In this document: positions 1 through 64,000 of the stretch, one piece after another
Numbering within the stretch: the stretch's first letter is position 1
How the letters are laid out: each line of letters opens with the position of its first letter
NCBI GenBank assembly: GCA_965112735.1
Contig: OZ218953.1
Span: forward strand, 4,588,001 to 4,652,000
From: Phaeosaccion multiseriatum
Taxonomy: Eukaryota; Protista; Ochrophyta, other classes
DNA length: 64,000 nt
Direction: 5' to 3'
Notes under the pieces: model-generated
Told to the model about the DNA's origin: nothing
Databases searched by the model: none
Seen by the model: the letters and a program-made list of their open reading frames with translations, nothing else
Made by a program: the position numbers and the translations under genes

Positions 1-141
1 GGGTGTGGTTGTGGGTGCGTGAATAAGAGGGACTCAAGGTTTGATCTAACACATACGCATGTTATGTACATGTATGTAACCGAATCGAATACACACGTAT
101 GTTATGTACTCCTCCTCCCCTCCTCCCATCGATGTGGACAG

Positions 142-893
142 ATACTGAAGAGGAAGTTGGTGGGGAGCGATCCCTCGCCCGGGGAGAGGTACGGCCGTCA
201 GCGCTCCAGGACCGTGACGAGGACCACAAGCCCCGAGTGGGAGCAGCAGGTAGAGTAGGAGGGTGTACCTAACCGAACCTTCCCTATCCGAACCTTACCC
301 ATTCTGAATCGTAGAGTACCAAACCGAAGCTTCCCGAACCTAACCTAACCTTTTTATCAATCGCAACGATCGATTGATCGAATCTCAACGAACACTTGCG
401 TGCGCTCAGCTGAATGGGGATACTTTGCTTTGCGCTTGATTGAGCACGCACGGCGGAGAGCAAGAGAGCAGGCAGGTGGCCATCCGGTCAGGTCGTCGCC
501 AGCCCTTCTCACCCCCTCCTCCTGCTTCCTCTTTTCCCTCCCCAACTCTACTCTACTGCCATCCATCTGTATGTCTACCTCCACACTATCCACTACTATC
601 CACTACCCGCCTCCGTCCAGATCGAAATGTACCTGGAGGGCGGTTACGTTAACCCCGGGGGTGAGTACCGCCACCGAAAGGCTCCCTGGAGCTCTCTACT
701 ACTCGAGGTGTACGATTGGCACTTCGGCATGGGAGACTCCTTCCTTGGGCAGGTACGGGCATACGGGCACACAGGGGTGAAGGATTCAATACGGGCCTAA
801 GAGATGAACTTGAACACTTCACCCGCCCAGCCGTCCTCCCCGCCCGCCCTCTCTGCTTGAGGCCTTGCTTCCTGCGGCTCTCGCTCTCCCTCT

Positions 894-970
<77 letters not shown>

Positions 971-1709
971 CTCTCTCCCTCTCTCTCTCCCCCCTCTCTC
1001 TCTCGCCCCTCTGCCATCCGCCTTGGGTCACTGTTGGCACTGTCTCCGTCTCGTGTGGACTGCCTCTCTCCCCCCCCTCTCCCTCCGCTCACACACCTCT
1101 CCCTCCCTCTCTCCTTCCCTCTCTCTCCCCCCCCCTGTCTCTCTGTTTCTCTCTCCCTCTCTCTTTCCCTCCCCCCCCTCTCCCTCCCTCCCTCCCTCCA
1201 CCCTCCGCCTGTCGTCTTGTCCCCGTATCATGTGGACTACCCCCGCCTACCCCACTCCCTCCCTCTCTCCCTCCACCCTCCACCCTCTCCTCCTCTCTCT
1301 CCACCCTCCCCACTCCCTCCTTTCCCTCTCCCCCTCCACACTTTACCCTCTCTCTCTCTATCTCTATCTGTCTATATCTCTCTCTTCCTTCACCCTCCCC
1401 ACTCCCTCCTCTCTCTCCCTCCACCCTCTCTCTCCACCCTCCCCCCTCCCTCCATTCTCTCCCTCCACCCTCCACCCTCTCTCTCTCTCTCCACCCTCCC
1501 CACTCCCTCCTCTCTCTCCCTTCCTCCACACTCCACGCTCCGCCCCCCCCCCCCCCCTTTTCTCACGTGTACAGGTGCAGGTACCCCTGACCCCCCTCAT
1601 GCATGGTCTCACTCACGAGGGCGAATACTCTCTGCAAGACCCTGACGGAAGGTGCCCCCCCGGAAGGGCTTGCGCTGGCACCCTTCATCTCAGGCTCAAA
1701 GTCTGCTAA
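142..1709 (+). CDS. 3' end of a C2-domain protein (exons 142-249, 621-752, 1575-1709; 5' part lies outside the window)
   Basis: Spliced in frame with GT-AG introns it reads ...QRSRTVTRTTSPEWEQQ|IEMYLEGG...SLLLEVYDWHFGMGDSFLGQ|VQVPLTPLM...GTLHLRLKVC*. This matches the C2 pattern (T..P.W.E, L.VYD.D....D.FLG.V, G.L.L.L). Confidence 0.75.
895..1560. repeat. (CT)n microsatellite and polypyrimidine low-complexity intron
   Basis: Long pure CT run at ~895-966 followed by C/T-rich degenerate repeats, inside the intron 753-1574. Confidence 0.9.
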
Positions 1710-2556
1710 TGGTAAGGTCAAAAAGGCTAAGCCAAGGCTTAAGCTAACAAAGCTACTTCGCAAGCGAAACCTCCTCGTAAGGAGGAATGAGGCTATCACC
1801 CCATCACCTCAGGCTCAAAGCGTGCTGAGCGAAGGTCCCAAGGTGCTAAGGGAATGAGGTTGCATGTGAATCCAGTCAATTTAAACGGAGCGGCGTCTCC
1901 GTCTCTGACTGAGGCCGTGGTGCCATTTGGTGCCATGGTGTAGTAGAGTAAGCAAGTGTTAATATATATACGTATGTAAGTATCCGGGATGAAGATGGAT
2001 GTGGAGTCTGTCGTATTTTAGAGGGCCCCTCTCGCTTCGATGGATCCATTGAGGGCCTTCATCCCTCTCTCTCCCATGGACGGATCAAGGCATCGAGGTC
2101 ATTCCTCGTGTGGTATAACTTGTCATCGAGGTCATTCCTCGTGTGGTATGACTTGTCCTCTTCCCACGACGACGCTCTGCTAAGTAAGGAATGTCAGGGG
2201 GCAAGTTTGTCTTCCTCCACCTCTTCCTTCCCCTCCACCTCCTCTCCACCTCCACCTCCTCCTTCCACCACCACCCCCTCCTCCTCCCCGTCCTTCTCCT
2301 TCTCCTTTCCTCCTCCTCCTGACTCGAACCTCATAACTCCCTTTCGCCATTCCTCGGGGCGGGGCAGGGCTTGGGGGGGGGAGGTGGCACCATCGAGGGA
2401 GAGCTCTTTGGAAAGTCGTACGTAAACAGAGTAGTAGTGAGTCGAAAAGTCGGTCTAGTGGCGTGGCGTGGCGTGGCGTGAGGGCCGGCGAATCTCTCAT
2501 CGTCCATCTTCGTCCCCATGTCACTGGCCCCGCCCGCCCGCCTCATCCTCACTGCC

Positions 2557-4996
2557 TTACTGCAGCTCAATACCTTTCAAGTCAAGGACGTCTGAGTCTG
2601 TCCCTCCCCCCCCCTCCTCCCCTGCCGCTCCTATCGGTGCGGCTGCCGCTGCTGCCGCTGCCAACGCCGCTAACGCATCTGTAGAGGCGGGGGGGCTCTT
2701 GCTACCACTACCCTCCTCCTCCGAGACGCTTGCCGCGCCTCCTCCTCCTTCTGACTCGTCGTCCTCGTCCTCCTCCTCGTCGCCGTCTTGATCGTCGTCG
2801 TCCCCACCCCCCCCGCTCTCTGATCCGATGGACTTCTTTCTCCTGCCGAAGGGAGGGTAGGCGACGAGTTTGTGTCGGCGTGACTTGGTAAGCTTGCTAG
2901 AGAGTGGATTTCTTTGAAACTCACAATCATACAAAACTGCCTTCAGCCGAACCCCTCGTACCTGCTTCGCGCGCAGTATTTGCATTTGTGCCTCCCGTCC
3001 CTCCCCTATTCAGTCCCTCACTCCCTCACTCACTTCTTCTTTTTCTTCTTCTTCCTCTTCTTCTTCTTGCCTCCCGAAGAAGACACGTCCTCCGGCCACG
3101 GCAGCTCTCCTTCAAAGCCCAGACTTCGAGCATAGTCACTGCCGTGCTCGATGCCCGCCCCTTCCTCCTCCCCCACCCCGGGTAGCGGCGGCCCTGTGGA
3201 CTCATCCATACCCAAGTAGCGAGACGCTCGAGGCACTTCAAAGCCCAAGCCCTTGGCTTGCTCCTTGGTGGTCACCTCCTTCAGCAGTGGGAGGAACCTT
3301 CGCCACGCGTCGTGACTCTGTGGGGGAAGGGCGGCACATACGGGCCGGGGAGGGGCGGGTTGGGGGTGGAGAGGCAGACAGACAAGTAGGAAGCAACAAG
3401 GGGAGAGAAAAGAGCTCAGAAAGAGTGGTTACGCCAGCTTCGCAGCAGAGAAGGGAAGAATGCCACGGCAAGAGGCGCATCACCATCACAGCACCATCAC
3501 AGCACGGGAGGGGGGGGGGCAAAGGGGTAAACCTCGTCTCGAGCAAGGCGGCTTGCTTGCAGGCTCAATCAGCGCACAGAGTGAGCTGAGTCTTGACTTC
3601 GCTTCGGACATGTACCGCACACATACGCACGCATGCACGCACGCACAGACGTACACACACGCACCTGTAAAAAGGTTCTCAACCACGAGGAAGGCGGCAA
3701 GGAGACTGCCTGCAGACGAATGGCGTTGCACAGCTGCAGCACAAAGCCCTTGTTGATCCTGTCGTCTCCACTGCTGCTGCTGCTGCTGCTGCTCTCCTCG
3801 CCACTCTTGCTCTTACTCCCGCTCTTGTCCGCTGCCTCCTGCTTATCCTCCTCTAGTCCCCTCTGATACGCGCTGGCCAACCCACCCACGAGCTTGTTCC
3901 TCTGCATCACCTGGTGGTAGGGCGGCAGTGAGAGAGGGGGGGAGGGGTCAGCACGATGTGAGGGGGGGGAAGGGTCTGGCCAGGCACGGCCCCTACTTTT
4001 GCGGGAGTGGTAACAAGCTTCACCAACTTAGAGCCCCACGTGCGACCCTTCGGGAAGTATAGAGCTTGGATCCAAGGGCCTTTGGAAGCAATGGATCCAA
4101 GGGTCGCACGAGGATCTCTAAGTTGATGGAGCTACACGAGAAGCAGTGGGGACAGCAGGCCAAATGTGCCCCAAAAGTGGGGTACTGACTCCCAAGTCTA
4201 TTGGCCCCAAACAGCCGGAACAGTTGGGGCCAGGAGCGGATGAAAGGGGCGCCGGGGACATGTGAAGAGACAGAGAGGGGGAGATGCAGGCAGGCAGATC
4301 TGGGTGGCGCTTTACTCTTTATCCGCCCCTTGACTATCTTGTCTGCACCAGGCGTAAACGTGCGGACGCGCGGCCTCTCCTTTCCTCCGTACCTCCTCTC
4401 TCCCTCTCGCCCTCTCTCCCTCTCTCCCTCCTCCCTCCGTCCGTCCCTCCCTCCCTACTCCCTTCCTTCCTTCCCTCCCTCCCTCCCTCCGTCCCAGCTA
4501 CCTCCTCCCTCCCTCACTCCCTCCCCCCCCCTTCCCACGTACCTCCCATCTCCCTCTCCTCCCTCCGTCCGTCCGTCCCTCCCTCCCTCCCTCCGTCCCT
4601 ACTCCCTCCCTCCCTCCGTCCCTCCTTCCCTCCTTCCCTCTCCCCCTCCCTCCCTCCTCCCTCCATCCGCCCCCCCCCCCCTCCCTCCGTACCTCCTATC
4701 TCCCTCTCTTCCCTCCCTCCGTCCCTACTAGCTCCCTCCCTCCTTCCTTCCTTCCTTCCTTCCTTCCTTCCCCCCGTCCTCCCTCCATCCCTCCCCCTCC
4801 CTCCCTCCGTCCGTACCTGCTGCAGGACCCCCTCGTTGTTGGAGCGCAAGGCCTGGAGGAGGAGCTTGTAAAACACGCCAAGGAACAAGTCGTTGTGCGA
4901 GTAGGCAAAGAACCACCCGCACAGCACCCTCCATAGCTCGGGGGGGAGGAGGTCCAGCTGAACAACACCAACAACACCAACAACACAACCACCACC

Positions 4997-5027
<31 letters not shown>

Positions 5028-5916
5028 GCAGCAGTAGCCAGACACGTATCGCGTCGCAGGAAAGGGAAGGGGGCATGAGCACGCAGCAGAGAGGAGGGGC
5101 AATATGATAGTAGCAAGAGATGGAGAGAAAGGGGAGTGGGGCGCGTCAATCAGTCAGTCGGTCAGTCAGTATCGATCACCCGTGCATGTGCCTTGCTTCT
5201 CTCCCTCACTACATGATGGGCTCTGTATACAAATGACTCATCACAAAGGACTCACCATCTTGGGTTCTCTATTGACCACCTCCACGATGATGCTGCACAT
5301 GACGTAGCGCCGCAGAGAGAAGGGCTCCTGCACCACATAGCCAGGGTGTGGCACGGCCTGACTCACGTACTGCTCCAGCCCACCTCCACCACCCCCTCCT
5401 CCTCCTCCACCACCACCACCACCACCACCACCACTACCACCACCACCACCACCACTACCACCACCACTACCTGTCTCCTCGCCGTCCGGTGCACCCGTCT
5501 TGCCGTCTGTCTCACTACCTACCCCTTTGCCTGTTTGTGTTGCTCCTGCTGCTGCTCCTCCTGTGTCTGGTTGTACTCCTTCTGTCGGTGGTTGTGTCTC
5601 ATTCCCTCCTCCTGCTGCTGCTGCTCCTGCTGCCCCTCCAACTCCTGACGCCTCCGGGTCTGACGTTGCCTCTCTCACGATGCAAGCGCACAGATCCGGC
5701 AGCTGCCCCTGCAACCGCTCGTGCAGTAAATCTCGCACCGAGTTGAGCCGATTGGACACCGTAGGCGGCTGGGCTGGGGCTGCGCTCATCTGTCGGGGAT
5801 TGGCGCACACAACCTGCTCGTCTACCGCTCGTTGCGTGACGCCAAGCAGACAATGAGCGGCGTCTGTACGCCGCCCGACGGACGCCTCAGGGTCCATCTG
5901 TACGCACATACACATG

Positions 5917-5948
<32 letters not shown>

Positions 5949-8928
5949 CAAGAGGGGGAAGACAGGGCGATGGAGTTGGTGAGCTTCTACTTGGAGCAAG
6001 CCCGGAGGAGTGCTCGGCTTGCTTGCCCCTCTCAAAGCACGCCCAGCAGCCAAGGGGAAAATAAAGCATGCCCAACGGCTCAACTGTCAAGGAAGGAGTA
6101 CGTGCGTGTGGGTGCGCGCGTGTGTCTGTGTGTGTGTGTGCGTGCGTACTGAGCCCACGTCCGTCGTTGTGGATGACATGACGCCCTCCCTCCCCTCCCC
6201 CCCCTTCTCCCTTACCATCAGCTTGGCGAGCCCATCCACCAGCTCTGGACAGTGTCCTATCGGCTGCAGGAGAAGCTCTCCATTGTCGTCCGCTGACAGC
6301 CGCCCCACAAGCTCCAGGAACATCTCGCCACAGCTGCTGGCGTGCTCATCTGTGGCTGTGCGATCGCAAATCTCCGACGTGAGCAGCAGCAAAAAGCGCC
6401 ACTCCGACAGGCCGCTGTACAGCTTCCATTTACTTGGGGGCACTGTTTTGATATACACATTGGGTGTGAAGGGGGGGTTCGTGGGAGGGGAGGGGGACGT
6501 TGGTGAAGTCAGTCGAAGTCTGAGTCAAAGCAACAAGGAAGGCAACTGTACGAAGAGAGGCGCTCCTTCAGTGCAGCAGATGGCAGCACATGGAGAGATA
6601 CGATGGCAGAGAGAGACTATGGGGCACAGATTCATAGCAGAGAGAGTTTCTTGGGCACCTCATGACATGGATGAGGCAAGACAGACAGACAGACAGACAG
6701 GCAGGCAGGTGACTGTTCACAAACAGCTGACACCAAAAAATAAAAACTGAGACTGCGGTACTACCCGCGTACTAGTACCTGAAGGGAAGGTGAGAAGCTT
6801 GACCATGGTTTCCGCCACGGGGGGGTGCGACACCCACCGCAGCATAGGCCCCAAGTGACGCTCCAGGCTCTTGCGATTCCTCCCCAGCGTCTCAAACACG
6901 TGGTCGGAGTGGAAGCGCAGGAGGTAGTCCAGCACTCGACAGGCGTGGTGGAAAGAGCCCCTGCTGCCCTGCCAAAAGACCTGTGGGGTGGGGGGGAGAG
7001 GGAGAGGGAGAGAGAGAAGGATGGAGAGGAGTGGGCGGTCACTGCGGATGCGGATACTCTTGCTGTGAGCACGAGATGAACGAGGCTACAGACAAAACCA
7101 GTGCGCTGAACCTGGCTAGGTCCAGCTGGCTGACATTAAGCTACGAGACAAGACAAGGCGTATATACGTGCTCTTCCGAAGTGACAAGAAGTGCTTGCTC
7201 GAGGTCCCTGCCCTGCCTTGCCCTTGCCCCCCCCCCCCCCCTTCCGAGCAAGCCTCACAAGCCGCGCCTCTGTCTCTGCCTCTGCCCCCTCCCTACCTTG
7301 AACATGGACTGCACGATGCTGTGTGCCTTCTTGCCCAGGAAGGCCAGCAACGTCTCCGTTGGCTCGTTGCACGTCAACATCATTGTGGCCCTGAGGTGAC
7401 GCGCGACAACACGGGCGCACAGAGAAGAGAAGAGAAGAGGGGGACCAGTTTCTCAAGGAATGCACGTGCGTATGCTCACTCGCGTAGAGGGGATGCATGA
7501 TCAAAGCAAAAAGAGGGCATGGGGCTGCGGAGCTCGGGCTCGCGACAGGGGGCTTCAGGTACATCACTTCAGTCCACCTTTTCTACTCGGGCAGCTGACA
7601 CTAAGCTTGTGTCACACCACACCACACCACACCACACCACACCACATGGTCAAAGGAGAAGTGTGTGGAAGTCGCTTGCGAAAAGGGGTAAAGGTTGTCC
7701 TGCTCCGGCAGCTGACACAAGAGATTTTTTACACCACTCCACCCCAATTTCACACGCCCCAACCTCGCGCGCCCTGTGCCTGACCTGTAGGACAAGGTGA
7801 GCTCCGGCGTAACGCCATCTCCGGGCTCTGGGCGGTCATGCAGCTCTCCCACAAAGTCGGGGGGGTCTATTCGGTCCACGTCCTCCTCTCGGATCTGGGA
7901 GATGAAGGAAATGAAGAGCTCGCACACTGAATCCTGCAGCAAAAAGTCCACCATCTGGGCGCGGAGGAGGCAGACCATGGAGACACGAGAGCGAGAGAGA
8001 GAAAAGGAGAAAGGAGAGAGACAGAGACAAAACAGAAGAAGAGAAAGCTCAGTGACCCTTGCTCCAAGGAAAAAGGGGACGGCGTGGTGGTGTGTTGTTG
8101 CCGCCTGTCCAGCCTCCATTCCTCTCTCCCTCCCTCCCTCCCCCACGCCCTCGAGAGACACACACAGAGCAATGCCTCATCACCTTGTCAGTGATGACTG
8201 GGTTTTCTAAGTCCAGCATCTGCCGCATGAGGTTCTTGTCGCGCATCCTCTTCCACGCCTCGTCCGAAATGCTGTCTGGTCGCACCAATGCCCGCTGCTC
8301 CAGAGGGCGTGGGTGGGGGGAGCAAGAAACAGATGTAGTGGCAGGCAAAGAGAGCAACGTAAGGAGCCCTGGCTTGCCATGAAAAGCCGTGCAGCTAAAC
8401 AAATCTCACCTTTACGACTCGTTTTGGGGTGTCGTCGTACTCGTCAAAGTCGTCGTCATCATCAGAGTCTCCCTCCTCGTCAGCGTCCCCGTCTTCCTCC
8501 CCCTCTTCTATTGATTGTCCCTCCCCAGGGAAGTCACTGTCCTCCATTGGGGGCACCTGTTCTCCTTCTTTTCCGTTTGCTGCTGCAGCTGCTGCGGCCG
8601 CTGGTGCCGGTGCCGGTGCCGGCGGTGGCGCTGGCCTTGTCGATGCTCGTAGTGCGGCTGCCATCATCGCGGCCGCCACCTTGGCCTCGTCAACCTCTCT
8701 TTTTGCCCCACCACGACCATCCTCATCCTCGTCCTCGTCCTCGTCCTCGTCCTCCTCCTCCTCCTCTTCCTCCTCTTCTTCGTCTGCCTCGTCGCCGCCC
8801 TCCAAGCTCAGCTGCTCTCGCATACGCTGGGGTAGGTCATAATCTATACTATCATTCCCGTTGCTTCTACTGCTACTGCCACTGCTGGTGGTGATGCCAC
8901 CACTGCCAGCTCGAGGTGGAGAAGCCAT
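2557..8928 (-). CDS. Multi-exon helical-repeat protein, probably SAPS / SIT4-PP6 phosphatase-associated regulatory subunit-like
   Basis: ATG at 8928 (MASPPRAG, acidic N-terminus). Spliced segments: LENPVITDK|MVDFLLQDSVCELFISFI, LDYLLRFHSDHVFE...HPPVAETMVKLL, LWRVLCGWFFAYSHNDLFLGVFYKLL, NKGFVLQLCNAIRLQ...|SHDAWRRFLPLL. The last intron (GTGAGT donor at ~3032, acceptor at 2897) joins in frame to the acidic final exon 2557-2896. Family assigned from remembered motif resemblance only. Confidence 0.6.
4016..4133. mobile_element. Small foldback / MITE-like element in an intron (35-bp imperfect inverted repeats)
   Basis: Left arm AGCTTCACCAACTTAGAGCCCCACGTGCGACCCTT; reverse complement of right arm AGCTCCATCAACTTAGAGATCCTCGTGCGACCCTT; internal TGGATCCAAGGG occurs twice. 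Confidence 0.5.
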
Positions 8929-9595
8929 CAGATGATTACCTTATTCCTCCTCTCCTCGCCTCCCTTCTCCTCGCCTCGCTTTCCCCTAAACTCCTGTCGC
9001 TACTTGCAGCTCACTCCTCCCCTCACCGCTCCTCCTCCCCCTTCTCCTCTCCTTTGGAATTTTTCCCTTCGTCCCTCCTTCCCCACTGCCCCTGGCCGAG
9101 ACGACTGGAACTCAATTTCACAGGCCACAACAATACCAGGAAAATGGAATTAGCGCCTGTCTTCCGCGCGAAAAGCGCCCTGGCGCGGCAAGCATGAAGA
9201 TGGGCATCCACTTTTCTTCCACCCTCAAATCGTCATTGTTTCCTTCTTTGCCCTCAACAGCTTTCTTCATACTTACCTGGACCCACTGGGATGATGATCA
9301 ACGAGGTCATTCCGTGCATTGCGCGCAGCTCCTGCACGTCTGGTTTCGGCCAGCAGAGTGATGTAAACTTTGCGGATATCGTTTCGGCGATACTCCGGGT
9401 CATAATTTTTTGATTGAGGGTTGTGAGCTTGCTCCGACCCCGCCCTTCCCCCCCAACCCCATCCCAACTCCCTTCTCCCCCACACCAAAACCCACTCTTC
9501 CATCTTCCATGCTCACGGATGATGTGTATTGGAGACGTTGCTGCCGTAGCTACTGCCTCTCCTCACCGTCCTCCTCACTACTGGGCTCTCCTACC

Positions 9596-9626
<31 letters not shown>

Positions 9627-9657
9627 GTGTGCTACGCGTCGTCCTTCCTAAACGCTC

Positions 9658-9721
9658 TCGGCCCTGGACTTGATTTTGGTGTGCGCTGACCATAATCAGT
9701 GTCGTGTTAAACAGGGGGCGA
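9658..9721. mobile_element. Degenerate relic related to the MITE at 10588
   Basis: Begins TCGGCCCTGGAC (same as the MITE TIR) and contains GTGTGCGCTGACCATAATCAGT, similar to GTGTGCGCCGGCCATAATCAGT at ~10612. Confidence 0.45.
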
Positions 9722-10587
9722 AACAGTCAATCACGCCGGGGTTAGGGTTCTCACAATCGCTGCACCAGCCTACGGCTATCTCCCTTCTGGGATCCAATGG
9801 CGAACTTGCACGGGTTGTGGGAAAGCGTCTTAGTAGCGAAATAGAGTATGAAAGGAGGGAAGGGGAATTAGCGACAAATAGAGATCGATATCCAGTATCG
9901 ACATCGATTTATCTCAACACTCACTGAACCTCCACCTCGCTGCCATACATCACTGGCACACTCCTCCCCTGTTAGCGCATGCCTTTCACGCCAAGCACCC
10001 CAATGAAGGAACTTTTCTTCTCCCCCAGTGGCCTGGATTCTGGAAAAGTACCCCGCCTAGTAGGAGCCTCGAGAGACCCACATACTCTTTGACCTGACTG
10101 GCCCACTCCTTGACTGGCCTACTCATTCACTGGGGCACTCACTCACGTACTCTCTCACACATGCCCTCTCGCACATACTCACCCTCACCCACGCACGCAC
10201 ACTCACCCACTCACCCACTCACTGACTCGTGCACTCGCACACTCGCGCACTCGGGTACTCGCGCACCCACACACCCACGCACCACTCACTCACTCACACA
10301 CTCACTTACCCACTTACTCAGTCACCCACTCACCTTTTCACTTTTCACCTACCCCACCCACTCACCCACCCACCCACTCACCCACTCACTCACTGCCTTT
10401 CTCCATCCCTCACTCCCTCCGTCCGTCTCTCGCTCCCTCAACGCGAAAGTTTTTCTCTGTCTCAGCCCCTCCCTCGCCGCACATGGCGCTCACGCAAGAG
10501 CGGCGCTTGACTTGCACAACAAGTGGAGGGCAGGACGAGGCAAGGGCACCATTTTTTTCTTTTAATTTTTATTTTTTATAATTATAA

Positions 10588-10844
10588 TCGGCCCTCCTGG
10601 ACAAGGTTACAGTGTGCGCCGGCCATAATCAGTAATCAGGCCGGCTGGCGCCAATAATCAGTAATCAGGCCGGCTGGTGCCGGTGATAATCAGTAATCAG
10701 ACCCGGCTGGCGCCGGCCATAATCAGTAATCAGGCCCGGCTGGCGCCATAATCAGTAATCAGGCCGGCTGGCGCGGCTGTAATCAGTAATCAGGCCGGCT
10801 GCGCCGGCCTTATTAATTATTCAGATAACCTTGTCCAGGGCCGA
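10588..10844. mobile_element. MITE (257 bp) with ~19-22 bp TIRs, 6-bp TSD TTATAA and internal tandem repeats
   Basis: Left TCGGCCCTCCTGGACAAGGTTA; right reverse complement TCGGCCCTGGACAAGGTTA; TTATAA on both sides; about six units of ATAATCAGTAATCAG-GCCGGCTGGCGCC. Confidence 0.8.
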
Positions 10845-11209
10845 TTATAAATTCATTACGATACAGTACAGTAGTTGAAGCAAGCAAAGATGTGCTCTGT
10901 GTACACCCAGAACACACAAAAGACGTCCGTGACGCCCACCGGTCGAAAAGTGCTCAATAATAACCAAACACTATTAAAAAAAATATATATATATATCATC
11001 GTTCAAAAATGCTCATTCGTCTCTGCACTGAGTGCGATCCACTGTTCGTAACGCAGGCACGGCCTGGACACATCTCGCTCCTTCCCTCCCTCCTCTCGCC
11101 GCCTTGCTCCTTCCCTCCTCTCCCTCTTGCGAAGCCAATCCCCACCACTTCTCTACCAGCCAAAAACATGGAAGCTCCCCTCCCCCTCTGCCGAACCCGT
11201 CATAGTTCG

Positions 11210-12200
11210 TTATAGGGTGTAGTCAATGAGCGTATCGGCCGTGGCCTGCTTGTGCATCACCTTGGCAAGGTCGAGCAGCATGGCCTTGAATCGCTGCTTC
11301 GGGCCACTGACGAGCTTGAAACACGCTGCCATGACTCGGGCCTTGTCCTCCTCCCCGAGCTTCTCTCCCCCGAGGTCCTCGTCCTGCAGGGCGGCGAAGA
11401 GCCACTGCTGCGAAACGTTCTCCGGGAAGGCGATGATCAGCGCGGACAGGCAGTCTATCATCGAGGAGATGAGAGAGGGAGGAGCAAGGAGGGTGTTTGC
11501 GTGTGAGTCTGAGTCCAAGCGGGATGGGGAAACGAACAACAGGCTCGCACACGCAAGGGGACAGGCGCTCGCTCGCTCACTCACTCACTCACTCCTTCAC
11601 TCATACTCACTCACGCACTCACTAACCCAATAACTCCCTCACTCCCACACTCTCTCACAGGATAGATGCAATCAACAAGAGACAAGTGGGCAAGAAACAT
11701 TGAGCAGACGTGCACGCACACACGAACGCACGTACCAGCAATGTTGGGCCAAAGCAGCGACGGTGCGTTTCCGGCCAAGGCGAGGAGCAACAAGTGACAG
11801 AGCAGTCCTCCGTGCGGCGCCAGAACCCTCTCCACCTCCGCCTGGCAGTCGAGCTTGCCGTTACAGCGGCCCGCCAGCTGCGAGACAAACCTCAGCACCG
11901 TCCTGCTGCTCTCCTTCTCGAGGCACTCCTTGCGTAGGCAGGCACAAACGAGCTGCAGCTCCGTGCCGATCTCGTGAGAGCCCAACAGCGCGCCTGTTTG
12001 GGGTTGAGCGTTGAGCGAGAGCCATTGGGGCGACGGGGGGTTAGGGATGCAGTAGCCGTAGTGGCAGTAGTAGTAGTAGTCGTAGTAGTAGTTGTTGTAG
12101 TAGTAGTAGCAGCAGTAGTAGTAGTAGTCGTAGTAGTAGTTGTTGTAGTAGTAGTAGCAGCAGTAGTAGTAGTAGCAGCAGCAGTAGTAGTAGCAGTGCC

Positions 12201-12258
<58 letters not shown>

Positions 12259-13357
12259 CGTAGAATTGGAAGAGTAGTAGAAGCAGTAGCAGCATAACGG
12301 TGGGGAGGAGAAGGAGGGCACAGGTGCACGGGGAGGAGAGGAAGAGGGTAAGGTAACAAAAGCAAGCTGAGGTACTGTCGAGCGAGGGGAAAAGCAAGGC
12401 AACGCAAGACGTGTGTAGGGACTCCCAAAAAGAAGGTACGGTACGGCCAGCTTGTACCAGGCATTCGAGCGCAACGGTCGTCTCCCTTGCATACAGTTAC
12501 TCACTCAATCACGCACCCACTCACTCACTCACTTACTCACGCACTCACTCACCCGGACAAAAGAGCAGGAAGCGGTAGGCAAGGTCGAAGAAGGCGGCCA
12601 TGAGGTCGGGGCGGTCTGCGGGGGATATACTCTCCCTTTGCATCACCTCAAAGGTGCTCTGACACACGTGACTCTGCAGACTGCGGCACGCTGCGAGCGC
12701 ATCCTCCCCGGTGTTGGCTGAGGGAGGACGAGCGCGAGCGTGAAGGTGAGGAGGGGGGCAGGGTTAGGGCAGCGGCAGGCAGGGAACACAGGACAAACAC
12801 GGAGGACGGAAGATGAGTTTATCGGTACGTCCCACATATATGCCCATTCATGCGCCCACTCATATGCCCCCCCATGCCCACTCGTACACCCACTCATGCC
12901 CACTCATACACACACTTTGTGCCCACTCACGCGCACTTATGCCCACTTCTATACCCACTCATGTTCACGCATGCCCCACTCACATGACGCCCCATTCACA
13001 TGACGCCCACTCACATGACGCCCCCTACTCATCTGCCCACTCATACGCCCCTTCTATATCCAATCCTGTCAACTCATGCCCACTCATTACACACACTATA
13101 TGCCCACTCACCGTACGTCTCGACAGCGTCTGCCATGCACGCGAGGCAGCACGGGTAGTGAAAGGCGTCGTAACACTCCGTCATCATGCTGAGCAGCGTG
13201 GTCAGAGGCACCTGAGAGAGAGCCCAGCAACACCCAAGCAACACCCCCATTCCATCCAGTCCGAGAGCGCGAGCAAAGGGCCGCACCACGAGTAAGATTG
13301 AGCAGCAGCAGAAGGGCCATACCGCAGGCCAATAAGCCAACAAGCAAGCGTGAAGAG

Positions 13358-13390
<33 letters not shown>

Positions 13391-16092
13391 TAGTAAGCGC
13401 AAGGCTATACGACGCATTTGTTCGTCCGAGGTGTAGAGTGTGCGAGAGAGAACAAGAAAAGAAGACAGGGCATCAAATTCCAACCACAGTCCACGGTGAC
13501 AAACGCATACACACACACGTATGCACGCACGCACGCACGCCATCACCTGCTGAAGAAGCCTGCCCCTCATGGCGGTTATGCTGGCCCCTAACACCCCGAA
13601 CAGCTCCTCCATCGCCGCCTGCTCGCCGCTCAGACGCTGCGCACACGCCTCCAGCAGGGGCCACAATTGCCGCAGTAGCTCCAAAGCGGGGGAGGGGGGG
13701 GGCGAAGGGGCGCTACCTCTGTTTGAACAGCCGCAACATGACGATGATGACGACGAAACTGTCGAAACGGTCGAAACTGTGCAGCAGTCCATAAACCGAA
13801 TGGCCTGAGCTCCAGCAAGACATACACGAGGGGTCATTCAGTCAGTCAGTCAGTGAGCAAGCCAAGTGAGGTGTGAGACCACACACAGTCAGCCACACAG
13901 GGAAAAAAAAGTGATACAGTCACATGGCCAGTCAGTCACACATTCACACACTTAAACAATCACACAGTCAAACAGTCACACATTCGTATAGTCACGCAGA
14001 CACAGTCAATGAGAGGGTGTCATGGGGTGGGTCGATCGTTTCAGTTTCCTTCTCCTTATAACTGCCAGAGAGGTAGTAGATCGAAATGCGCACCCTCCCT
14101 GCTGATGCTGCTACTGCTGCTGCGGTGCTCCCAGAGCGAGCTGCAGAGATTGGCAAGAGAGTCATATCCTCCTCTTCTTGCTCCTCCCCCCCCTCCCTCT
14201 CCTCCCATGCTCCTAGCTTGGCTTCCCCTTCCCCTTCCCCTTCCCTAGCAAGCCGTACACCTGTCGTCACTTACACACCTCCTTGAGCAGAGTGAGCATC
14301 TGCGTGGCTGAAGAGGCCTCCGGAGGTTGCGGTGAGCCGTCTACGCGGAGATCGGTCGCTAACCGCTGAAGAATGGGCGAGGTACAGTGCATGAGGAGCT
14401 GTGAAGAAGCAGAGGGGTCTCCAGATACCTCCAGCAGAGCAAGGACACGAGCCACACAGCCCTGGGGTAGGGAGGAAACAGAGGTAGGGAAGGGAAGGTA
14501 ACAGAGGTAGGGAAGGGAAGGAAGAAGGAGGTAGAGAAGGAAGGGAAGGGATGGGAAGGGAAGGGAAGGCAAGGGAACAGAAGGGAACGGAAGGGAACGG
14601 AAGGAAGGGAGGGAGGGAAGGGAGGAAGGAAAGGAGGGAGGTGAGGGAGGTAGGGAAGGGAAGGGAAGGGAAGGGAAGGGAAGGGAAGGGAAGGGAAGGG
14701 AAGGGAAGGGAAGGGAAGGGAAGGGAAGGGAAGGAGGGTAGAGGGAAGGTGCGACAGCGCAACATTGGGGGTAGGGCGCGGGCGTGGCGGAGAGAGATCC
14801 AATCCACACATTAAGAGAAAGAGAGAAAAAGTGTTTGGGACAAAGTGGGGCGCTACTTACTCACTATCCTGCCCGCTACTTACTCACTATCCTGCCCGCT
14901 ACTTACTCACTATCCTGCCCGCTACTTACTCACTATCCTGCCCGCTACTTACTCACTATCCTGCCCGCTACTTACTCACTATCCTGCCCGCCCGCCCGAC
15001 CGAATATGCGGTGAAAAGCGCGAAAACCCAAGCCAAGTTCAGTTCAGTTCAGAGAATGGATATCTTATGTCGATATTGATGTCTTATGTCTATGTTGGCG
15101 TTGGTGAGATAAGCTCTAAACTCGACACAGCAAACCAAATATTTGATGTCCATGTGTTACATCTAGATTGGTGTTGGGTACAAACGCGAGACAGCACGAC
15201 CACAGACTCGATATATCGACCTCGTCTTTGGTGGTGGGTATGCAATCCAGCAGGCTCCAATACACACACACACACACACTCACTCACCGTGACTTTGACT
15301 TGGTCTGTGATATACTCGCGTGGAACTGAGCACGCCACCTGAGGAATGACACGGACGCGACGAGCGACAGATGCGTCAGTTAAGTCACCACATGGGTATA
15401 TAGCTGGAGGTCGGGGGGCGATGTAACTTCGCAGGTATCGATGGGCAGACAGATTATTCTCAATCGATATATGATGGTAAGAGAATACAAAGCGACATGT
15501 CTCGAACCCTCCACGACCGCCAAACTGGCACTCAAATTAATGGCTTGTCTCTCGTGCCTTTCCCCCTTCTCTCCGCACCCTCTCCGTGTCCCGCTTCCCC
15601 CCCCCTCTCCCACTCCTCTCTCTCTCTGTCCACCTCTCCCATGCCCCCCCCCTCTCTCTCCTCTCCCTCCGCGACCATCCATCCTCTCTCCTCTCTCTTC
15701 GCACCCTCTCTGTGTCCAGCGTCCCCCTCCTCTCCCCACTCTCCTCTCTCTCTCTCCACACGTCCCTCTGTGCCTCTCACCTTGAGCATCTCCACAAGAA
15801 TTTGCATGGCGGGGGGGCTCCACACAATAGCCCACTCGCACTCCGAACACACGAGCTGAGGATAAGATGAGAGGACAAGAGCAAAATGGGGGAAGGGGAA
15901 GAGCAAGGGGGGAAGGGGAAAGGAAGGGGGGAAGGGGAAAGGCAAGGGGGGAAGGGGAAAGAGAAGGAGAGGGGGGGGGGGAGGAGAGGGGGGGAGGGGG
16001 AGGGGGGGAGGGGAAGGGGGAGGGGGAGGGTGAGGGGAGGGGAGGGGGAGAGGGGGAGGGAGGGAGGCCATTGAGCACGAACCGCAGGGTAA

Positions 16093-16155
<63 letters not shown>

Positions 16156-19100
16156 CGCTGACTGACTGACTGACTGACTGACTGACTGACTGACAATGAC
16201 GCGCGGAGGACGACTTGTTCAACCGCTGAGCTCAGCCCCTCAGCCACAAAGCAGTAGAGGGCGCTTTCCCCACCCACCCATCCACCCTGCTCGCAACAAC
16301 AGCGCGTAGGTTGAGTCCGATACTACTGCCCCACTGCCCCCTCCCTCTTCCCTCCTTCGAGCTCATCCTATCCTTCTCCTCCTCCCCTCCCCCCTCCCAT
16401 CCCTCCTTCCCTCCTGCTTATCCTCCTCCTCTCCTCCTCCTCCTCCTCCTCCTCCTCCTCCTCCTCCTCCTCCTCCTCCTCCTCCTCCTCCTCCTCCATC
16501 CTGCTCTACGACTATCCGTTCTTTTCCCTCCTCACCTGCAAGGCCGTTGCCGCACTCTGTATGGAAGCTTCGGTGCCGAGCCCTGCCGACAGATACTGCA
16601 GCCCTGGTACCAGAAGTAGAGGGAGGGGAGGAGCGCCCCCTCCTGAGGAGTGGCGGGGTGACAAACCACCACCACCACCACCACCACCACCACCACCACC
16701 ACCACTACTACTACTGCTACTACCGTGTAGTGGGCTGCCTGGTCTACTTCCACCAGCAGCGGTGCTATTGATCGTAACCACGTGATGATTGGCGCGGAAC
16801 TTGGCATGAAGCTTGCTTGGCTTCCATGGGGCGAGACTGAAGCTCGGGTAGGCGCCTACCAGTTTGCATCCGGCTTCAGACCATAGGGGACGTCGGGGAG
16901 AGAGAGGGGGGGGGAGATACACAGGCAAGGTAAGGCTAGGTTCACGGATGGGGGAGCGAAAGTGGAAGAATGGGGAGATGGATGGTTTTTTACAAGTTGT
17001 GGGGCGAGGGGGAGAAGCACCACCAAGAGGACGAATGAAGCTGTAACGGAAGTGGTGCATTCCCCATAAGTGCAACCCTCTCTCTTTCCCCTTGCCCCTT
17101 GCCGCTGGCCCCTGCCGTACCGTTGAGCACGAGTGGGTGTGTAGTGGACAAGGCCGGGTTGTTGAGAAGTTGTTGAAACACGCCGTCCAACAGGTGCTTC
17201 GTAGCCCCCCTCTCTTCCCGCAGACCGCCGCCATTGGCCTGAAACCGATTGGTCGATCCTGCTGTTGCTGCCTTTCGTGCGTCCTTGGCTACGAGCTGCA
17301 GACAAAGCAAACAGACCTGTTTTGTTCCGTGGTTCGTTCGCAAGGCAGGCAGACAGGGTAGCATCAACAAGTCGTGGCTATCGGACGGTGTATACAGCGA
17401 GTCTCTCGTCTGTGGAGCGAAGCCCCAAACCTGTCCCCCAAACACGTGAAAAGCACCCAAAGCAAAGCACTGAAGCAAAGCACCAAAGCAAAGCACTAAA
17501 GTAAAGCAAGCACGCACCTCCAAGGCCTCCCAGCCCCCCCCTGGGCCCTCCACCCGGCCCAGCACGGCCCCGAAGAAGGCATCGCTGCCCAAGACGTGGA
17601 AGACGGAAAGAAACAAGTCCTTCACCTGCTCGCGGAACTCCAGAAAGCTGTGCATTGGGGAGTTACGAGCATTCGGGATACATACATACATACATATATA
17701 CATGGCAGTGGATGACAGTGGATGGGGATGGGTATGGGTGTGGGTGTGGGTGCGAGTGTGAATGTGAGTGTCTGTGTGGGTGCGGGTGGAGAAGAGCAGG
17801 ATAGACAGAGCCAAGAGGCACTCAGACACGCGCAAGCGTCTCTGACTGACTGACTGACTGACTGACTGGCTGACTGACTGGCTGACTGACTGACTGACCG
17901 ACTGACTCGATGACTTAGTGATGCGACTCTCTCACCTGTCCTCGTCATCATCGGGTCCGCCCCCGTTGTCCCCCCATTCAGTGAAGCCTTCCCTATATTT
18001 ACACTGCCCCAGGAGGACCTGAAGCAAGAAGCAAGAAGCAAGAACCAAGGAAGAGGCTTTTCGTGAGGGTACGCACGTGATAGATAACGCTGCAGTCACA
18101 AACTCTCTCTCTCACACACACACACACACAATCAGCCAATCAGCCAATCAGCCATCTCCAACCAGCGGTTGTACATGGAGACCTGCGGACTCGGAGGCCA
18201 CACACGCACCCACACACCCACATCCATACCCCCCCCCCCCCACACACACACACCCACACACGCACACACGCACGCACACGCACACACACACGCACACGCA
18301 CACACACACGCACACGCACACGCACACCCACACACCTCCAACAGCCGGATGTACATGGGAGCCTGCAGACTTGGGGGCCGCTCCGCCATGGGCACATCTT
18401 GAAGCTCCAGCCAGAAGTCAAGCGCCACAGTGGCCACGTTGCGCAGCGGACAGGCCGTGCACGCAAGAATTGACTCCACCAGGTGCAGCCCGTTGTCCTC
18501 CCCGTTTACAACCAAGTCCATTTCTTGCTCTGTGTGTGACGGGCAGATAGATAGACAGATAGATAAGTAGATAGATAGATAGATAGATAGATAGAGATAG
18601 GAGAGCGGGTTGCGTTGCGTTGCGTTGAGTCGGTGCGGAGTTAGCGTTGGAGTTGCGTATTTCATTTTGCCATCAAGGAAAGGGAGTTAGAAGGCTTGTG
18701 TATTGGGGGTTGATTGAAGAGAAGAGCTGGTGTCAGAAGCACGAAGCCCGTTCCATTCATTCGCAGAGTACGGTAATAACATGTGGGGATGTCTCGCTGA
18801 CCCCAATTTACTTATCTCAAGACGGCATCAAGGAGGGTCACATTTGAAGGTGCTCACCCACCACCCAATAGCATCGCTAGAATAAAGCTCATGACAAACA
18901 TCCCACTCACTCACTCCCGCACTCAATCACTCACTCACTCATGCGCTCACTCACACGCTCCCTCCCTCTCTCCCCCCCTCCCTCCTTCCCTCACTCACTC
19001 ACTCACTCACTCACTCACTCACTCACCCGCAAACTTGAGCAGCAAGACACAAATGGCCATTGCCGTTTCCTCGTCTTGATGTGCCGTGGCCGCGGCGAAT

Positions 19101-21150
19101 GCGGGGCCCAATTGCAGCAACGTCCCGAGCAAGCCCCGCGCGATGGCTTCTCTCGCTGGAGGCCTTGGGTACTCGCTCACACAGAGAACCTCCAGCACCA
19201 CCGCACACACTTCCCTCACCAGCTTGGGCTTCTCAGCACCAGCACCAGCACCAGCACCCCCTCCTCCTCCCGCTTCTCCTCCTCCTCCTCCTGCTGCTGC
19301 TGCTGCGCCCCCAACGGTGTCTACTCCTCCTCCTCCTTCTCCAAGAAGCTGCATGAGTTTAGAAAAGAGAGGGGCATGGCTGCTGGCCAGTGCAGTGAGC
19401 GACACGCCCACTTTTGCCCATTGCTGCAGGCATCGCAAACTCGCCACAAGAAGGTCAGTGTAGTGAAGCGGGGAGGGGTGGTTGTGCGGATCGAGGCATA
19501 TACATTGCTCCAGAGCAGCCAAGACCTTGGGACGAGGACGACAAGGAGGAGCAGGAGGAGGAGGAGGAGCAGGAGGAGGAGCAGCAGCAGCAGCAGCAGG
19601 AGGAGGAGGAGGAGGAGGAGGAGGAGGAGGAGGGGGAGAGGCCCAGAGAGCGTGAGTCCAACGAGAACAGCTCACCCAACACAAGGCGTCCTTCTCATAC
19701 CCTTAAACCCCTCAAAACACGCACCTGAGGCTGCGCGGCCATGAGCTGCTCCTGAAGCCCTTGCCTGTCTCCTCCGTTCAGGGCAGTCTGGACTTCTCCA
19801 GGAAGCACCTGACAGATACCCGGTCACATGACCAACAAACCACATGCAACACCGAGAGAAGTGAGCATAGTACAGGTAGAGCAGAGCAGAGCAGAGCACA
19901 GCAAGATATTTCATCCGCCCCTCGCCACCAATGTGCTCCAACTTGCCGCACTCCCGGCTGCTAAAAGTGTCAAATCCGACGGCCAGATAGGTGGGTAGGG
20001 GTCCTTATCCCCTCTCACCTGCAACATGCAATTCATGACGGTCCATGAAACCGCCGAGACCAAGGCCGTTTGGCCCACCGCGAATGCATCCCTTGAGTAG
20101 ATGGCCAGTCCTGTAGGCAAGTGGGTGGCCATGCTCGCCAGAGTCATGCAGACGCGCTCCACCACAAGCTTCGGGCCACGTGGGAGGAGGAGAGGGGTGG
20201 GTCAAATGGAGGAACGGGAGGAAGGAGGTGAGCTGTAGGTAGGAAGGACCGCCTTTTGTTCGGAATTGGTACACTTGAATGCTGGTGCGATACGGAAAAG
20301 TGATTCGCTTCATCGTACCGTGCCGTGCCTGCAAAACACACGGCTACACGTTCATCACACCCACACCCACCTTTTCATAGACTTTGGACGGATCTACTCC
20401 CGCTCCCTCCGACCCTGAGAGCGCACAGAAAGAAAAGAAAGGCGAGTGCGTGCATGAAGCGACAAAGCAGAAGAGACGGCGGTAGGAATTAACGACGGAG
20501 GAGTATAGTAGTAGACTGATGAGCCCGTTGAGAGGACCAGAGACAACAACGACTTCCTTCCTCCCTCCCTCCTCACCTGGAAGCACTGCGTTGGTGACCG
20601 TGTCCCTCAGGATCTGCAGCAGCATGTTTTGCAGCTGCGCTTGGCTGTCGCCCTCGAGCGTGTTCCATTGCTTCGTCACTTTCGTGTAGAGCATATTGGC
20701 GGCGTAGAAGCGCGTTGCTGTAGGCGGAGCCGGCTGCATCGTCAAGAGCTCCACGCCCACGCCCCAAGCAGACTACGAGTACACAGAGAGAGGGGAGGGG
20801 AGGGGGGAGAGAGAGCGCGCGAGAGAGAGGGGAGAGAGGAGTGGGGGGGTGGGGAGAGAGAGGGAGAGGAAGAGGAAGAGTGAGATGGAGAGAGACAGAG
20901 AAAGGACAAACAAAAAAACAAGAAGGAGAGAGGCGAACGAGGAGTGTGTGAAGACAAGTAAAGGAGGAGAGCATGGTCGCTGTCGCCCTTGCTTTTCATC
21001 ACGCGAGATTCTTGGGATGACGGAAGGCTCTGTTGCACGTACCGTGTCCTTCGTCACCTCCATGAGAAACGAGATGGCCTCCTGCGATCGGACATGATCG
21101 GCTCCGTATAGAGCCGCGATGGCAGCCTGCACTGTAGCAGTGTCAGCCAT
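11210..21150 (-). CDS. TNPO3: Importin-beta family nuclear transport receptor, transportin-3 / Mtr10 / MOS14 (or importin-13)-like, many exons
   Basis: MADTATVQAAIAALYG...SQEAISFLME; RFYAANMLYTKVTKQW; LRCLQQW; ACTACPLRNVATVALDFWLELQD; FLEFREQVKDLF...WEALE; C-terminal exon ends at the TAA at 11210-11212. GT-AG junctions seen at many exons. Confidence 0.75.
12062..12292. repeat. (GTA)n/(GCA)n compound trinucleotide microsatellite in an intron
   Basis: Long GTA runs interrupted by GCA/GTT/GTC; source of several spurious poly-Y/T/V/L ORFs. Confidence 0.9.
14480..14735. repeat. (GGGAA)n pentanucleotide satellite in an intron
   Basis: Perfect GGGAA run at ~14653-14732 with degenerate flanks. Confidence 0.9.
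14851..14988. repeat. Perfect 23-bp minisatellite, 6 copies (CGCTACTTACTCACTATCCTGCC)
   Basis: Six identical head-to-tail units without spacers, inside a transportin intron. Confidence 0.9.
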
Positions 21151-21536
21151 GGGGCAGGAGGACAGAGCCGAAATTACTCTCCGGCTCTCCTCCCGTTCTT
21201 CACCCGCTCCGATCAGACAATACAGAGAGCCCCGCGAGCGAAAGAAGGTGCAGAGAAGGGGCGAGCAGGATTGACAGCAACAGAGAAGGTCAGTCAATTC
21301 ATAAAGAAGGCGAGATGTATACCGCGAAGATCGGAGAAGCGCGCAACGCCGGAACGCCGGAATTTGAAATCAGCTCATTCGCCTCAGCCCCCCCTTTTGA
21401 CTTTTGACCACTTTTCTCGAACGGAGAGAAGAGGAAGCAAGAGCAGCGGGAGTTATTTCGCAGGACCTACTTGTCTTCTCCCAGGACAGTACTCCGCCGG
21501 AGAAATAGGGGCTCGGTCTTTGCCAAGGAAACGGGG

Positions 21537-23318
21537 ATGGAGGGAAGGGAGCGCGAGAGGCTGCGACGGCGGTGGAGAGAGACCGGAGGAGTCAGACGTA
21601 GGAGTAGAAGCAGCAGCGGCAGCACAGTCAGGCTGAGGAGGATAGCGTTGCTTGCCACAGTCGTTGGAGCCGCTCTTCCCTCTACCACGGCCTTCGTTCA
21701 GCCCACTCCGTCAGGAGCCTCAGCGGCCGCGGCCCTCTCGAAGAGAGGGGCAGCGGCTGCATCAGCGGCAGGGAGTCTCGGCAGCAGCAGCACTAGTGTT
21801 GGTCTGGGCGTGGATGGCGATTCTCGTCTGGGCTGTTTGGGGCGAAAAACGGTGGGGGCCTTGCAGATGGCGGACCTCCGAGGGTACGAGAATGGAGAGA
21901 AGGGGTTCGAGAATGGAAGGAGAGTCGAGAATGAGGGAGACGCTGCGGAGGAGGCGGCAACGCCGTCGCCGTCATCATCGCTTTCTGCAAACAGGGCATC
22001 GTATGGTGCGAATGATGCGGAGGAGATGGACGTAGAGGCAGAGCTTGAGCTGGAGAGGGACTTGAATAGGAAGACGGCCTTGTTGGAGAAGCGCCTGTAC
22101 TGGTCATCCAAGGGGCAGGACTTCCACACAGCCCTCAAGGCGCAGAAGGAGCTGTACACGCTACAGGAACAGGACGGCTTCAGCGTGCTGCAGATGAATC
22201 GGGATTTCTATGACGCCATTTCCACGGGCGACAACAACCTCATGAAGACGTTGTGGATGGACTCGCACAAGGTGCAAATGGTGCATGAGAAGGCCAAGCC
22301 AGTGTCGGGGTACAAGGAGGTGTTGGAGGGATGGCAGAAGCAAATGGCGCTCATGACGCGGAACAGACAGAGTGTCCGGCCGCGTGACATCAAGGTCAAC
22401 GTGAGCGGAACGGGGGCAATGGTCACGTGCGTAGAGGAGAGTATGCCCGAGGCCCGGAGAAGGCTGCTCGACAAAACGCCGGGAGGCTCGAGCGGAGACG
22501 ATGCCAGCCTGGGCAACTTCCCAAGGGCCTTGAACGTGTTCGAGAAGAAGAACGGCCGCTGGTGGCTCGTGCACCACCACTCGACGGGCCAAGTGCCGGG
22601 CTGCAAGACAATGCCCCAAACGAGTGCCGGAGGAGGAAGCGGTATTTCCTTGGGGGGGAACAATTTGGCGGATCTACTGGCGGGGGCAGCAGAAGGACGA
22701 CCCACCGTGATTCGGCTGGCCAACCCGGCAGAGGCTATGAGTTTGCTGGGGGGCAATCAGAGACTCAACTCCGGAGAAGATGACGACTCGGATTCCGATG
22801 ATGATTCCGACGACGAAGGGGACGGAGGGATCAGCGCGCGAGTGCTGGAGGAGCTGCAGGAGGTGCAGATGGTGGTGGAAGAAGTGGAGGACGATGAGGA
22901 GGAGGATGACGACGATGATGATGAGGACGAGGAGGACAGCGAGGATAGTGACTACGCTGACAGTGACAGCGACTCGGATGAAGATGAGGACGACTTTGGC
23001 ATGACGATGAACAACAGCAGGATAGCAGGCCTGTCTAGGGGTCCGGGGGGGGTGCTGACCATGCGAGCTGTGGACTCGCTGCGCCGTCTGGAAATGGAGA
23101 CGAGGATCACGAAGGAGGAGAAGAGGCGCTTGCTCACTAGTGTGATTGAGCATGCCACGAGTGACGAGCCCTCCCCTGTGGAGATGGCGTACGAGCTGCT
23201 CATGGGCGGGGCTAAGGATGGAGACGCGTGGAGCGACTTTGAGGCAACGGAGGACTACGTGGAGCAGTGCAAGGCCTTTGCTCTGCAGCTCAGGAACAAG
23301 GGCAAGGGCAAGAGCTGA
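21537..23318 (+). CDS. SnoaL-like (NTF2-fold) domain protein with putative bipartite plastid-targeting presequence and acidic tract; intronless
   Basis: MNRDFYDAISTGDNNLMKTLW...VH....VSGYKEVLEGW...VNVSGTGAMVTCVE...NVFEKKNGRWWLVHHHS is a SnoaL_3-type pattern. Hydrophobic IALLATVVGAALPSTTA-FVQP is followed by a Ser/Ala-rich transit-like region. First ATG at 21537. Confidence 0.75.
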   Translation: MEGRERERLRRRWRETGGVRRRSRSSSGSTVRLRRIALLATVVGAALPSTTAFVQPTPSGASAAAALSKRGAAAASAAGSLGSSSTSVGLGVDGDSRLGCLGRKTVGALQMADLRGYENGEKGFENGRRVENEGDAAEEAATPSPSSSLSANRASYGANDAEEMDVEAELELERDLNRKTALLEKRLYWSSKGQDFHTALKAQKELYTLQEQDGFSVLQMNRDFYDAISTGDNNLMKTLWMDSHKVQMVHEKAKPVSGYKEVLEGWQKQMALMTRNRQSVRPRDIKVNVSGTGAMVTCVEESMPEARRRLLDKTPGGSSGDDASLGNFPRALNVFEKKNGRWWLVHHHSTGQVPGCKTMPQTSAGGGSGISLGGNNLADLLAGAAEGRPTVIRLANPAEAMSLLGGNQRLNSGEDDDSDSDDDSDDEGDGGISARVLEELQEVQMVVEEVEDDEEEDDDDDDEDEEDSEDSDYADSDSDSDEDEDDFGMTMNNSRIAGLSRGPGGVLTMRAVDSLRRLEMETRITKEEKRRLLTSVIEHATSDEPSPVEMAYELLMGGAKDGDAWSDFEATEDYVEQCKAFALQLRNKGKGKS

Positions 23319-24890
23319 CCTGATTGAGGCGGGTGGGGGCAAGGATGGGGGGTGGGGGTGAAGAGTGACGGCCGTGAGGGGTGAGGAGTGACGGGCGTGA
23401 GGAGTGACGGGCGTGAGGGGTGACCAGGACGGTTGCAGAGACAACTCTTATGCCTGTCCCATTGCCGTAGGGCGTGAAGCCTCGCTGCTGTACCAAAACG
23501 AGAAGCATCGGGGAGGGGGGAGGGGTTTGGGGGGTTTGGGTTTTGGTTGGGCTTAGCGATGATTCATGGCCTGTATTATACATAGCAGAGGAGATCGTAG
23601 CAGGATGAGGCGTAGGGAGATACGTCAACAGGAAAGCACTGGGCCACTTGAGGGAAAGGGTGGAGTCGAGAAGGTGGTTGCCACCGTATGTTGGACCAAA
23701 ACACGGCAACACAGAGTGTTTCAAGACGGAGACTATTCTCGGTACTAAAGTCTCATTGGTGGAGGAGAGTAGAGGAAAGTGCTCCCTCTTCGTATCGTAC
23801 ATATATATAAGTGCCTAAGTAATGTAGTTCAGACACCCCCGGGGGTTGCACCTCTTAAGAGCAGCGATAACGCCATTATCGGTCTTCGCGTTAAAGAGCG
23901 GTGCGCGTCGCTCTAACACCGATGTGTCACCGCCCGAGCCTCGAACGAAGAGCGCGTACATCATCATCATCATCATCATCATCATCGTCATCATACATCG
24001 TCGAGGGTCGCTACGACTGGACTGGCCCGACCAGATGTGCAACACTGATTCAACCAGTCGCTCCTGACCTACGTCCGTCAGAGAGGCACAAACGCCGTCC
24101 TCAGGTCGGCTCTTTTCGATTGCACTGTGGAGGAGGTGCTGCTGCCTACCTACCGCCGCCAACGAGGCTCACCTCCTGCTGCAAATGCAGAGGTCCTGCA
24201 CGCGCGAGTCCACTTCGCAGTTCCGAAGCCCCGAGGGCAGGGCTCGAAGCGCGTGCGACACAACGTGTGGTGGTGCTCCTACTCCAAATGGGAGGGGGGC
24301 GGGGGAGAGAGAAGACCTTCTCCCCGGACATCTCCTGGCTGCAGTCCCGTAGACGGTACGCGCGGCGAGGGCAGTCCAGTTGCGTGCGTCGGACCTGTGT
24401 GTGTGTCCGGGCATGAGGCAATGTGGTACGTGAGAGAGAGGGAGTGAGCAGAGGACGCACTAGGGCGGTGACTGAGACTCAAAGAGCCAAAATGGTGTAG
24501 AGCTTTCATTTTACTTATCCCTTCACCCAACCACTCACTCACCGTGTCGTCCAGCGGCAGCAGGATGTAGCACCGCTCGTTGGCGCACTGCAGCACCCTT
24601 CCCTCCTGCACAGTGTGGGCCTGTGCTTCCCTGCCTTGCCCGCCTGCCGTACTGCCGAGCACTGGTCGCACTGAAACACACGCACGAGATGGTCGTACGG
24701 GATGTGCAAGATCTGTTTCTAGAGCCATTTAGGCATAAGATGGACATTGAGACGAGAAGAGATGTTCCACATCAGCTCGCTGTATAACAAACGGTCAGCC
24801 ACCACTGCGTCCCTCCTTGTGAGGAGGTGCGTCTTGGGCCTGTTGCCACCCGGGATGTTCATGGGTTCGGTATTCCACGGGTGTGGATCA

Positions 24891-25529
24891 TCAGGAGCAC
24901 CCACCACCGCAGCAGCGCTCCTCGGACCCTGCCTCACACGTGGAGCCTCCACAAGCAGAGCTACCAGAACTCTCCTCTTGCGGCACCACCTCCGCCTCCG
25001 TCCCCTTGAGCTGTGCCACCAGCCCTTCCCCCGCCACAGTCACGGCAGCCGCAAGGGCATCGTCCACAGCCGCTCTCCGTCCTTTGTCATCGCTCAGCGC
25101 GACGCCCGCCTTGCCATTGATGAGTCTACGCACACCCTCCGCCGCATCTCTTAACCTCTCCGCCTGAGCTTCAGTGGCAACGCTCTCTCCGGCACCATCA
25201 TCCCCTACATCACCTCCGCCGACCCGGAACGAGGCCACCGCCGCCGCCGCTGCACAAGCGCCCAACGCGTGTCCGTCGATCCAGCCCCTCCGACTGCCCA
25301 GCCTGTAGCCCTCATCAAAGCCCTCCTGCAGGGCCGGCTCATGCTCAGAGCCGACATCCAGCCCTTCGCGGTACCCGCTCTCCATCAGCTTGCGCTCTAT
25401 GGCGGCCATCTCCCGTTGCTCCATCGAGATAACCAACCCTGCCGCCCCCTCCTCGCCGTCATCTTCCCCGAAGAAGTCGTCTTCGGCGTCAGCAGCTGCC
25501 ACAGCAGGTGCAGTCGTAGGAGCATTCAT
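24891..25529 (-). CDS. YAE1: Yae1 domain protein (Fe-S adaptor for ABCE1/Rli1)
   Basis: DDFFG...REMAAIERKLMESGYREGLDVG....LQEGFDEGYRLG..RG..DG..LG, the deca-GX3 motif typical of Yae1/Lto1; ATG at 25529. Confidence 0.75.
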   Translation of the reverse strand: MNAPTTAPAVAAADAEDDFFGEDDGEEGAAGLVISMEQREMAAIERKLMESGYREGLDVGSEHEPALQEGFDEGYRLGSRRGWIDGHALGACAAAAAVASFRVGGGDVGDDGAGESVATEAQAERLRDAAEGVRRLINGKAGVALSDDKGRRAAVDDALAAAVTVAGEGLVAQLKGTEAEVVPQEESSGSSACGGSTCEAGSEERCCGGGCS

Positions 25530-25804
25530 TGACAATTGACAAATGAAAAAGAGAAAAGAACAAAAAAGAAAAAAGATGAAAATGGAAAATGAGACGGATA
25601 CGCCTCTAAATTGCATTGACTTATGCATCCCCCGGGGGAAATCGGAGGAGCAGAGAGAGAGAGCAGCGAAAAAAAAAAAAATCACACGCGCATCGTGAGA
25701 CGACAGCACCAGCAGCAGTGGCACACAGCTGCGGCAGCTGTGGGTAGCCTGAAGCTGGGTGGGTACTGCGGAGAACCGCCGAACAGGACGCACCGAGTGC
25801 AACG

Positions 25805-28800
25805 ATGGGGAAGCGGGAGCGGGATGGGGACAGCGGCAGCAGCCGAGGAGAGAGGAGGCGAGGAGAGGGAAGCAGCGGCGGTAGTAGTCGCCGTAGCCGT
25901 AGTCGAAGCCGGAGTAAAGAGAGGCGGAAGAAGAAGCATCGCAGCAGCAGGAGTAGAAGTCGGGAACGCGGAAGTGGGAGTAGCCGGCACCGTAAGTCAC
26001 ACAAAAGAGAAAGAGAGCGAGACAGAGACGGGGAGCGTGACGGAAGAGACAGAAAAAGCGATGCTGATGCCGCCGCCACTGCGGGGGGGGAGGGCGGAAA
26101 GGCAGGGATACTCAAGGCGCTTGCTGCGAGCATATCTGCTCGGGTGAGTGGGGAAGAGGTTGCCAAGATGGACGAAGTCTTGGAGGCCGAGGAGGAAGGA
26201 GGGAAAGGAGACGGGGCAGAGGACGTCGGCTTGGACGACGAGGAGAAAAAGAGGAGGAGGGAGCGGCTGAAGGCCTGGCAGGAGAGGCAGAAAGAGCAGC
26301 AGTCAGCAGCTCCACCCGTAGCCGCAGCTGCTGCAGCAACACCAAGTAGCAGTAACATTAGTAGTGGTAGCATTAGTAGTAGTAACAGTAGCAATAGCTC
26401 GTCACTGGCGGCGACGGGAGGGGCAGCAGCATCGGCGGCATTGGCTGCAAAGAAGGCAGCAGGTGCATTGGCAGGGAGTCAGCCTGCGGCCACCACTTCC
26501 ATGACACTCAAGGCTCCGCGTAAGTCAAGGTTCGGCTTTGCTGCATCTGCCGCTGTGACATCAAGCAGTGGGGGAGGTGGTTTCGCACAGACAAAAACGA
26601 ATGTGGGGGCTTCTTCCGGGCTGGGCGGAGGTGCTGCAGGTGGGCTTGGTGGCGTTACACGGAGATCTGCAGGGAGGTGGGGCGCGAAGCAGCCGCAGCA
26701 ATCGGCAGTGGCAGCTGCTTGGAACCTCGACGATGACGACGATGAGGATGACGCGCCAGGGCCTTTGGGGGCACGAGGGGGCGCGGCGGCGAAGGCTGCC
26801 GGAACAGCAGCGAGGTTAGCGAAACTCACATCTATAGGCACCAGCCACGGTTTACACGGTAGCGGGGGCGACGGGGGAGTGGAGGAGACTAAGGGAGGCG
26901 AACCGGCTCCTGGGGGAGGGCAGCAGGATGACAACGAGGCAGACCCTCTAGATGCTTTTATGAACGACCTGCAGGAGACTGGAGGGCTCGTCAAGCAGGA
27001 GAGCATGAGTGCGGCATTTGGGGCTGGGGACGGGGCGACCCCAGGAGGAGGGGGAGGGGGAGGAGGAGAAGGAGGAGGAGGTGGTGGAGGAGGAGCAGCC
27101 GGGGGGGGGGGCGATTCAGACATTGACAAGCTGGACTTGTACGGCTTTAGCAGCAATACAATCACGCTGGAAGAGATTATGGCCACCAAGGGCGGGCACC
27201 AAGGCATGTCGTGGGAGAGTGACGTGCCCGTGTCTGATACGGAGGAGACATCTGAGATGGACTTTGATGATGATGAGGGGGAAGAAGGGGGAGGAGGGGC
27301 AAGAACACCACCTCCTAGCAGCACCCCGGCCGCGGGAGGAGAGGATGTGGGGGTGAAGTTGGAAGGGGGTGACACCAGTAGTACTACGGGCAACGGGGCC
27401 AAGGAGGAGAAGAAGAAGGCGAAGAAGAAGGGAGAGGGGGAGCGGAAACCCAAGAGCAAGAAGCAGATTGAAGCCGATGAGGAGAGGGATCACATGCTGT
27501 TTATGGCCGGGTTCCGAGCGAAGGCTGAGAAGGAGGAAGAGGAGAGGAAGGCGAGGATAGAGCAGCTGCGCCTGGAGAGGGAGGCAGAGGAGGAGAGTTT
27601 GAAGAAGGAGGAGAAGCTCGGTAGACTCTGGGCAAGTGGCGGAGACGTGATGGAGGTGAGTGAGAGAGAGATAAGAGGCAGAGGATGCGAGGGGAGGGTG
27701 AATGAGAGAAGGGGGGAGGAGGAAGGGAGGGGGAGAGAGAAGAGATAGTAAAGAGACGATGGGGGGGGGGGAGGATGAGAGAGAAGAGAGAGTATAGAGA
27801 GAGGGGGAGGGTGAGAGAGGAGTAGAAGTAGAAGGGCGTGGCTGGCTAGTTGCTCGCAAGCTCAGTTCGCCCTTGCCACACGCACCCTCTGACCGCCTCT
27901 CCTTGTGTGCCCCTGTGCATGTTTCCCCTCTCCTCCATCTCCCCCTCCTCCCCTCTCTCCTCCCTTGCCCCTGCCTGCCGTGGGGATGGGTGATGTGTGG
28001 ACAGGAGGGAGAGCGCGGGGAGCAGGAGCAGAATGCTCTTCAAATGCTGGCGGACGCGACAAAGAAGAAGGAGCTCAAGCCTGTGGACCACAGTCTTATT
28101 GAGTACATTCCCTTCAGAAAGAACCTTTACATCGTGCCGAGGTGGGTGGGGGGTGAGAGACGCCTTGGGTTGGGTTGGGTTGGGTTCACTGTTGAGACGG
28201 AGTGAGCGTGGGAGAAGAGGGATGGAGTGCTTGCACGAGAAATGAGGAGGGGAGGGGGCGGAAAAACGAGAGAAGACTTGCGCACATTTCTGTCTACTTT
28301 TACCAAACCAAAACGCTATGTGTTTCTCCCCTCGTCTTCGCTGCCAACCCGCGTCAATTCAAATGTCAAATTCCAACAGGTCCCTGGCCACGATGCCTCC
28401 AGAGGAGCTGACGGCCAAGCGAGAGGCTATGGAGATCAAGATTCGCGGCAAGGGCTGCCCCCCTCCTGTGGAGCGCTGGGATCAGTGTGGCTTGAGCGAC
28501 GCTGTGCTTGCCTCCCTCAACAAGCACGGGCTCACGAGTCCCTTCCCCATCCAAAAGCAGGTACGTTAGTGCTACGATCGTCGTATGTCTGTAATAACAG
28601 GAAGGGCGTGTAGGATATAGGGGACAAGGACATGGGATGTGAGGTGTATGGCAACTAAGGTGTAGTCTCTTGCGTACCTGTGCCTTCTCACCTTCCGTCT
28701 TCTTTTCCCCTTTGGCCCCCAAGTTCCCAGTCTGTGCGTCTCAATCGAAGGCAACCAAAAGCACCAATGGTGGGGCGAGTGAAGGTGCTGAACGAACCTT

Positions 28801-30226
28801 CCTTGAGACAGGGCCCTAGTGTCAGTGTGTTGGCCTTGATTTTTGGGGGTGATTAGGGGTGAGGGGGGGAGGGGGAGGGGAGTTCGCATGTAACTATTCA
28901 AGCTGTATCTAACGGCGTCGTGTTTGTATGTATGTACGCACACACGAAACCAACACCCACCCACACACACACACACACAGGCTGTTCCCGCCATCATGAA
29001 CGGCCGAGATGTGATTGGAGTGGCCAAGACAGGCAGCGGCAAGACGCTCGCCTTTCTACTGCCAATGTTCCGGCACATCTTGGACCAGCCCAGCCTGGGG
29101 GAGGGGGAGGGGCCGGTAGGACTCATTATGGCCCCTGCTCGGGAGCTGGCGGTACAGATCTACAGCGAGGCGAAGAAGTTCTCCAAGACTCTTGGCCTCA
29201 GAGTCACGGCCGTGTACGGAGGGGCGGGAGTGGGAGAACAGGTCAGTCAGTCAGTCCCCTTGTCCGTTTTGGCGTTTGGCTTTGTTCCTTCCGCCCACCT
29301 CTAGCTACCCCAGGCTGTCGCACGTGCTTCTCTCGTTTCTCACCCTCCCGCCCTCACCCCCACCCCTCCTCCTTCCCTTCCCTCCCTCCCCTCCCAGATT
29401 GCGGAGATGAAGAGAGGGGCGGATATCGTGGTGTGCACTCCGGGAAGGATGATCGATATCCTCACCATGCAGGCGGGTAAGCTGGTGTCTCTGTCGCGCG
29501 TCAGCTTCATCGTCATGGACGAAGCCGATCGAATGTTCGACATGGGGTTCGAACCGCAGATCAGGATGATTATCAAAAACATCAGGCCCGACCGACAGAC
29601 GGTCTTGTTCAGCGCCACCTTTCCGCGGTCCGTGGAGCAGCTGGCGCGCAAGATTCTAAAGGCGCCTCTGGAGATCATTGTGGGGGGTAGGAGTGTTGCA
29701 AGCTCTGACATTGCTCAATATGTGGAGATTCGTGACGAAGACGACAAGTATATGCGTCTGTTGCAGCTGCTTGGGGTGTGGTACGAGAGGGGCAATGTGT
29801 TGGTCTTTGTGGACACGCAGCAAAAGTGCGATACCCTCTTTGAGGATCTCACCAAGGCCGGCTACCCTGCTCTCTCTCTGCACGGGGGCAAGGACCAGAG
29901 CGACCGTGACTACACAATTAGTGACTTCAAGGGCAAATTGAGGACGTTAATGGTGGCTACGAGTGTAGCGGGGAGGGGCCTCGACGTGCCCGACTTGGTA
30001 TGCGTAATCAACTACAGCTGCCCCAACCATTTGGAGGACTACGTGCACAGGTAAAGCAAAGCGACAAGACTGAAGCAAGGCCATTGGGGTGTCTAGGGAA
30101 GGGGGCGCAGAAGGCAAGCGCAGCACCTTGATATGCGTTTGTCCTCTCTTGTGCTTGAAGTGCCTTGGGGCTTGCTGTGCGTGTCAACCAGCCGAGCTCC
30201 CGCTGTGAATCTCTCTCTGGGTGTCA

Positions 30227-30262
<36 letters not shown>

Positions 30263-31929
30263 GATCAGTCTACGTCTCTTTCCCTCAACTCTCTCTTGCC
30301 TCTTTTTTGTTAGGGTGGGCCGTACGGGCCGAGCGGGAAGGAAGGGGACGGCCTACACCTTCATCTCCCCGGAGGAGGAGCAACACGCACCCACCATCGT
30401 TAAGGCCCTGGAGACGGCAAGCCAACCCGTGCCGCCAGAGCTGCTCAAGATGGCCAATGCCTTCACCGCAAAGGTAAGTCGCTGTTCGTCTGTCTGTCTG
30501 TCTGTGTATCGATCGATCTGTCTATGTCTTTTCCCCTTATCTCTCTCTCTTAAAGACACACGCCTTCTTGTGTGCTGCATGTGTTTTCCCGAGCCATGAT
30601 GTGGTACTCTGATGAAGCGTTTATCGACGCCTTTTTGTTCGTTCCTTCGTTCGTTTGTTCCTTTCTTCCTTAGGTTGGCAAAGGCGAGGCGCGCTGGGCG
30701 AGTAGCGGCTTTAGTGGGAAGGGCTTCACGTTCGACGAGAATGAAAAGACGGAGGAGCAAAAGATTAGAGACTTGGAGAGGAAACAGCAGATGATCGAAA
30801 TGGGCCTTACAGATGACAACGACGCGGACAAGGAGAAGGCGGAGGCCGAGAAGGAGAAGGGCGGAGGAGGAGGTGGGGGCGGAGCAGAGGGTGGGGGAGG
30901 AGCAGGAGGTGGTGGTGGTGGCGGCAAGGCGCCACCACCGAACTCTATTGAGGCCAAGGGGGCAGCTGTACTGCGAGCAGCGGCGGAGAGAGCTGCGGCA
31001 GTGGCTGTGGGAGCTGGTGTCGGTGGCACGGGTGGTGCAGATGGAGGAGTAGCAGGAGGGGCAGCAGCAGCAGCAGCAGCAGCTCAAGGGGGGGCAGGAG
31101 GAATGACAGACCCTGCCACCGCGGCAGCGGCGTTGGAGGCACGAGCTGCCCAGGCCACCAACCCTCAACAGGCCGCGCAACTCAAGGCACAAGCGGCGTT
31201 GGCAAGGATGGGGCTGCTGCCGGGCATGCGAGGAGTGGGGGCAGCGGCGCCTGGGGTAGGAGCGCCAGGAGGAGGGGGAGGAGTGGGAGGGGGGCAGACG
31301 GCGCAGCAGCAGGCCCAAGCCAAGGCTTTGGAGCAGATGATGCTCGGCCTACCGGGGGCAGCAGGGGCCGGGGGGGGCAATGCTCCGGGAGCGGGGCACT
31401 TCTCCGACGAGCTCGTGATCAACGACTATCCACAGAATGCAAGGTATGTCGCTGTTAAGTGGGAGAGGGATGGTTGTTTTGGGCCTAGTGCTGTCACACA
31501 CACAGGGGAGGGAGCACGGCAGGTTTGGCTGCGACCCAGGATAGGGGCTGCCGGTGGTCTGGACTGAGCTGAGCCAGCCATGGAACTCCGACCACTCACC
31601 CTCTCCGTTCTCTCTGTCTCTCTCTCTTTCTTCTCTCCAACATCAAACACCACACAAACCACAGGCACAAGGTGACACAAAAGAGCACCATCAACCAAGT
31701 AGTGGAGCTGACGCAAGTAGCCATCATCACACGAGGTGTGTACGTAAGGCCAGGGTCGAAACCGCCGGCCGGCGAGCGCAAACTCGTACTCATCATTGAG
31801 CACCCCATCGAGCTCAACGTCAAAAGGGCCAAGACAGAGCTGCAGCGTATTCTCAACGAGGAGACGCTTCGGGCAGCGAACTCAGCGCAGCATGGAGGGT
31901 CGGGGTACGGAAAGTACTCAGTTGTGTAA
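25805..31929 (+). CDS. DDX46: DEAD-box RNA helicase DDX46 / Prp5
   Basis: RS-rich N-terminus, DPLDAFM, PFRKNLY, Q motif [53 protein letters not shown]|VGRTGRAG, C-terminal INDYPQNAR...RGVY...GERKL KH-like domain. Multi-exon. Confidence 0.95.
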
Positions 31930-32894
31930 AGAGAAAACAAAGAGAGAGAGGGGGGGGGGGGGGGGGGAGGGGTGGGGTGGTGAGAGGTTTAATTCAATAT
32001 AGAGAGAGAGGGCGGGCGATGGAGGGAGTGGGGGGGGGGGCAGGATGCGTCCCGAGGGGGGGACAGTGGAAGAGGCGGTGGTGACATCCAAACTCTAATA
32101 TAATTTCCTTTTCTCTTTCTCCCTCCCCTCACATTCTCCAAGCACTTGGAATTATTTTCTGCTCCCAAGGCAAGAGAAAGCAAGCGCAGGGATGGTCCAG
32201 CGGCAGAGGCAGGGTAGGCCTGTGTGTGTGTGTGTGTGTGTGTGGGCGAAGGGACGGAGAAGGGCATCAGGCTGCGCGTCTTCTTCGTCCTCCAGCGGCG
32301 GCCACGGCCGCGAGCTGTGCGGCACGGAGTGCTGCCCCGAGCAGGGCGAGGACTTCAAACGGTGAGGACTTTCCGGGTGCCCTCCTTGCCCCGCCTGTAA
32401 GCTCGGCACCCCTCTCTCCTGCGGCTCCTCGTTGCTCCTCTTCGGGCGGCTGCAGCAGGCAGCAGGAGTAGCAGTTGGTGATAGAGCAGCTCCCACTCTT
32501 TCCCTCCCCGTAGGGCTCGTCATCGTCGTGGGGCGGCACTTCTAGCGGCTCGTCCAGCAGCGGCAGGACCAGCACCTTCTACCGCATACTAAGGAGCCCG
32601 AATACCGTGGCAACGAAGGACCACCAGTCCATTTGCGGTCGCACGATGGCGCATCAACTCGGCGCAGTTGTTCATCTGCGCCTTCACTTCCCTGCCCCGA
32701 TTAAGCGGGTACCGCAATGACTGGGGCTCGTCCACGTCCTCTCATCCTCTTCTCTCTCTTCTGGTACCAGAGCCCCCCCCAGATGATCCCTCCTCCATGG
32801 GCAGAGCTCCTCGTCCTCCTCGTCCTCCTCGTCCTCCTCAGAGGACCCTCCTCCTCAGAGGAGGTACCAAATAATGATGGCATGGCCCTGTCTA

Positions 32895-33207
32895 TCATGG
32901 TCTTGGGCGTACATCTCGCTCAATGCTGGCCATGACCTGCCCCTTGAGGCGGTCCTTGCTCTGTCGCAAGTGCTCGAGCTCTTCTCTTCGGGAGGACCAG
33001 GCGTTTGTCGTCCCGGCCCCCAACCCCCTTGCTGTTGTCCTTCCACCGCCGTTGTATCCCCCCCTCCCGTCGTCGTGGTCATCGGCCAGTCCAACAAAAT
33101 CAACTTCGTACTGTTCGCCGCTGTGCAGTTGCTGTGCGAGAGTTGCAGAAAGAGAATCAGAACTTTGGTGCCGTAAAGTGCCTTCCTTCTGCCGCTCCTG
33201 CTGCCGC

Positions 33208-33239
<32 letters not shown>

Positions 33240-35065
33240 GGACGAATGTGTGCGTGGAGAGGAAACGCTCAGAAAAGTGGCAGCGAAGGCCGAAGGGCCA
33301 GGGCCAGCTGTCCCTTCTCTCCCTCCTCCTCGAAGGGCCGCGCCTTGTACGAGTGGGTGCAGAGGAGACGAGGGCCCAGCGTGCTCTTGCTGCTGCTGGT
33401 GCTGGCGGTGGTCCGGCGTTAAGGTACCCTGAGTAAGAGGCTGTGTAGAGAAGACTTGATGAGAAGGCGAGAAGGCAGATTCAGGTTGCTCCTGTTGCTG
33501 CCTTTGCTGCGTTTGCCACCGTCGGTCTGCTGCCTGTGCCCCTGCTGCTGCTGCTCCTCCTCCTGCTGCTGCTGCTACTGCTGTTGACTCCTCATCCCCT
33601 TCCCCTGGCACTTCCCCCGCGGCTCCTCCTCCTCCATAGGCCGCTCCGTGAGCCACTGGGGGCGTCGTGGCGCCTCCCGTTGCACCCGCAACTAGCCCCT
33701 GCCAACGCCCCTCCACCGTAGTGAGGCGCCGATCGAATTTGTCAAATCCTCTCTGCACAATCGCCTGGAGCTCTTCTACTCGAGGCTCCAGAGGCTCCAA
33801 TGCCTGCATTCGGGGCTCCAGGCATTCCAAGTCGTCGAGAGATAAGACTCGCTCTGCCACCACTTCCATCTGAGCACTCAAGACATCAGCCCGCTCACTG
33901 AAGCCACTTTCAACCCTCCTGACGCTCTCCACTTGCTTGTCACAGGCCTTTTCCACTCCACCCACTGCCTCCTCCAGGGTGTGCAGTTTGCGCTTCAGTG
34001 GAGAGACAGCTGTGCTGATCATCTGCTCCACTGTGGTGGGGGTGCTGGCTCGAGGGAGGCAAGCCTCGACCCGGCCCGCCACGGCTTGGAGCGCGGAGGA
34101 AAGCGCTTGGTGGGTCTTGATGCTCTGCTCTGCCTGCTCCTTGAGACTCTCCAGATCTTGCTCCAGCCTGGGGTCTCCTTTATTGGCTTTGCGGTGCAGG
34201 GCTGAGGCCACGCTGGCCTTGTTTGCTTTGAGGTCCAAGGCAGCGTGCACAGACCTGTCCAGCTCTGCCACGCTGCCACTGCTCGCCTTCCCTTCCAAGG
34301 CAACCCTGAAGTGCTCGAGGTCCAGCTTGCATTGCCCCTGAACCGCCTCGATTCGGGCGTGAGTCTCCTCCAAGTTGAGCTTGAGGAGCCGGGATTCACA
34401 GCCGTCTAATCGCCGGTACACGCTGGCCAGAGTCTTGTCCACGCCCTGCTCGAGGGCTCTCGTCCTGTCGGCCAGGTGCTGAACAGTCCTTTGCTGGGAG
34501 GCGGAGACAGAGCTTCCCAAGCGAGACACAGTGCTCCGTACCTCACGCAACTCAGCGGCGCTGCTCCTGTCTCCTGCTACAACGACGAGGTCATCTTTGG
34601 AGGCCTTCTTGGCCAGCCTCTCCCGAACGTCCTTCACCTCGGCGCGTAACGTTGCCTCTACGCCGGCCACTTCAGTCCGTAAGGAGGAGAGGGCTGAGCT
34701 GGCTTCCCCGGTGGCCCATTGTTCTTGCTGCCGCTGCCGCTGCTCCTGCTCCTGCTGCTGCTGGTGCTGTTCGTGCTGATCCTGCTGTCGACGGAGAGAA
34801 GTGACAGTGTGCTGGAGAGAGGCGATTGATTCTTGCTGCTCCGCGAGCCCGTCCAGAAGACCCTTGATGGCACTTCTCACCACCAGCTGCATATTCGCCC
34901 AGCTTCCGGTACCGTGCAGAAGCTCTGCCACCTGAGAGCGAGGGTGGGTTGCTGGAAGCTGAGCACGAGAATGAGGCAATTGCAGAGGAAGCTCCTCTCC
35001 CACCCCTCTCTTACCTGGATGCTTTCGAGTGGAGAACCTCGTATCGTGACGCCAGGAGATCCCAT
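32895..35065 (-). CDS. Uncharacterised coiled-coil protein (exons 35015-35065 and 32895-34931)
   Basis: MGSPGVTIRGSPLESIQ|VAELLHGTGSWANMQLVVRSAIKGLL joined in frame by a GTAAGA...CAG intron; long heptad-rich ORF with repeated L..KA motifs (LAKKASK, LEGKASS, LDLKANK, LHRKANK). Confidence 0.7.
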
Positions 35066-35396
35066 CCTTGGAGAACTCTATCGGTGAAACTCTCCCTCTC
35101 TCCCTTTCCCTTTCCTCTCTGCTCTTCAAATTTCCCAGACTTTCAGGACCATAGGCGAACAGCAGTCTCTTGCATTTACTGATACATGTCCCTTCCGCTG
35201 TTGCCTTGCCTCGCTGCGGTTGGGCTTCTTTCTCCCCTCTCTTTCTCAAAAGTATTCCTTGACTTCGAGCAGCTTTTTTTTTCTTTTCTCTACACGCTTA
35301 AGGGTTAGGGTGTAGCTATATATATATTTTCCTTTTACACGCGACTACGGCCCCTCCCAAAGCAGATCAAGGGGGATTATTCGCAGGCGTGGGAGC
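35066..35396. promoter_or_regulatory. Putative bidirectional promoter between the coiled-coil gene and the uricase fusion gene
   Basis: ~330 bp head-to-head spacer with a TATATATATAT tract at ~35317 and T-rich stretches. Confidence 0.4.
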
Positions 35397-36530
35397 ATGT
35401 CTCTCTCCTGCCATCACCACGGCAAAGGTAGACTATTCCCCCGCGGATTTCGGTCCTGAGCGAAAGAAGAAAGCTTCCTCTCATCGCCCTGTTCCCTCCC
35501 TTTCTCTGCAGGCCGTGTGCGTGTGATGAAGGTACGCAGGACCCCGGAGCGCCACGAGGTGATGGAGCTTACCGTGGAGGTCATCCTCGTCGGGCCAGTG
35601 GACGAAGCCTTCAATGAAGGCGACAACACAAAGAGTGAGTAAGCCAGGGCGCCTCGCTCTCTGCCTTTATTTTCTGACGCCTCTTCCCCCCCTTACACCT
35701 CTCTGTACTTCTGGCAGCTATCCCCCTTCTCTCCTTTGACATCTTTTCTTCCTTCTTCCCCTCTCTTTGCACCCACAGTCGTTGCTACGGACACACAGAA
35801 GAACACCGTCTACGTCCTGGCGCAGCGCCACGACTTTACCTCTGCAGAGGAGTTTGCCCTGCTACTGGCTGAGCACTTTGTGACGACATACCTAGCAGCT
35901 GTACACAAGTGCAAGATCACCATCGACGAGGACATTTGGGAGCGGCATGTTGCCTGTCCTCCAGGCAGCATGGACAAGACCGCCCACCACCATGGCTTCA
36001 TGAAGAACAGCCCCATGCGGGGCTGGGTGTGCGCCACCGCGGAGACGAAGAAAGACGGGGCAGTGGACAAGACCCTCTCCGCGGGTGTTAGAAGCCTGAC
36101 GCTCCTCAAGACCACGCAGTCCTCCTTCAAGGGCTTCATCCGCGACGAGTACACCCTGCTCCCGGAGGTGGATGATCGCTTGCTGTCTTCGTCCATCGAC
36201 GCAGATTGGTCATACGACTTGGCGACAGCGCCTCCCTACGGCGAGGCTCGTGTAGCCGCGGTGGATGCCCTTGTGCACGGCTTCCTCGGGCCCGCCGATA
36301 CGGGAGTACCCAGTGCCAGTGTTCAGGCCACACTGCTGGACATGGGCAAGGCTGCCCTCGCCGCTGTACCGAGCATGACGAGCATATCCATACAGGCACC
36401 CAACATTCACAACCTTCCGTGGCAAGGCGATGCACTTGGGGTCAAGAACGAGGACGCCAGCGGAAAACCCGACGTGTTCATACCCACGAGCGAGCCCCAC
36501 GGCTTAATCTCCGCGACCGTCGAGAGACGA
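35397..36530 (+). other. UOX: Uricase (urate oxidase) domain of the fusion
   Basis: HGK, VATDTQKNTVY, signature LLKTTQSSFKGFIRDEYTLLPEVDDRLLS, SASVQATL, PNIH, PHGLISATVER. Confidence 0.95.
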
Positions 36531-39500
36531 AGAGGAGGAGGAGGAGGCGATGATGTTAATACAGTCTTGAACGCTTCTCGTCATTGTTCCTCCTACTACT
36601 CGTTTGAGGAATGCGTTCCTCCTGCGATGGGTAGTCGACTCCTCTCGCAAGCCGCAAGCGGCTCTACGATGAGGGGTGGTAACTCTTCTGGGATCCTCTT
36701 CGCTCTGGGCGTGCCCACACTGCGGGCACCGGAGCACGCTGCCTTGACCTTCCTGGCGAGTCTTGTGCACGGGGAAGTGAGTGGTCGCCTCTCCAAGCTT
36801 CTGCAGAGGCGCGCTGAGGACCGGAGGTTCATAGACCGCCGCTCTCGCTCCCTCGCAACCTGTGCGAACCTTGCTCCGACCACAACGTCGCTTCTTGGCC
36901 ACCAGGACCAGCACGGGAGGGTGGTGGTGGGCCCCCTCAGGACAGACTACGCTAGCGTGGCGGAGGAGGGCGAGCAGCCCGTCGCTCCCCTTCCTGCGCA
37001 CCTCGACCTGTCCACCTCCCATGTGACTGTGTTTGGCCCGGCGGACTCGGCGGAGGCCTGCAGGGAGTATCTACACGCATTTCAGGATAGCAGAACCAGC
37101 AGCAGTGGTAGCGGCAGCGGCAGCAGCGGCAGCAGCGGCGCGAATAAGGCAGGGAAGTGGGGGGCCGACCTGGAAGATTCACAGACTCCGTTTCCAGAGC
37201 TCGTGCAGGCTGCTGCCGAAAACTTGACCGAGAGCTACCGCCTGATTCGGGATGAGAACACTGGAGCGGCAGGGGCAGGGCACGGGGCTGGACTGTCCTT
37301 CCCTGTTGTGCGGCTGCCTGGCTTGGGGTTGCCTTCTACGCATGCCTTCATCGCCGCCTCAGGTACGCCCGTGCCCCTCCACCTCTTCATCTTCGCACTA
37401 CACGTGTTTCACAACTGGCAAGACCCCGCGGCGCGATGCTTCTACCTACCCAAGTTGGAGAACGAAGAGGAGGCGGCATACTTTGCCTTCCTCATTAAGC
37501 TCGCTGAGGAAAGGCTTAAGGAGCTCCATCCGTCATATGAAATGGGCTCGGTGCGCGTCTTTTGCGTGATTGAAAGCGGTCGTGCCATCTTCCGAGTGCG
37601 TGAGATTGCAGAGGCGCTGTACCCTTACTTCTGTGGCGCCAGTCTCGGATGGTAAGTCACTGTCAGCCCACTGCCAACCCATTTTCAACTCAAACACCCA
37701 CCGTCAACCCAACCCTTTTACCAACCCAGGCACGACTACTTGGCATCCACCTCTCGCCTCTTCAAGGAGGCCGAACACTGGATCATGCCTTCCAAAACAG
37801 ACCCAGACATAGTGGTCAAGCATATCCGCGCACAGCACGTGCTGCTAGGAGACGTGGTGGGGCGGGGCATGGGTGCTGTGAGCGTTGGTGGTATGTATGG
37901 CGTCGTCCCTGTGAGCGACGACCCCACTTCCGCTTCGTATCAAGTGAGTCTGCGCGGACTGTTCAAGGACGTGATTGCTCAGCTCAGACGCGGTTTGGTG
38001 GGGTTCTGGGTGGCGTATGCGCCCTTCGCCCGCATTGGAACTGAGATGGTTCGCGTGTGGCTGCTGGCAGAAGGAGGAGGTGGAGGTGGAGGCGGGGGAG
38101 GAGGAGGAGGAGGAGGAGGAGGAGGAGGCATCATGGAGGTGGTAAAGAGGCATCTCACCGTACCAGAGTATGTGGAGCAAGTAGCAGCCTTCCTTGCACA
38201 AGGAGACGAACAGAGGGAGGCAGCAGCAGCAGCAGCAGCAGCAGACTTGGTGCTTGACGAGAGCCCGAGGCGGCCGCCCAGTGGAGAGGCGCTCGAGTCG
38301 CTGCTTCGAGTCAACATCTCGCACTGCCTGGTCTACCTCAACGAATGGCTACAGGGCAGCGGGAACATCTCGCTGGAGTCCGAGATTGAAGGTGAGAGGA
38401 GGGAGAGGAAGGGTTTTGCTTTTGTTTGGGGAGGGGGGGGGGCGAATGAGTTGTCGAGTTGCGTTGTGGGGCCAAGTACTTTTGGCTTCGTAGTAACGGC
38501 ACCGCTCATGCCCTCCGCCAATGGACCACCGAAGAAGGAATCGCAGCTTAATGCCCTTCATCCTGACCCCGTCAGTATCTTGTTTGCTTGCATACGTTGC
38601 TTACTTGCTTGCTTGGCTGGCTTTGCTTGCTCTGCTTGCTACTTGCTTTGCTTTGCTTTGTGTGCTTGCTTTGCTTGCGTTGCTTGCCCTGCTTATTGCT
38701 GACTTGCTTTGCCCTGCTTTGTCCTGCTTTGCCCTGCTTAACATGGTCTGTTTCCTTGCCTTTGCTTGCTTGTCTCTTGCCACCACTCCAACTCAGGCAT
38801 TCCGGTGCGGGTGGTGGACGATCTCGCGACTGTGGAGCGGTCCCGCTGGAGTCTGTGGAGGGAGCTCAAGGCGGGCAGGCTGGGTATGAGCCGCTTCTTG
38901 ACAGCCACTTTCGAAGAGGCACTCAGTATCTCCAAGGCAAACACCAACAGCAACACCAACATCAACACAAACACCAACAAGCAGCAACAGCAGGGGAGCT
39001 CCTCCCCCCAGTTGGGCTCCCCAAAGTCAACGAAGTGGCAGTCCGTGGCCTTGGCCGTCTTTCTGAAGCTCATGACGGAGCTCGAGTCCCCCGCGGAGTT
39101 CGTGCCCGAGCTGCTCATGCCCTTCACGTCGGCCCTCATTCGGCAGGCTTCGGACCCGCTTGCTGCTATGCAGAGCTGCGGAGGAGACGAGATGCTGGTA
39201 CTCCGTCCACCCCTGAGGCAGTGGTGCTACTACTTTAAGATGTGTGGGTGTACGCGCTTTGCAGATGAGGTGTCACAGAGGGACGTGTTGCTAGATGTAC
39301 AACACGTCAAGCAGGTGATCGGGACCTTCAGCAAGGAGGAGGTTGTGCAGGCAGCCAACTTCAATGGAGATATCGGCGGCAGCCCCGAAGGGATGGACAG
39401 CTTGGCCAGAGAAGAGCAGGCTAAGGTGCTGAACGGAGAGGAGGGGGTGCGGCAGGCTCTGCGCGAGCTCGGGCAACAGTACCTTGCCAAATTCGACGGG

Positions 39501-42500
39501 ATGAAGTTCATGGTCTCGGCCAAAGGAAAGTCGGGGCCAGAGCTGCTTCCCCTTCTCGAGGCACGCATCAAGAACAGCGAGGAGCAGGAGGTGCAGCATG
39601 CGAGGGAGGCCCTTAGGGAGATCACAGTCAAGAGGCTGACCTCAAAGCCGCCCGACTGCGCAAGGGTCAGGATGGAGGCTCTCTTGGCCAAGCATGGAGT
39701 TGCTGGTGCGTCCATTGCCCTGGTGTCTAGCTCCTCTTCCTCCTCCTCCTCCCCCTCCTCCCTCTCCTCGGCCGCCGCCACCAAGACCCATCAGCAGCAG
39801 CACATTGTGCTGGGTCTACGGGACAAGGCCTCGGATGAGCCCGTCACAGCGGATACGTGCTTTGAAGTGGCGTCTCTGAGCAAGTCCGTGGGCACGGCGT
39901 TTAGCATGGAGTACTTTCGGTCGCGAGGCGTCTCCATCTTTGACACCCCTGCCAACGCATTGCTCAAGAAGGGGGGCTCCTCCTTCCGCCTGAGTGGGCC
40001 GTACGCAGAGGAAGTGATGCTGGTACACCTCATGTCACACTCGGCACTCAACCTGCACTACGTGAACGGAGTGCCGCTGGATAGGGAGGATGCGAATGGA
40101 GGCTTGCCCGACATTCGACTACTCATCGAGGGGTGCTCTGATCCCGTTTCGTACACGCCCATCGAAGGTGAGAGAGAGATGGAGAGAGAGAGGCACGGCA
40201 TATCATCAATGAGAGAGAGAGGCACGGCATATCATCAATGAGAGAGAGAGGCACGACGTGTCACCATTGTGGTGCTTGAGTCCCCTTCCTCACTTCCTTC
40301 TTGTGGCCTGTCTGCCTTTCACCATCTCTCCCTTCTGTCTCTATCCCCATCTCTCTCTCCCTTTCCTCTCTCTCTCTCTCTGTACCCCCCCTCTCTCTCG
40401 TCTCTCCCCCCTCACTCGCCCTCTCTCGTGTAGTGCTCGGCCCGCCCGGTGAGGTGTTCCGCTACAGCGGGGGAGGCTTCCTCGTGCTACAACACATCAT
40501 CGAGAGCCTGGAGGGCGGCAAGAGGAGCATCGCTTCCATCTCACAGCCCTTCATTGACAGCCTTTTCGGCACTGCTGTATCACCAACTGCTGCTGCTTCT
40601 GGTGCTACTACTGGTGGTCCCGATCCGGAAGTAGCCTCGTCCTCCCTCTTCACCTTCGACCCCAACCCCAACCCCAGCAGCAATTTCAAGGTGGCTTGCG
40701 GCTACGACAGCGAAGGCGCAGTCATCCCGGGCACGCGCCTCGTCTTCCCAGCGTTTGCTGCAGGAGCGTTGGCGACTCCGGCGGCCATCCTGCACTTCTT
40801 GCAGACCCTCAGCGCGGCCTACGCAGACCCGAGAGGAGGGGGAGGAGCGGGGGCACTCGCAGGCCCTATTTCGCACGACACGGCTGTACTCATGCTGCAC
40901 GGGACGGACAAGGGGTGCCTCGACTTTATGGGTTGTAAGATGGGGGTGGGTATCTTCACGGCAGAGGCGGGTGGGAATCGCTTTGCCGTCCACCAGGGGG
41001 CGAACGACGGTTTCCGCGCGCTCTTTTTGCACTGCTACAAGGGCCCTGACGTGGGGACGGGTGTTGTGGTGTGCGCCAATGGAGGCAACAAGGCCGTGGG
41101 CTTCATCAGTGAAGCGGTGCAGGAGGTGCTAAAAGTGCTCAAGGTTACGGGTGTGGACTGCCATCTCTTCGACCGCCCACCGCCTTCCCTCCAGCAGGGG
41201 GGTGCCAAGACGGTTGTCAAACAGGAGGACCTTGTCAATTTGGGCTATAAGCAAGCCCTCTTTTCGGCCTTCAGGCCCGACCTGCCCGCGAGAATCGAGG
41301 ACGTCGACCCCGAGGCCTCAACGGGTGCCAACGACCCGCGTTGGGAGTACAACGGAGCCCGAGACGCGAAGGTGGTGTGTGTCACCAACCAGGCCTTTGC
41401 ACGGGCGGACAACCTTTGCTCGGCGCGCTTACCACTCTTCGACCCGGCGTTGTTTGGCCCTCAGGGCAAGGTGATGGACAGTTGGGAGACCACCCGACAC
41501 AACCCGGCCGTGTGCGATGAGCTTGTGCTGGCCCTGAAGGAGAGCATGGCAGTGAGCTTTGTCATGCTCTCTACCAAGTACCACACCGGAAACAACTTCA
41601 AAGAGGTAGAGGTGTTGGGTTTCCAATCCGAGGCGGCGGCGGTGGCAGCGATGCTGACCAAGAGCGGCGCTTCCTCTGCTTCTGCTTTGGGTGCTGTGGA
41701 GGGGGAGGGAGTGGGAGGAGGAGCGGTGCTGCTGCTGCCCAGGCACATGCTGAAGGGCCACTCGGAGCTCCGGGTGACTGTGGACCCCTCCACCTCCACC
41801 AAACCTGTGTCGCACATTCTCGTGCGCGCCTTCCCAGACGGGGGGCTGACTCGACTCGGCCTCTTCGACCGGAGCCTGCCCCAGGCGTTTCTCGAGGGCT
41901 TTGCTCCTGCTGCAGAGGCCGTGCCCATCCCCTGCTCGGACCCCGTACCTGCGCCGCTCAAGCCCCTCGCGATGGAGTACAACACCCCCAGCGAGGAGGA
42001 CATTGCTGCCAATCTGGCGACGATTCAGGTCGGGGAGGAGTACAACGTGGCAGGAAGGGCCTTTGGAGGGCGCTTCGTGTCGGCCACCAACGAGCATTAC
42101 GGGCCTGCCAGTGCTGCCCTGAGCCCCTACCCTCCCCTCGACATGTTTGACGGTTTCGAGTCGGCCAGGAGCCACAACCGAGAGAACGAGGAGTGCATCA
42201 TCGTGGCGCTTGCCAAGCCCTGCCTTCTCCATCGCATCGAGCTCGACTTTACCTTTTTTGTCAACAACGCTCCTCTGGAAGTCGCCATCTGGGGCATTGA
42301 CGCAAGCAGTATGAGCGGCAGTACGAATGGCGGTGGCGGTGGCGGTGACTTGCCCTGGAGTGAGGCAGCGCAGATGGTGGGTCGAACGTGTGTCAAGGCC
42401 TTCGCGGCCAATGTCAAGACCTTCGAGTTCCGCGGCGAGCAGCAGCAGAAGGTGACGGTGGATCACCTCAAGATCTCGCTGTACCCTGACGGAGGAGTCA

Positions 42501-42532
42501 ACCGCATACGGGCCTTCACCATGAAGGAGTAA
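35397..42532 (+). CDS. Five-domain purine-catabolism fusion protein: uricase + malate synthase-like + OHCU decarboxylase + beta-lactamase-fold serine hydrolase + allantoicase (~2052 aa)
   Basis: Exons 35397-35427, 35512-35634, 35779-37651, 37730-38391, 38797-40167, 40434-42532; all GT-AG and phase-compatible; total 6159 nt = 2053 codons with no internal stop. Splicing restores conserved motifs across junctions (HGK|GRVRV, GDNTK|IVATDTQKN, GASLG|WHDY). Confidence 0.9.
36730..39150 (+). other. Divergent malate synthase-like TIM-barrel domain of the fusion
   Basis: TVFGP, ADLEDS, VVRLPG, FYLPKLENEEEA, CVIES, GASLGWHDYLAS, VGGMYG, GFWVA, NISHCLVYLNEWLQGSG, DDLATVERSRWSLW parallel malate synthase A motifs (DFEDS, YLPKLE, LIET, GRWDY, GGM, GTWVAHP, EDAATAEISR). 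Confidence 0.85.
39215..39640 (+). other. OHCU decarboxylase domain of the fusion (conserved His read as Asn in this copy)
   Basis: CGCTRFADEV, F(N)GDIG, AREEQAKV, L.ELG..Y..KF...FMVSA.GKS..E.L..LE.RI.N..EQE...A...L..I...RL fit the UraD family. Confidence 0.85.
39660..41140 (+). other. Beta-lactamase / serine hydrolase (class C, AmpC-like fold) domain of the fusion
   Basis: HGVAGASIALV, PVTADTCFEVASLSK (SxxK at 39873-39884), LMSHSAL, PPGEVFRYSGGGF, AAGALATP, HQGANDGF, GVVVCAN. Confidence 0.88.
41350..42529 (+). other. Allantoicase domain (two repeats) of the fusion
   Basis: TNQAFARADNL, GKVMDSWETTRHNP, TKYHTGN, FPDGGLTRL; second repeat GGRFVSATNEHYG, MFDGFESAR, FFVNNAP, LYPDGGVNRIRAF. Confidence 0.92.
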
Positions 42533-42792
42533 ATAGTGTGTATTGCATTGCTCTTTACATTAGTATATACATATTTACAAGTCCAAAGTGACACGCGACA
42601 GGGTGGTTTTCGCTTGCCATTGCCACACATATCCCTCTCTTTGCTCGCGGTTGCTTGTGCTGTGCTGACGCCCCCTTCAGTCACCCCTCAATCGAGCTGC
42701 TGGGCGTAAAGCACAAGAGGCAAAAGAAAGAGTTGTATGGTGTGAGGCTGAGCGCCTCTGCTCTGGGCCTTCACATGACTCAGGAGATGTGA

Positions 42793-43039
42793 CTAGCTGC
42801 CTCTGTAGGTGGAGTATCCAAACGGGTTCAGCAGCAAGGGCACATGGTAGTGCTCCGTGTCTGTGGTCTGGAACACGATTGACACCTCAGGATAGAAGCA
42901 CGCCGTACTGAGGCTCTCTTACATGTTGTAGCCGCCGGTATCGAAGTGCAGGCGATACACGCCTTGAGAAGGCACAGAGGAACGCACAGCAGGGAGCCGA
43001 GTAGCAGCAGCAGAACCAGAGCATCAGCACCACCACCAT

Positions 43040-43073
<34 letters not shown>

Positions 43074-43567
43074 GTACTCTCAGCGATGGTCAGTAAATGG
43101 CAAATTCCTGTCGCTCTTTTTTTCTTCTTCTATGCAGCAGGATACCACAACAAGGCCCAATCAATCCCGACCCCCCCTGCTGCTGGTCGTAAGTCTTCCT
43201 AAACTTTCCTCCCAGGTTCTCTCACCCGGCTCTAGAAGGACGTCGCTCTTCAGCAGATCCTTCACCCGCCCATCGTTGTCCGTCATCCTTTCGCTCGCCG
43301 CCCATGAGAGAGGAGGGTCGTAGAGAATAAGAAGGATTAGAAGAGCACGGGGGACCCGATCCGGAGCTCACACCCTCAAACAGCATTTGTTCTCTTTCTC
43401 CTCCTTACTCTATCAGATGTTGCTCACCCTCGGCAATGAGGGTCCATTCCTCTGTTGACTCCCCTGGCTGGTGGTCTCGCTCTGCTGCTGGGAGCGTGGG
43501 AGCGAGATCATCCTCACTCCCGCGGTAGGCTTTCCCAAGCTCATGTCCAGGATAGATACGAGAGGTA
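42793..43567 (-). pseudogene. HIU hydrolase pseudogene (copy in duplication unit 1)
   Basis: Retains ...[19 protein letters not shown]. However, the last exon reads GGC TAC AAC ATG TAA, an in-frame stop where the intact copy has GGC TAC TAC GAG. Exon 1 has indels and no matching start codon. Confidence 0.88.
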
Positions 43568-43655
43568 TTGAAATTTGAACCATGTAGTGGATTGCCCTTT
43601 TGGTGCCATCTGTGCTGCAAAAGTAACGACTTTTTACATCACCTCAACTTTTCCT

Positions 43656-44140
43656 CAGCCCCATGCACGCCTCATTTTTGCTCTGGGCCGCTAGGCCGCT
43701 CGGCCTTCGGCCGAAATAGGCCTAGGCCGGCGGCCTCCGGCCGCTCTAGGCCGCTCACTCTTCAGTCCTAGGCGGCCTCTAGGCAGCCTCCCAGTGACCG
43801 TGGGCGCGTGCGTGGTGCCGCCCAGCCAGTGGCTGGGTAGCAGCACACCTGTAAGCCTGCACTTTGCACTTTTTTTGCACTCCTCGTAGGGCCAGCGAGG
43901 CGGAAAGAGACAACTACGCCTCACTTCAAATCCCATGCAATACATTTGCTTAAACTGACTACTCTTTGCACTCTGGGCACTTCCACCGTCCGCCTAGTTG
44001 GCGTCTGCCCTAGGCCGCGGGCCTCCGGCCCGCCTAGGCCGCCTAGGCGGCAGCATATAAATAGGCCGAGGGCCTACGGCCCTCGCTAGGCCGGGCAATT
44101 TTCCCAAATAGGCCTAGGCCGCTAGGCGTGCATGGGGCTG
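43656..44140. mobile_element. Non-autonomous TIR element (485 bp) with perfect 17-bp TIRs and CCTAGGCCG subterminal repeats
   Basis: CAGCCCCATGCACGCCT ... AGGCGTGCATGGGGCTG; many CTAGGC/GCCTAG motifs near both ends; absent from the paralogous spacer in unit 2; no TSD seen. Confidence 0.72.
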
Positions 44141-44850
44141 CGTCAGTCTCCTCCGAGCGAAGCAAAGGGACGCCGTGTATGCTTTCGATTCCTCTGCCTT
44201 ATCTCCTGCGCGCAGATTGACCGCTGAAGACCCACAGCCAGCCGGTGTTTTTGACCCCATAGCACGTGCATAGACTGGCAAGTTCAGATGTTCGGCCTGC
44301 CTACTAAGGAATGTGGGTGGCGAGTGAACATGCTGCTCAGGTTTTTTCCGGCCCTGCGGGGGCCTAGGCGAGTGCTTTCAAATAAACACCTGAGCTGACG
44401 GCCCTAATGCACCATATTACAGTTCCATGACCAAGGGTACCAAGTGGTACCGCGCCGGGTCATTATCATTGATGACCCTCTACCTCGTCACCCCACCAGT
44501 AATTTGCCGTAAGATGGCAATTAACGGCTTCGCCCCCCGGCACGTTCCGTTCCCGCTCAACTCGCATCCTTTCTTCCTTAAACACAGGGCTCATACAGCC
44601 AGCAGATACAAAGGTAGACGGCACACATGATGGGTCTTTACCTTGAGTTCCTTATTTTAATGCGCTCTGTCCACAGGAGCCCTGCTGCTGCTACACATTT
44701 CCGCACAAAACCCAAAGGTCGTCAGCACAACTGCTCACTGTCCTTACCCCCCCCACTCTCCAACTCCGCTCTTCCTTCCTCACAGCGTCCCTACTATTCA
44801 GGGCCAAGCCTTCGTTTGACCAGAAGCTGTTACACTGCTGAGCGGGGGGG

Positions 44851-47800
44851 ATGCCGCCCAATGCGGACGACCGGCAGGATAACGGAGTGGACGAGTGCAG
44901 GCAGCCGGCGAGGCGAGCTTTCAGAGGGTCAATCATACATTCGTTGGGCCTCGATGATCTTGAGATCGTCCCAGATGGGCTTATTATTGTCGATGCGGAT
45001 GGAGTTATTCTGCAGCTGCTGGACCTCAGCAGCGAGGAGAGCACTTTGGCCACTTCTCGCCTCTTCAAGGAGGCCGAACACTGGATCATGCCTTCCAAAA
45101 CAGACCCAGACATAGTGGTCAAGCATATCCGCGCACAACACGTGCTGCTAGGAGACGTGGTGGGGCGGGGCATGGGTGGTGTGAGCGTTGCTGGCATGTA
45201 TGGCGTCGTCCCTGTGAGCGACGACCCCACTTCCGCTTCGTATCAAGTGAGTCTGCGCGGACTGTTCAAGGACGTGATTGCTCAGCTCAGACGCGGTTTG
45301 GTGAGGTTCTGGGTGGCGTATGCGCCCTTCGCCCGCATTGGAACTGAGGTGGTTCGCGTGTGGCTGCTGGCAGAAGGAGGTGGAGGCGGAGGAGGAGGAG
45401 GAGGAGGAGGAGGAGGAGGCATCATGGAGGTGGTAAAGAGGCATCTCACCGTACCAGAGTATGTGGAGCAAGTAGCAGCCTTCCTTGCACAAGGAGACGA
45501 ACAGAGGGAGGCAGCAGCAGCAGCAGCAGCAGCAGACTTGGTGCTTGACGAGAGCCCGAGGCGGCCGCCCAGTGGAGAGGCGCTCGAGTCGCTGCTTCGA
45601 GTCAACATCTCGCACTGCCTGGTCTACCTCAACGAATGGCTACAGGGCAGCGGGAACATCTCGCTGGAGTCCGAGATTGAAGGTGAGAGGAGGGAGAGGA
45701 AGGGTTTTGCTTTTGTTTGGGGAGGGGGGGGGGCGAATGAGTTGTCGAGTTGCGTTGTGGGGCCAAGTACTTTTGGCTTCGTAGTAACGGCACCGCTCAT
45801 GCCCTCCGCCAATGGACCACCGAAGAAGGAATCGCAGCTTAATGCCCTTCATCCTGACCCCGTCAGTATCTTGTTTGCTTGCATACGTTGCTTACTTGCT
45901 TGCTTGGCTGGCTTTGCTTGCTCTGCTTGCTACTTGCTTTGCTTTGCTTTGTGTGCTTGCTTTGCTTGCGTTGCTTGCCCTGCTTATTGCTGACTTGCTT
46001 TGCCCTGCTTTGTCCTGCTTTGCCCTGCTTAACATGGTCTGTTTCCTTGCCTTTGCTTGCTTGTCTCTTGCCACCACTCCAACTCAGGCATTCCGGTGCG
46101 GGTGGTGGACGATCTCGCGACTGTGGAGCGGTCCCGCTGGAGTCTGTGGAGGGAGCTCAAGGCGGGCAGGCTGGGTATGAGCCGCTTCTTGACGGCCACT
46201 TTCGAAGCGGCACATCGCATCTCCAAGGCAAACACCAACACCGTCACCAACAAGCAGAAGCAGCAGCAGCAGCAGCAACAGCAGGGGAGCTCCTCCCCCC
46301 AGTTGGGCTCCCCAAAGTCAACGAAGTGGCAGTCCGTGGCCTTGGCCGTCTTTCTGAAGCTCATGACGGAGCTCGAGTCCCCCGCGGAGTTCGTGCCCGA
46401 GCTGCTCATGCCCTTCACGTCGGCCCTCATTCGGCAGGCTTCGGACCCGCTTGCTGCTATGCAGAGCTGCGGAGGAGACGAGATGCTGGTACTCCGTCCA
46501 CCCCTGAGGCAGTGGTGCTACTACTTTGAGATGTGTGGGTGTACGCGCTTTGCAGATGAGGTGTCACAGAGGGACGTGTTGCTAGATGTACAACACGTCA
46601 AGCAGGTGATAGGGACCTTCAGCAAGGAGGAGGTTATGCAGGCAGCCAGCTTCCATGGAGATATCGGCGGCAGCCCCGTAGGGATGGACAGCATGGCCAG
46701 AGAAGAGCAGGCTAAGGTGCTGAACGGAGAGGAGGGGGTGCGGCAGGCTCTGCGCGAGCTCGGGCAACGGTACCTTGCCAAATTCGACGGGCTGAAGTTC
46801 ATGGTCTCGGCCAAAGGAAAGTCGGGGCCAGAGCTGCTTGCCCTTCTCGAGGCACGCATCAAGAACAGCGAGGAGCAGGAGGTGCAGCATGCGAGGGAGG
46901 CCCTTAGGGAGATCACAGTCAAGAGGCTGACCTCAAAGCCGCCCGACTGCGCAAGGGTCAGGATGGAGGCTCTCTTGGCCAAGCATGGAGTTGCTGGTGC
47001 GTCCATTGCCCTGGTGTCTAGCTCCTCTTCCTCCTCCTCCTCCCCCTCCTCCCTCTCCTCGGCCGCCGCCACCAAGACCCATCAGCAGCAGCACATTGTG
47101 CTGGGTCTACGGGACAAGGCCTCGGATGAGCCCGTCACAGCGGATACGTGCTTTGAAGTGGCGTCTCTGAGCAAGTCCGTGGGCACGGCGTTTAGCATGG
47201 AGTACTTTCGGTCGCGAGGCGTCTCCATCTTTGACACCCCTGCCAACGCATTGCTCAAGAAGGGGGGCTCCTCCTTCCGCCTGAGTGGGCCGTACGCAGA
47301 GGAAGTGATGCTGGTACACCTCATGTCACACTCGGCACTCAACCTGCACTACGTGAACGGAGTGCCGCTGGATAGGGAGGATGCGAATGGAGGCTTGCCC
47401 GACATTCGACTACTCATCGAGGGGTGCTCTGATCCCGTTTCGTACACGCCCATCGAAGGTGAGAGAGAGATGGAGAGAGAGAGGCACGGCTTATCATCAA
47501 TGAGAGAGAGCGAGGCACGGCATATCATCAATGAGAGAGAGAGGCACGGCATATCATCAATGAGAGAGAGAGGCACGGCATATCATCAATGAGAGAGAGA
47601 GGCACGACGTGTCACCATTGTGGTGCTTGAGTCCCCTTCCTCACTTCCTTCTTGTGGCCTGTCTGCCTTTCACCATCTCTCCCTTCTGTCTCTATCCCCA
47701 TCTCTCTCTCCCTTTCCTCTCTCTCTCTCTGTACCCCCCCTCTCTCTCGTCTCTCCCCCCTCACTCGCCCTCTCTCGTGTAGTGCTCGGCCCGCCCGGTG

Positions 47801-49881
47801 AGGTGTTCCGCTACAGCGGGGGAGGCTTCCTCGTGCTACAACACATCATCGAGAGCCTGGAGGGCGGCAAGAGGAGCATCGCTTCCATCTCACAGCCCTT
47901 CATTGACAGCCTTTTCGGCACTGCTGTATCACCAACTGCTGCTGCTTCTGGTGCTACTACTGGTGGTCCCGATCCGGAAGTAGCCTCGTCCTCCCTCTTC
48001 ACCTTCGACCCCAACCCCAACCACAGCAGCAATTTCATGGTGGCTTGCGGCTACGACAGCGAAGGCGCAGTCATCCCGGGCACGCGCCTCGTCTTCCCAG
48101 CGTTTGCTGCAGGAGCGTTGGCGACTCCGGCGGCCATCCTGCACTTCTTGCAGACCCTCAGCGCGGCCTACGCAGACCCGAGAGGAGGGGGAGGAGCGGG
48201 GGCACTCGCAGGCCCTATTTCGCACGACACGGCTGTACTCATGCTGCACGGGACGGACAAGGGGTGCCTCGACTTTATGGGTTGTAAGATGGGGGTGGGT
48301 ATCTTCACGGCAGAGGCGGGTGGGAATCGCTTTGCCGTCCACCAGGGGGCGAACGACGGTTTCCGCGCGCTCTTTTTGCACTGCTACAAGGGCCCTGACG
48401 TGGGGACGGGTGTTGTGGTGTGCGCCAATGGAGGCAACAAGGCCGTGGGCTTCATCAGTGAAGCGGTGCAGGAGGTGCTAAAAGTGCTCAAGGTTACGGG
48501 TGTGGACTGCCATCTCTTCGACCGCCCACCGCCTTCCCTCCAGCAGGGGGGTGCCAAGACGGTTGTCAAACAGGAGGACCTTGTCAATTTGGGCTATAAG
48601 CAAGCCCTCTTTTCGGCCTTCAGGCCCGACCTGCCCGCGAGAATCGAGGACGTCGACCCCGAGGCCTCAACGGGTGCCAACGACCCGCGTTGGGAGTACA
48701 ACGGAGCCCGAGACGCAAAGGTGGTGTGTGTCACCAACCAGGCCTTTGCACGGGCGGACAACCTTTGCTCGGCGCGCTTACCACTCTTCGACCCGGCGCT
48801 GTTTGGCCCTCAGGGCAAGGTGATGGACAGTTGGGAGACCACCCGACACAACCCGGCCGTGTGCGATGAGCTTGTGCTGGCCCTGAAGGAGAGCATGGCA
48901 GTGAGCTTTGTCATGCTCTCTACCAAGTACCACACCGGAAACAACTTCAAAGAGGTAGAGGTGTTGGGTTTCCAATCCGAGGCGGCGGCGGTGGCAGCGA
49001 TGCTGACCAAGAGCGGCGCTTCCTCTGCTTCTGCTTTGGGTGCTGTGGAGGGGGAGGGAGTGGGAGGAGGAGCGGTGCTGCTGCTGCCCAGGCACATGCT
49101 GAAGGGCCACTCGGAGCTCCGGGTGACTGTGGACCCCTCCACCTCCACCAAACCTGTGTCGCACATTCTCGTGCGCGCCTTCCCAGACGGGGGGCTGACT
49201 CGACTCGGCCTCTTCGACCGGAGCCTGCCCCAGGCGTTTCTCGAGGGCTTTGCTCCTGCTGCAGAGGCCGTGCCCATCCCCTGCTCGGACCCCGTACCTG
49301 CGCCGCTCAAGCCCCTCGCGATGGAGTACAACACCCCCAGCGAGGAGGACATTGCTGCCAATCTGGCGACGATTCAGGTCGGGGAGGAGTACAACGTGGC
49401 AGGAAGGGCCTTTGGAGGGCGCTTCGTGTCGGCCACCAACGAGCATTACGGGCCTGCCAGTGCTGCCCTGAGCCCCTACCCTCCCCTCGACATGTTTGAC
49501 GGTTTCGAGTCGGCCAGGAGCCACAACCGAGAGAACGAGGAGTGCATCATCGTGGCGCTTGCCAAGCCCTGCCTTCTCCATCGCATCGAGCTCGACTTTA
49601 CCTTTTTTGTCAACAACGCTCCTCTGGAAGTCGCCATCTGGGGCCTTGACGCAAGCAGTATGAGCGGCAGTACGAATGGCGGTGGCGGTGGCGGTGACTT
49701 GCCCTGGAGTGAGGCAGCGCAGATGGTGGGTCGAACGTGTGTCAAGGCCTTCGCGGCCAATGTCAAGACCTTCGAGTTCCGCGGCGAGCAGCAGCAGAAG
49801 GTGATGGTGGATCACCTCAAGATCTCGCTGTACCCTGACGGAGGAGTCAACCGCATACGGGCCTTCACCATGAAGGAGTAA
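44851..49881 (+). CDS. Chimeric gene: guanine deaminase N-terminal 67 aa fused in frame to the malate synthase C-half + OHCU decarboxylase + beta-lactamase-like domain + allantoicase (~1433 aa)
   Basis: Exons 44851-45682, 46088-47458, 47783-49881 (4302 nt, open). MPPNAD...SSEESTLA matches the protein starting at 51387; TSRLFKEAEHW onward matches the fusion gene. Confidence 0.82.
47474..47607. repeat. ~29-31 bp intronic minisatellite (GAGAGAGAGGCACGGCATATCATCAAT): about 4 units here, about 2 in the paralogous intron (40183-40256)
   Basis: Direct reading of both introns. Confidence 0.8.
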
Positions 49882-50141
49882 ATAGTGTGTATTGCATTGC
49901 TCTTTACATTAGTATATACATATTTACAAGTCCAAAGTGACACGCGACAGGGTGGTTTTCGCTTGCCATTGCCACACATATCCCTCTCTTTGCTCGCGGT
50001 TGCTTGTGCTGTGCTGACGCCCCCTTCAGTCACCCCTCAATCGAGCTGCTGGGCGTAAAGCACAAGAGGCAAAAGAAAGAGTTGTATGGTGTGAGGCTGA
50101 GCGCCTCTGCTCTGGGCCTTCACATGACTCAGGAGATGTGA

Positions 50142-50382
50142 CTAGCTGCCTCTGTAGGTGGAGTATCCAAACGGGTTCAGCAGCAAGGGCACATGGTAGT
50201 GCTCCGTGTCTGTGGTCTGGAACACGATTGACACCTCAGGATAGAAGCACGCCGTACTGAGGCTCTCGTAGTAGCCGCCGGTATCGAAGTGCAGGCGATA
50301 CACGCCTTGAGAAGGTACAGAGGAACGCACAGCAGGGAGCCGAGTAGCAGCAGCAGAACCAGAGCATCAGCACCACCACCAT

Positions 50383-50419
<37 letters not shown>

Positions 50420-50879
50420 GTACTCTTACTCTCAGCGATGGTCAGTAAATGGCAAATTCCTGTCGCTCTTTTTTTCTTCTTCTATGCAGCAGGATACCAC
50501 AACAAGGCCCAATCAATCCCGACCCCCCCTGCTGCTGGTCGTAAGTCTTCCTAAACTTTTCTCCCAGGTTCTCTCACCCGGCTCTAGAAGGACGTCGCTC
50601 TTCAGCAGATCCTTCACCCGCCCATCATTGTCCGTCACCCCTTCGCCGCCCATGAGAGGAGGAGGGTAGAGAACAACACAAGTGAGCGACCTGACTGGAA
50701 GAGCACGGGGGACCCGAAGCTCATTCATTTGTTCCTTACTCTATCAGATGTTGCTCACCCTCGGCAATGAGGTTCCACTCCCCTGTTGACTCCCCTGGCC
50801 TCTGCAGGGAGATCCTCACTCCCGTGGCAGGCTTTCCCAGGCTCGTGTCCAGGATATGCGAGGTGATCTGGCTCACCAT
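50142..50879 (-). CDS. uraH: 5-hydroxyisourate (HIU) hydrolase, transthyretin-like, 115 aa (exons 50759-50879, 50578-50640, 50142-50305)
   Basis: [18 protein letters not shown]|VTDNDGR, G|[36 protein letters not shown] (YRGS signature). Confidence 0.93.
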
Positions 50880-51386
50880 ACTCCACGCAGCAGCAGAGCA
50901 AGAGCCAAAGGGAAATAGAATGGGGGAAGAGTGAGCGTAAAAGTGTAAAAGTAATGGATGGCAACTAACGGCTTCGTGCGTGCCAAACTCCGAAAGTTCG
51001 ATCAAAGTTCCCGCCCTCAATTATTTTTCCCTTTCTTCCTTAAAGCCAGGGCTTATACAGCCGACAGATACAAAGGTAGATGCACAAATAATGAGTCTCT
51101 ACCCTTCTTTCCTTAGTTTAATGCGCTGTGTCCACAGGAGCCCTGTTGCTGCTAACCATTCCGTACATAACCTTAAGTTCGTCAGAACAACTCCTCACAA
51201 TCCTTTCCTTCCTCTCCCCCTCTCCACCTCCTCTCTTCCTTCCTCAACCTTAAAACTGATGAACTTCTCACAGTCCTTCCCCACCTCCCCCACTCTCCAA
51301 TTCCGCTCTTCCTTCCTCACAGCATCCCTACTATTCAGCGCCAAGTCTTCGACTGACCAAAGCTGTTACGCTGCTGAGCGGGGGGC
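50880..51386. promoter_or_regulatory. Putative bidirectional promoter shared by HIU hydrolase and guanine deaminase
   Basis: 507-bp head-to-head spacer between two genes of the same pathway; a diverged copy lies upstream of the chimera (~44497-44850). Confidence 0.5.
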
Positions 51387-54300
51387 ATGCCGCCCAATGC
51401 GGACGCCCACCAGGATAACGGAGTGGACGAGTGCAGGCATCCGGCGAGGCGAGCTTTCAGAGGGTCAATCATACACTCGTTGGACCTCGATGATCTTGAG
51501 ATCATCGCGGATGGGCTTATTATTATCGACGCGGATGGAGTCATTCTGCAGCTGCTGGACCTCAGCAGCGAGGAGAGCACTTTGGCCCTGGAGAGAGACT
51601 TCTCGGAGATTGAGATCGCAGACCACAGCGGGCAGCTCATCATCCCGGGCATGATTGATGCTCACTGCCACGCACCTCAGCACCTCTTTGCCGGGACGGG
51701 CATGGACCTGCCGCTGCTGGATTGGTTGGAGCGATACACCTTCCCCACGGAGGCCAAATTCTCAGATGAGAGCATGGCTGCTGAAGTGAGCATAGACCAG
51801 AGCTTCGAGATAGAGCAGTAGGAGAGGCCTACCTCGCTTTGCAGAGTGGAGTACGCGCGCGCCCTTTCTCTCTCCCTCCCTCTCTCTCTCTCTCTGTGTG
51901 TGTGTGTATGTGTTTCTCTCTCCTTCACTCACTGTCGGTCATTCTCTGCTGGAACACACGTCGCGCCCCCACCTACCCCTCTCCGCGTCCCTCCAGGTTT
52001 ACGAGAAGGTCGTTGCTCGCCACCTCAAGTCCGGCACAACCTTTGCCTCTTACTTCGCGACCATCCACACAAACGCAAGTATAGCTCTGGCTCAGGCATG
52101 CAACAAGGCCGGCCAGCGCGCGTACATTGGCAAGGTTACAATGGACCGCAACAGCCCGGACTTCTACATTGAGGAGGCCGATGAGGCTGTCAAGGAAGCA
52201 GAGAGCTTTGCGGTTAAGGTGCTCAACATGAACGCGGTGAGTGGGCGGGTCTGAGGCGCAGAGGTTGCTCTGCCTGTTCCGTGTCCTCCTCGCCCCTTTC
52301 TTCTCTGACTCTCCCCCTCTCTTTGTCTCCCTGTGTCTGTCTCTCTGTATCTCTCTCTGTCTCTGACTGTGTGTGTGCCTCTCGCTCTCTCTCGCGCGCT
52401 CTCCCTCTCTACTGTCTCTCTCACGACGCAGCGCGGCGCCAAGCACTCTGCCGACTGCGAGGCCTTCTGGAGGGGGGAGAGCAGTGAACCCCCCCCTCCG
52501 CTGCTCAACCAGAGACACACACCCACTGTGCTACCGTGTATCACTCCGCGCTTTGTGCCCTCTTGCACGGGGGCTACGATGGAAGGCCTTGGGAACATCG
52601 CGAAGAAGTTCACTTTGCCTGTGCAGGTACGCACCAAACACGCATGCATTACGTATCATCACACACACGCACATACACGCACACACACGCGCAAGTACAC
52701 ACACACAAGCACACATACACATATGACATACACATATCACATACACACAGGCAAGAACACACACACACACATAAGCACACACACAAACGAAACGGGGAAA
52801 TCAGCGCGGAGAATTAAGAGGAGGAAGCAAAGGCGCAAGCCAAGCGTATCCACCAAACTCAAGCCCTTCCTCCACGACCTGTCCCTCCGCCCACCCCTTA
52901 CTCCTCATCTTCAGTCGCACTTGAGTGAGAACCCAGACGAGATTGCGTGGGTGAGTGAGCTCCACCCCGACTGCGAGACATACGCGCATGTGTACGAGAA
53001 GTACAATTTACTCGGCCCCTCTTCCTTCATGGCCCACTGCTGCCACTCGCCCGAGACGGAGCTGACACTGCTCGCGAAGTCTCAGACCGGAGTAGTGCAC
53101 TGCCCCTCGTCGAACCTGATGTTGTGTTCGGGTATCGCGGATATCAAGGTAAAGGCTTCACATTCAGTCCATCACTCCCTTCCTCATTTCATTACTCCCT
53201 CACTTCCTCACTCACTCACTCACTCACTCACTCACTCACTCACTCACATACACACTCATTCACTCTTTCCCTCACGTACTCACCCACTCCCTCCCTCTCT
53301 CTCTCCCTCACTCCTTCTCTTGCTTCCCCACAAATTCCCTCCCTGCCTCCTTTCCTTAGAAAATGTTGAGTATGGGCATCAATGTTGGGATCGGTACGGA
53401 TGTGGCTGGAGGCTTCAGCCCGAGTATGTTCGATGCAATGCGCCTCACCCTCCAGTCTTCCCGGTGAGTGGGATGAGAGTGAGTGAGTGAGTGAGTGAGT
53501 GAGTGAGTGAGTGAGTGAGTGAGCGAGCGAGCTTGCCTCGCTCCTCCGCCTGATCGACCAAATCTCTTCAGAACCCCGCCCTTCTTACTTTTATCCATAT
53601 CTCACTGTGGCTTTCCTTATCGTAACTTGCTCGCTGCCTCCACCTCAATCCTCAACACCTTCATATACAACCTGAAGAGCTCACGCGCTGGCCAAGTATC
53701 AGAGTCCGCTAGCGACACCCCAGACACGTAAGTTCAACACTTAGTTCAACACTTTCCTCCTTCTGGTCCAAACTACATGTGCCCGTTCGCCCTCCTCCGT
53801 TTCTGTCTTATCTTGTGCCCCCCTCCCCTCGCCGACCCCCCGATCTCCTCATTTTACTTTTTCGCTCTTCTGCGTTGTTCACAAAAGGTGTGTCGATTGC
53901 GGACACTCTGAGCGTCCGAGAAGTATTCTACTTGGCCACCGTGGGGAACGCACAGGTGTTGGGCAACGGTAAGATGCTCGGCAACTTCCTCCCCGGCAAG
54001 AAGCTCGATGCGCTGGTGGTGAATGTGGACACAGGGGCAAGCTTCGACGTGTTTGGGCATGAAGGGCTCGAGGAGCTCTTCTCCAAGTTCATCTTTCAAG
54101 GCGACGATCGGTGCATCAGCAGCGTCATTGTCAATGGGGAATATGTGCTGGGCAGGGAGAAGGCAGTGGCGGTTACGTCCGAAGAGTCGTTTGCCTCTCA
54201 TGCCGCGATTGAGACGGTGCATGTGCTGGAGGAGATGGAGAAGACTTTCAACAAGCGAGTGCAGGATAGTTCCAACTTTATCAAGACGGCCCACCCTGCC

Positions 54301-54423
54301 AGTGAGAGCGTCACGTCCAGCACCGTGTCCAGCAGCACGACGCAAACCTCGACTCGCGCTGGCACGGGCATGCGGGGTAGCACGAGTTTCGCAAACCTGC
54401 CGGAAGATGAACAAGTGAGCTAG
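51387..54423 (+). CDS. GDA: Guanine deaminase (7 exons)
   Basis: IPGMIDAHCHAPQ, LPLLDWLERYTFPTE, SGTTFASYFATIH, GKVTMD, ITPRFVPSC, Q|SHLSEN, AHCCH, HCPSSN, GIGTDVAGG, FYLATVG.A, GNFLPGKKLDA, GDDRCI; GT-AG phases consistent. Confidence 0.95.
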
Positions 54424-55093
54424 GGAGGGGGGTTTGGGTGTAGCTGTTTGGTGGATCGGAGGGGAGCAAGATGGGGTGAAGACGAGGGCGAGCAGGAGTT
54501 TGGGAGGGTTGGGTGTTACTATTGGGGGGGGGGTTGGAGGGGGCACATGTTATGAAGACGAGAGTAGTTCGGGGCGGGGGGGGGGGGGGGGGGGTGACGT
54601 GTACAAAGCACGTGCAGGGTTGACGTAAGAGAGCGCACCGACGGGAAGAAGGAAGAGGGCTTCTTCGATTGGTCTGACATTTCACGCACCTGAAGTTTGC
54701 GGGCTGGCGGCTTTTGAGGCAAGTCGGTCGAAATGGAGGGGCGGAAAGGAAAGACACCAGCGAGGGGGGGGCGGGCAGTAGGGGAAAGCAGCGGCGCATG
54801 TAAGTAGTAAGGGGAATGTATGAAGGGAAACGTAAAATATACTAAAAAAGAGCAGCCGCGAGAAGGACACTTGGTCTGTTTCTTATTTTGAAATGATGAG
54901 GTTTTCCTACTTACAAGTGTGCCTCAGTAATCGGGCTCTTATCCCTGCAACGCCTTCGCCTATGTACATGGCGCCCTCGTTATGCGCGTTTTGTTGCGCT
55001 GTGCTTCTATCCGAAGTCAAACAAAAGTCTCCCCTTCACCCCTCTGCCAAGTGGGCCCTCCCCTTCACCCCTCTGTCAAGTGGCCCCACCCCT

Positions 55094-56571
55094 TCAGACC
55101 TCGGCCAAGTGGGACGAGTCGGGTGTGAGCCGAGCTTGTGTGCGGTACAGCTCTCTGTGGTGCTTCCCGTCATTGTTGAAGGGCATGGCCTTGTGCAGCG
55201 TCTGTGTGTTGTCCCAGAACACAACGTCTCCCCTGCGCCACTTGTGGTAGTAGGTGAAGGAGGGGCCAGTGGAGTGATCGATCACCATGGTGAGTAGCCT
55301 GCCGGCGTCCTCCTTGGACAACATCAACTCCTTCTCCTTGGCCTCGTCTTGGCCTTGGTACCGCATAACTTTCATGTGTGGGGACCCTACGTAGAGGTTC
55401 GGCTTCCCGTCTCCCGAGGGGTGCGTGTCGATGATGGGATGCCTGACTTCAGGGAAGGCGGCCAGTTCCTCTTCAACCCCGTTACGCGTGAAGTCAGCCT
55501 TGCGGTCAATGAGTGAAAAGCGCGTGTGTGTGTGCGTGCGTCAATGCGAGTGCGTGAGTTAGTCTGTGAGTGAGTGAGTGGGCGAGCGAATGAAAGGGAG
55601 AGAATAGAAAAGGAGGGAGTGGACGTGGACCTTCGAACGACTTACAATGTCTCGCACAGAAGCCACGATGACCTTATCCTGCACTAGCTGCATGAGAGAA
55701 GCTGAGAGGGTGTCACGTGCCATCCGTATGTCTGCGAAGCCCGTCTGGCCTCCGTAGCCCCCGGGAGGCGCCTGTTCCGAGTAGAGGAGAGAGACAAGGT
55801 AGCGCTTCTCCCGGGTCCAAAACTGGCCATCCTGATGCCAATAAGCGCCGAAGCTGTGCGAGGGACCTAAGGGCGTGTGTTGGTTGACAGACACCAAAAG
55901 AGTACAGGGTCAATCCGTGTCTCTCAAAGAGACCACACCCCTCGCCAGACGGATCTACATGCACTGCGCCGGTCTACTTACCCTTCCAGGTACCGTTGCC
56001 CCCCCAGAAGTTGGTAACGCGCTGAATGGCGGGCTCTCCTGGCTCGGGATCTCTTCCCTCGAAGGAGGGGGGGAGGACCACTACCTCGCCGATCCTACCC
56101 GTGAGCTCTACCTTTTGGCGGAGAACGGGTAGCGAGGTGGTTAATATCGAATATCGACTAAACTACCAAGAAGCAGACAGAGGCGTCGGACCCACCTGCT
56201 CGTGCCTCGTCAGGTTCTGCCCAGGAACCACCACCACTCCGTAGTCGTGGATCGCCTGAAGAATGGGGCGATGAGAGAGTGAAAAAAGTAAAGGAAGTCG
56301 TAAGGAAAAATCGAGAGGTGCCATCACAGAAACCGAAAGTATTGTGTACCTGCAGTAAGAAGGTTAGCTTCGCGTCATCCATTTCCTTCAGATCTCCCAT
56401 GTCCAGCAGCTCAGCACCCAGCCGTTCCGTCGCTCCGCAGAGGCCGTTGTCGCAAGCGCCCAGCACATCTTTATTGCGCCTCCCGATGTGGCCACATGTC
56501 TCTTCACCGTCCGAAGCCGCGGCGTAAAGGAAAAGGAAACCCACCACGGCCCACACCCAGAGCTTGATCAT
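55094..56571 (-). CDS. TauD/TfdA-family Fe(II)/2-oxoglutarate dioxygenase with N-terminal signal peptide (5 exons)
   Basis: LGAEL, AIHDYGVVVVPGQNLTRHEQ, WHQDG (HxD), GGQTGFAD, HPIIDTHP...LYVG, YYHKWRRGDVVFWDNTQTLHKA...RELYRT; hydrophobic N-terminus MIKLWVWAVVGFLFLYAAA. Confidence 0.9.
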
Positions 56572-56757
56572 TCAAACCACCCTCTCCTTCGCTGAGTAAG
56601 GCCGTTCCCCGCCTTAAGAAAGGAAGCGGAAAGAAAAGAAAAAAGAGGGAAGTGTGGTGGTTGTGTTGTAAGTATGGTCCAAAATCACAATTGGCAATTA
56701 ATATATTTTTTTTTCCTTTTGTCCTCCTTCGGATTCTCATCAGCTCTCACCAGCAAC

Positions 56758-57489
56758 ATGCAATCGGGATTGGGAAGGCTAACGAGGGTGATGAGGCTCG
56801 CTCCCGTCGCGCGCTCAATCTCAAGCGATGTTCGCGCCGCTCTGGCCCTAAAGTTTAGCAGTTTCGACTGGGCCGCTCTCGCGGAAGAGAAGACTCGCTT
56901 CGACAGAGATAATGAGCTGACTCAACATCTTCGAAGCGACCACGCTGGAGAGACTGGTGCCGTGTGGATCTATAAAGGCGCGGAATGGGCTCTTGCGAGA
57001 AGGCGAGGAGGGGGTCCAGCACAAGAAACATCAAAGGGAAGCGAGGATGAGACGGAAGAGAGTGCCCTGGAGGCTGCCGCATCGGCATTTGTGAGTGAGC
57101 ACTTGGAGACGGAGCAGGGCCACCTCGATGTTATTGATGCCCTGCTCAAAAAGGAGGAACAGAGCAAGCTCCTTCCCCTGTGGAGAGGGGCAGGCTGGGC
57201 ATTAGGCGCGGCCCCCACCGTTCTCGGAGGACCAAGGGCGCTCTTTTGCACGGTCGAAGCTGTGGAAACGTTTGTTGAGAAGCACTACATGGAACATATA
57301 GTACCATTGGAGCAGGAGGGGCAGTACCCGGAGCTCGTGAAGGTTCTCAAGCTGTTCTGCAGCGAAGAGGTCCACCATCGAGACGAGGCGGCCGCACGGA
57401 TTGGCGTACGGCCGTGGTACTTTAACGCGTGGGCCGTGGTGGTGGAGAAGGGGTCCATGGGAGCTGTGGCGGTTTGTAGGAGGATATGA
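56758..57489 (+). CDS. COQ7: Demethoxyubiquinone hydroxylase family (COQ7-like) di-iron protein with mitochondrial-type presequence
   Basis: LRSDHAGETGAVWIYKG, EQGH, LLPLW, TVEAVETFVEKHY, EEVHH; Arg/Ser-rich N-terminus MQSGLGRLTRVMRLAPVARSISS. Confidence 0.88.
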   Translation: MQSGLGRLTRVMRLAPVARSISSDVRAALALKFSSFDWAALAEEKTRFDRDNELTQHLRSDHAGETGAVWIYKGAEWALARRRGGGPAQETSKGSEDETEESALEAAASAFVSEHLETEQGHLDVIDALLKKEEQSKLLPLWRGAGWALGAAPTVLGGPRALFCTVEAVETFVEKHYMEHIVPLEQEGQYPELVKVLKLFCSEEVHHRDEAAARIGVRPWYFNAWAVVVEKGSMGAVAVCRRI

Positions 57490-57972
57490 AAAGCGTCGAT
57501 GCTTTGTTTGCTCCCTCACCTCCCCCCAGAGGGCTTGACGAGCACTTGCAGAGAACAAGTGTACCGTGTGCAGGGCCTGCTGCATCTGCTGCAATGGCCA
57601 CCTGAGAAGAGTAGTCTTGAACCACGAGGTGTGGACAAGCGCCCACTGGTCGGCCAGCAATATTGGCTTGTGCCGCCGAGCCCGCCTCAAGATCTTGTGC
57701 TGGGCCTTCGCCTTCGAGCGGCCGCCACATGGGGAGCGTGATTTAGGCCTTAACCGCGTAGGCGGAAGGCTGTTGTTCCTTGTGGCCAAACCGCCTGCGA
57801 AGGCTGTGCATCTCCATCTCTCGCACGCAGAAGTAGTATTTGGTAGAGCGTTTCGCTGCTCACCGAAAGGTGGTGGAGCAGCTGCAGAAGTAGCGAGAGC
57901 AGCAAGAGGGAGGCTTCCCCCCAAGTGTGATCAAGGGCTGGTTTGGGTGCCGGAGAGACCCTTCTCCGCTAC

Positions 57973-58227
57973 TCGGCCCCTGACAAGGTTCCAGGTTCTG
58001 GCCGGCGCCAGCCGGCCAGGTTCCAGGTTCTGAAAAAAAACGTATAATAGGTTCCAGGTTCCCCGGAAAAAGCCGTGTAATAAGGCAATGATAAGGTCCC
58101 CCTGAACCTGGGAGAACCTGGGTTCCAGGTTCTGGCCGGCGTCAGCCGGCTCCAGGTTCTGGCAGGCGTCAGCCGGCCAGGTTCCAGGTTCTGGCCAGGG
58201 TCGACTCAGAACCTTGTCAGGGGCGGA
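57973..58227. mobile_element. MITE (255 bp) with 19-bp TIRs and 6-bp TSD CGCTAC; related to the element at 10588
   Basis: Left TCGGCCCCTGACAAGGTTC; right reverse complement TCCGCCCCTGACAAGGTTC; CGCTAC at 57967-57972 and 58228-58233; internal AGGTTCCAGGTTCT and GGCCGGCG(C/T)CAGCCGGCC repeats. Confidence 0.85.
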
Positions 58228-58596
58228 CGCTACTGCCCACTCTCTCTCTGCGGGCTCGGCCGAAATTGTTCGTGTCCATACCTGAGACGCAGGCAGACAT
58301 CAGCTTGCAAGCGCAGGCAGTTGTAGTGCTGAAGGGGGCTTCGTTATGGGCGCGCCATAGTTTCCCGATAGTTGTCCGTAGTCACGATTTTTTTTTCCCC
58401 CAACTATAATGAACTACAATGAATACCCCCTCGATACAAAAATATTTACACTGCGCTTGCATGGCTGGCCAGTGAGCGGAATAGCGTGAACGAAAATAAA
58501 GAATCCTAAGCAACCTAAGCGACATCGATGGAGAGGCCAAGTCCTTCGCATTTCCAATCCAGTCCGTCTTCTACTACTGTAGCACTCTGCGTGCTC

Positions 58597-61500
58597 TCAC
58601 TCCAGCTTTTCAGTCTTGCCGGAGGCCTCTCCCGCCCCTCCATCCTCCGTCACAAGACTCTGAAAGCCCTCCAGCACGCCATCGGCCACCTTCTGCACCT
58701 TCGCCGCCGAAGGAAGGCCTTTGACCTTGATGCTCACCCACTTGAGCATGCCCAACACCGACTTGGCGTGGGCCCGGCGAGCGGCCTCCGTCTTGGCACA
58801 CACGCCGGACATCTCTCTAACGAGAGACTCGAGGCCCTTCTTGGTCTCTGGGGCATCTTCACCAAGCATCTCCTCGTGCTCCTCAAGATTGGCGGTTTGC
58901 CTCTCCAACTGATCCCCGGCCTTCTTGAGCTTCTTCGTCAGGTAATCCTGCAGCGCCACGTGTGCCACCTTGGTGGCCTTGAGGCCGGCAATGAGCACCT
59001 CCTCCTCCTGCACGGCCCTCTTCTCCATCTCTTGGATGCGCTCTTGACATGAGGTGCGGTACGTCCGAGAGTACGACTCTGCGATTTGTCGGCACAGTGC
59101 GGTGATTTCTTTTCGGAGCTTCAGCTCCAGCCTTGCCCGATTCAAGTCATTTGCCTCCTTTTCAATATCATGCGTGGCCCTCTTTCGCCCCTCGATGAGG
59201 TACAGCAAAGGCTTGGACTCGTCAGTCAGCCCGTCCAGCAGTGCTCTCATCCCATTTTCAGGCCCGATGAGCCGTTCAATGCTCTGATCTGCCGTTTCCT
59301 TGCTGCGCTTGGCCGTCTCCAGGTCCCTCTCATGGCCCTCAAGCCTCGACCGCCAGTACCCCTCGTCCGTCAGAGTCGCAGCTTCGCTCAACAGGCCCTG
59401 CATCTGCGGCTCCCATCCTCTCGACGCGCTGTGGAGGAACTGCCCCACGTTGGCCACATGCTTCATGGTAACCGCTGCGAGCTTGGTCGCCTTGACCGCT
59501 GCCTGGAGCCCATCCCTCAGTTCCTTCTCCGCGGCTCGCCCTCTGCCTGCAGGACGGCCCGAGCCTCCGCCAACCCCCCCTCCTGCAGCAGGGGACTTTT
59601 GTGGCACCACTGCCGCTGCTGCTGCTGCGTCCGTCGTTGGGGGAGGACCAGCCACGTAGTCGTCACTGGTACTGCTGCAGTCGTCGCTCTTCCTTGGCGC
59701 GCAGTAAGGCTCCTTATTACTCTCCTCAGTCACCTGCTTCAGTCCCGTGATGACTGTATCCAGCGTGGACATGAACAGACCGGAGGGCCCCTGACCGGCC
59801 CCCTCCACGGGGTGGGGAGGAAGCCCTTCCAAGGCAGAGACGGCCTTCAGCACGGCCTTAACGTGGTTCATGACCACACCCGCATCCCATCCATCGGTAC
59901 CGAGCTTTCTAAAGACCGCCTCCGCCAACCGTCGCTTCTGCTCGGGGTCTTCAGTTGTCCACGCCTGCTTGCCCATTGCATTGATCTTCGGGCAGCCGGA
60001 GAGCGTGCCCTGGGCTTCGCGCCCCCGCCTTCCTCCGCTGCCTCCCACAACCTCCCACTCTCCACCTCCATCGCCCGCGTCGTCGATGAGGGTCATGAAG
60101 GAAGGCTTGGGAGAAGAGTGAGGGGACGGGGGGGCTGCTCCTGCTGATGGGGGCACCCCCGCTCCCCGCGCCACCACATTCGACCACGACCGCTGCGGCG
60201 CATTCGAGTCCTTTCCTGCCGCTGCTGCTGCTGCTGCTCCTCCATTTGCTCTCTCCGCTTGAGCCGCCTGCTCAGCGGTGGCTGTGAGTGTGTGGCTGGC
60301 TCTGCGAGCGGCAGCACGACCACCACTACCCTCGCTGGTAGTCCCGGAAGTCCCAAAGGCGCGGGGCGAAGTGCCAGACAAGGGAGAAGCGGCAGCTGAG
60401 ACCGTAACGGCATCATTGGGGTTGAGTAGGAGGGCCAGGTCGTCTTCCATGGGGAGGGTCAGCGGGGGGCCAGTAGTGGCAGGCTCGCCCTTCTCCAGGC
60501 CCGCCAAGTGTGCCAGCCTTCGTGCTTCGTTGACGGGGTCGAGAGGCTTGGCCTCATCGGGCCTGGCGATCTCAGAACCGAGCACCTCATGGATCTGTGC
60601 CAAACAAACAAAGAGAGTATCACATAGACAAACCATGGCCCAAGCCCAAACGGGGATGAGAGGGAGGGCGCAAATGGGGCGGTTGCCAGTCTGCCGAGGC
60701 TGGAGCACTTCCAAGGAAGCAGGTGCAGCGAATTCCCGACACCCATATTTCTCTACCTGTTTCACTACTCACTTTCTCGCTCACGCTGACTGACTGCTTC
60801 TGTTGCTGGCCGTCCTCTCGGCGCCGTTTCTTGGCCTGCTTGCAGACCGGATGGAGGGCAAGCAAGGAGAGTGAGAAGCCTTCATCATTGGGGATATGTG
60901 AAACCCCCACTCCTCCTTCCTTCCTTCCTTCCTTCCTTCCCGCCTTATCCCCTTTCCTCCCTCCTTTCCCTTACTCACCGCCTGGGAAGAAGAAGAGTCT
61001 CCCCTTTCTTCTCTCTCCTCCTCCACCCGCTGATCATCCCTCCCCCGCTTTTGCGCATTGTCCGTGGTGGTGGAGGCACGGGAGGGGCGCGGCGCCTCTC
61101 GCAGAGGCTGGCAGAGGCCGCGGGTGAGCAGCAAGTTCACGGCCTGCAACCGATTGTTGCCCTATGATGGGCAGAGAGAGGGGGAGGAGCAAAGGCAGAG
61201 AGGGTTGAGTTGGCGGGAGAGGGGAGTGGTGGGGGGAAATGGCGGGAAAAGGGAGCAATTCGAAAAGCAGAGAAAGCGGGACATCAAAGGTGGCACTGGT
61301 GCGGAGAATGGGAAAGGGGGGTGGGGAGGAGGCGGGGGTGATGTGAAGCGGCAAGAGAGAGTGAGGTGCACACGGAACAGACACGAACCGTGTGGTGGGA
61401 AGAGAGACGAATTGGGAGGAAGACCACTCAAGGCGAAGGCGAAAGACTCACCGCTTCCACCAAGGCCATTTCCACAGCTTCTTCGCTCACGCTCTTGCCC

Positions 61501-61673
61501 AGATCATTGATACTCTTCAATATGATGGCGGCGTTCGACGCTTGCTGTCCGGAGGAGGAAGGAGGCTTTCCTGCAGCGTCTGATTTGCCAGATCCAGGAA
61601 AGCCATCTCCACCTGAAGCGTCTACAGAGGTGGTAACTTCCAATCCTTTCTGGCGAGACTCTTGTGCCCCCAT
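58597..61673 (-). CDS. Uncharacterised protein with N-terminal UBA-like segment and C-terminal coiled coil (about 4 exons)
   Basis: MGAQES start; IILKSINDLGKSVSEEAVEMALVEA|GNNRLQAVNLLL resembles a UBA domain; long final exon ~58597-60595 with a heptad-rich C-terminus. Confidence 0.65.
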
Positions 61674-63092
61674 TCCCGACCTTTCTTGGCCAGCGGAGTG
61701 GGACGGTGTTCGGAGGGGAAAGAACCCCCCCCCCTTTGCTCCTATTTCTCGTTGTTCAAAGAGAAGAACTCAACACAGAGAACCACTCTCACGACACCCT
61801 ATTGTCTCCGCCACCGTAAACAGCGATCCTCGGATCGATCCCTGGCTGTTGTCTACACGGGAAGGAACTTGTGTTGCCGTTCCCACGATTCTTCGGAAAT
61901 TGGGTCTCAATCAACAGTATACCCAAGTTTGCTCAGTTGCCTAAGAGTAATTTTTTCATTTTTTCATTTTTTCCCCTCTCCCTCCCATCCCCCCTCGGAT
62001 CCCCCTAGCCTTCGTTTGAATTACCTGTAAGGTCTCGTCCTACTTGATTTGACCTCTCGAATTCACGTGAGTGCGCGCGCAGCGCCAACTTATCTCGTTA
62101 TATTTCGAATATTCTTCTTCCCTTCTCCCTTTCGCTAACTACCTCACACTGGCCTCTCTTGGTGGGTGGAAGCTCTAGTTGCAAGTCCTCTGACTCCTCC
62201 CAAAAATGCTGCTTGATTGAGACATTGTAAGAGTCTCATCCTGATGCGCGCTGCCCTGGCCGTATCGATGGCAACAGATGCTCGAAGAGACTGCCTTGTT
62301 TGTCCTCATATTACAGGAGAGAATGGAGGAGCAGAGTCCACCCCTGCCCCGTTTGATGCAGTAGTGAGGAGAGAGAGAAGCAGCACATCTTGCGCTTGCG
62401 CTTCCTTTCCTTCTCTCTGATGGAGCGACTGGCGGCGAGGGGCAGTGGTGTCGACCCCTGACGTGCTATCGCCCACAATCTCGATAGCAGATAGCGGATA
62501 CCACGTCAGGGGTCGAGTGGTGGGCAGTGGGGGGGAAACGGCAGAGGCCAGGCACAGAGTCAACAGTGGTAGGCACTCTGCCCTGACCAGCACCATGGCT
62601 ACGCAGGGCGTTTGAAAGGGCAACAGGAAGGAAAAGGGTGAGAGGGAGGAGCATGGAGTTGGAGAGCTGGAGAGAGGAGAGATGACGGAGCAGTACAGGT
62701 GTAGAGACTGGGGTGAGAGTGAAGCTGTTGGATACCGTCAGAGCGAAGCAGCAAACTCTTCAGGCAGTGGGCTTCTCCTGCTTGCAGAGCATATGGTCAT
62801 GTGTGGAGTGAGGTGGCGCACACAGAATGAGACCGGGAAGGACTATCGCGGAGGATGGGGCCCCTGAGCAGCACTATTCGGAGCTGCCGCACCATAGCTC
62901 ACCTCTTTTAAAAAAAAAAACCCCAACAACAACTAAGAAGAAGGAAGAGAGGGTAGAATTTTTTTTTTCGCTTCTTACTGTAGTTACTTACAATACTTAA
63001 AAAATGTGGTTCGAGAAAGAAAGAGGCAAAAGTTCGCTCTGTGCGTACCAGAAACAGGTAGGATGATCTCAACACGCGAGGAGAAGGAGCCG

Positions 63093-64000
63093 TCACCGCC
63101 GGTAGTGTAGATTGGGGTTTACAGCGTCGCTCTTGGACGTCATTCTTTGCCGTGCCGCCCAGGAGGTGAACTTTTGAATGGAGGGGTCCGCCCGAAGGAG
63201 ATCGGCGCTAGCGAAGCTCAGGGCTAGTGCCATTTCGTCATGAGTGCGGTGCACACAACTATGACACGGTCTACAGATGTTTATAGTCACGCTAAGGTCC
63301 TTATCCGCAAAGGCCGCTTTCCTGCATAAGCGCTGAGAGAGTGAGAGAGAGAGAGAGAGAGAGAGGCAGAGGACCGGGGCGGGGAGGAGGGAGGGAGGCG
63401 ACAAAGACGAATGGGCCGTCCATGACTTCTCAGAGAGACGCAAAGACCAAGTGCCACTTTCCCTATCATTCTTGTTCTCTGTCTCTGTATCTCTCTCTCT
63501 TCTCTCATACCTTGTGCGTCATGCGGGGATACAAATGGTGTTTTGTCAAGGGCATCGGCCTTTCACACAGAAGACACGCTCCAATGGCAGCCAGGTCATC
63601 CTCACTTATCTCATCGTCCTCCCCGTCCGCACCTCCCCTCTCCTCTCCATCGACTTCTCCCTTGGGAAGGAAAACACGCCCGACTGCCCTGCACATATCG
63701 TCTACTAAATCATCTGATGCGAGAGAAGGGGCAGAGCAGAGCGACACGGAGGGGAGCAAGACATGTCAGCACACGCAAGGAAACCCAAGAATTCCCAAAC
63801 GACGACATCGTACCTTCCTCCTCCCCTCCCTCGATGAGACAGTCTTGTGGGAGCCAGTCCCTGAGTACCGTACGCATATCTTCAGGGGTGGAAGCCTCCC
63901 CTTGCTCCGCGGATGCAATAACTCCCTCCACGAGGGCATCGACAAGCTCTGGCTCCAGCGAGGGTAGCGTGAACCGAAGAGCTATGCCAAGAGCCTCACT
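63093..64000 (-). CDS. HNH-like / YisB-like zinc-binding domain protein, 5' end probably outside the window
   Basis: GACLLCERPMPLTKHHLYPRMTHK|RL...INICRPCHSCVHRTHDEMALA...LLRADPSIQKFTSWAARQR across the intron at ~63333-63510. Confidence 0.78.

Follow-up and report, generated by a model that had tools for sequence, protein, structure and literature searches.

Gene model of the five-domain locus

The window, by which the whole analysed stretch of 64,000 nucleotides from Phaeosaccion multiseriatum is meant, carries on its forward strand a six-exon gene (35397-42532) whose predicted product joins a uricase, a malate synthase-like (MSL) barrel, an OHCU decarboxylase, a beta-lactamase-fold (BL) domain and an allantoicase. 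Its exons and domains are the following:

35397-35427, + strand: exon 1, with the start codon and the uricase N-terminus with HHGKG; gap-free alignment to the stand-alone uricase P0001
35512-35634, + strand: exon 2, uricase, aligned to stand-alone uricases
35779-37651, + strand: exon 3, uricase remainder, linker and N-terminal half of the MSL domain in a single continuous ORF
37730-38391, + strand: exon 4, middle of the MSL domain, with a poly-Gly insert inside
38797-40167, + strand: exon 5, C-terminal part of the MSL domain, OHCU decarboxylase and N-terminal part of the BL domain
40434-42532, + strand: exon 6, BL remainder, two allantoicase repeats and stop codon
35397-36536, + strand: uricase domain (Pfam PF01014), aa 1-303, introns 1-2 inside
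36537-36662, + strand: fusion linker, aa 304 to about 345, a (GGA)n Gly run and an AT-richer stretch
36663-39137, + strand: MSL TIM-barrel domain, aa ~346-1010, introns 3-4 inside; R563, E650, W676-H677-D678, W769, D905
39225-39677, + strand: OHCU decarboxylase domain, aa ~1040-1190; Asn1086 where the catalytic motif has His, Glu1103 retained
39693-41173, + strand: BL serine hydrolase domain, aa ~1196-1600, intron 5 inside; Ser1256-x-x-Lys1259, Tyr1364, His1540-x-Gly
41321-42529, + strand: allantoicase domain (Pfam), two repeats, aa ~1650-2052

The initial annotation had proposed the same six exons, and they hold: all have GT..AG borders, and joining them gives 6159 nt, i.e. 2052 codons and a stop, in agreement with the protein length first proposed. 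The joins at introns 1 and 2 are gap-free in alignment against stand-alone uricases, as are those at introns 3-5 when the spliced product is aligned with intron-less homologues. Introns 3 and 4 interrupt the MSL domain and intron 5 the BL domain, while the domain borders lie inside exons as first described, that between uricase and MSL in exon 3, MSL/OHCU and OHCU/BL in exon 5, and BL/allantoicase in exon 6.

Pfam searches on the long ORFs find Uricase, MS_TIM-barrel, OHCU_decarbox, Beta-lactamase and Allantoicase in this order. The matches are strong for Uricase (126.6 bits against a cut-off of 25, two stretches for the two T-fold repeats, E 1.2e-36), OHCU_decarbox (PF09349, 67.9 bits against 24, E 1.9e-18, profile positions 39-154) and Allantoicase (PF03561, 145.7 bits, two stretches, E 1.3e-42); Beta-lactamase (PF00144) is found at E 4e-07 and 1e-05, and MS_TIM-barrel is weak, with 24.7 and 16.3 bits, under its cut-off of 26.4. 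The uricase is 54-55% identical to stand-alone uricases and matches solved ones at E 1e-33. Compared with both, five motifs are intact (N-terminal Lys, ATDT Thr, R-D-E-Y-T Arg, SVQ Gln and PNIH Asn/His), for whose residues we assume the catalytic roles of Aspergillus flavus uricase. Stand-alone relatives end in RSRL and a stop; here the domain ends in ATVERRR and runs into the Gly run. Frame 0 alone is open through the linker, the other two being closed, and no in-frame stop follows the uricase. Independent short-read contigs match 36540-37094 without difference and continue upstream; the four sequencing runs found contain genomic DNA (introns are present).

The four-domain family and the uricase fusion

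The combination of MSL, OHCU decarboxylase, BL and allantoicase is a pre-existing family of ~1550-1600 aa. A search with exon 3 matches the N-termini of proteins of 1500-1775 aa, and Pfam scans of six of these find MS_TIM-barrel, MS_C, Beta-lactamase and Allantoicase, with OHCU_decarbox in three of the six. The family comprises 558 clusters at E<=1e-10 and occurs in 284 GTDB species, mostly Bdellovibrionota, and also in Planctomycetota, Chlamydiales and stramenopile protists; it is common in marine protists and among predatory bacteria, but no published study of it was found in the literature. Bacterial examples are the 'serine hydrolase' proteins of Oligoflexus tunisiensis and Bdellovibrio spp. 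and the 'hypothetical protein' MSR29236.1 of Phycisphaerales, and protist ones are GBG28752.1 of Hondaea fermentalgiana ('Malate synthase, glyoxysomal') and MMETSP thraustochytrid transcripts. Automatic names of family members are 'serine hydrolase' or 'malate synthase'. Residues ~330-2052 of the window protein can be aligned co-linearly with family members from end to end (39-47% identity); the order of the domains is unchanged, and the invariant motifs GASLGWHD, SxxK, Y-S-G and H-x-G are shared. The window protein differs in its extra N-terminal uricase, its introns and the Asn in place of the OHCU-motif His; it also lacks a peroxisomal PTS1, ending in FTMKE, whereas the C-termini of eukaryotic relatives are SKL, SRL or ARL.

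In bacteria, the four-domain gene is adjoined at 67 of 82 loci by a PuuD-type urate oxidase and a transthyretin HIUase, mostly directly upstream on the same strand, and xdhABC is present at about 24 of the 82. The 30 commonest neighbour families include no allantoinase, AllA-type lyase or malate synthase. Among 59 fused metagenome loci, HIUase occurs in 52, and AllA, AllB, AllD and Gcl in none.

The five-domain form itself also exists elsewhere. P0300, a 1940-aa uninterrupted ORF from a TARA Oceans scaffold, gives one BLASTP alignment with the window protein (aa 3-2052 against 2-1940, 39.9% identity). Together with P0354 (both from TARA Oceans and JGI metagenomes and named 'urate oxidase' by JGI) it has the five domains in the same order, aligns end to end over 2100 columns, carries a uricase of the same eukaryotic clade and likewise lacks PTS1, but differs from the window gene in its intron-less ORF, 34% GC genome, shorter linker and retained OHCU His. 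The gene model, the Pfam domains and this co-linear ORF bear out the earlier claim of one gene for one five-domain protein of urate catabolism: a single fused product is predicted here with high confidence, and it would presumably be expressed as one polypeptide in P. multiseriatum. That the architecture is undescribed is true insofar as no paper was found, but public databases contain the four-domain core in abundance and the five-domain form as well, both unnamed or misnamed.

In a tree, the window protein falls into one starred clade with P0300, P0277 and P0047. P0047, a probable transcript contig that begins with its own Met, and P0277/P0367, whose upstream flank is stop-rich and AT-rich, are its two nearest relatives; neither is seen fused to a uricase, and both branch between it and P0300. 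The uricase fusion is therefore either patchy in distribution or arose twice. Smaller fusions of enzymes from this pathway are known: the allantoin synthase found in plants, diatoms and bacteria consists of HIU hydrolase and OHCU decarboxylase (review PMC13751858). Another is Bacillus PucL, a fusion of OHCU decarboxylase and uricase, and PDB 6A4M is among the solved-structure matches. These two-domain proteins cover adjacent steps, whereas the window protein, with its five domains, leaves out the HIU hydrolase step and adds two folds not known in these roles.

Downstream of the gene, the following features are relevant:

42796-42993, - strand: final exon of a gene for a transthyretin-type HIU hydrolase, ending in YRGS; convergent with the five-domain gene
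about 43490-43560, - strand: first exon of the same gene, beyond the duplication; VSILD instead of SHILD
50145-50888, - strand: second copy of the HIU hydrolase gene, SHILD to YRGS, appears intact
37747-43468, no strand: first unit of a tandem duplication; 45050-50799 matches it at about 98% identity
44851-49881, + strand: chimeric paralogue, 67 new codons and then, in frame, an MS-like fragment from aa 683

HIU hydrolase is not simply missing: it is encoded just downstream on the opposite strand. In the window an HIUase gene adjoins each of the two copies, and a convergent HIUase gene also follows downstream in the relative L174. Contig depth doubles from about 37740 onward. After the MS-like fragment, the chimeric paralogue carries OHCU decarboxylase (with His), BL domain and allantoicase, and its ORF is intact over the shared exons.

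Proposed catalytic assignment of the fused domains

The MSL barrel retains much of the malate synthase active site. R166, E250, D278 and D447 of E. coli malate synthase A (Arg166 is assigned as catalytic, Glu250 and Asp278 as Mg ligands and Asp447 as the catalytic base) correspond to R563, E650, D678 and D905 in the window and are invariant in 134 of 134 relatives; the equivalent of W365 is likewise invariant in all 134 and kept here. Across the family, however, an invariant Trp-His replaces Arg276-Trp277 of the G-R-W-D motif of malate synthase A, and the active-site motifs contain new invariant polar residues (D118, H277 and Y331). Bacterial members score 136-140 bits against the 594.5-bit cut-off of the malate synthase A equivalog (TIGR01344, EC 2.3.3.9), and MS_N is absent from every member scanned with Pfam. 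As judged from these sequence features, MSL is a subfamily separate from malate synthase A.

Hundreds of proteins carry MSL joined to allantoicase. A stand-alone member, P0010, shares its operon with allantoate amidohydrolase and (S)-ureidoglycine aminohydrolase (323 bits, cut-off 200), an arrangement which recurs at two further loci (L092 and L159). The only other enzymes of this operon make ureidoglycolate and cannot split it, and no AllA-type lyase was found at the 82 and 59 fused loci. Experimental precedent comes from MS-like proteins of vertebrates and other eukaryotes, which co-evolve with allantoicase and were shown to be ureidoglycolate lyases, the zebrafish protein among them (Dembech et al. 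2023, PMC10120013). The Danio rerio MSL/UGL and the window MSL are both malate synthase homologues functionally tied to allantoicase, keep the glyoxylate-site residues and replace Arg276. They are not the same, however: as compared through the description in PMC10120013, the window MSL has neither Arg276Ile nor Trp365Met, residue 276 being Trp here instead of Ile and W365 being kept instead of Met, and the Dembech lyase is also marked by a 2-aa insertion. That group is described as eukaryote-only (PMC10120013), whereas the window subfamily is largely bacterial and its MSL is covalently fused to allantoicase. The separate subfamily, the P0010 operon and the zebrafish precedent make a lyase at least as likely as a synthase; a ureidoglycolate lyase has about an even chance of being correct, and a malate synthase or bifunctional enzyme is a more doubtful assignment.

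The initial annotation had read the barrel as a true malate synthase, so that the protein would lead from urate to malate and detoxify glyoxylate like DAL7 in the yeast DAL cluster, with ureidoglycolate split by allantoicase or spontaneously. The five invariant residues would fit this, malate synthase A provides the nearest solved structures, and an aromatic residue also occupies the place of Arg276 in G-type malate synthases. Purine clusters can contain genuine malate synthase genes (PMC10120013), and allantoicase itself is reported as active on ureidoglycolate in a title cited there, so that a separate lyase would not be strictly needed. Against this stand the sub-cut-off scores, the Trp-His replacement with the new polar residues, the lack of MS_N, the ureidoglycolate operon of the stand-alone member, the fused loci without AllA and the known MS-like lyases. 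A route to malate is therefore rather unlikely, and 'urate to glyoxylate' is the more likely span.

The BL domain resembles class C beta-lactamases only remotely (E about 4e-06) and contains S1256-L-S-K1259, Y1364-S-G and H1540-Q-G, in which the SxxK, Y-S-G and H-x-G motifs are family-invariant. Conversion of allantoin to allantoate is the sole step without an enzyme both in the conserved operons and in the window. As no allantoinase or AllA-type lyase recurs near the four-domain genes, elimination from the gene context within +/-10 kb makes the BL domain a reasonably probable allantoinase. Known allantoinases are either metal-dependent amidohydrolase TIM barrels (AllB/DAL1) or have a polysaccharide-deacetylase fold (PuuE). 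The serine beta-lactamase/PBP fold is unrelated to both, and if the assignment is true, the BL domain is a new kind of allantoinase.

The OHCU decarboxylase step, which had been placed on the chain, is represented by a domain that is present (the Klebsiella pneumoniae enzyme matches it at E 1e-13) but altered. Asn1086 falls at the position of His67 in that enzyme's AHPRIG motif; this His is presumed catalytic from zebrafish and Klebsiella studies. Glu1103 (Glu87) is retained. His occupies the position in 129 of 134 relatives, the downstream paralogue, P0300 and P0047. With this motif His replaced, the OHCU decarboxylase of the five-domain copy is probably weak or dead.

Proposed pathway and form of the product

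The best explanation of the whole, and on balance a probable one, is a 2052-residue multi-enzyme of purine-ring (ureide) catabolism in which a uricase has been joined to the four-domain enzyme. A eukaryotic, peroxisome-type, cofactor-less uricase would have lost its PTS1 and stop codon and become attached N-terminally to the older enzyme, with a short Gly-rich linker between the two. The uricase would convert urate to 5-hydroxyisourate (HIU), and the separate transthyretin-type HIU hydrolase would convert HIU to OHCU. The OHCU decarboxylase domain would give (S)-allantoin, although it is probably impaired here and the paralogue 7.3 kb downstream keeps the His. The BL domain may then open the hydantoin ring of allantoin to yield allantoate, from which allantoicase would release urea and (S)-ureidoglycolate, and the MSL barrel may split the latter into glyoxylate and urea; the roles of BL and MSL are putative throughout. 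Channelling of intermediates by a metabolon-like polyprotein, as first suggested, is unsupported. The polypeptide does not carry every consecutive step; PucL and allantoin synthase are likewise without demonstrated channelling. The benefit of the fusion is likely co-expression, fixed stoichiometry and co-location instead of tunnel-type channelling.

The long ORF could overstate the fusion if uricase and four-domain enzyme were made separately, by an internal promoter, a start at Met335 or Met349, or proteolysis of the linker. These in-frame Met codons in or near the linker are close to the start sites of relatives, P0047 and P0277/P0367 appear to start at the corresponding positions, and the AT-richer linker resembles a former 5' UTR. 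Translation could thus begin internally and yield a four-domain isoform. Two separate products are nonetheless improbable: the uricase part has no in-frame stop and the other frames are closed, so a stand-alone uricase could arise by cleavage only; it lacks the PTS1 of its stand-alone relatives; and in P0300 a single uninterrupted ORF retains this fusion, its linker being shorter still.

The fused multi-enzyme is also preferred over the still less probable reading as a decaying paralogue with a recently relaxed ORF, the working genes being the downstream chimera and other loci, for although the OHCU-motif His and PTS1 are lost, 54 of 284 family near-invariant columns are gone and the two OHCU domains differ by 9 non-synonymous and 1 synonymous changes (5 derived in the five-domain copy), the ORF of 2052 codons is intact and its five introns are correctly placed, the uricase motifs are kept, and BL and allantoicase have lost just 1 of 88 such columns (allantoicase keeps 48 of 49). 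Most of the MSL changes (52 of 187 columns lost in this lineage) are common to the whole stramenopile clade and therefore old. The paralogue has neither a uricase nor a complete MSL and is changed at two invariant Gly, so that the copies appear to complement one another instead of being redundant.

Gene model and architecture of the five-domain protein

The polyprotein gene consists of six exons (35397-35427, 35512-35634, 35779-37651, 37730-38391, 38797-40167 and 40434-42532, + strand), as the initial annotation had it; all introns are GT..AG, and the joined exons of 6159 nt give 2052 codons and a stop. Pfam finds a uricase, a weak malate-synthase TIM barrel, an OHCU decarboxylase, a beta-lactamase fold and an allantoicase, in this order. 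All four domain borders lie within exons, as had also been claimed. Three introns interrupt domains, two of them the malate-synthase-like (MS-like) barrel and one the beta-lactamase fold, and these joins are gap-free when the spliced protein is aligned with intron-less homologues; both uricase introns are equally gap-free against stand-alone uricases. In the linker between the uricase and the MS-like domain, the coding frame is the sole open frame. Short-read contigs from four public runs of one sample match 36540-37094 exactly and extend further upstream. A search for RNA runs yielded only these four, whose contigs carry the introns over 36540-42539 and thus represent genomic DNA. Low-complexity inserts (poly-Gly, Asn/Thr and poly-Ser at aa 791-809, 945-957 and 1207-1216, in exons 4 and 5) interrupt otherwise conserved domains.

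An independent homologue without introns lends strong support to the first reading, that the gene would encode one five-domain protein. This homologue, P0300, was found with the nearest relative P0047 as query; it has 1940 aa and represents a cluster of 51 members, and a 7.9-kb scaffold from TARA Oceans (34% GC) encodes it as a single ORF without interruption. Its Pfam domains are the same five in identical order, and a single BLASTP alignment joins aa 3-2052 of the window protein to aa 2-1940 of P0300 at 39.9% identity. The five-domain architecture, of which the initial annotation knew no description, is not unique to this alga. A JGI twin of P0300 is named “urate oxidase”.

Origin of the fusion and spread of the four-domain family

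Exon 3 was used as a query against 1.84 billion representative proteins. The uricase half matched ordinary uricases of 280-400 aa, the best at 54-55% identity (one from Pinguiococcus pyrenoidosus), and the second half matched the N-termini of proteins of 1500-1775 aa. No protein matched both halves, which first suggested a fusion confined to the window, a view overturned by P0300. Six of the long proteins were scanned with Pfam and contain MS_TIM-barrel and MS_C, the beta-lactamase fold and allantoicase, with OHCU decarboxylase in three. Of the 558 clusters retrieved at E<=1e-10, almost all have OHCU decarboxylase in precomputed Pfam lists. The clusters go by the source names “serine hydrolase”, “malate synthase”, “aldolase/citrate lyase family protein” and “hypothetical”. 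The public names of P0279, P0354, P0187 and other members are misleading, as each covers one of four or five domains.

When each GTDB species was represented by a single genome, relatives turned up in 284 species. The 80 GTDB loci retained are mostly from Bdellovibrionota (Bdellovibrio, Bacteriovorax, Halobacteriovorax, Oligoflexus), with Planctomycetota in addition, and Chlamydiales also carry the four-domain gene. Eukaryotic carriers include contigs with UBR1, spectrin, proteasome and Ras genes, complete MMETSP transcripts (one from Thraustochytrium) and Hondaea fermentalgiana, whose GBG28752.1 (P0279) is named “Malate synthase, glyoxysomal”. Several eukaryotic members end in the peroxisomal signals SKL, SRL or ARL; the window protein terminates in TMKE.

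In the tree of the four-domain part, the starred clade (P0300,(P0277,(window,P0047))) has thraustochytrid proteins as its sister, with the bacteria outside. In the uricase tree, both fused uricases group with stand-alone uricases of eukaryotes in a single starred clade, and the window uricase is only 31-33% identical to bacterial uricases adjoining the four-domain gene, which indicates that a gene of the host itself supplied the uricase part. Uricase relatives that stand alone end in ...RSRL and a stop. The fused gene instead continues with ...ERRR, a (GGA)n run and an AT-richer stretch; the latter holds two Met codons, which coincide with the start positions of relatives. The nearest relatives P0047 and P0277 look unfused; their upstream sequence of just 66 nt (L086) and 262 nt (L174) is too short to speak against an upstream uricase exon. 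The uricase tree fits a single fusion followed by losses as well as two separate fusions.

Two Chlamydiales MAG contigs (L088, L089) carry the four-domain gene in truly bacterial chlamydial surroundings (G6PD, OpcA, RuvX, CTP synthase). A first tree placed this gene inside the starred clade with eukaryote-context members and the window protein; a second placed it with the non-stramenopile eukaryote-context proteins P0020 and P0156, separate from the window's clade. Its placement is possibly the trace of a gene transfer between chlamydiae and eukaryotes.

Candidate functions of the MS-like and beta-lactamase-fold domains

Few computational clues to function are as strong as enzyme fusions. What gives the window protein its wider interest is the four-domain family, so far unstudied, together with the two functional assignments suggested by it. 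The fusion and a bacterial operon assign two pathway steps to folds never linked with either.

All neighbours were clustered at 82 bacterial loci of the four-domain gene. At 67 of them, it is found together with genes for an HIU hydrolase of the transthyretin family and a membrane urate oxidase of the PuuD type; in most of these loci both genes lie immediately upstream of it and on its strand, the urate oxidase before the HIU hydrolase. xdhA/B/C is present at about 24 loci, and a CDA-fold deaminase and molybdenum-cofactor genes occur at a few. Among the 30 neighbour families seen most often at the 82 loci, there is no allantoinase, AllA lyase or malate synthase. The 59 fused metagenome loci contain HIU hydrolase (52), PuuD (30) and cofactor-less uricase (12), with no match to the E. 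coli seeds AllA, AllB, AllD and Gcl. At a Phycisphaerales locus, uricase and HIU hydrolase are divergent from the four-domain gene and xdh lies behind it. The operon, conserved in L006-L085 (e.g. L064:9641-9964, L051:8280-9653), mostly in Bdellovibrionota and often with xdhABC alongside, resembles a module for purine salvage in predatory bacteria. Its PuuD-type urate oxidase has a C-terminal CarboxypepD_reg-like domain. No description of this PuuD/HIU hydrolase/four-domain operon was found.

Two steps of the pathway, allantoinase and ureidoglycolate lyase, are left without an enzyme, and two domains, the beta-lactamase fold and the MS-like barrel, without a step. The beta-lactamase-fold domain only remotely resembles class C beta-lactamases; its motifs Ser-x-x-Lys, Tyr-Ser-Gly and His-x-Gly are kept family-wide (S1256/K1259, Y1364 and H1540 in the window protein). 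By elimination, it is a candidate allantoinase. Such a serine hydrolase would open the cyclic amide of allantoin, which is chemically reasonable.

The MS-like domain was aligned to E. coli AceB (K-12 record) for 134 family members and the window protein. R166, E250, D278, D447 and W365 are kept in 134/134 members and the window protein, while Trp-His for Arg276-Trp277 (motif GASLGWHD), Asp for Phe118 and Tyr for Ala331 are family-invariant replacements. MS-like proteins that co-evolve with allantoicase are ureidoglycolate lyases carrying Arg276Ile and Trp365Met, a group described as eukaryote-only (Dembech et al., PMC10120013). The subfamily of the window protein fits neither the malate synthase nor the Dembech-type lyase pattern exactly. 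It is without MS_N and reaches 136-140 bits against a cut-off of 594.5 bits for malate synthase A.

The gene context speaks for a lyase. In Desulfogranum marinum, a stand-alone MS-like protein, 51-56% identical to the fused domains, belongs to an operon (L090:7043-14946) in which it is placed between an amino-acid-type ABC transporter and the pair (S)-ureidoglycine aminohydrolase and allantoate amidohydrolase; a GntR regulator is also part of the operon. The arrangement is repeated at two metagenome loci (L092, L159). The two accompanying enzymes produce ureidoglycolate and cannot split it. The operon links the subfamily to ureidoglycolate in a second context, here without allantoicase. The genomic context of a second stand-alone MS-like protein (P0057) gave no functional hint, and a protein atlas search returned only bacterial “putative malate synthase” clusters of 625-672 aa. 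The chances that the domain is a ureidoglycolate lyase appear roughly balanced. That it is a malate synthase, or a bifunctional enzyme, is rather unlikely. The name “urate-to-malate” polyprotein is unsupported.

Near-invariant columns of the MS-like domain (187 in all) are lost to the extent of 25-37 across the stramenopile clade, 52 in the window protein and 69 in P0047; those of the beta-lactamase-fold and allantoicase domains are almost intact.

A fuller picture is tentative and, taken in its entirety, somewhat doubtful. The beta-lactamase fold may be a third, serine-hydrolase class of allantoinase, and the MS-like domain a largely bacterial ureidoglycolate lyase lineage or the bifunctional ancestor postulated by Dembech et al. 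With allantoicase and OHCU decarboxylase, and with uricase in a few marine protists, almost the entire route from urate to glyoxylate would then sit on one polypeptide. In this alga, that polypeptide would have lost its peroxisomal targeting and started to divide tasks with a tandem paralogue. Channelling, as suggested in the initial annotation, finds no support; the consecutive steps of the pathway are not all on the chain. This makes the protein a natural five-domain test case for the benefit of fusion when a chain omits some consecutive steps.

If true, these assignments would give the allantoinase step to a beta-lactamase-fold serine hydrolase and the ureidoglycolate lyase (or malate synthase) step to a distinct, mostly bacterial MS-like subfamily. 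This bears on whether synthase and lyase had a bifunctional ancestor, an open question in PNAS 2023 (PMC10120013), and on whether the lyase branch is truly confined to eukaryotes. The assignments would also put right the names of hundreds of database entries, such as “serine hydrolase”, “malate synthase, glyoxysomal” and “urate oxidase”, and the family would show how predatory bacteria and marine protists may regain nitrogen from purines. A 2026 review of uricolytic enzymes gives HIU hydrolase-OHCU decarboxylase as the only fusions (PMC13751858). A literature search that reached few subscription journals returned nothing on an allantoinase with the beta-lactamase fold or on this architecture with four or five domains, so that “not described” is provisional.

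Tandem duplication and neighbouring genes

Features of the window around the polyprotein gene

32895-35249, - strand: 784-aa ORF next to the polyprotein gene on its upstream side, without a Pfam match at E<=0.001
37747-43468 and 45050-50799: 5.7 kb duplicated in tandem, copies about 98% identical, with a period of about 7.3 kb
42796-43560, - strand: HIU hydrolase (transthyretin-type), first copy, last exon 42796-42993, ends YRGS, convergent with the polyprotein gene
44851-49881, + strand: chimeric paralogue, whose 67 new codons lead in frame to residue 683 of the MS-like domain
50145-50888, - strand: HIU hydrolase (transthyretin-type), second copy, ends YRGS, convergent with the paralogue
about 52333-54420, + strand: guanine deaminase, amidohydrolase-type, at least two exons, partial matches to TIGR02967
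56674-57486, + strand: COQ7-domain ORF (ubiquinone biosynthesis), unrelated to the purine cluster

The duplication, from which the chimeric paralogue arose, takes in the last two-thirds of the polyprotein gene together with flanking sequence downstream of it. The depth of independent DNA contigs doubles from about 37740, its left edge, which shows that it is present in the reads. The 5' part of the chimeric paralogue has no Pfam or NCBIfam match; after its MS-like fragment follow OHCU decarboxylase (His kept), beta-lactamase fold and allantoicase, with the ORF of the shared exons intact. The two copies differ at 29 residues, and the Asn/Thr insert also varies between them, being Gln-rich in the paralogue. 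In the OHCU decarboxylase domain, nine differences are non-synonymous and one is synonymous, with the five-domain copy derived at five residues. One of these is Asn1086, where the paralogue, P0300, P0047 and 129/134 relatives have a His that aligns with Klebsiella His67 (AHPRIG motif); a literature search found no paper on this residue of OHCU decarboxylase. In the MS-like fragment of the paralogue, two family-invariant glycines are altered (G729A, G767R).

The first HIU hydrolase copy has a diverged first exon outside the duplication, with VSILD instead of SHILD, and may be impaired; the second looks intact. In the relative L174, HIU hydrolase is likewise convergent. No allantoinase, AllA or xdh gene lies within the 64-kb window. 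The guanine deaminase, the polyprotein copies and the HIU hydrolase genes form a small purine-catabolism cluster.

Follow-up and report, generated by a model that had tools for sequence, protein, structure and literature searches.

A probable mosaic cluster of purine-catabolism genes in the stramenopile alga Phaeosaccion multiseriatum

The fungal enzyme XanA is an Fe(II)/2OG-dependent xanthine dioxygenase of the TauD family. In Saccharomyces cerevisiae, the DAL cluster comprises DAL1, DAL2, DAL3, DAL4, DAL7 and DCG1, of which DAL7 encodes a malate synthase (PMC13751858). Malate-synthase-like (MS-like) genes tied to, or co-evolving with, allantoicase have proved to encode ureidoglycolate lyases; the zebrafish enzyme, DrMSL, carries the replacements R276I and W365M with a degenerate acetyl-CoA site, and its group was reported to be restricted to eukaryotes (PMC10120013). 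Among bacteria, we found a four-domain core (MS-like, OHCU decarboxylase, beta-lactamase fold and allantoicase) in 234 species genomes, mostly of Bdellovibrionota.

We analysed a 64,000-nucleotide window of P. multiseriatum contig OZ218953.1, in which nearly all of the alga's guanine and urate breakdown genes are grouped on 21 kb (35.4 to 56.6 kb). All of the genes named in an initial annotation were found where it had placed them, and its proposal of a purine-catabolic cluster in a eukaryote was borne out, with spliceosomal introns present. The five steps it had listed (guanine deaminase, uricase, HIU hydrolase, OHCU decarboxylase and allantoicase) are all encoded according to Pfam and NCBIfam matches. 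The term operon-like, however, is not appropriate: rather than forming one transcription unit on one strand, the genes run +, -, +, -, +, - along the cluster and possess introns and their own starts, the guanine deaminase gene (GDA) including an intron in its 5' UTR. The fusion gene, HIU hydrolase and GDA, together with a dioxygenase gene (DOX), occupy consecutive gene slots and thus represent at least three non-homologous genes of one pathway, and the flanking genes (a coiled-coil protein, SnoaL, Yae1 and COQ7) have no link to purines. As a rough estimate, the probability that three to four purine-catabolic genes would fall consecutively by chance in a genome of ~10^4 genes is ~1e-7 or less. 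For COQ7 and GDA, the best relatives that carry a name come from ochrophytes and oomycetes, which supports the assignment of the host lineage to a stramenopile alga.

The locus resembles the DAL cluster in being eukaryotic, in joining non-homologous genes that serve to recover nitrogen from ureides derived from purines and in containing allantoicase and a gene of the malate synthase family (PMC13751858). However, the DAL cluster begins at allantoin, includes a transporter and a classical allantoinase and consists of separate genes throughout, whereas the algal cluster begins at guanine, adds uricase, HIU hydrolase and OHCU decarboxylase, contains no transporter, fuses five activities in one gene and has a linkage that is partly common to bacteria.

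The five-domain fusion gene (35397..42532, + strand; 2052 aa) was recognised from Pfam and NCBIfam matches on ORF pieces to Uricase, MS_TIM-barrel (weak), OHCU_decarbox, Beta-lactamase and, twice, Allantoicase. Its six exons (35397-35427, 35512-35634, 35779-37651, 37730-38391, 38797-40167 and 40434-42532, + strand) were joined using GT-AG sites together with alignment to an intronless homologue, L005. The OHCU decarboxylase domain has an asparagine at residue 1086 where the conserved histidine of the FHGDIG motif is expected; this histidine is invariant in 10 aligned homologues. The protein is 45-53% identical to its closest eukaryotic relatives, 43% to a Planctomycetota (Phycisphaerales) protein and 38-42% to those of Bdellovibrionota. 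In a phylogenetic tree the window sequence pairs with a eukaryotic transcript (99 SH-aLRT), the deep order being unresolved.

The MS-like domain was compared with E. coli malate synthase A (AceB), whose numbering is used here. In all fusion-type domains GWHDY replaces GRWDY (R276W and W277H), with the loss of Arg276, while Trp365 and the Mg ligands are kept; the catalytic Arg166 and Asp447 and the Mg ligands Glu250 and Asp278 are conserved in the window and 12 other fusion-type domains. The two MS pieces of the window scored 24.7 and 16.3 bits against a Pfam cut-off of 26.4, and 35 bits against TIGR01344, for which the cut-off is 594.5. From its GWHDY motif, the domain is not a canonical malate synthase, nor does it appear to be of the published ureidoglycolate lyase type. 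In common with DrMSL, it is a malate synthase homologue associated with allantoicase and uricase that has lost Arg276. The replacements nonetheless differ (R276I/W365M against R276W/W277H with Trp365 kept), and the DrMSL group is eukaryote-only as reported whereas the fusion-type domain is common in bacteria. Since allantoicase-linked MS-like genes are ureidoglycolate lyases (PMC10120013), malate cannot be taken as the established end product, and the suggestion that the pathway runs to malate with removal of glyoxylate was not upheld given the family-wide loss of Arg276.

The intact HIU hydrolase gene (50142..50879, - strand; 115 aa) consists of exons 50879-50759, 50640-50578 and 50305-50142, of which the first and third give the matches to Pfam Transthyretin and TIGR02962. 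The family's hallmarks are present, with the N-terminal histidine in SHILD near the start and YRGS at the C-terminus, and the 3' end is covered by an RNA contig. HIU hydrolase and GDA lie head-to-head, and the spacing given initially proved exact: 507 bp (50880..51386) separate the ATGs at 50879 and 51387. A spliced RNA contig places the GDA 5' UTR intron at 51076-51322, which leaves ~200 bp as shared promoter space.

GDA (51387..54423, + strand; 558 aa) extends from the ATG at 51387 to a stop at 54423 in seven exons, and four of its splice junctions (three coding and one in the 5' UTR) are backed by spliced RNA contigs. TIGR02967 was the best or near-best model for each GDA exon tested, four exons scoring 78.6, 72.1, 92.8 and 45.5 bits. 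The motifs AHCH, SHLSE and GTDVAGG correspond to the HxH, HxxE and GTD metal-binding and catalytic motifs of the amidohydrolase superfamily, and relatives of the protein carry the name guanine deaminase in their sources. Identity is 45-58% with sequences of Ochromonas, Ectocarpus, oomycetes and a related contig, L019, but only 28-29% with the GDA-like genes of bacterial loci. By similarity the protein groups with stramenopile, oomycete and chytrid enzymes, apart from those of the bacterial loci, and is on this sequence evidence of eukaryotic (stramenopile) type.

Tail-to-tail with GDA lies a gene for a TauD/TfdA-family Fe(II)/2OG dioxygenase (DOX; 55094..56571, - strand; five exons, 345 aa), to which the initial annotation assigned no role. 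All exon joints are spanned by alignments with intronless homologues, the Pfam TauD match falls on exons 4 and 5, and the N-terminus is hydrophobic. The motifs YWHQDGQFW, TLHKAMP and RELYRTQ supply the HxD...H iron-binding triad and the 2OG-binding arginine of the TauD fold. Diatoms, haptophytes and other algae commonly possess members of this family. The closest relatives that bear a name are TauD/TfdA proteins from algae, cyanobacteria and cyanophages; among the matches, none is named as a xanthine enzyme, the annotation being TauD/TfdA only.

The association of DOX with purine genes recurs elsewhere. The tail-to-tail GDA-DOX pair is kept in L019 (58.6% identity for GDA and 65.6% for DOX), where the other neighbours differ. 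In a compact purine cluster represented by contigs L105 and L106, a TauD gene lies between a deaminase and HIU hydrolase; this cluster contains HpxO and the fusion but not xanthine dehydrogenase (XDH). Its TauD gene is sister to the algal DOX clade (99 SH-aLRT), albeit on a long branch (L105 TauD). A TauD gene was not found in fusion loci that carry XDH, and DOX was absent from the 80 bacterial fusion loci checked. The DOX orthologues of Emiliania huxleyi and Chrysophaeum have no adjoining purine genes, and two further GDA contigs are without DOX. The recurrent associations suggest a pathway role for the dioxygenase, which on the grounds of genomic association probably belongs to the purine pathway; it is a candidate xanthine (purine) hydroxylase, genomic association being the sole support for that activity. 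The likeness to XanA is one of family and context: a TauD-family enzyme assigned to purine catabolism without XDH, here GDA-linked and possessing the HxD...H triad.

A tandem duplication of ~7.3 kb, absent from the initial annotation, was detected by repeat search and blastn. Copy 1 (37747..45051; 7305 bp) and copy 2 (45050..51587; 6538 bp) are ~98% identical over their coding parts (blastn), and ~1 kb of copy 1 (43554-44568) is missing from copy 2. In DNA runs X2-X4, k-mer depth over the repeated sequence is ~2x that over the unique part, and the loose end at 51587 continues into the chimera junction, which is seen in reads. Alignment of the two copies revealed an HIU hydrolase pseudogene in copy 1 (42793..43620, - strand), whose start-codon region is gone, whose exon 1 contains 29 nt of insertions and whose exon 3 is disrupted by a 6-nt insertion and, after it, an in-frame TAA; the 6-nt insertion variant was also found in DNA contigs. 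The duplication also contains a chimeric gene (44851..49881, + strand; exons 44851-45682, 46088-47458 and 47783-49881) in which 66 residues from GDA exon 1 precede the final two-thirds of the fusion. The latter part comprises the C-terminal half of an MS-like domain, an OHCU decarboxylase that keeps the conserved histidine, the beta-lactamase fold and allantoicase. The chimera's frame is open and its splice sites intact through 1433 codons. The GDA upstream region is copied in front of it. Codon differences between the copies number 11 synonymous and 35 non-synonymous, and there is therefore no sign of purifying selection since duplication. The duplication, recent or gene-converted, would have killed one HIU hydrolase copy and set a further complement of downstream enzyme domains behind a copied guanine deaminase promoter. 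As a consequence of it, the dead HIU hydrolase copy and the chimera separate the fusion from the intact HIU hydrolase.

HIU hydrolase lies directly adjacent to the four-domain fusion in 64 of the 80 bacterial loci checked, and the pair forms a conserved operon in Bdellovibrionota and Planctomycetota; the linkage is also present in L105. Such operons (Bdellovibrionota, Planctomycetota, Myxococcota) share the same four-domain protein and its neighbour with the alga, and in these and the classical puc/hpx clusters a urate oxidase, a guanine deaminase-like gene and an enzyme for the xanthine-to-urate step also lie in the vicinity. Close to the fusion loci we found PuuD and a permease and, often, XDH, uricase and GDA-like genes. 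The bacterial HIU hydrolase gene usually precedes the fusion on the same strand, and urate comes from XDH with Moco genes, whereas the algal cluster has introns, uses both strands, carries its uricase fused N-terminally and contains a eukaryotic-type GDA, its TauD-family gene occupying the place of XDH. The uricase of the algal fusion had no match in the 80 loci at E 1e-5. Within 10 kb of the fusion on eukaryotic contigs L001 and L007, HIU hydrolase, GDA and DOX were not found, and no purine-gene linkage was found in L001, L007, L017, L018 or L101-L104. Because adjacency of HIU hydrolase and fusion is standard in bacteria, that part need not be newly assembled, contrary to the independent assembly first proposed, and some of the linkage may have been inherited. 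We favour, with a probability of roughly 0.68, a real, mosaic purine-catabolism cluster in a stramenopile alga: an old and widely conserved HIU hydrolase-fusion neighbourhood, also a bacterial operon, that eukaryotic or algal GDA and DOX genes would have joined, with the duplication following later.

The account first given, whereby scattered genes were assembled independently in the alga into a guanine-to-malate route with a true malate synthase and a bystander dioxygenase, appears unlikely. The eukaryotic or algal character of GDA and DOX and the fusion-bearing eukaryotes that lack the linkage would accord with it, as would retention of Arg166, Glu250, Asp278, Trp365 and Asp447 and the presence of malate synthase DAL7 in the yeast cluster (PMC13751858). 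However, the HIU hydrolase-fusion adjacency is the rule in bacteria. Replacement of Arg276 in every fusion-type domain, MS pieces under the Pfam cut-off and the lyase function of MS-like genes co-evolving with allantoicase (PMC10120013) argue against a true malate synthase, while the DOX-GDA link of another organism and the sister gene found in a different purine cluster argue against a bystander. At the opposite extreme, the entire cluster might be a horizontally transferred bacterial operon that later gained introns, nothing having been assembled in the alga. Bacterial loci do join HIU hydrolase, fusion, uricase, a GDA-like gene and XDH, and the algal fusion is 38-42% identical to the Bdellovibrionota proteins and 43% to the Planctomycetota one, against 45-53% for the closest eukaryotic ones. 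We nevertheless regard wholesale transfer as highly improbable: GDA groups with stramenopile, oomycete and chytrid enzymes, DOX is common in algae and absent from the 80 bacterial loci, the uricase is unmatched there, and the fusion groups with a eukaryotic transcript in a tree of unresolved deep order.

The co-location might otherwise be functionally meaningless, a product of chance or neutral rearrangement inflated by duplication, with neither the chimera nor DOX functional in purine breakdown. The duplication does inflate the visible gene number twofold, one of the two HIU hydrolase copies is a pseudogene, the codon differences are as given above, and RNA evidence is limited to a few contigs over GDA and HIU hydrolase, from one metatranscriptome of a 95-99% relative, with none over DOX. 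Against this stand three to four enzyme families of one pathway in consecutive slots between unrelated flanks, associations that recur in L019, in L105/L106 and in hundreds of bacteria, and the intact frame and splice sites of the chimera; we therefore consider a meaningless arrangement very unlikely.

For the mosaic cluster that we favour, a route can be proposed. Guanine deaminase, assigned by homology, would convert guanine to xanthine, and the neighbouring TauD-family dioxygenase may convert xanthine to urate. The uricase domain would then yield 5-hydroxyisourate, HIU hydrolase OHCU, and the OHCU decarboxylase domain allantoin, this last activity probably being supplied by the chimera because it keeps the conserved histidine. 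The beta-lactamase-fold domain is a putative source of allantoate from allantoin, allantoicase would release ureidoglycolate and urea, and the MS-like domain would act either on ureidoglycolate to give glyoxylate or on glyoxylate to give malate. That the cluster encodes a complete route from guanine to glyoxylate independent of the molybdenum cofactor, employing a TauD xanthine hydroxylase, a beta-lactamase-fold allantoinase and a GWHDY-type MS-like ureidoglycolate lyase, is possible but doubtful. If true, three unrecognised enzyme types would be combined in a eukaryotic metabolic gene cluster: xanthine dehydrogenase would be replaced by a non-fungal xanthine hydroxylase of the TauD family, and the allantoinase and lyase would be common to hundreds of predatory and planctomycete bacteria.

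Gene models between 35.4 and 56.6 kb of the window (G+C approximately 58%, with spliceosomal introns) were built from open reading frames, GT-AG sites, RNA contigs and intronless homologues, and spliced genes were searched against databases either exon by exon or via their intronless homologues. The fusion gene (35397-42532, + strand) comprises six exons encoding 2052 amino acids. Pfam and NCBIfam models assigned to it a uricase (TIGR03383, 198 bits), a malate synthase TIM barrel of weak score, an OHCU decarboxylase, a beta-lactamase fold and two allantoicase repeats; the uricase and the beginning of the malate-synthase-like (MS-like) domain reside within a single unbroken exon. An intact HIU hydrolase gene of three exons (50879-50142, - strand; 115 amino acids, C-terminal YRGS) is separated by 507 bp from the ATG of guanine deaminase (GDA; 51387 to 54423) on the opposite strand. 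GDA possesses three coding introns together with a 5' UTR intron, confirmed by spliced contigs in the metatranscriptome of a 95-99% identical organism, and the TIGR02967 guanine deaminase model was the best or near-best match for every GDA exon tested. The GDA introns at 52640-52900 and 53150-53350 are packed with simple repeats of the CA/TC type, whose translation gives long stretches of THTHTH or SLTHSL.

Tail-to-tail with GDA lies a five-exon gene (56571-55094, - strand; 345 amino acids) for a TauD/TfdA-family Fe(II)/2OG dioxygenase, here termed DOX. This model was validated by alignments to intronless metagenome homologues spanning all exon joints. The DOX N-terminus (56571-56500, - strand) is a hydrophobic, signal-peptide-like segment (MIKLWVWAVVGFLFLYAAAS) that may represent a targeting signal; homologue alignments start only past approximately residue 40. 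The genes flanking the cluster on its two sides encode a coiled-coil protein, a SnoaL-like protein, Yae1 and COQ7, none of which is purine-related. The gene models and unrelated flanks confirm the gene content described in the initial annotation, including the 507 bp spacer.

The same annotation had interpreted the cluster as independently assembled in an alga. An exhaustive, profile-free search with the 743-residue last exon of the fusion returned 95 cluster representatives below an E-value of 1e-30, many of them proteins of 1400 to 1775 amino acids with the domain order MS-like, OHCU decarboxylase, beta-lactamase fold, allantoicase. In a scan of one genome per species, this four-domain fusion was carried by 234 bacterial species, most belonging to the Bdellovibrionota (Bdellovibrio, Bacteriovorax, Peredibacter, Oligoflexus) and others to the Planctomycetota and Myxococcota. 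Of 80 fetched loci, 64 have HIU hydrolase immediately adjoining the fusion, typically just upstream on the same strand. Single bacterial loci additionally contain xanthine dehydrogenase accompanied by XdhC and Moco genes, an enzyme for urate oxidation (cofactor-free uricase or PuuD-type oxidase), an amidohydrolase resembling guanine deaminase, adenosine deaminase, or a xanthine/uracil permease. A fusion of approximately 1500 residues with HIU hydrolase ahead of it is near-universal among the fetched Bdellovibrionota loci, and predatory bacteria may use the fusion to strip nitrogen from the purines of their prey. A literature search found no description of either the bacterial four-domain operons or the fusion itself.

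The earlier interpretation is only partly borne out. A purine cluster in a eukaryote stands, whereas its core, HIU hydrolase plus the four-domain fusion, recurs in bacteria and is, on the sequences compared, not an algal invention. That recurrence could be read as the transfer of a whole bacterial operon to the alga. Such wholesale transfer is unlikely, because GDA is of eukaryote type and remote from the genes of the bacterial loci, and because the adjacent COQ7 is ochrophyte-like. GDA is 58.6% identical to its counterpart on L019, a 10-kb contig from a different organism, and approximately 47-50% identical to its next-closest relatives, all eukaryote-type; named GDAs in the same match list derive from Ochromonas, Ectocarpus, oomycetes and chytrids. 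By comparison, the GDA-like genes found in bacterial fusion loci share only 28-29% identity with it. The best named relatives of COQ7 are from the ochrophytes Tribonema, Heterosigma and Nannochloropsis. Among eukaryotic fusions, a transcript (L005) is 53% identical to the window fusion and pairs with it at 99 SH-aLRT; two long contigs (L001 and L007), in which the genes around the fusion are clearly eukaryotic, have no HIU hydrolase, GDA or DOX within 10 kb. The deep branching of the fusion tree gives no order of donor between bacteria and eukaryotes. Taken at the level of its genes, the cluster is a mosaic, and the window holds a eukaryotic, partly bacterial-patterned purine-catabolism cluster.

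The pathway had been proposed to run from guanine to malate. When aligned to E. coli AceB, all 13 fusion-type MS-like domains retain Arg166, Glu250, Asp278, Asp447 and Trp365, and all 13 possess GWHDY in place of the malate synthase motif GRWDY (R276W, W277H). MS-like genes that co-evolve with allantoicase and uricase have been identified as ureidoglycolate lyases marked by R276I and W365M (Dembech et al., PMC10120013). The window domain differs from these in carrying R276W and keeping Trp365, and by its diagnostic residues would be classed with neither the malate synthases nor the published lyases. No classical allantoinase or AllA-type lyase was present in the fusion loci whose gene tables were inspected. 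Since the domain is fused to allantoicase, the enzyme that releases ureidoglycolate, in loci devoid of another lyase, a lyase role seems no less likely than malate synthesis. Malate is a possible rather than an established end of the pathway.

The DOX family is well represented in marine algae (Amphora, Emiliania, Chrysophaeum and MMETSP transcripts), where it is annotated only as TauD/TfdA. The Emiliania and Chrysophaeum relatives have no purine genes adjacent. On the L019 contig, the closest DOX homologue (65.6% identity) is again tail-to-tail with the GDA orthologue, among remaining neighbours unlike those in the window. A second association was found in a metagenome-derived contig of 42% GC (L105, positions 3247-11813; also L106), where an 8.6-kb stretch groups five compact, intronless purine genes. 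A TauD gene sits there between a tandem cytidine-deaminase-fold deaminase and HIU hydrolase, and the other two genes encode an HpxO-type FAD urate hydroxylase (468 bits) and the four-domain fusion. No xanthine dehydrogenase was found on this contig. Its purine cluster adjoins a cNMP-gated channel gene; promoter and terminator scans gave signals at shuffle level, and Pfam searches of the flanks were uninformative as to domain of life. In the tree, the algal DOX clade has the L105 TauD as its sister (99 SH-aLRT), though on a long branch that calls for a cautious reading, and TfdA-like proteins and E. coli TauD fall outside.

TauD is absent from the fusion loci having xanthine dehydrogenase, and a DOX homologue occurs in none of the 80 bacterial loci. 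The fungal enzyme XanA is a precedent for conversion of xanthine to urate by a TauD-family dioxygenase. This precedent, together with the complementary occurrence of xanthine dehydrogenase and TauD, suggests a xanthine-to-urate role for DOX. DOX is probably part of the purine pathway, and we put the chance that it is the enzyme converting xanthine to urate at roughly one in two. Comparison of a DOX exon with the PDB, NCBIfam and the ESM Atlas yielded only generic TauD/TfdA matches, a full-length search through a DOX homologue retrieved no xanthine-named protein, and a literature search on XanA-type enzymes returned nothing on algae.

A tandem duplication, absent from the initial annotation, runs through the cluster: 37747-45051 (copy 1) is repeated at 45050-51587 (copy 2) with approximately 98% identity across coding parts. 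One breakpoint falls within the MS-like domain just past the GWHDY motif and the other within GDA exon 1. Three DNA runs of the organism gave a k-mer depth for the repeated part approximately twice that of the unique part, and reads from the loose end at 51587 lead into the junction described below. DNA contigs contain the two forms of the junction and also the stop variant of copy 1. On the depth, the junction forms and the stop variant, an assembly artefact was rejected, with the proviso that these runs may derive from the assembly's own sample and are not independent proof.

The duplication left a dead upstream copy of HIU hydrolase (42.8-43.6 kb), which has lost its start region, has 29 nt of insertions in exon 1 and is interrupted in exon 3 by an in-frame TAA after a 6-nt insertion. 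The duplication also generated a chimera (44851-49881) of three exons and 1433 codons, in which the reading frame and the splice sites are preserved. Its product starts with 66 residues from GDA exon 1 and continues into the C-terminal half of the MS-like domain, followed by the OHCU decarboxylase, beta-lactamase-fold and allantoicase domains. The chimera is 97.5% identical to its parent, the full-length fusion gene. The GDA upstream region has been duplicated ahead of it (82-91% identical to the original). Approximately 1 kb (43554-44568) is present in copy 1 only; this insert adjoins the sole stretch of strong divergence, which comprises exon 1 of HIU hydrolase and its upstream region (76-82% identical), in surroundings of 98-100% identity. 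A poly-glycine run in the MS-like domain (38160-38230 and 45450-45510) differs by four codons in length between copies.

Introns of the two copies (38392-38796 versus 45683-46087; 40168-40433 versus 47459-47782) show no differences in 669 nt and differ once in length, by 62 nt, whereas 37 of 4101 exon positions differ. The codon differences, 11 synonymous and 35 non-synonymous, are clustered in the OHCU decarboxylase domain and in a linker of low complexity. Such a non-synonymous excess is the reverse of the expectation under purifying selection; gene conversion in patches, or selection that is either relaxed or positive, might lie behind the pattern. In the OHCU decarboxylase motif FHGDIG, the histidine is conserved in the chimera and in all ten aligned bacterial and eukaryotic homologues, and is replaced by asparagine in the full-length gene. 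The differences fit either of two readings: the copies may have divided the labour, or the OHCU decarboxylase of the parent may be decaying.

To our knowledge, metabolic gene clusters are rare in protists, and a literature search found no account of an algal purine-catabolism cluster or of the present multi-domain fusion. The description of the locus as operon-like holds only as metaphor, given its alternating strands and separate starts. There are two obvious routes by which co-regulation would be possible. One is the divergent spacer between HIU hydrolase and GDA: the 5' UTR intron of GDA occupies 51076-51322 (247 nt, from an RNA contig) and its first exon lies no more than about 200 bp from the HIU hydrolase start codon, leaving approximately 200 bp of promoter space. 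The other is the duplicated GDA upstream region ahead of the chimera. By content, the closest precedents are the bacterial four-domain operons; the closest eukaryotic precedent is the yeast DAL cluster (PMC13751858), which differs in starting at allantoin and in consisting of separate genes.

The cluster houses a young gene-birth event, in which an inactivated HIU hydrolase copy, together with a promoter-swapped chimera that keeps the catalytic histidine lost by its parent, provides a neat case of gene birth within a pathway cluster. The cluster also supplies candidates for the conversions of xanthine to urate, of allantoin to allantoate and of ureidoglycolate to glyoxylate, three steps for which these loci have no recognised gene; the candidates are concrete, cheaply testable and also apply to several hundred bacterial genomes. 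Crystalline guanine is a nitrogen store of many microalgae. In Chlamydomonas, nitrogen loss strongly induces guanine deaminase and downstream genes (PMC12541418). A compact locus encoding a nearly full route offers a handle on how guanine reserves are mobilised.

Follow-up and report, generated by a model that had tools for sequence, protein, structure and literature searches.

Duplicated copies of a five-domain ureide-pathway gene in Phaeosaccion multiseriatum differ at the motif histidine of their OHCU decarboxylase domains

The window analyzed here is a stretch of 64,000 nucleotides of Phaeosaccion multiseriatum DNA (assembly GCA_965112735.1, contig OZ218953.1, positions 4,588,001 to 4,652,000 of the forward strand), and all coordinates below are positions within it. 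Using Pfam matches on exon open reading frames (ORFs), GT-AG sites, and reading frames, a full-length six-exon gene, referred to as copy 1, was delineated on the forward strand at 35397-42532 (exons 35397-35427, 35512-35634, 35779-37651, 37730-38391, 38797-40167, and 40434-42532; the borders of exons 1 to 3 were placed by eye and are provisional). Its exon ORFs matched, in order, uricase, a malate-synthase-like domain, OHCU decarboxylase (PF09349; 39215-39640, forward strand), a beta-lactamase-fold serine hydrolase, and allantoicase. All searches were run on individual exons. An earlier note on this DNA had assigned to copy 1 the supply of uricase and malate synthase. A whole-genome search found no uricase besides this one, in agreement with the first part; the second domain, however, reads GWHDY, with the Arg of GRWDY replaced by Trp, and a canonical malate synthase is encoded elsewhere, on contig 7. 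Because of this replacement, the domain appears closer to the ureidoglycolate lyase (UGL) group of PMC10120013, whose UGL has the malate-synthase fold and is also linked with uricase and allantoicase, than to true malate synthase. The GRWDY Arg (Arg276 of E. coli MSA) is likewise unconserved in that group, although its replacement there is Ile rather than Trp. Judging from this motif, the domain is more likely of the ureidoglycolate-lyase type.

A tandem duplication was defined by repeat search, blastn, per-segment counts, and edge comparison, with unit 1 at 37747-45050 (strand not applicable) and unit 2 running from 45050 to about 52350. Copy 2, a chimeric gene delineated from ORFs, Pfam matches, a guanine deaminase alignment, and contigs of the RNA-like run X5, occupies 44851-49881 on the forward strand (exons 44851-45682, 46088-47458, and 47783-49881). 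It starts with 67 codons copied from the 5′ end of guanine deaminase, as determined by N-terminal alignment, and these continue in frame into the latter half of the malate-synthase-like domain; next come OHCU decarboxylase (PF09349; 46506-46931, forward strand), serine hydrolase, and allantoicase. The guanine deaminase gene itself lies at 51387-54423 on the forward strand (NCBIfam TIGR02967 on three exon ORFs and Pfam Amidohydro_1), and the segment copied into the chimera comprises approximately 122 bp upstream in addition to the 67 codons. Alignment of the malate-synthase-like remnant of copy 2 (45136-45349, forward strand) with 13 outgroups, together with the codon list, identified two derived replacements in near-invariant columns, Gly to Ala at codon 45190-45192 and Gly to Arg at codon 45304-45306. 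All exons of both copies are open, and contigs support the tandem arrangement.

Each unit also carries a 5-hydroxyisourate (HIU) hydrolase gene on the reverse strand, and translations and alignments were used to compare the two. Copy A in unit 1 (42793-43583) is a pseudogene, namely a PF00576 match with an internal stop: a 6-nt insertion brings an in-frame TAA (42919-42921), exon 1 contains a net +29-nt frameshift, and the His of the HxLD motif is changed to Ser. Copy B in unit 2 (50142-50879) is intact, with three exons, an open frame, an SHILD motif, and a C-terminal YRGS, and no other intact HIU hydrolase occurs in the genome. None of the contigs compared contained the B-type sequence at 50267-50270.

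The chimera is transcribed and spliced. Contigs of X5, a run from a separate study that was available as contigs rather than raw reads, spanned the chimeric junction (44784-45084) with zero mismatches and skipped both copy 2 introns at GT..AG, and one contig was identical to copy 2 over 46291-47015. These contigs carried the copy-2 letters at all diagnostic sites, and neither the Asn variant described below nor any other copy-1 letter was found among them; the Asn allele might be unexpressed in X5 or missing from that strain. The sole hint of copy 1 expression in X5 is a contig break or branch point at 45055-45084, and contig depth is unsuitable for ranking the expression of the two copies. 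In one X5 contig, a broken A-type HIU hydrolase insertion lay beside a copy-2-type exon 6, for which the layout of the reference does not account.

Both OHCU domains exceeded the PF09349 gathering score of 24, copy 1 with 67.9 bits and copy 2 with 72.3 bits. A whole-genome search scored them at 70.3 and 75.9 bits, under the NCBIfam equivalog cut-off (75.9 versus 139.4), and detected two OHCU domains and no third in the 67-Mb genome. An apparent third, on contig 5 (E = 0.03), was spurious and lay among exons of a CYFIP/FragX_IP-family gene. Since no third OHCU paralogue exists as a donor, ectopic conversion from another paralogue was ruled out as a source of the differences described next.

As read straight from the sequence, the copy 1 motif is AANFNGDIG, with Asn (AAT, 39363-39365) where the motif His is expected, and the copy 2 motif is AASFHGDIG, with this His intact (CAT, 46654-46656). 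The His/Asn column aligned with the His of SAHPRIG in the Klebsiella pneumoniae OHCU decarboxylase (3o7h, 5uou) and of SAHPQIG in the Arabidopsis enzyme (2q37). The column held His in 131 of 133 homologues, Asn in none of them, and His in all 24 fusion-family outgroups, so that the residue is the conserved catalytic-motif His that the earlier note had taken it to be. In the zebrafish enzyme, activity is reportedly lost when this His is mutated. The conserved active-site His mediates the stereospecific proton transfer that gives (S)-allantoin (PMC13751858). In the outgroup alignment, residues E131, Q132, R181, E189, and R204, including the E-Q motif and the C-terminal Arg, were kept in both copies.

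Codon-by-codon comparison of the two OHCU domains gave nine replacements (copy 1/copy 2: K/E at 39237, V/M at 39345, N/S at 39357, N/H at 39363, E/V at 39387, L/M at 39402, Q/R at 39477, M/L at 39501, and P/A at 39549) and a single synonymous change (ATC/ATA, 39318-39320), the same tally that had been reported before. The last exon differed by 4 replacements, also as previously counted, plus 2 synonymous changes; all four exon 6 replacements fell in unconserved columns and carried no information on polarity. Short-read DNA contigs (X1, X2, and X4) carried every copy-1 letter and every copy-2 letter, with the two variants at approximately 1:1 depth where both paths were kept (e.g., 79.8 of 169). 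Because both variants occurred at about equal depth, polishing errors, which the earlier note had named as a possible refutation, are excluded.

The substitutions were clustered well beyond chance: the OHCU domain held 10 in 313 bp, whereas the rest of the non-repetitive alignment from 38392 to 42532 held 6 in 3642 bp (Fisher p = 4e-8) and the two introns held 0 in 669 bp (p = 1e-5). Per-segment counts showed that the interiors of the two units are 98% identical and both introns are identical at all 669 sites, whereas the right edge of the duplication (44729-45051 versus 51262-51587) is just 91% identical, i.e., 6-9% diverged, and the OHCU domain forms an island of 3.2% divergence that coincides with the domain borders. 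Given that the edge has diverged while the introns are identical, this mosaic points to gene conversion, rather than youth, as the reason for the near-identity of the remaining sequence, and to the OHCU domain as an unconverted island within a converted tract. The pN/pS ratio of the domain was 2.5, not significantly above 1 (P = 0.33) but rejecting an omega of 0.3 or less (P ≤ 0.015); dN/dS above 1 was thus not demonstrable for this domain. The stretch from the His motif to the E-Q motif (39345-39402) contains five of the nine replacements.

The polarity of these replacements was examined with the 24 fusion-family outgroups and the 133 homologues. An exhaustive search for a close outgroup returned nothing above 50% identity, and polarity therefore rests on distant relatives and is weak at variable columns. 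A word search with exon 5 gave two matches only, and a region-restricted word search was empty, missing even P0001, and is uninformative on close outgroups. By these comparisons, the derived states of copy 1 are K (39237), N (39357), the N in place of His (39363), and P (39549), and probably also L (39402); its Lys replaces a mostly acidic residue, and its Pro, residue 176, falls outside the eight commonest residues of its column among 146 homologues. In an AlphaFold model (mean pLDDT 88.5), this Pro lies within a predicted helix (171-181), as had been suggested. Derived states in copy 2 number about three, namely M (46636), R (46768-46770), and L (46792), and all of them are conservative and fall at variable columns. 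Hence, copy 1 does not account for every change, and a single mutational burst in one copy was ruled out because derived states are present in both. Full relaxation of both OHCU domains would likewise be compatible with the pN/pS of 2.5 and the presence of replacements in each copy, which counts against a division of labor between them.

Complementary degeneration of the duplicated units is, with somewhat better than even probability, our reading of the locus. A tandem duplication of approximately 7.3 kb would have copied exons 4 to 6 of a five-domain ureide-pathway gene, together with the convergently oriented HIU hydrolase gene as well as the promoter and first 67 codons of guanine deaminase, yielding a transcribed chimera. 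Gene conversion would then have held most of both units nearly identical while redundant parts decayed in complementary fashion: the full-length OHCU domain replaced its motif His with Asn, acquired Lys at a mostly acidic position, and came to carry a Pro within a helix, the unit 1 HIU hydrolase turned into a pseudogene, and the chimera's presumably useless half malate-synthase-like domain has been shedding conserved glycines. At the sequence level, the losses are complementary, copy 1 lacking the OHCU His and copy 2 lacking uricase, half of the malate-synthase-like barrel, and the two Gly. Unit 2 would supply stereospecific OHCU decarboxylation to (S)-allantoin as well as HIU hydrolysis, unit 1 would supply uricase and the complete malate-synthase-like, probably ureidoglycolate-lyase-type, domain, and both units would keep serine hydrolase and allantoicase. 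We infer from sequence the loss of activity in copy 1, the activity and translation of copy 2, and a complementarity that keeps both units. The subfunctionalization proposed in the earlier note is consistent with the loss of His in the full-length copy only, its presence in a transcribed and spliced chimera, and the reciprocal decay; as the cause of retention, it is our inference. Moreover, the chimera need not explain why unit 2 was retained, since this unit also carries the sole intact HIU hydrolase.

The latter point would suit neutral decay with no functional partition, in which OHCU decarboxylation is dispensable, both domains drift, the loss of the His was incidental, and unit 2 persists for its HIU hydrolase, which by itself would make the unit indispensable, for serine hydrolase/allantoicase dosage, or because it has not yet been lost. 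We consider this possible but distinctly less probable. OHCU and HIU decay spontaneously (PMC13751858), so the decarboxylation step may be dispensable; likewise, the pN/pS ratio is indistinguishable from 1, and derived replacements occur in both copies, at about 5 versus 3. However, no near-invariant residue has changed in copy 2, whose three replacements are conservative and at variable columns, whereas copy 1 was struck at a 98%-conserved His and gained the helix Pro. Drift of both domains also accords poorly with the conservation of the OHCU domain in a family of at least 20 bacterial-type fusions and with the match between the unconverted island and the domain borders.

Adaptive divergence, in which positive selection shifted an OHCU domain, with copy 1 as the likeliest candidate, to a new or non-catalytic role and selection against homogenization kept the island distinct, seems improbable. 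It would account for nine replacements against one silent change beside flanking introns and exons without substitutions and for the concentration of replacements between the two motifs, and it fits the lack of a third paralogue as a tract donor. Nevertheless, the difference from the flanks is explained by a conversion mosaic that left an older tract unconverted, the excess of replacements is not significant, the loss of an invariant catalytic residue together with a helix Pro resembles degeneration, and no new conserved motif has appeared. About as doubtful is selection in both directions, which would have kept the island different with the chimera as a dedicated decarboxylase under the copied guanine-deaminase promoter and the Asn domain repurposed; the latter would then serve, for example, in non-catalytic binding or hand-over of ureide intermediates from uricase to the downstream hydrolases, or in altered stereochemistry. 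If true, the repurposed domain would represent domain-level neofunctionalization captured at a time when gene conversion is removing every other difference. Finally, errors of assembly or polishing, or an erroneous tandem placement of two haplotypes, are very improbable: X1-X4 possibly derive from the same sample as the assembly and contigs cannot phase the copies, but both letter sets occur at approximately 1:1, a contig of the independent RNA-like run bridges the chimeric junction without mismatch, and the units are set apart structurally by a unique 1260-bp spacer and the diverged edge.

Subfunctionalization by complementary degeneration is reportedly the subject of the DDC model (Force et al. 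1999), and the Drosophila monkey-king genes are said to have undergone gene fission via duplication followed by partial degeneration. Under complementary degeneration of the algal units, as in those systems, each copy loses a different module after duplication and both become needed. The algal case differs in that one copy arose already truncated and chimeric, the damage to the full-length copy consists of a missense change in a presumably still-translated domain, and gene conversion homogenizes the rest. It would provide a natural example of a multi-enzyme fusion protein starting to come apart, where a partial tandem duplicate took a neighboring promoter and missense and nonsense changes removed redundant modules from alternate copies, with the rest kept identical by conversion. 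Furthermore, a natural pair of alleles distinguished by the motif His offers a test case for the in vivo importance of enzymatic OHCU decarboxylation, and the same pair bears on the interplay of selection and conversion at the domain scale.

Both algal domains match the OHCU decarboxylase family (UraD/Urad; PF09349; TIGR03180 UraD_2; K. pneumoniae HpxQ, 3o7h/5uou), sharing its helical fold elements, E-Q, and C-terminal Arg in both copies and its motif His in copy 2. Unlike that family, the algal domain sits inside a multi-domain protein, and HGDIG stands in place of HPxIG throughout the algal/bacterial-type fusion family, with Asn for His in copy 1. Similarly, Urah-Urad fusions (allantoin synthase; PDB 5z5m; PMC13751858) place urate-pathway enzymes in one polypeptide with OHCU decarboxylase as a module; the fusion partners differ, however, and the algal HIU hydrolase is a separate neighboring gene. 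No published description was found of the bacterial-type fusion proteins (P0003, P0009, and others; approximately 1500 aa). These combine malate-synthase-like, OHCU decarboxylase, serine hydrolase, and allantoicase domains, thus matching the alga in the order of four of its five domains and in the FHGDIG motif, with 40-50% identity, but they lack the N-terminal uricase and the introns of the alga. In one operon (L004), a fusion gene whose OHCU part is frameshifted lies with a PuuD-type urate oxidase, HIU hydrolase, and xanthine dehydrogenase; the algal ureide genes, i.e., the uricase fusion, HIU hydrolase, and guanine deaminase, form a cluster related to a bacterial-type operon.

The window lies on contig 4 of the 67-Mb source genome and contains a tandem unit of ~7.3 kb, delimited together by interior repeats (37747-43468 versus 45050-50799, ~98% identity) and right-edge repeats (44729-45051 versus 51262-51587, 91% identity). 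Copy 1, the full-length gene of unit 1, has six plus-strand exons (35397-35427, 35512-35634, 35779-37651, 37730-38391, 38797-40167, and 40434-42532) and encodes, in order, uricase, malate-synthase-like, OHCU decarboxylase, beta-lactamase-fold serine hydrolase, and allantoicase domains. Copy 2, the chimeric gene of unit 2, begins at the ATG at 44851, and its codons 1-67 are a copied 5′ start of the downstream guanine deaminase gene (ATG 51387). Because these 67 codons lead straight, and in frame, into the exon 4 homologue, copy 2 lacks the first half of the malate-synthase-like barrel and the uricase, which occurs in copy 1 only. Each unit also carries one minus-strand HIU hydrolase gene. The next gene downstream is the guanine deaminase whose 5′ end the chimera inherited (51387-54423, plus strand; TIGR02967 on three exon ORFs). 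Together with the uricase fusion and HIU hydrolase, it makes up a purine-catabolism cluster. A 1260-bp spacer (43469-44728) between the unit 1 HIU hydrolase and the chimera start matched nothing in unit 2 or the rest of the window; either unit 1 gained it by insertion or unit 2 lost it by deletion.

The earlier note had claimed that the catalytic histidine of the OHCU decarboxylase was lost in copy 1 and kept in copy 2. The sequence indeed reads AAT (Asn) at 39363-39365 within AANFNGDIG of copy 1, and CAT (His) at 46654-46656 within AASFHGDIG of copy 2. A phmmer search against solved structures aligned this column with the His of SAHPRIG in the Klebsiella pneumoniae OHCU decarboxylase (3o7h, 5uou; E = 1e-15) and of SAHPQIG in the Arabidopsis enzyme (2q37), so that the residue is that of the catalytic motif, as proposed. 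A conserved histidine of the active site mediates the proton transfer, which is stereospecific, so that (S)-allantoin is the sole product, whereas spontaneous decay gives racemic allantoin (PMC13751858). FHGDIG was near-invariant in an alignment of 24 fusion proteins, the His missing in copy 1 only, and among all retrieved homologues the column held His in 131 of 133, Ile in one, Gln in one, and Asn in none. Neither copy has lost the E-Q motif or any of the conserved Arg and Glu residues. A whole-genome search found two OHCU domains, those of copies 1 and 2; a weak profile match (~20 bits) on contig 5 (3063000-3072999) proved to be spurious, being an exon of a CYFIP/FragX_IP-family gene.

Codon-by-codon comparison of the domain gave the same nine replacements and one synonymous change as listed previously. 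Their polarity was read from the 24 fusion-family outgroups and the retrieved homologues, which are distant, so that it is safe at conserved columns only. Copy 1 is derived at 39237 (K against E in copy 2; outgroups mostly E), 39357 (N against S; mostly S or A), 39363 (N against the invariant H), and 39549 (P against A; A is commonest, and Pro is outside the eight commonest of 146), and probably at 39402 (L against M, the residue of the nearest outgroups). The Pro falls, as predicted, within a predicted helix (171-181), five residues N-terminal of the invariant R181. At three variable columns copy 2 carries the derived, conservative residue (39345, V against M; 39477, Q against R; 39501, M against L), and at 39387 (E against V) the outgroups were uninformative for direction.

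Copy 2 was also derived in exon 4, at two near-invariant glycines (Gly to Ala, codon 45190-45192; Gly to Arg, codon 45304-45306), while copy 1 was derived there at one variable site. Alignment to 3cuz matched the GRWDY motif of malate synthase to GWHDY, spanning the exon 3/4 junction (37640-37745), in which the Arg276 equivalent is replaced, as it likewise is in the ureidoglycolate-lyase group of malate-synthase-like proteins (numbering and group from PMC10120013). GWHDY thus points to this group rather than to a true malate synthase, and the domain may serve the last step of purine breakdown and not malate synthesis; a canonical malate synthase is present on contig 7. Of the proposal that copy 1 supplies uricase and malate synthase, the first half fits the sequence and the second probably does not. 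The copies also differ by 14 bases and indels in a low-complexity Asn/Thr/Gln-rich patch of the malate-synthase-like tail (38901-38980 versus 46192-46270) and by 12 nt in a poly-Gly run of exon 4, both of which are slippage-prone repeats escaping homogenisation.

The HIU hydrolase of unit 1 (42793-43583, minus strand) is a pseudogene, with a 6-nt insertion carrying an in-frame TAA (42919-42921), a net +29-nt frameshift in exon 1, and a His-to-Ser change in the HxLD motif. That of unit 2 (50142-50879, minus strand) has an open frame ending in YRGS and is the only intact HIU hydrolase in the genome; by itself it could account for the retention of unit 2.

The best reading of these sequences is complementary degeneration following partial tandem duplication. 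The alga would draw on unit 2 for an OHCU decarboxylase with the motif His and for an intact HIU hydrolase, on unit 1 for uricase and a full malate-synthase-like domain, and on both for serine hydrolase and allantoicase. We infer that copy 1 has lost activity, that copy 2 is translated and active, and what each contributes to fitness. This agrees with the core of the subfunctionalisation proposed earlier, with the correction that copy 2 has also changed. Alternatively, the His loss would reflect neutral decay of a dispensable step, the reaction also proceeding spontaneously; with the motif intact in copy 2, we regard this as rather doubtful.

Substitutions were unevenly distributed: none in intron 4 (405 sites), intron 5 (264 sites, indels only), or exon 5 outside the OHCU domain and low-complexity patch (865 sites); six of 2099 in exon 6, where the claimed four replacements, all in unconserved columns, were accompanied by two synonymous changes; ten of 426 in the OHCU domain, all inside 313 bp; and 12 of 201 coding and ~11 of 122 upstream sites at the right edge. 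From these counts, the duplication is not very recent. Most simply, the unit interior was homogenised by gene conversion; near-identity outside the OHCU domain reflects conversion, not recency, with two unconverted islands, the OHCU domain and the HIU hydrolase region. Adaptive divergence of this one domain is improbable: its pN/pS ratio of 2.5 (0.027/0.011) rejects omega ≤0.3, but its excess over 1 lacks significance (P = 0.33).

Contigs of four runs were compared over 44500-50400; X1-X4 possibly derive from the assembly's own sample. X1, X2, and X4 are DNA, since introns were covered, and contained both copy-1 and copy-2 letter sets at about equal depth where both paths were kept (79.8 of 169, 130 of 273, and 42 of 75), indicating that the OHCU differences are real variants and making an artefact or alleles scarcely credible. 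X5, from a different study, is RNA-like because 45683-46087 and 47459-47782 were skipped at GT..AG. Its contigs matched copy 2 at every diagnostic site, including the His codon, and one spanned the chimeric junction (44784-45084) with zero mismatches. They are interrupted at 45055-45084 (30-nt overlap), precisely where homology with copy 1 starts, which implies that another path joins here, presumably copy-1 exon 3/4. No copy-1 letters occurred in X5 contigs; because contigs drop minor variants, this indicates the presence of copy 2 but not the absence of copy 1. An X5 contig of copy-2 type through exon 6 carried the broken 6-nt insertion (with TAA) of the unit 1 HIU hydrolase at 50267-50270, spliced to HIU hydrolase exon 2, and the unit 2 sequence there was seen in none of the contigs compared; a path choice in contig assembly, higher pseudogene expression, or a strain difference are possible explanations.

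An exhaustive protein search retrieved a family of ~20-30 fusion proteins, each ~1500 aa long and ordered malate-synthase-like, OHCU decarboxylase, serine hydrolase, and allantoicase, the best match being 50% identical. A bacterial operon on a TARA scaffold (L004, 5760-12223) encodes a PuuD-type urate oxidase, an HIU hydrolase, a malate-synthase-like gene continuing into an OHCU domain whose reading frame shifts immediately 3′ of AASFHG, and next a serine hydrolase-allantoicase gene, with xanthine dehydrogenase genes adjoining. On this evidence, four of the five algal domains make up a fusion or operon of bacterial type.

Follow-up and report, generated by a model that had tools for sequence, protein, structure and literature searches.

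A serine beta-lactamase-fold domain fused to purine-catabolic enzymes in an alga and in Bdellovibrionota is a candidate third class of allantoinase

In the 64-kb stretch of Phaeosaccion multiseriatum DNA that we analysed (hereafter the window), a single predicted spliced gene encodes a PF00144 serine hydrolase domain (the BL domain), with an OHCU decarboxylase upstream of it and an allantoicase downstream. Sequence comparisons suggest that the BL domain is probably a catalytically competent serine amidohydrolase that was recruited to purine catabolism, with allantoinase as its most likely activity. Of the mandatory steps, only the conversion of allantoin to allantoate lacks an enzyme in the cluster, and in the conserved fusion the BL domain is flanked by the producer of allantoin on one side and the consumer of allantoate on the other; it is therefore probably an undescribed third kind of allantoinase. 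Its putative substrate and reaction are suggested by this conserved fusion, by the operon context of its bacterial homologues and by elimination of the other steps. On balance, we favor the view that the domain represents a third independent allantoinase class, built on the serine beta-lactamase/DD-peptidase fold, working through a covalent acyl-enzyme and lodged within a four- or five-domain ‘urate-to-glyoxylate’ multi-enzyme that would be widely distributed among predatory Bdellovibrionota and sporadic among eukaryotes (P. multiseriatum, a brown alga, a haptophyte, a dinoflagellate, a chytrid-like fungus and a copepod).

All domains of the gene lie on the forward strand. A uricase domain forms the N-terminus (35736-36560; Pfam PF01014, E 4.3e-37, with the best stretch at residues 116-258 of ORF 35736-37655), and is followed by a malate-synthase-like (MSL) domain that is spread over several exons (37305-39194; Pfam PF01274 and tblastn), within which a bacterial MSL seed produced tblastn matches at 37437-38375 and 38799-39194. 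The OHCU decarboxylase domain (39228-39650; Pfam PF09349, E 1.9e-18; 47% identity to the bacterial seed by tblastn) is located directly upstream of the BL domain and shares an exon with its start, such that Pfam detects both OHCU_decarbox and Beta-lactamase (E 4e-7) in ORF 38766-40241. The BL domain comprises exon A (39660-40167), which contains the SLSK motif and a poly-Ser insertion, and exon B (40434-41170), which contains the YSG and HQG motifs and a low-complexity insertion at approximately 40560-40690; both exons were delimited using Pfam, the sequence itself and an alignment of homologues. The allantoicase domain, which consists of two repeats and runs to the stop codon (41360-42532; Pfam PF03561, E 1.3e-42; tblastn 41360-42517), is found in ORF 40301-42532 together with the second Beta-lactamase match (E 1e-5). 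The location of the BL domain between the OHCU decarboxylase and the allantoicase, as proposed in a preliminary description of this DNA, was borne out, and reading of the sequence placed its motifs where that description had them: SLSK at 39873-39884, FRYSGGG at 40457-40477 (YSG at 40463-40471) and HQGANDGF at 40991-41014 (HQG at 40991-40999).

The BL domain is split by a GT..AG intron, a point absent from the preliminary description. The predicted intron (40168-40433, forward strand) is CT/GA-rich, is inserted in phase 1 and has the form GTGAG...TAG, as deduced from the sequence and from alignment of the spliced product. The predicted spliced junction reads ..YTPIE-V-LGPPGEVFRYSGGG, and the spliced product aligns without gaps across this junction to 38 intron-free homologues. 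The single transcript is likewise predicted; no RNA runs were located, and the intron is covered in all four available runs, which look like genomic DNA.

As judged from a predicted structure, the BL domain is a member of the serine beta-lactamase/DD-peptidase superfamily (PF00144, MEROPS S12) that adopts the two-lobed penicillin-binding fold. We consider the match to be far beyond chance, because homologues reach E 1e-56, the family profile finds the R61 DD-peptidase as its best match in the PDB (E 6e-10) and the model has the corresponding fold. The family profile was needed for this PDB match, as phmmer found none when exon B alone was used as the query. Since the window domain is intron-split, the domain of a homologue was modeled (P0042:555-892, 43-51% identical to the two window pieces). 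Its AlphaFold (AF2) model has a pLDDT of 95.6, and Foldseek matches it to serine beta-lactamase/DD-peptidase folds (best E 2e-20, TM 0.7-0.76), with the IS11 esterase, Pab87, the R61 DD-peptidase and class C beta-lactamases at the top. Against PF00144 (cut-off 27 bits), the exon A and exon B pieces score 30.0 and 25.3 bits, each being a half-domain, and intact homologues score 44-88 bits. The residues S46 and K49 are at least 90% conserved and align to the SxxK motif of R61. Assignment to the class C beta-lactamases (AmpC) is not indicated, as scores on NCBIfam bla_class_C are 25-32 bits versus a cut-off of 415, and the AmpC motifs YxN and KTG are replaced by YSG and HQG. The domain has no match to PF01979 or TIGR03178, the models of AllB/DAL1-type enzymes, or to PF01522, that of PuuE-type enzymes, and its beta-lactamase-like fold is distinct from theirs and from the transthyretin fold and YRGS end of HIU hydrolases. 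Searches of NCBIfam, the ESM Atlas and Swiss-Prot structures returned generic beta-lactamase-family labels only.

The putative catalytic motifs appear intact across the family. In the 38 homologues and the window domain, the Ser, Lys, Tyr and His-x-Gly residues are at least 90% conserved, as are approximately 60 further positions. Among the invariant residues are polar side chains (R83, H97, N101, H103, Y104, H235, D246, N269, N278 and R282 in the numbering of the P0042 domain), and so many of them would suit a small, highly polar substrate. The family also has its own signatures, HxALNxHYVNG, FPAFAAG, ISHDTA and HQGANDGFR. Within motif 2 the tyrosine is invariant and the asparagine is changed to glycine, with YSG aligned to the YSN of R61. 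The candidate motif 3 is an invariant HQG of the H-x-G form, where R61 has HTG; because the R61 profile alignment stops short of this motif, the equivalence is drawn from its position in the strand region of the model. The YSG motif had been read as consistent with a changed substrate pocket, an argument that we have dropped as family-specific because the nearest sequence outgroup also carries YSGGG. This outgroup is composed of uncharacterised bacterial serine hydrolases of ~480 aa (one cluster has a DUF3471-named member), in which SxSK and YSGGG are present, and HQGANDG and HYVNG are absent.

The BL family is tight and usually fused to allantoicase. It contains 469 clusters at E<=1e-30 in a 50%-identity library, it bears the JGI label ‘CubicO group peptidase’, and in most of 80 database matches PF00144 is accompanied by PF03561, and often by PF09349 and MS domains too. 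Scanning GTDB species genomes yielded 220 matches, which are mostly from Bdellovibrionota and include the isolate Oligoflexus tunisiensis Shr3, whose locus lies on NZ_BDFO01000001.1 at around 7.295-7.316 Mb. Among eukaryotes, Hyaloraphidium curvatum, Ectocarpus and Oithona nana are carriers of the family. The BL-allantoicase fusion also occurs in fungi, brown algae, dinoflagellates and a copepod, and standalone versions are present in eukaryotic transcriptomes (e.g. Phaeocystis cordata). For the best 80 of the 220 GTDB matches, the locus was searched over 10 kb on either side. The BL and allantoicase domains reside on one ORF in all 80 loci, and in 77 of them this ORF has the four-domain arrangement MSL-OHCU-BL-ALLC. 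The fusion ORFs are located within purine operons that encode the PuuD urate oxidase, transthyretin-type HIU hydrolase and xanthine dehydrogenase (Xdh): among the 37 loci flanked on each side by 5 kb or more, HIU hydrolase is found in 31 (at a median of 4 bp from the fusion ORF), PuuD in 32 and Xdh in ~14. The closest homologues, as represented by these best 80 loci, are situated as the preliminary description had predicted, in purine operons without a nearby allB or puuE; the opposite outcome, homologues unconnected to purine catabolism, was looked for and not found. The proposal that the domain is a serine-nucleophile allantoinase thus gains support on a comparative-genomic basis.

No canonical allantoinase neighbors the fusion in the regions covered. 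In the window, where none had been recognized before, tblastn with E. coli AllB matches only the N-terminus of a guanine deaminase, and the Pfam scan reveals no AllB or PuuE; among 147 open segments of at least 120 aa outside 35.4-54.6 kb, Pfam identified eight families, with neither Amidohydro_1 nor Polysacc_deac_1 among them. The AllB match itself (51501-51671) was considered as a neighboring allantoinase and rejected, as it coincides with the guanine deaminase N-terminus defined by TIGR02967 pieces. In the 80 bacterial loci, no AllB- or PuuE-type allantoinase is encoded within 10 kb of the fusion. The sole AllB-like ORF in these loci (L034:17193-18590) is a dihydropyrimidinase (TIGR02033, 608 bits) that scores 284 bits on the allantoinase model, under the cut-off of 358, the sole Amidohydro_1 cluster (3 loci) is guanine deaminase, and Polysacc_deac_1 forms no recurring family among 150 neighboring ORFs of 240-380 aa. 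Since the search extended 10 kb to either side of the bacterial fusions and, for the alga, over a single 64-kb window, allB or puuE may be present elsewhere in genomes that carry the fusion. In the literature that was searched, no paper connects allantoin or allantoicase with a protein of the beta-lactamase fold.

The algal cluster contains uricase, HIU hydrolase, OHCU decarboxylase, allantoicase, MSL and guanine deaminase, and no allantoinase. The HIU hydrolase gene, the guanine deaminase gene and a tandem copy of the BL domain are absent from the preliminary description. The second BL domain (exon A 46951-47458, exon B 47783-48519, forward strand) was located through repeats with a 7.29-7.35 kb period, sits within tandem gene copy 2 (44851-49881) and has a longer intron than copy 1. 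The two copies have no substitutions in exon A and two in exon B, both in the low-complexity insertion, and both variants are seen in reads at similar depth. An intact transthyretin-type HIU hydrolase gene of three exons, which ends in ...YRGS (50145-50890, reverse strand; tblastn with a bacterial TTR seed, E 1.5e-13), is convergent with gene copy 2, and its first exon (ORF 50736-51020) matches NCBIfam TIGR02962 positions 2-38. A degraded HIU hydrolase copy lies beside gene copy 1 (42796-43620, reverse strand; tblastn, sequence and TIGR02962); it has an in-frame TAA (GGYNM*ESLS) and a frame change in exon 1, and its last exon matches TIGR02962 positions 79-113. Downstream, a guanine deaminase gene of at least four exons (51387-54200, forward strand) is delineated by NCBIfam TIGR02967 pieces (positions 2-92, 90-169, 202-311 and 321-401), and its first exon is duplicated at 44851-45050, the start of gene copy 2 (repeat D6).

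The beta-lactamase/DD-peptidase fold hydrolyses the C-N bonds of amides and lactams via an acyl-enzyme, and opening of the allantoin ring yields a carboxylate, the type of product that such a mechanism releases; we know of no serine beta-lactamase-fold enzyme that opens a hydantoin ring. In the proposed mechanism, allantoin would be supplied by the OHCU decarboxylase domain just upstream, and the serine of SLSK would attack the C4 carbonyl of its hydantoin ring, opening it to form an allantoyl-enzyme ester. A water molecule activated by the tyrosine of YSG and the lysine of SLSK would then free allantoate, which the downstream allantoicase domain would convert to ureidoglycolate and urea, and the MSL domain would handle ureidoglycolate or glyoxylate. 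As a counterpoint, domain order and pathway order differ overall, as the uricase and MSL domains come first.

It is also possible, though in our estimate unlikely, that the BL domain acts in ureide catabolism on some other amide and that allantoin is opened by a canonical allantoinase encoded elsewhere. The domain might then be a ureidoglycolate amidohydrolase, or it might remove the wrong enantiomer, for example (R)-allantoin, or a side product, for example one formed by spontaneous breakdown of HIU and OHCU. The fusion and operon evidence would fit any role in the purine pathway, and the absence of an allantoinase was observed over 10-kb flanks and the 64-kb window rather than genome-wide; however, none of the 80 operons has a co-located allantoinase, even though other steps are co-located. 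The MSL domain is a candidate ureidoglycolate lyase or divergent malate synthase. Its bacterial homologues keep AceB residues R166, E250, D278, W365 and D447 and carry R276W, R276 being the only loss among the malate-synthase catalytic residues compared (R166, E250, D278 and D447 are kept). Were MSL a true malate synthase, ureidoglycolate cleavage would be a second step without an assigned enzyme, a point in favor of this alternative. Yet the conversion of ureidoglycolate to glyoxylate and urea is a lyase reaction and not acyl-enzyme chemistry, and ureidoglycolate breaks down on its own; allantoin, being stable, requires an enzyme. Ureidoglycolate, which had been put forward as the alternative substrate, is further weakened because the co-fused MSL fold is that of a zebrafish MS-like protein that is a proven ureidoglycolate lyase (PMC10120013), and allantoicase itself is reported to be active on ureidoglycolate (title of reference 42 of that source).

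Less probable again is a BL domain that keeps an ancestral activity unrelated to purines, as an S12 ‘CubicO’-type D-stereospecific peptidase or a family VIII esterase, or that is a structural or oligomerisation module. Its closest structures (esterase IS11, octameric Pab87 and the R61 DD-peptidase), its outgroup of generic serine hydrolases and the standalone versions in eukaryotic transcriptomes are compatible with such a role, but an unrelated activity would not preserve the fusion to allantoicase in 80 of 80 loci and in fungi, brown algae, dinoflagellates and a copepod, and a structural role alone would not hold the Ser, Lys, Tyr, His-x-Gly and ~60 other positions at their level of conservation. 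Very improbable is an HIU hydrolase analogue that opens the six-membered ring of 5-hydroxyisourate: HIU hydrolysis is likewise a cyclic-amide cleavage and Pfam detects no transthyretin domain in the algal fusion protein, but a transthyretin-type HIU hydrolase gene adjoins the algal gene (intact beside copy 2), so the BL domain is not needed for this step. The same enzyme is encoded next to the fusion ORF in 31 of the 37 well-flanked bacterial loci, and we rejected this candidate because real HIU hydrolase genes adjoin the fusion in both the alga and bacteria.

The allantoinase reading, if true, would bear on a textbook step of purine nitrogen recycling for which, to our knowledge, only two enzyme classes are known. 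A serine-based third class would fill an apparent pathway gap in Bdellovibrionota and several eukaryotic lineages, would correct the annotations ‘serine hydrolase’, ‘CubicO peptidase’ and ‘galactose-binding domain-like protein’, and would alter the fluxes of ureides and urea that are deduced from metagenomes of marine and fresh waters. Hydantoin-ring opening would extend the repertoire of the beta-lactamase fold, a point of possible interest for hydantoinase biocatalysis, and the fusion offers a ready experimental system in which one polypeptide is predicted to take OHCU through to glyoxylate.

The BL domain shares its fold with the R61 DD-peptidase and class C beta-lactamases (Foldseek E ~1e-17, TM 0.71-0.73), and resembles R61 in its SxxK nucleophile, its motif 2 tyrosine and the HxG form of its candidate motif 3. 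It differs from these enzymes in sequence (only 15-20% identity), in the glycine that takes the place of the asparagine of YxN, in its fusion to purine-catabolic enzymes and in the invariant motifs peculiar to its family. The best structural matches are Pab87, a ‘CubicO’ PBP homologue of Pyrococcus abyssi (2qmi), and esterase IS11 (7spn), with E values of 2e-20 and 2e-17 and a TM of 0.76. One outgroup cluster has a DUF3471-named member, whereas members of the family are fused to allantoicase or standalone. AllB/DAL1 is a cyclic amidohydrolase with a binuclear metal TIM barrel, and PuuE is a metal-independent enzyme of the polysaccharide-deacetylase fold; the reaction proposed for the BL domain is the same as theirs, whereas its fold and its proposed covalent serine acyl-enzyme are different, and it has no sequence or structural relationship to either. 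PuuE was reportedly identified by Ramazzina et al. in 2008 from its place in purine gene clusters without allB, and the genomic logic here is similar, as the candidate comes from a purine cluster that lacks allB. Neither PMC13751858 nor PMC10120013 mentions the BL domain. Urah-Urad ‘allantoin synthase’ fusions of plants, diatoms and bacteria join consecutive urate-pathway enzymes in one chain (PMC13751858), whereas the fusion described here joins four domains in bacteria and five in the alga and leaves HIU hydrolase as a separate gene. In zebrafish, a malate synthase fold was recruited to a missing purine step and was found through gene association (PMC10120013).

The domain that the preliminary description proposed as a serine-nucleophile allantoinase lies, as it had reported, between an OHCU decarboxylase and an allantoicase, the order found by Pfam in the forward-strand ORFs. 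These ORFs encode a uricase and a malate-synthase TIM barrel (35736-37655), a further malate-synthase barrel (37740-38702), the OHCU decarboxylase with the first half of a PF00144 beta-lactamase (BL) domain (38766-40241), and the second half of this domain followed by two allantoicase repeats (40301-42532). The SLSK (39873-39884), FRYSGGG (40457-40477) and HQGANDGF (40991-41014) motifs are located exactly where they had been placed. The window is eukaryotic, with GT..AG introns and low-complexity insertions, and the BL domain is split by a phase-1 intron at 40168-40433 (GTGAG...TAG). The predicted spliced junction, ..YTPIE-V-LGPPGEVFRYSGGG, aligns without gaps to 38 intron-free homologues, from which the algal domain differs solely in two insertions, one of poly-Ser and one rich in Ala, Ser and Pro. 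In the four public runs that contain this DNA, reads extend across the intron and resemble genomic sequence; splicing and a single transcript are therefore predictions from homology. Over 40534-40664, summed contig depth in public runs rises about 150-200-fold (roughly 1,000-34,000 by run); as this part of the BL domain is a low-complexity insertion of (GCT)n-like sequence, the excess almost certainly reflects a simple repeat that also occurs elsewhere in the genome.

The region is duplicated in tandem with a period of 7.29-7.35 kb, placing a second BL domain at 46951-47458 and 47783-48519. The two domains show no substitution in exon A and two in exon B, both within the low-complexity insertion. 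Both variants are present at similar depth in public read sets, which rules out an assembly artefact and indicates that the duplication is real. Ten of the 16 inter-copy substitutions over 39228-42535 cluster in a 313-nt stretch that encodes part of OHCU decarboxylase (39237-39549 versus 46528-46840), where patchy gene conversion or divergent selection could be responsible. Directly past each fusion gene is a minus-strand gene for a transthyretin-type HIU hydrolase, which was duplicated together with the fusion. The gene beside copy 2 (50145-50890) is intact and ends in YRGS, whereas the one beside copy 1 (42796-43620) is broken: it contains an in-frame TAA (GGYNM*ESLS), its exon 1 changes frame, and the histidine of the N-terminal HILD motif is gone. 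Beyond the cluster lies a multi-exon guanine deaminase gene (51387-54200, plus strand). A duplicate of its first exon, some 66 codons long, occurs at 44851-45050 (plus strand) and reads straight into the malate-synthase-like (MS-like) part of the second fusion gene, making copy 2 a chimera of guanine deaminase exon 1 with the MS-like, OHCU decarboxylase, BL and allantoicase domains that lacks uricase. The HIU hydrolase and guanine deaminase are separate adjoining genes, and the polyprotein alone is not the whole local pathway. Just beyond the guanine deaminase, an ORF (55097-55897, minus strand) encodes a TauD/TfdA-family dioxygenase; the scanned segments gave one PF02668 match (E 6.5e-21), which was assigned to this ORF on the basis of its translation. 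In fungi, the TauD-family enzyme XanA converts xanthine to urate; if the algal dioxygenase acts similarly, the cluster would span guanine to glyoxylate.

The BL domain has a genuine serine beta-lactamase fold. Its family profile matches the R61 DD-peptidase (E 6e-10), with YSG aligned to the YSN of R61. The BL domain of a bacterial homologue (P0042, residues 555-892) shares 43-51% identity with the two window pieces. Its AlphaFold model has a mean pLDDT of 95.6, and the Foldseek matches of this model (E 2e-20 to 1e-16, TM 0.7-0.76, identity only 15-21%) include the IS11 esterase, the Pyrococcus abyssi PBP homologue Pab87, R61 and many class C beta-lactamases. Identity as a class C beta-lactamase was rejected, as scores with the NCBIfam model for that class reach 25-32 bits where 415 are required. 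The serine and lysine of SxxK, the motif 2 tyrosine, the histidine and glycine of HQG and about 60 further positions are at least 90% conserved in the family, a pattern that points to a functional enzyme specific for a single substrate. The nearest outgroup comprises uncharacterised bacterial serine hydrolases of ~480 aa, one cluster of which has a DUF3471-named member; these share YSGGG, which removes YSG as a family-specific clue, but lack HQGANDG and HYVNG.

Homologues of the domain are widespread. A domain search returned 80 proteins, under names such as 'serine hydrolase', 'allantoicase/CubicO group peptidase' and 'galactose-binding domain-like protein'. Allantoicase (PF03561) accompanies the domain in most of them, and many of these contain OHCU decarboxylase (PF09349) and malate-synthase domains too. 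Exhaustive searching with a profile yielded 469 clusters at E<=1e-30, and the named eukaryotic members come from the fungus Hyaloraphidium curvatum, the brown alga Ectocarpus fasciculatus, the dinoflagellate Biecheleria cincta, the copepod Oithona nana (cluster P0075, a BL-allantoicase fusion in an animal) and the haptophyte Phaeocystis cordata (P0102, a standalone form of ~450 aa from a transcriptome). This patchy distribution suggests transfers or repeated losses. Among GTDB species genomes there were 220 matches, nearly all in Bdellovibrionota, among them the isolate Oligoflexus tunisiensis Shr3. In the best 80 of these, BL and allantoicase share one ORF in every case, and 77 have a four-domain ORF of ~1550 aa (MS-like, OHCU decarboxylase, BL and allantoicase). 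Of the 37 loci whose flanks reach 5 kb or more on each side, 32 have a PuuD-type urate oxidase, 31 a transthyretin-type HIU hydrolase (separated from the fusion ORF by a median of 4 bp) and ~14 a xanthine dehydrogenase. The closest homologues therefore sit in purine-degradation operons, as also annotated at three example loci (L002, L005 and L006), and the association of the family with purine catabolism is general rather than peculiar to this alga. The GTDB loci (L007-L086, mostly Bdellovibrionota) present in predatory bacteria a compact urate operon of PuuD urate oxidase, HIU hydrolase and four-domain fusion, which fits salvage of prey nucleic acids. Often nearby are xanthine dehydrogenase, an S1/P1 nuclease and two kinds of guanine deaminase, an amidohydrolase type (3 loci) and a cytidine-deaminase-fold protein (11 loci). 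On the TARA contig L002 (7731-12223), the BL-allantoicase ORF P0007 opens with the last ~43 residues of OHCU decarboxylase and is preceded by an MS-like ORF; its four-domain gene looks to have been split by a frameshift or assembly error.

Canonical allantoinases were sought in the 10-kb flanks of the bacterial loci and in the one 64-kb window. A phmmer search with E. coli AllB of all 1070 ORFs from the 80 loci gave a single match, a dihydropyrimidinase. Amidohydro_1 proteins form just one recurrent cluster, present at 3 loci and identified as guanine deaminase, and none of the remaining families is shared by more than 13 of the 80 loci. Polysacc_deac_1 is absent from the 25 most frequent families among 150 neighbouring ORFs of PuuE size. 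Within the window, the tblastn match to AllB is only the first exon of the guanine deaminase gene, and the eight Pfam families in 147 open segments outside the cluster include no allantoinase-type family, in agreement with the earlier view that neither an AllB- nor a PuuE-type enzyme is recognisable there.

Judged from sequence, the algal and bacterial clusters appear to hold a recognisable enzyme for every step from urate to ureidoglycolate except the conversion of allantoin to allantoate, which this survey leaves as the single step without one; only the BL and MS-like domains of the fusion have no assigned step. Allantoin is a chemically stable compound, and an enzyme is needed to open its ring and so supply allantoicase, whereas ureidoglycolate cleavage is a lyase reaction that also proceeds spontaneously, and acyl-enzyme chemistry suits hydrolysis of a ring amide with release of a carboxylate. 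Ureidoglycolate cleavage has moreover been attributed to allantoicase itself, according to the title of reference 42 in PMC10120013. On these grounds the BL domain is probably a serine-nucleophile allantoinase, whose serine would attack the ring amide of allantoin to form an acyl-enzyme from which allantoate is released. The domain might instead work on another amide of the ureide pathway, a reading that would share the purine context and that we consider doubtful. A role that is structural or unrelated to purines seems less likely still, set beside the conserved catalytic residues and the fusion to allantoicase at all 80 loci. That the domain is itself the HIU hydrolase is very improbable, as a transthyretin-type enzyme for that step adjoins the fusion in the alga and in most of the well-flanked bacterial loci. 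The allantoinase assignment is thus a hypothesis that independent comparative evidence supports.

If correct, it would define a third, non-homologous class of allantoinase, spread widely through predatory bacteria and marine and freshwater eukaryotes; in the full-text literature available without subscription, neither an allantoinase of the beta-lactamase fold nor this fusion was found described. The accompanying MS-like domain retains the AceB residues R166, E250, D278, W365 and D447, carries R276W, and scores 75 bits against the malate synthase A model (cut-off 594). It could be a ureidoglycolate lyase or a divergent malate synthase: the zebrafish protein shown by experiment to be a ureidoglycolate lyase is likewise malate-synthase-like, with R276 substituted (PMC10120013).

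Follow-up and report, generated by a model that had tools for sequence, protein, structure and literature searches.

A guanine deaminase-fusion gene chimera at a tandem-duplication junction in a purine-catabolism cluster of Phaeosaccion multiseriatum

Introduction

New genes are known to arise through the formation of chimeras where duplicated segments meet, but outside animals and plants clear examples are few. The 64,000-nucleotide window analysed here, from the stramenopile alga Phaeosaccion multiseriatum, holds a purine-catabolism cluster made up of a five-domain fusion gene on the + strand (uricase / malate-synthase-like / OHCU decarboxylase / beta-lactamase-like / allantoicase), an HIU hydrolase gene on the - strand and a guanine deaminase gene on the + strand. 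Within it lies an open reading frame that begins as guanine deaminase and continues as the 3' part of the fusion gene, and the question raised by the locus is whether this reading frame is a working gene or the relic of a duplication. The locus is compact and testable, with donor and recipient both in purine nitrogen recycling, and the duplication in part undoes an enzyme fusion. Should the chimera prove to be expressed, the locus would serve as a natural experiment on what makes metabolic enzymes join and separate, and on how selection protects small functional islands from homogenisation.

Results and Discussion

Structure of the duplication and its junction

Self-BLAST and MAFFT alignment resolved two tandem copies on the + strand, unit 1 at 37747-45049 and unit 2 at 45050-51587, with the homology of unit 2 to unit 1 ending at 51587. 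Three self-BLAST matches linked them: 37747-40255 with 45050-47548 (98.1% identity), 40182-43468 with 47533-50799 (97.6%), and 44729-45051 with 51262-51587 (91.4%). The segmental tandem duplication of approximately 7.3 kb within the cluster is real; one breakpoint falls within exon 1 of guanine deaminase and the other within exon 4 of the fusion gene. Unit 1 carries the fusion gene from base 18 of exon 4 to its 3' end, an HIU hydrolase pseudogene, a MITE, and a guanine-deaminase-type upstream region with exon 1 codons 1-66, while unit 2 carries the fusion-derived part of the chimera, an intact HIU hydrolase and, from guanine deaminase, the promoter and the beginning of exon 1. Both parents flank the new gene. 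Upstream is the full-length fusion gene (copy 1; 35736-42532, + strand), covered here as the ORF from 35736 together with the exons at 37730-38391, 38797-40167 and 40434-42532, and downstream is the intact, multi-exon guanine deaminase (51387-54200, + strand) that donated the 5' end of the chimera; each of the four exon pieces searched had TIGR02967 as its top family.

The sole new junction of the duplication is 45049|45050 (+ strand), where ...TTGGCC|ACTTCTCGC... encodes Leu-Ala|Thr-Ser-Arg and codon 66 of guanine deaminase exon 1 is fused in frame to base 18 of fusion-gene exon 4. The original prediction had put a join between these two exons at about 45050, and both the self-BLAST matches and the string GAGAGCACTTTGGCC|ACTTCTCGC, located at 45035-45058, agreed with it. 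The junction was present once in the assembly (67 Mb, 22 contigs), and the junction 30-mer had no match in the JGI metagenome contigs. The reading frame is identified as a partial-tandem-duplication chimera by two units that share one new junction and are bordered by intact parental sequence, by breakpoints in two co-oriented genes, and by a frame kept over the junction and all downstream exons.

An alternative reading of the junction takes ACTTCTCG from guanine deaminase, together with a 10-nt loss; more speculatively, the join may first have formed out of frame at the ACYTCTCG similarity, with the frame later restored by this loss. The shared TTGGC, which had been put forward as a microhomology, did not stand up to comparison with random pairs of sites in these genes. 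Neither it nor ACYTCTCG was better than such pairs (P = 0.56), and microhomology was discarded as the cause of the junction; nor does it count in favour of a biological origin of the junction or of the earlier claim.

The chimeric CDS (44851-45682, 46088-47458 and 47783-49881, + strand) is 4302 nt long, or 1433 codons plus a stop, in three exons separated by GT-AG introns of 405 and 324 nt, and we found no frameshift, premature stop or lost splice site in it, as the prediction of an in-frame 1433-aa product had stated. In exon 1 (44851-45682), residues 1-66 match guanine deaminase exon 1 at 51387-51584. The remainder corresponds to the fusion gene, whose exon 4 begins at 37730, from base 18 of that exon onwards; starting at codon 67 or 68 it encodes the malate-synthase-like barrel in its C-terminal half, with faint Pfam and NCBIfam malate synthase matches only. 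Exon 2 (46088-47458) encodes the malate synthase C-terminal domain, a low-complexity stretch, the OHCU decarboxylase and the start of the beta-lactamase-like domain, and exon 3 (47783-49881) the rest of that domain, two allantoicase repeats and the stop codon.

Pfam searches, made exon by exon like the other searches, found Uricase and MS_TIM-barrel positions 3-104 in the full-length copy only; the part common to both copies runs from barrel position 124 of 248 and includes OHCU_decarbox, Beta-lactamase and Allantoicase. The predicted gene content was thus correct in both respects, the loss of uricase and of the N-terminal half of the barrel and the retention of the three-enzyme module. With the part from about position 124 of 248 onwards, the chimera has no complete malate synthase TIM barrel, and the conserved PKLENEEEA and GASLGWHD blocks, which hold the malate synthase metal ligands, sit upstream of the breakpoint. 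Nor is it a guanine deaminase, having residues 1-66 of that enzyme but not the amidohydrolase barrel with its HxH metal site; the HCH motif of the parent lies past the breakpoint, in ...PGMIDAHCHAPQ, and the 66 codons derived from it are non-catalytic.

The start of the chimera is of guanine deaminase origin, as had been proposed: the ATG and about 340 nt of upstream DNA are homologous to the parent. This upstream region (44512-44850, + strand) corresponds to the bidirectional intergenic region between HIU hydrolase and guanine deaminase (50956-51386), from which it differs by 8.7% in the proximal 105 nt, by approximately 17% further out and by 77 nt in length. A MITE-like element with 16-bp terminal inverted repeats (43656-44140, no strand assigned), of which the genome has at least 45 copies of 75-87% identity, is confined to unit 1, where it separates the HIU hydrolase pseudogene from the ATG of the chimera. 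The pseudogene (42793-43590, - strand) has several lesions, with an in-frame TAA in exon 3 at 42921-42919, and, in exon 1, both a frameshifting insertion of about 29 nt and loss of the ATG and the His-motif region. The HIU hydrolase of unit 2 (50142-50879, - strand; exons 50879-50759, 50640-50578 and 50305-50142) is intact, with 115 codons and a C-terminus of ...YRGS, and the decay of the co-duplicated copy described in the original prediction was therefore confirmed.

Age of the duplication and gene conversion

The duplication is old, because the flanks are 6-17% diverged, the HIU hydrolase has acquired several lesions and a MITE has been inserted. A recent event, which the core Ks of about 0.006 would imply, was rejected on the divergence of flanks arising from the same event. 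In the 5.2-kb core that the chimera has in common with the full-length gene, divergence is 0-3% and forms a mosaic that includes the introns (a microsatellite-like coding patch was excluded), with successive regional values of 2.1%, 0%, 3.3% and 0.18%, against 2.7%, 15%, 9-17% and 6% along the flanks. Differences were clustered over the whole unit (permutation P < 0.0005) and in the core (P = 0.004). The 1065 nt of introns and 3' UTR had no substitutions, whereas coding sequence, leaving out the low-complexity patch, had 23 (Fisher P = 0.008). Near-identical tracts beside diverged patches, flanks of the same duplication that are far more diverged, and non-coding sequence homogenised as much as coding sequence point to gene conversion from the full-length copy. 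The best outside homologue was 48% identical.

Such conversion could by itself keep the chimeric ORF open, and because it largely explains the contrast between the ORF and the HIU hydrolase, an open frame cannot be counted as separate evidence for selection. The chimera may accordingly be a silent or useless relic, its frame open solely through overwriting from the full-length copy, with the replacement of His by Asn in that copy (described below) tolerated because OHCU decays spontaneously. We give this reading an appreciable but less than even probability. It would account for a near-identical core with substitution-free introns and 3' UTR between flanks diverged by 6-17%, and it is consistent with a Ka/Ks of about 0.9 between the copies (17 replacement changes at 3095 sites and 6 silent changes at 1003 sites). 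No purifying selection is visible between the copies at that ratio, which comes from just 23 changes and was set aside as uninformative on retention. The death of the HIU hydrolase, the gene that shares the bidirectional promoter, and the MITE in the intergenic region also favour a relic.

Two features of the sequence argue against a relic. The 66 codons derived from guanine deaminase are beyond repair by the fusion gene, yet at 6% divergence they have kept the ATG and the frame with no indel, although the contrast with four indels in the adjoining upstream DNA reaches a P of only about 0.1. Counts for these codons, about 7.5 replacement changes against 4.5 silent ones, give a Ka of about 0.05 and a Ks of about 0.10; the resulting ratio of about 0.5, whose assignment to one lineage would require an outgroup, was likewise set aside. 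Furthermore, neutral decay combined with conversion does not predict coding differences in excess of intron differences.

The same divergence pattern bears on whether two haplotypes or contig ends were abutted by the assembler, in which case the tandem duplication would be false and the in-frame join a matter of accident. A junction microhomology not beyond chance and a chance of one in three that any join is in frame would fit such an artefact, but we consider it very improbable, as the join lies within a multi-megabase contig, the window is free of N and the assembly has no alternative copy of the region. Alleles would need to differ by 0-0.2% over kilobases but by 15-17%, a MITE and several gene-killing lesions next door, and seven amino-acid differences over 66 guanine deaminase codons would be an unusually high number for allelic copies.

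Complementary losses between the copies

Both copies have an OHCU decarboxylase domain above the PF09349 cut-off of 24 bits (chimera, 72.3; copy 1, 67.9), and no third was found in the genome, where these two were the only PF09349 matches. The position that aligns with the active-site His67 of the Klebsiella enzyme (PDB 5uou, 3o7h) is His in the chimera (H467; codon CAT, 46654-46656) and Asn in the full-length copy (AAT, 39363-39365). A conserved active-site His has been described as the stereospecific proton donor (review, PMC13751858). At the position aligned with H467, 19 of 20 fusion homologues had His, as did 19 of another 20 homologues, most of them stand-alone enzymes. When substitutions were polarised with 14-20 outgroup homologues, the full-length copy was derived at E425K, S465N and H467N in the OHCU decarboxylase. 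The derived changes of the chimera at invariant or near-invariant sites (G114A, G152R and E318A) all fell in the truncated malate-synthase remnant, and as three replacements at invariant malate-synthase sites they are also what a relic would show. Counting against a relic, losses of conserved sites in the OHCU decarboxylase number three of three on the full-length copy and none on the chimera. The reciprocal pattern (7 polarised sites, one-sided Fisher approximately 0.11) is suggestive of a retained chimera, not statistically decisive. For annotation, it cautions that the five-domain protein of Phaeosaccion multiseriatum probably lacks OHCU decarboxylase activity.

Whether the chimera is a working, retained gene is in our judgement evenly balanced. 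The anatomy given by the original prediction in support of retention was sound; its argument from an intact ORF beside a decayed HIU hydrolase was weakened by the signs of gene conversion, and the His kept in the chimera now provides independent, suggestive support. The duplication joined the start of guanine deaminase to the last three and a half domains of the fusion gene. If the resulting gene works, repeated gene conversion would have kept the copies alike, and a guanine-deaminase-type promoter would drive transcription. The chimera would then supply OHCU decarboxylase, beta-lactamase-like and allantoicase domains, its half malate-synthase barrel being a dead remnant, and the OHCU decarboxylase site of the full-length copy would have been left to decay from His to Asn, the outcome being a division of labour between the copies at the level of domains. 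Natural proteins with these three domains and without the malate synthase part (P0023 and P0027) are in keeping with this. Against a working gene, OHCU decarboxylates spontaneously and the loss of His could be tolerable without help from the chimera; the promoter-homologous region is 9-17% diverged, with the 77-nt length difference and the MITE 0.7 kb upstream; and half a TIM barrel with 66 foreign residues may be prone to misfolding. A broader possibility, which we regard as rather unlikely, is that the five-domain fusion is being dismantled, with its last three enzymes released under a promoter taken from a second gene of that pathway and OHCU decarboxylation passed to the chimera, while conversion homogenises the rest and selection guards the island of difference.

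Splicing of read-through transcripts between the copy 1 exon 4 donor (38391) and the exon 2 acceptor of the chimera (46088), making the second copy an alternative 3' cassette of a five-domain isoform with a His-bearing OHCU decarboxylase, would account for the importance of His there and has compatible phases (both phase 1) and identical sites, but it is very improbable, requiring read-through of the copy 1 terminator over 7.7 kb containing an antisense pseudogene and the MITE.

Relation to known systems

Sdic is a classic chimeric gene of the tandem-duplication-junction type. Drosophila population surveys have described such genes (PMC5460883), and the Phaeosaccion chimera resembles them in arising by partial tandem duplication with breakpoints in two co-oriented genes, in having its parents intact on either side, and in placing the promoter and first codons of the downstream gene in frame with the 3' part of the upstream gene. 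It differs in that the recipient is a multi-enzyme fusion, so that a partial "un-fusion" frees a three-enzyme module, in that donor and recipient belong to one pathway, and in its stramenopile host.

The copies show complementary domain losses amid gene conversion, and divergence islands that persist under conversion are a recognised sign of selection (PMC3728101, PMC3924837). Like the gene-converted tandem paralogues of those studies, our copies show mosaic identity, a core far less diverged than the flanks, intron divergence that does not exceed exon divergence, and a short island rich in replacements, here an OHCU decarboxylase patch with 9 replacement changes to 1 silent. Unlike the selected islands described there, ours is small and not significant alone, and the comparison is one between paralogues.

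The losses also recall duplication-degeneration-complementation, the subfunctionalisation of duplicated genes, in that the malate synthase part is dead in the chimera and the OHCU decarboxylase His is lost in the full-length copy. They differ from that model in affecting enzyme domains of a fusion protein, not regulatory modules, and in that one was made by a breakpoint; the complementation itself is something we infer.

The chimera has the same three-domain module, in the same order and at 33-51% identity, as the natural three-domain proteins P0023 (996 aa) and P0027 (961 aa) and the four-domain proteins P0001, P0004 and P0009, which add a malate-synthase-like part. Unlike all of these, it adds half a malate-synthase barrel, the malate synthase C-terminal domain and 66 guanine deaminase residues, and it is secondary, derived from a five-domain gene. 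Two further proteins of about 1000 aa, P0003 and P0007, which begin MDDLATxERSRW, were rejected as natural barrel-less forms, being more likely ORFs called from an internal Met.

Gene order and tandem duplication

The stretch examined lies at C4:4588001-4652000 in an assembly of 67 Mb and 22 contigs, and its spliced genes and GC content of about 58% are eukaryotic. Pfam searches of stop-free pieces placed Uricase and positions 3-104 of the malate synthase TIM barrel in 35736-37652 and barrel positions 124-217 in the exon that follows, and in both copies of the fusion gene OHCU_decarbox, Beta-lactamase, and two Allantoicase repeats come after the barrel part. Between the units comes an HIU hydrolase (PF00576) on the minus strand, and downstream there is a multi-exon amidohydrolase, for which guanine deaminase TIGR02967 was the best NCBIfam family in all four pieces (model positions 2-92, 90-169, 202-311, and 321-401). 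From this content the ancestral order was fusion gene (+), HIU hydrolase (-), and guanine deaminase (+), all three belonging to purine catabolism. Model positions of about 170-201 fall outside the four guanine deaminase ORF pieces searched (51387-54200), where a small exon was probably missed between 52250 and 52900; the introns here are rich in CA/CT microsatellites.

Self-BLAST matched 37747-40255 to 45050-47548 (98.1%), 40182-43468 to 47533-50799 (97.6%), 44729-45051 to 51262-51587 (91.4%), and 44568-44782 to 51030-51246 (82.6%), which defines two tandem units, 37747-45049 and 45050-51587, with a single new junction between 45049 and 45050. The junction sequence quoted in the original prediction was matched exactly, it occurs once in the 67-Mb, 22-contig assembly, and the window contains no N; a 30-mer across it had no match in JGI metagenomes. 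We are highly confident that the duplication and its junction structure are real, and an assembly artefact is very improbable. The structure is of the textbook type of junction chimera (PMC5460883); its setting is unusual for one.

Structure of the chimera

Exon 1 of the chimera (44851-45682, plus strand) takes its ATG from guanine deaminase. Its residues 1-66 match guanine deaminase exon 1 except for seven amino acid differences, and codon 68 onwards is fusion gene sequence, beginning at base 18 of exon 4; this exon opens at 37730, behind a GTAAGT...CAG intron. The open reading frame has the predicted size, a 4302-nt CDS of 1433 codons and a stop, and both downstream introns (45683-46087, 405 nt; 47459-47782, 324 nt) are GT-AG. 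We consider it highly unlikely that the duplicated exons instead serve the full-length gene as an alternative 3' cassette. As the guanine deaminase piece stops upstream of the HxH metal motif and the malate-synthase-like barrel has its GASLGWHDYLAS block directly before the breakpoint, the chimera cannot act as a guanine deaminase or as a malate synthase. The missing blocks carry the metal ligands. Homology was searched one exon at a time.

On the simplest reading, guanine deaminase ...TTGGCC would have been joined to fusion gene ACC TCT CGC..., and position 45054 would have changed silently from C to T afterwards. Alternatively, because guanine deaminase also carries ACTTCTCG 10 nt beyond the breakpoint, an out-of-frame join at this similarity may have been followed by a frame-restoring loss of 10 nt. 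Neither similarity exceeds chance (P = 0.56), and the TTGGC microhomology proposed earlier was thus not upheld.

Divergence between the units

Both ends of the unit arose in one event and should be equally diverged, but they are not. Divergence is 2.1% over 37747-38096, 0% over the next 806 nt including intron 1, about 19% in a microsatellite-like coding patch where alignment is unreliable, 0% over the following 257 nt, 3.3% over 39237-39549, and 0.18% over the 3369 nt thereafter, which include intron 2 and the 3' UTR. It then reaches 2.7% in the 3' part of the HIU pseudogene, 15% in its exon 1, 8.7-17% in promoter blocks, and 6% (Ks about 0.10) in the guanine deaminase coding piece. Differences are clustered over the whole unit (permutation P < 0.0005) and within the core, the 5.2 kb common to the chimera and the full-length copy (P = 0.004). 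These values are most simply read as an old duplication whose core interlocus gene conversion has homogenised repeatedly, a process well described in tandem paralogues (PMC3924837).

On this reading, the open frame of the fusion-derived part (1367 codons) cannot count as separate evidence of selection, which weakens the case originally made for a retained gene. Outside the low-complexity patch, the copies differ by 17 replacement and six silent changes over 3095 and 1003 sites, a Ka/Ks of about 0.9. That the chimera is a relic, its frame kept open by conversion, is a serious possibility, if somewhat doubtful.

Several repeats differ between the copies. A tandem repeat of about 30 nt varies in number in intron 2 (40168-40433 and 47459-47782; net 58 nt), the sole difference in either intron, and a poly-Gly tract, (GGA/GGT)n, at 38065-38128 and 45368-45420 differs by four codons, its GGAGGA-type repeat matching elsewhere in the window (e.g. 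16400-16500). In the malate synthase C-terminal region, a low-complexity Asn/Thr/Gln run (38903-38979 and 46194-46270) replaces in both copies the homologues' well-conserved block (consensus ...FIRKxxSxxxKxVQVxW...) and differs strongly between them, as microsatellite slippage would give.

Evidence for a working gene

On these sequence comparisons, it is an even call whether the chimera has been retained as a working gene, with the labour divided between the copies domain by domain. Across the core, coding sequence differs by 23 substitutions and the introns and 3' UTR (1065 nt) by none (Fisher P = 0.008); an excess of this kind in exons classically signals that selection at certain coding sites has countered conversion (PMC3728101). 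Differences were polarised with 14-20 homologues from a profile-free library search, the best only 48% identical. Among sites that are invariant or nearly so, the derived states of the chimera (G114A, G152R, and E318A) are confined to the truncated malate synthase remnant, and those of the full-length copy are G110A and, within the OHCU decarboxylase, E425K, S465N, and H467N. In the alignment, H467 falls opposite His67 of Klebsiella OHCU decarboxylase (structures 5uou and 3o7h). At this position, which belongs to the HPRIG / FHGDIG motif, 19 of 20 fusion homologues carry His, as do 19 out of another 20 homologues that are mostly stand-alone enzymes. According to a recent review, a conserved His of the active site donates the proton stereospecifically (PMC13751858). 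PF09349 matches only the chimera and the full-length copy in this genome, so the chimera's OHCU decarboxylase is the sole one with the conserved His. Over the seven sites, the pattern of reciprocal loss gave a one-sided Fisher P of about 0.11. Since OHCU also decays spontaneously, the full-length copy could have lost its His without any reliance on the chimera.

The three-domain module can evidently stand alone, judging from the natural occurrence of two database homologues (P0023 and P0027) with OHCU decarboxylase, beta-lactamase-like, and allantoicase domains and no malate synthase part. The 66 guanine deaminase codons, which are not repairable from the fusion gene, keep the ATG and frame with no indels, compared with four in the adjoining 360 nt upstream (P only about 0.1). 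Several database proteins of about 1000 residues, among them P0003 and P0007, have the N-terminus MDDLATxERSRW, just past the intron point of this alga's gene; they may represent ORF calls on other eukaryotic contigs whose genes contain introns, which would hint at a common intron position.

HIU hydrolase copies and the upstream region

The HIU hydrolase of unit 2 (minus strand, exons 50879-50759, 50640-50578, and 50305-50142) is intact, with 115 codons and the C-terminus YRGS. In the unit 1 copy, correctly predicted to have decayed, three clear lesions were found: the ATG and the His-motif region are gone, exon 1 is frameshifted by an insertion of about 29 nt, and exon 3 contains an in-frame TAA at 42921-42919. 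The exon 2 acceptor (43219-43290, minus strand), read from the alignment, appears to have become AA in place of AG, and a new AG follows one base later; this would add another lesion.

The chimera's putative promoter is diverged and disturbed. Between the HIU pseudogene and the chimera ATG lies a 485-bp MITE-like element (43656-44140), absent from unit 2, with no clear target-site duplication seen at this position. The adjoining 360 nt or so (44141-44500) are unique to unit 1, without a counterpart in unit 2 or another match in the genome; unit 1 has gained them by insertion or unit 2 has lost them by deletion. The element itself has 16-bp terminal inverted repeats (CAGCCCCATGCACGCC ... GGCGTGCATGGGGCTG) and at least 45 dispersed genomic copies of 75-87% identity on many contigs.
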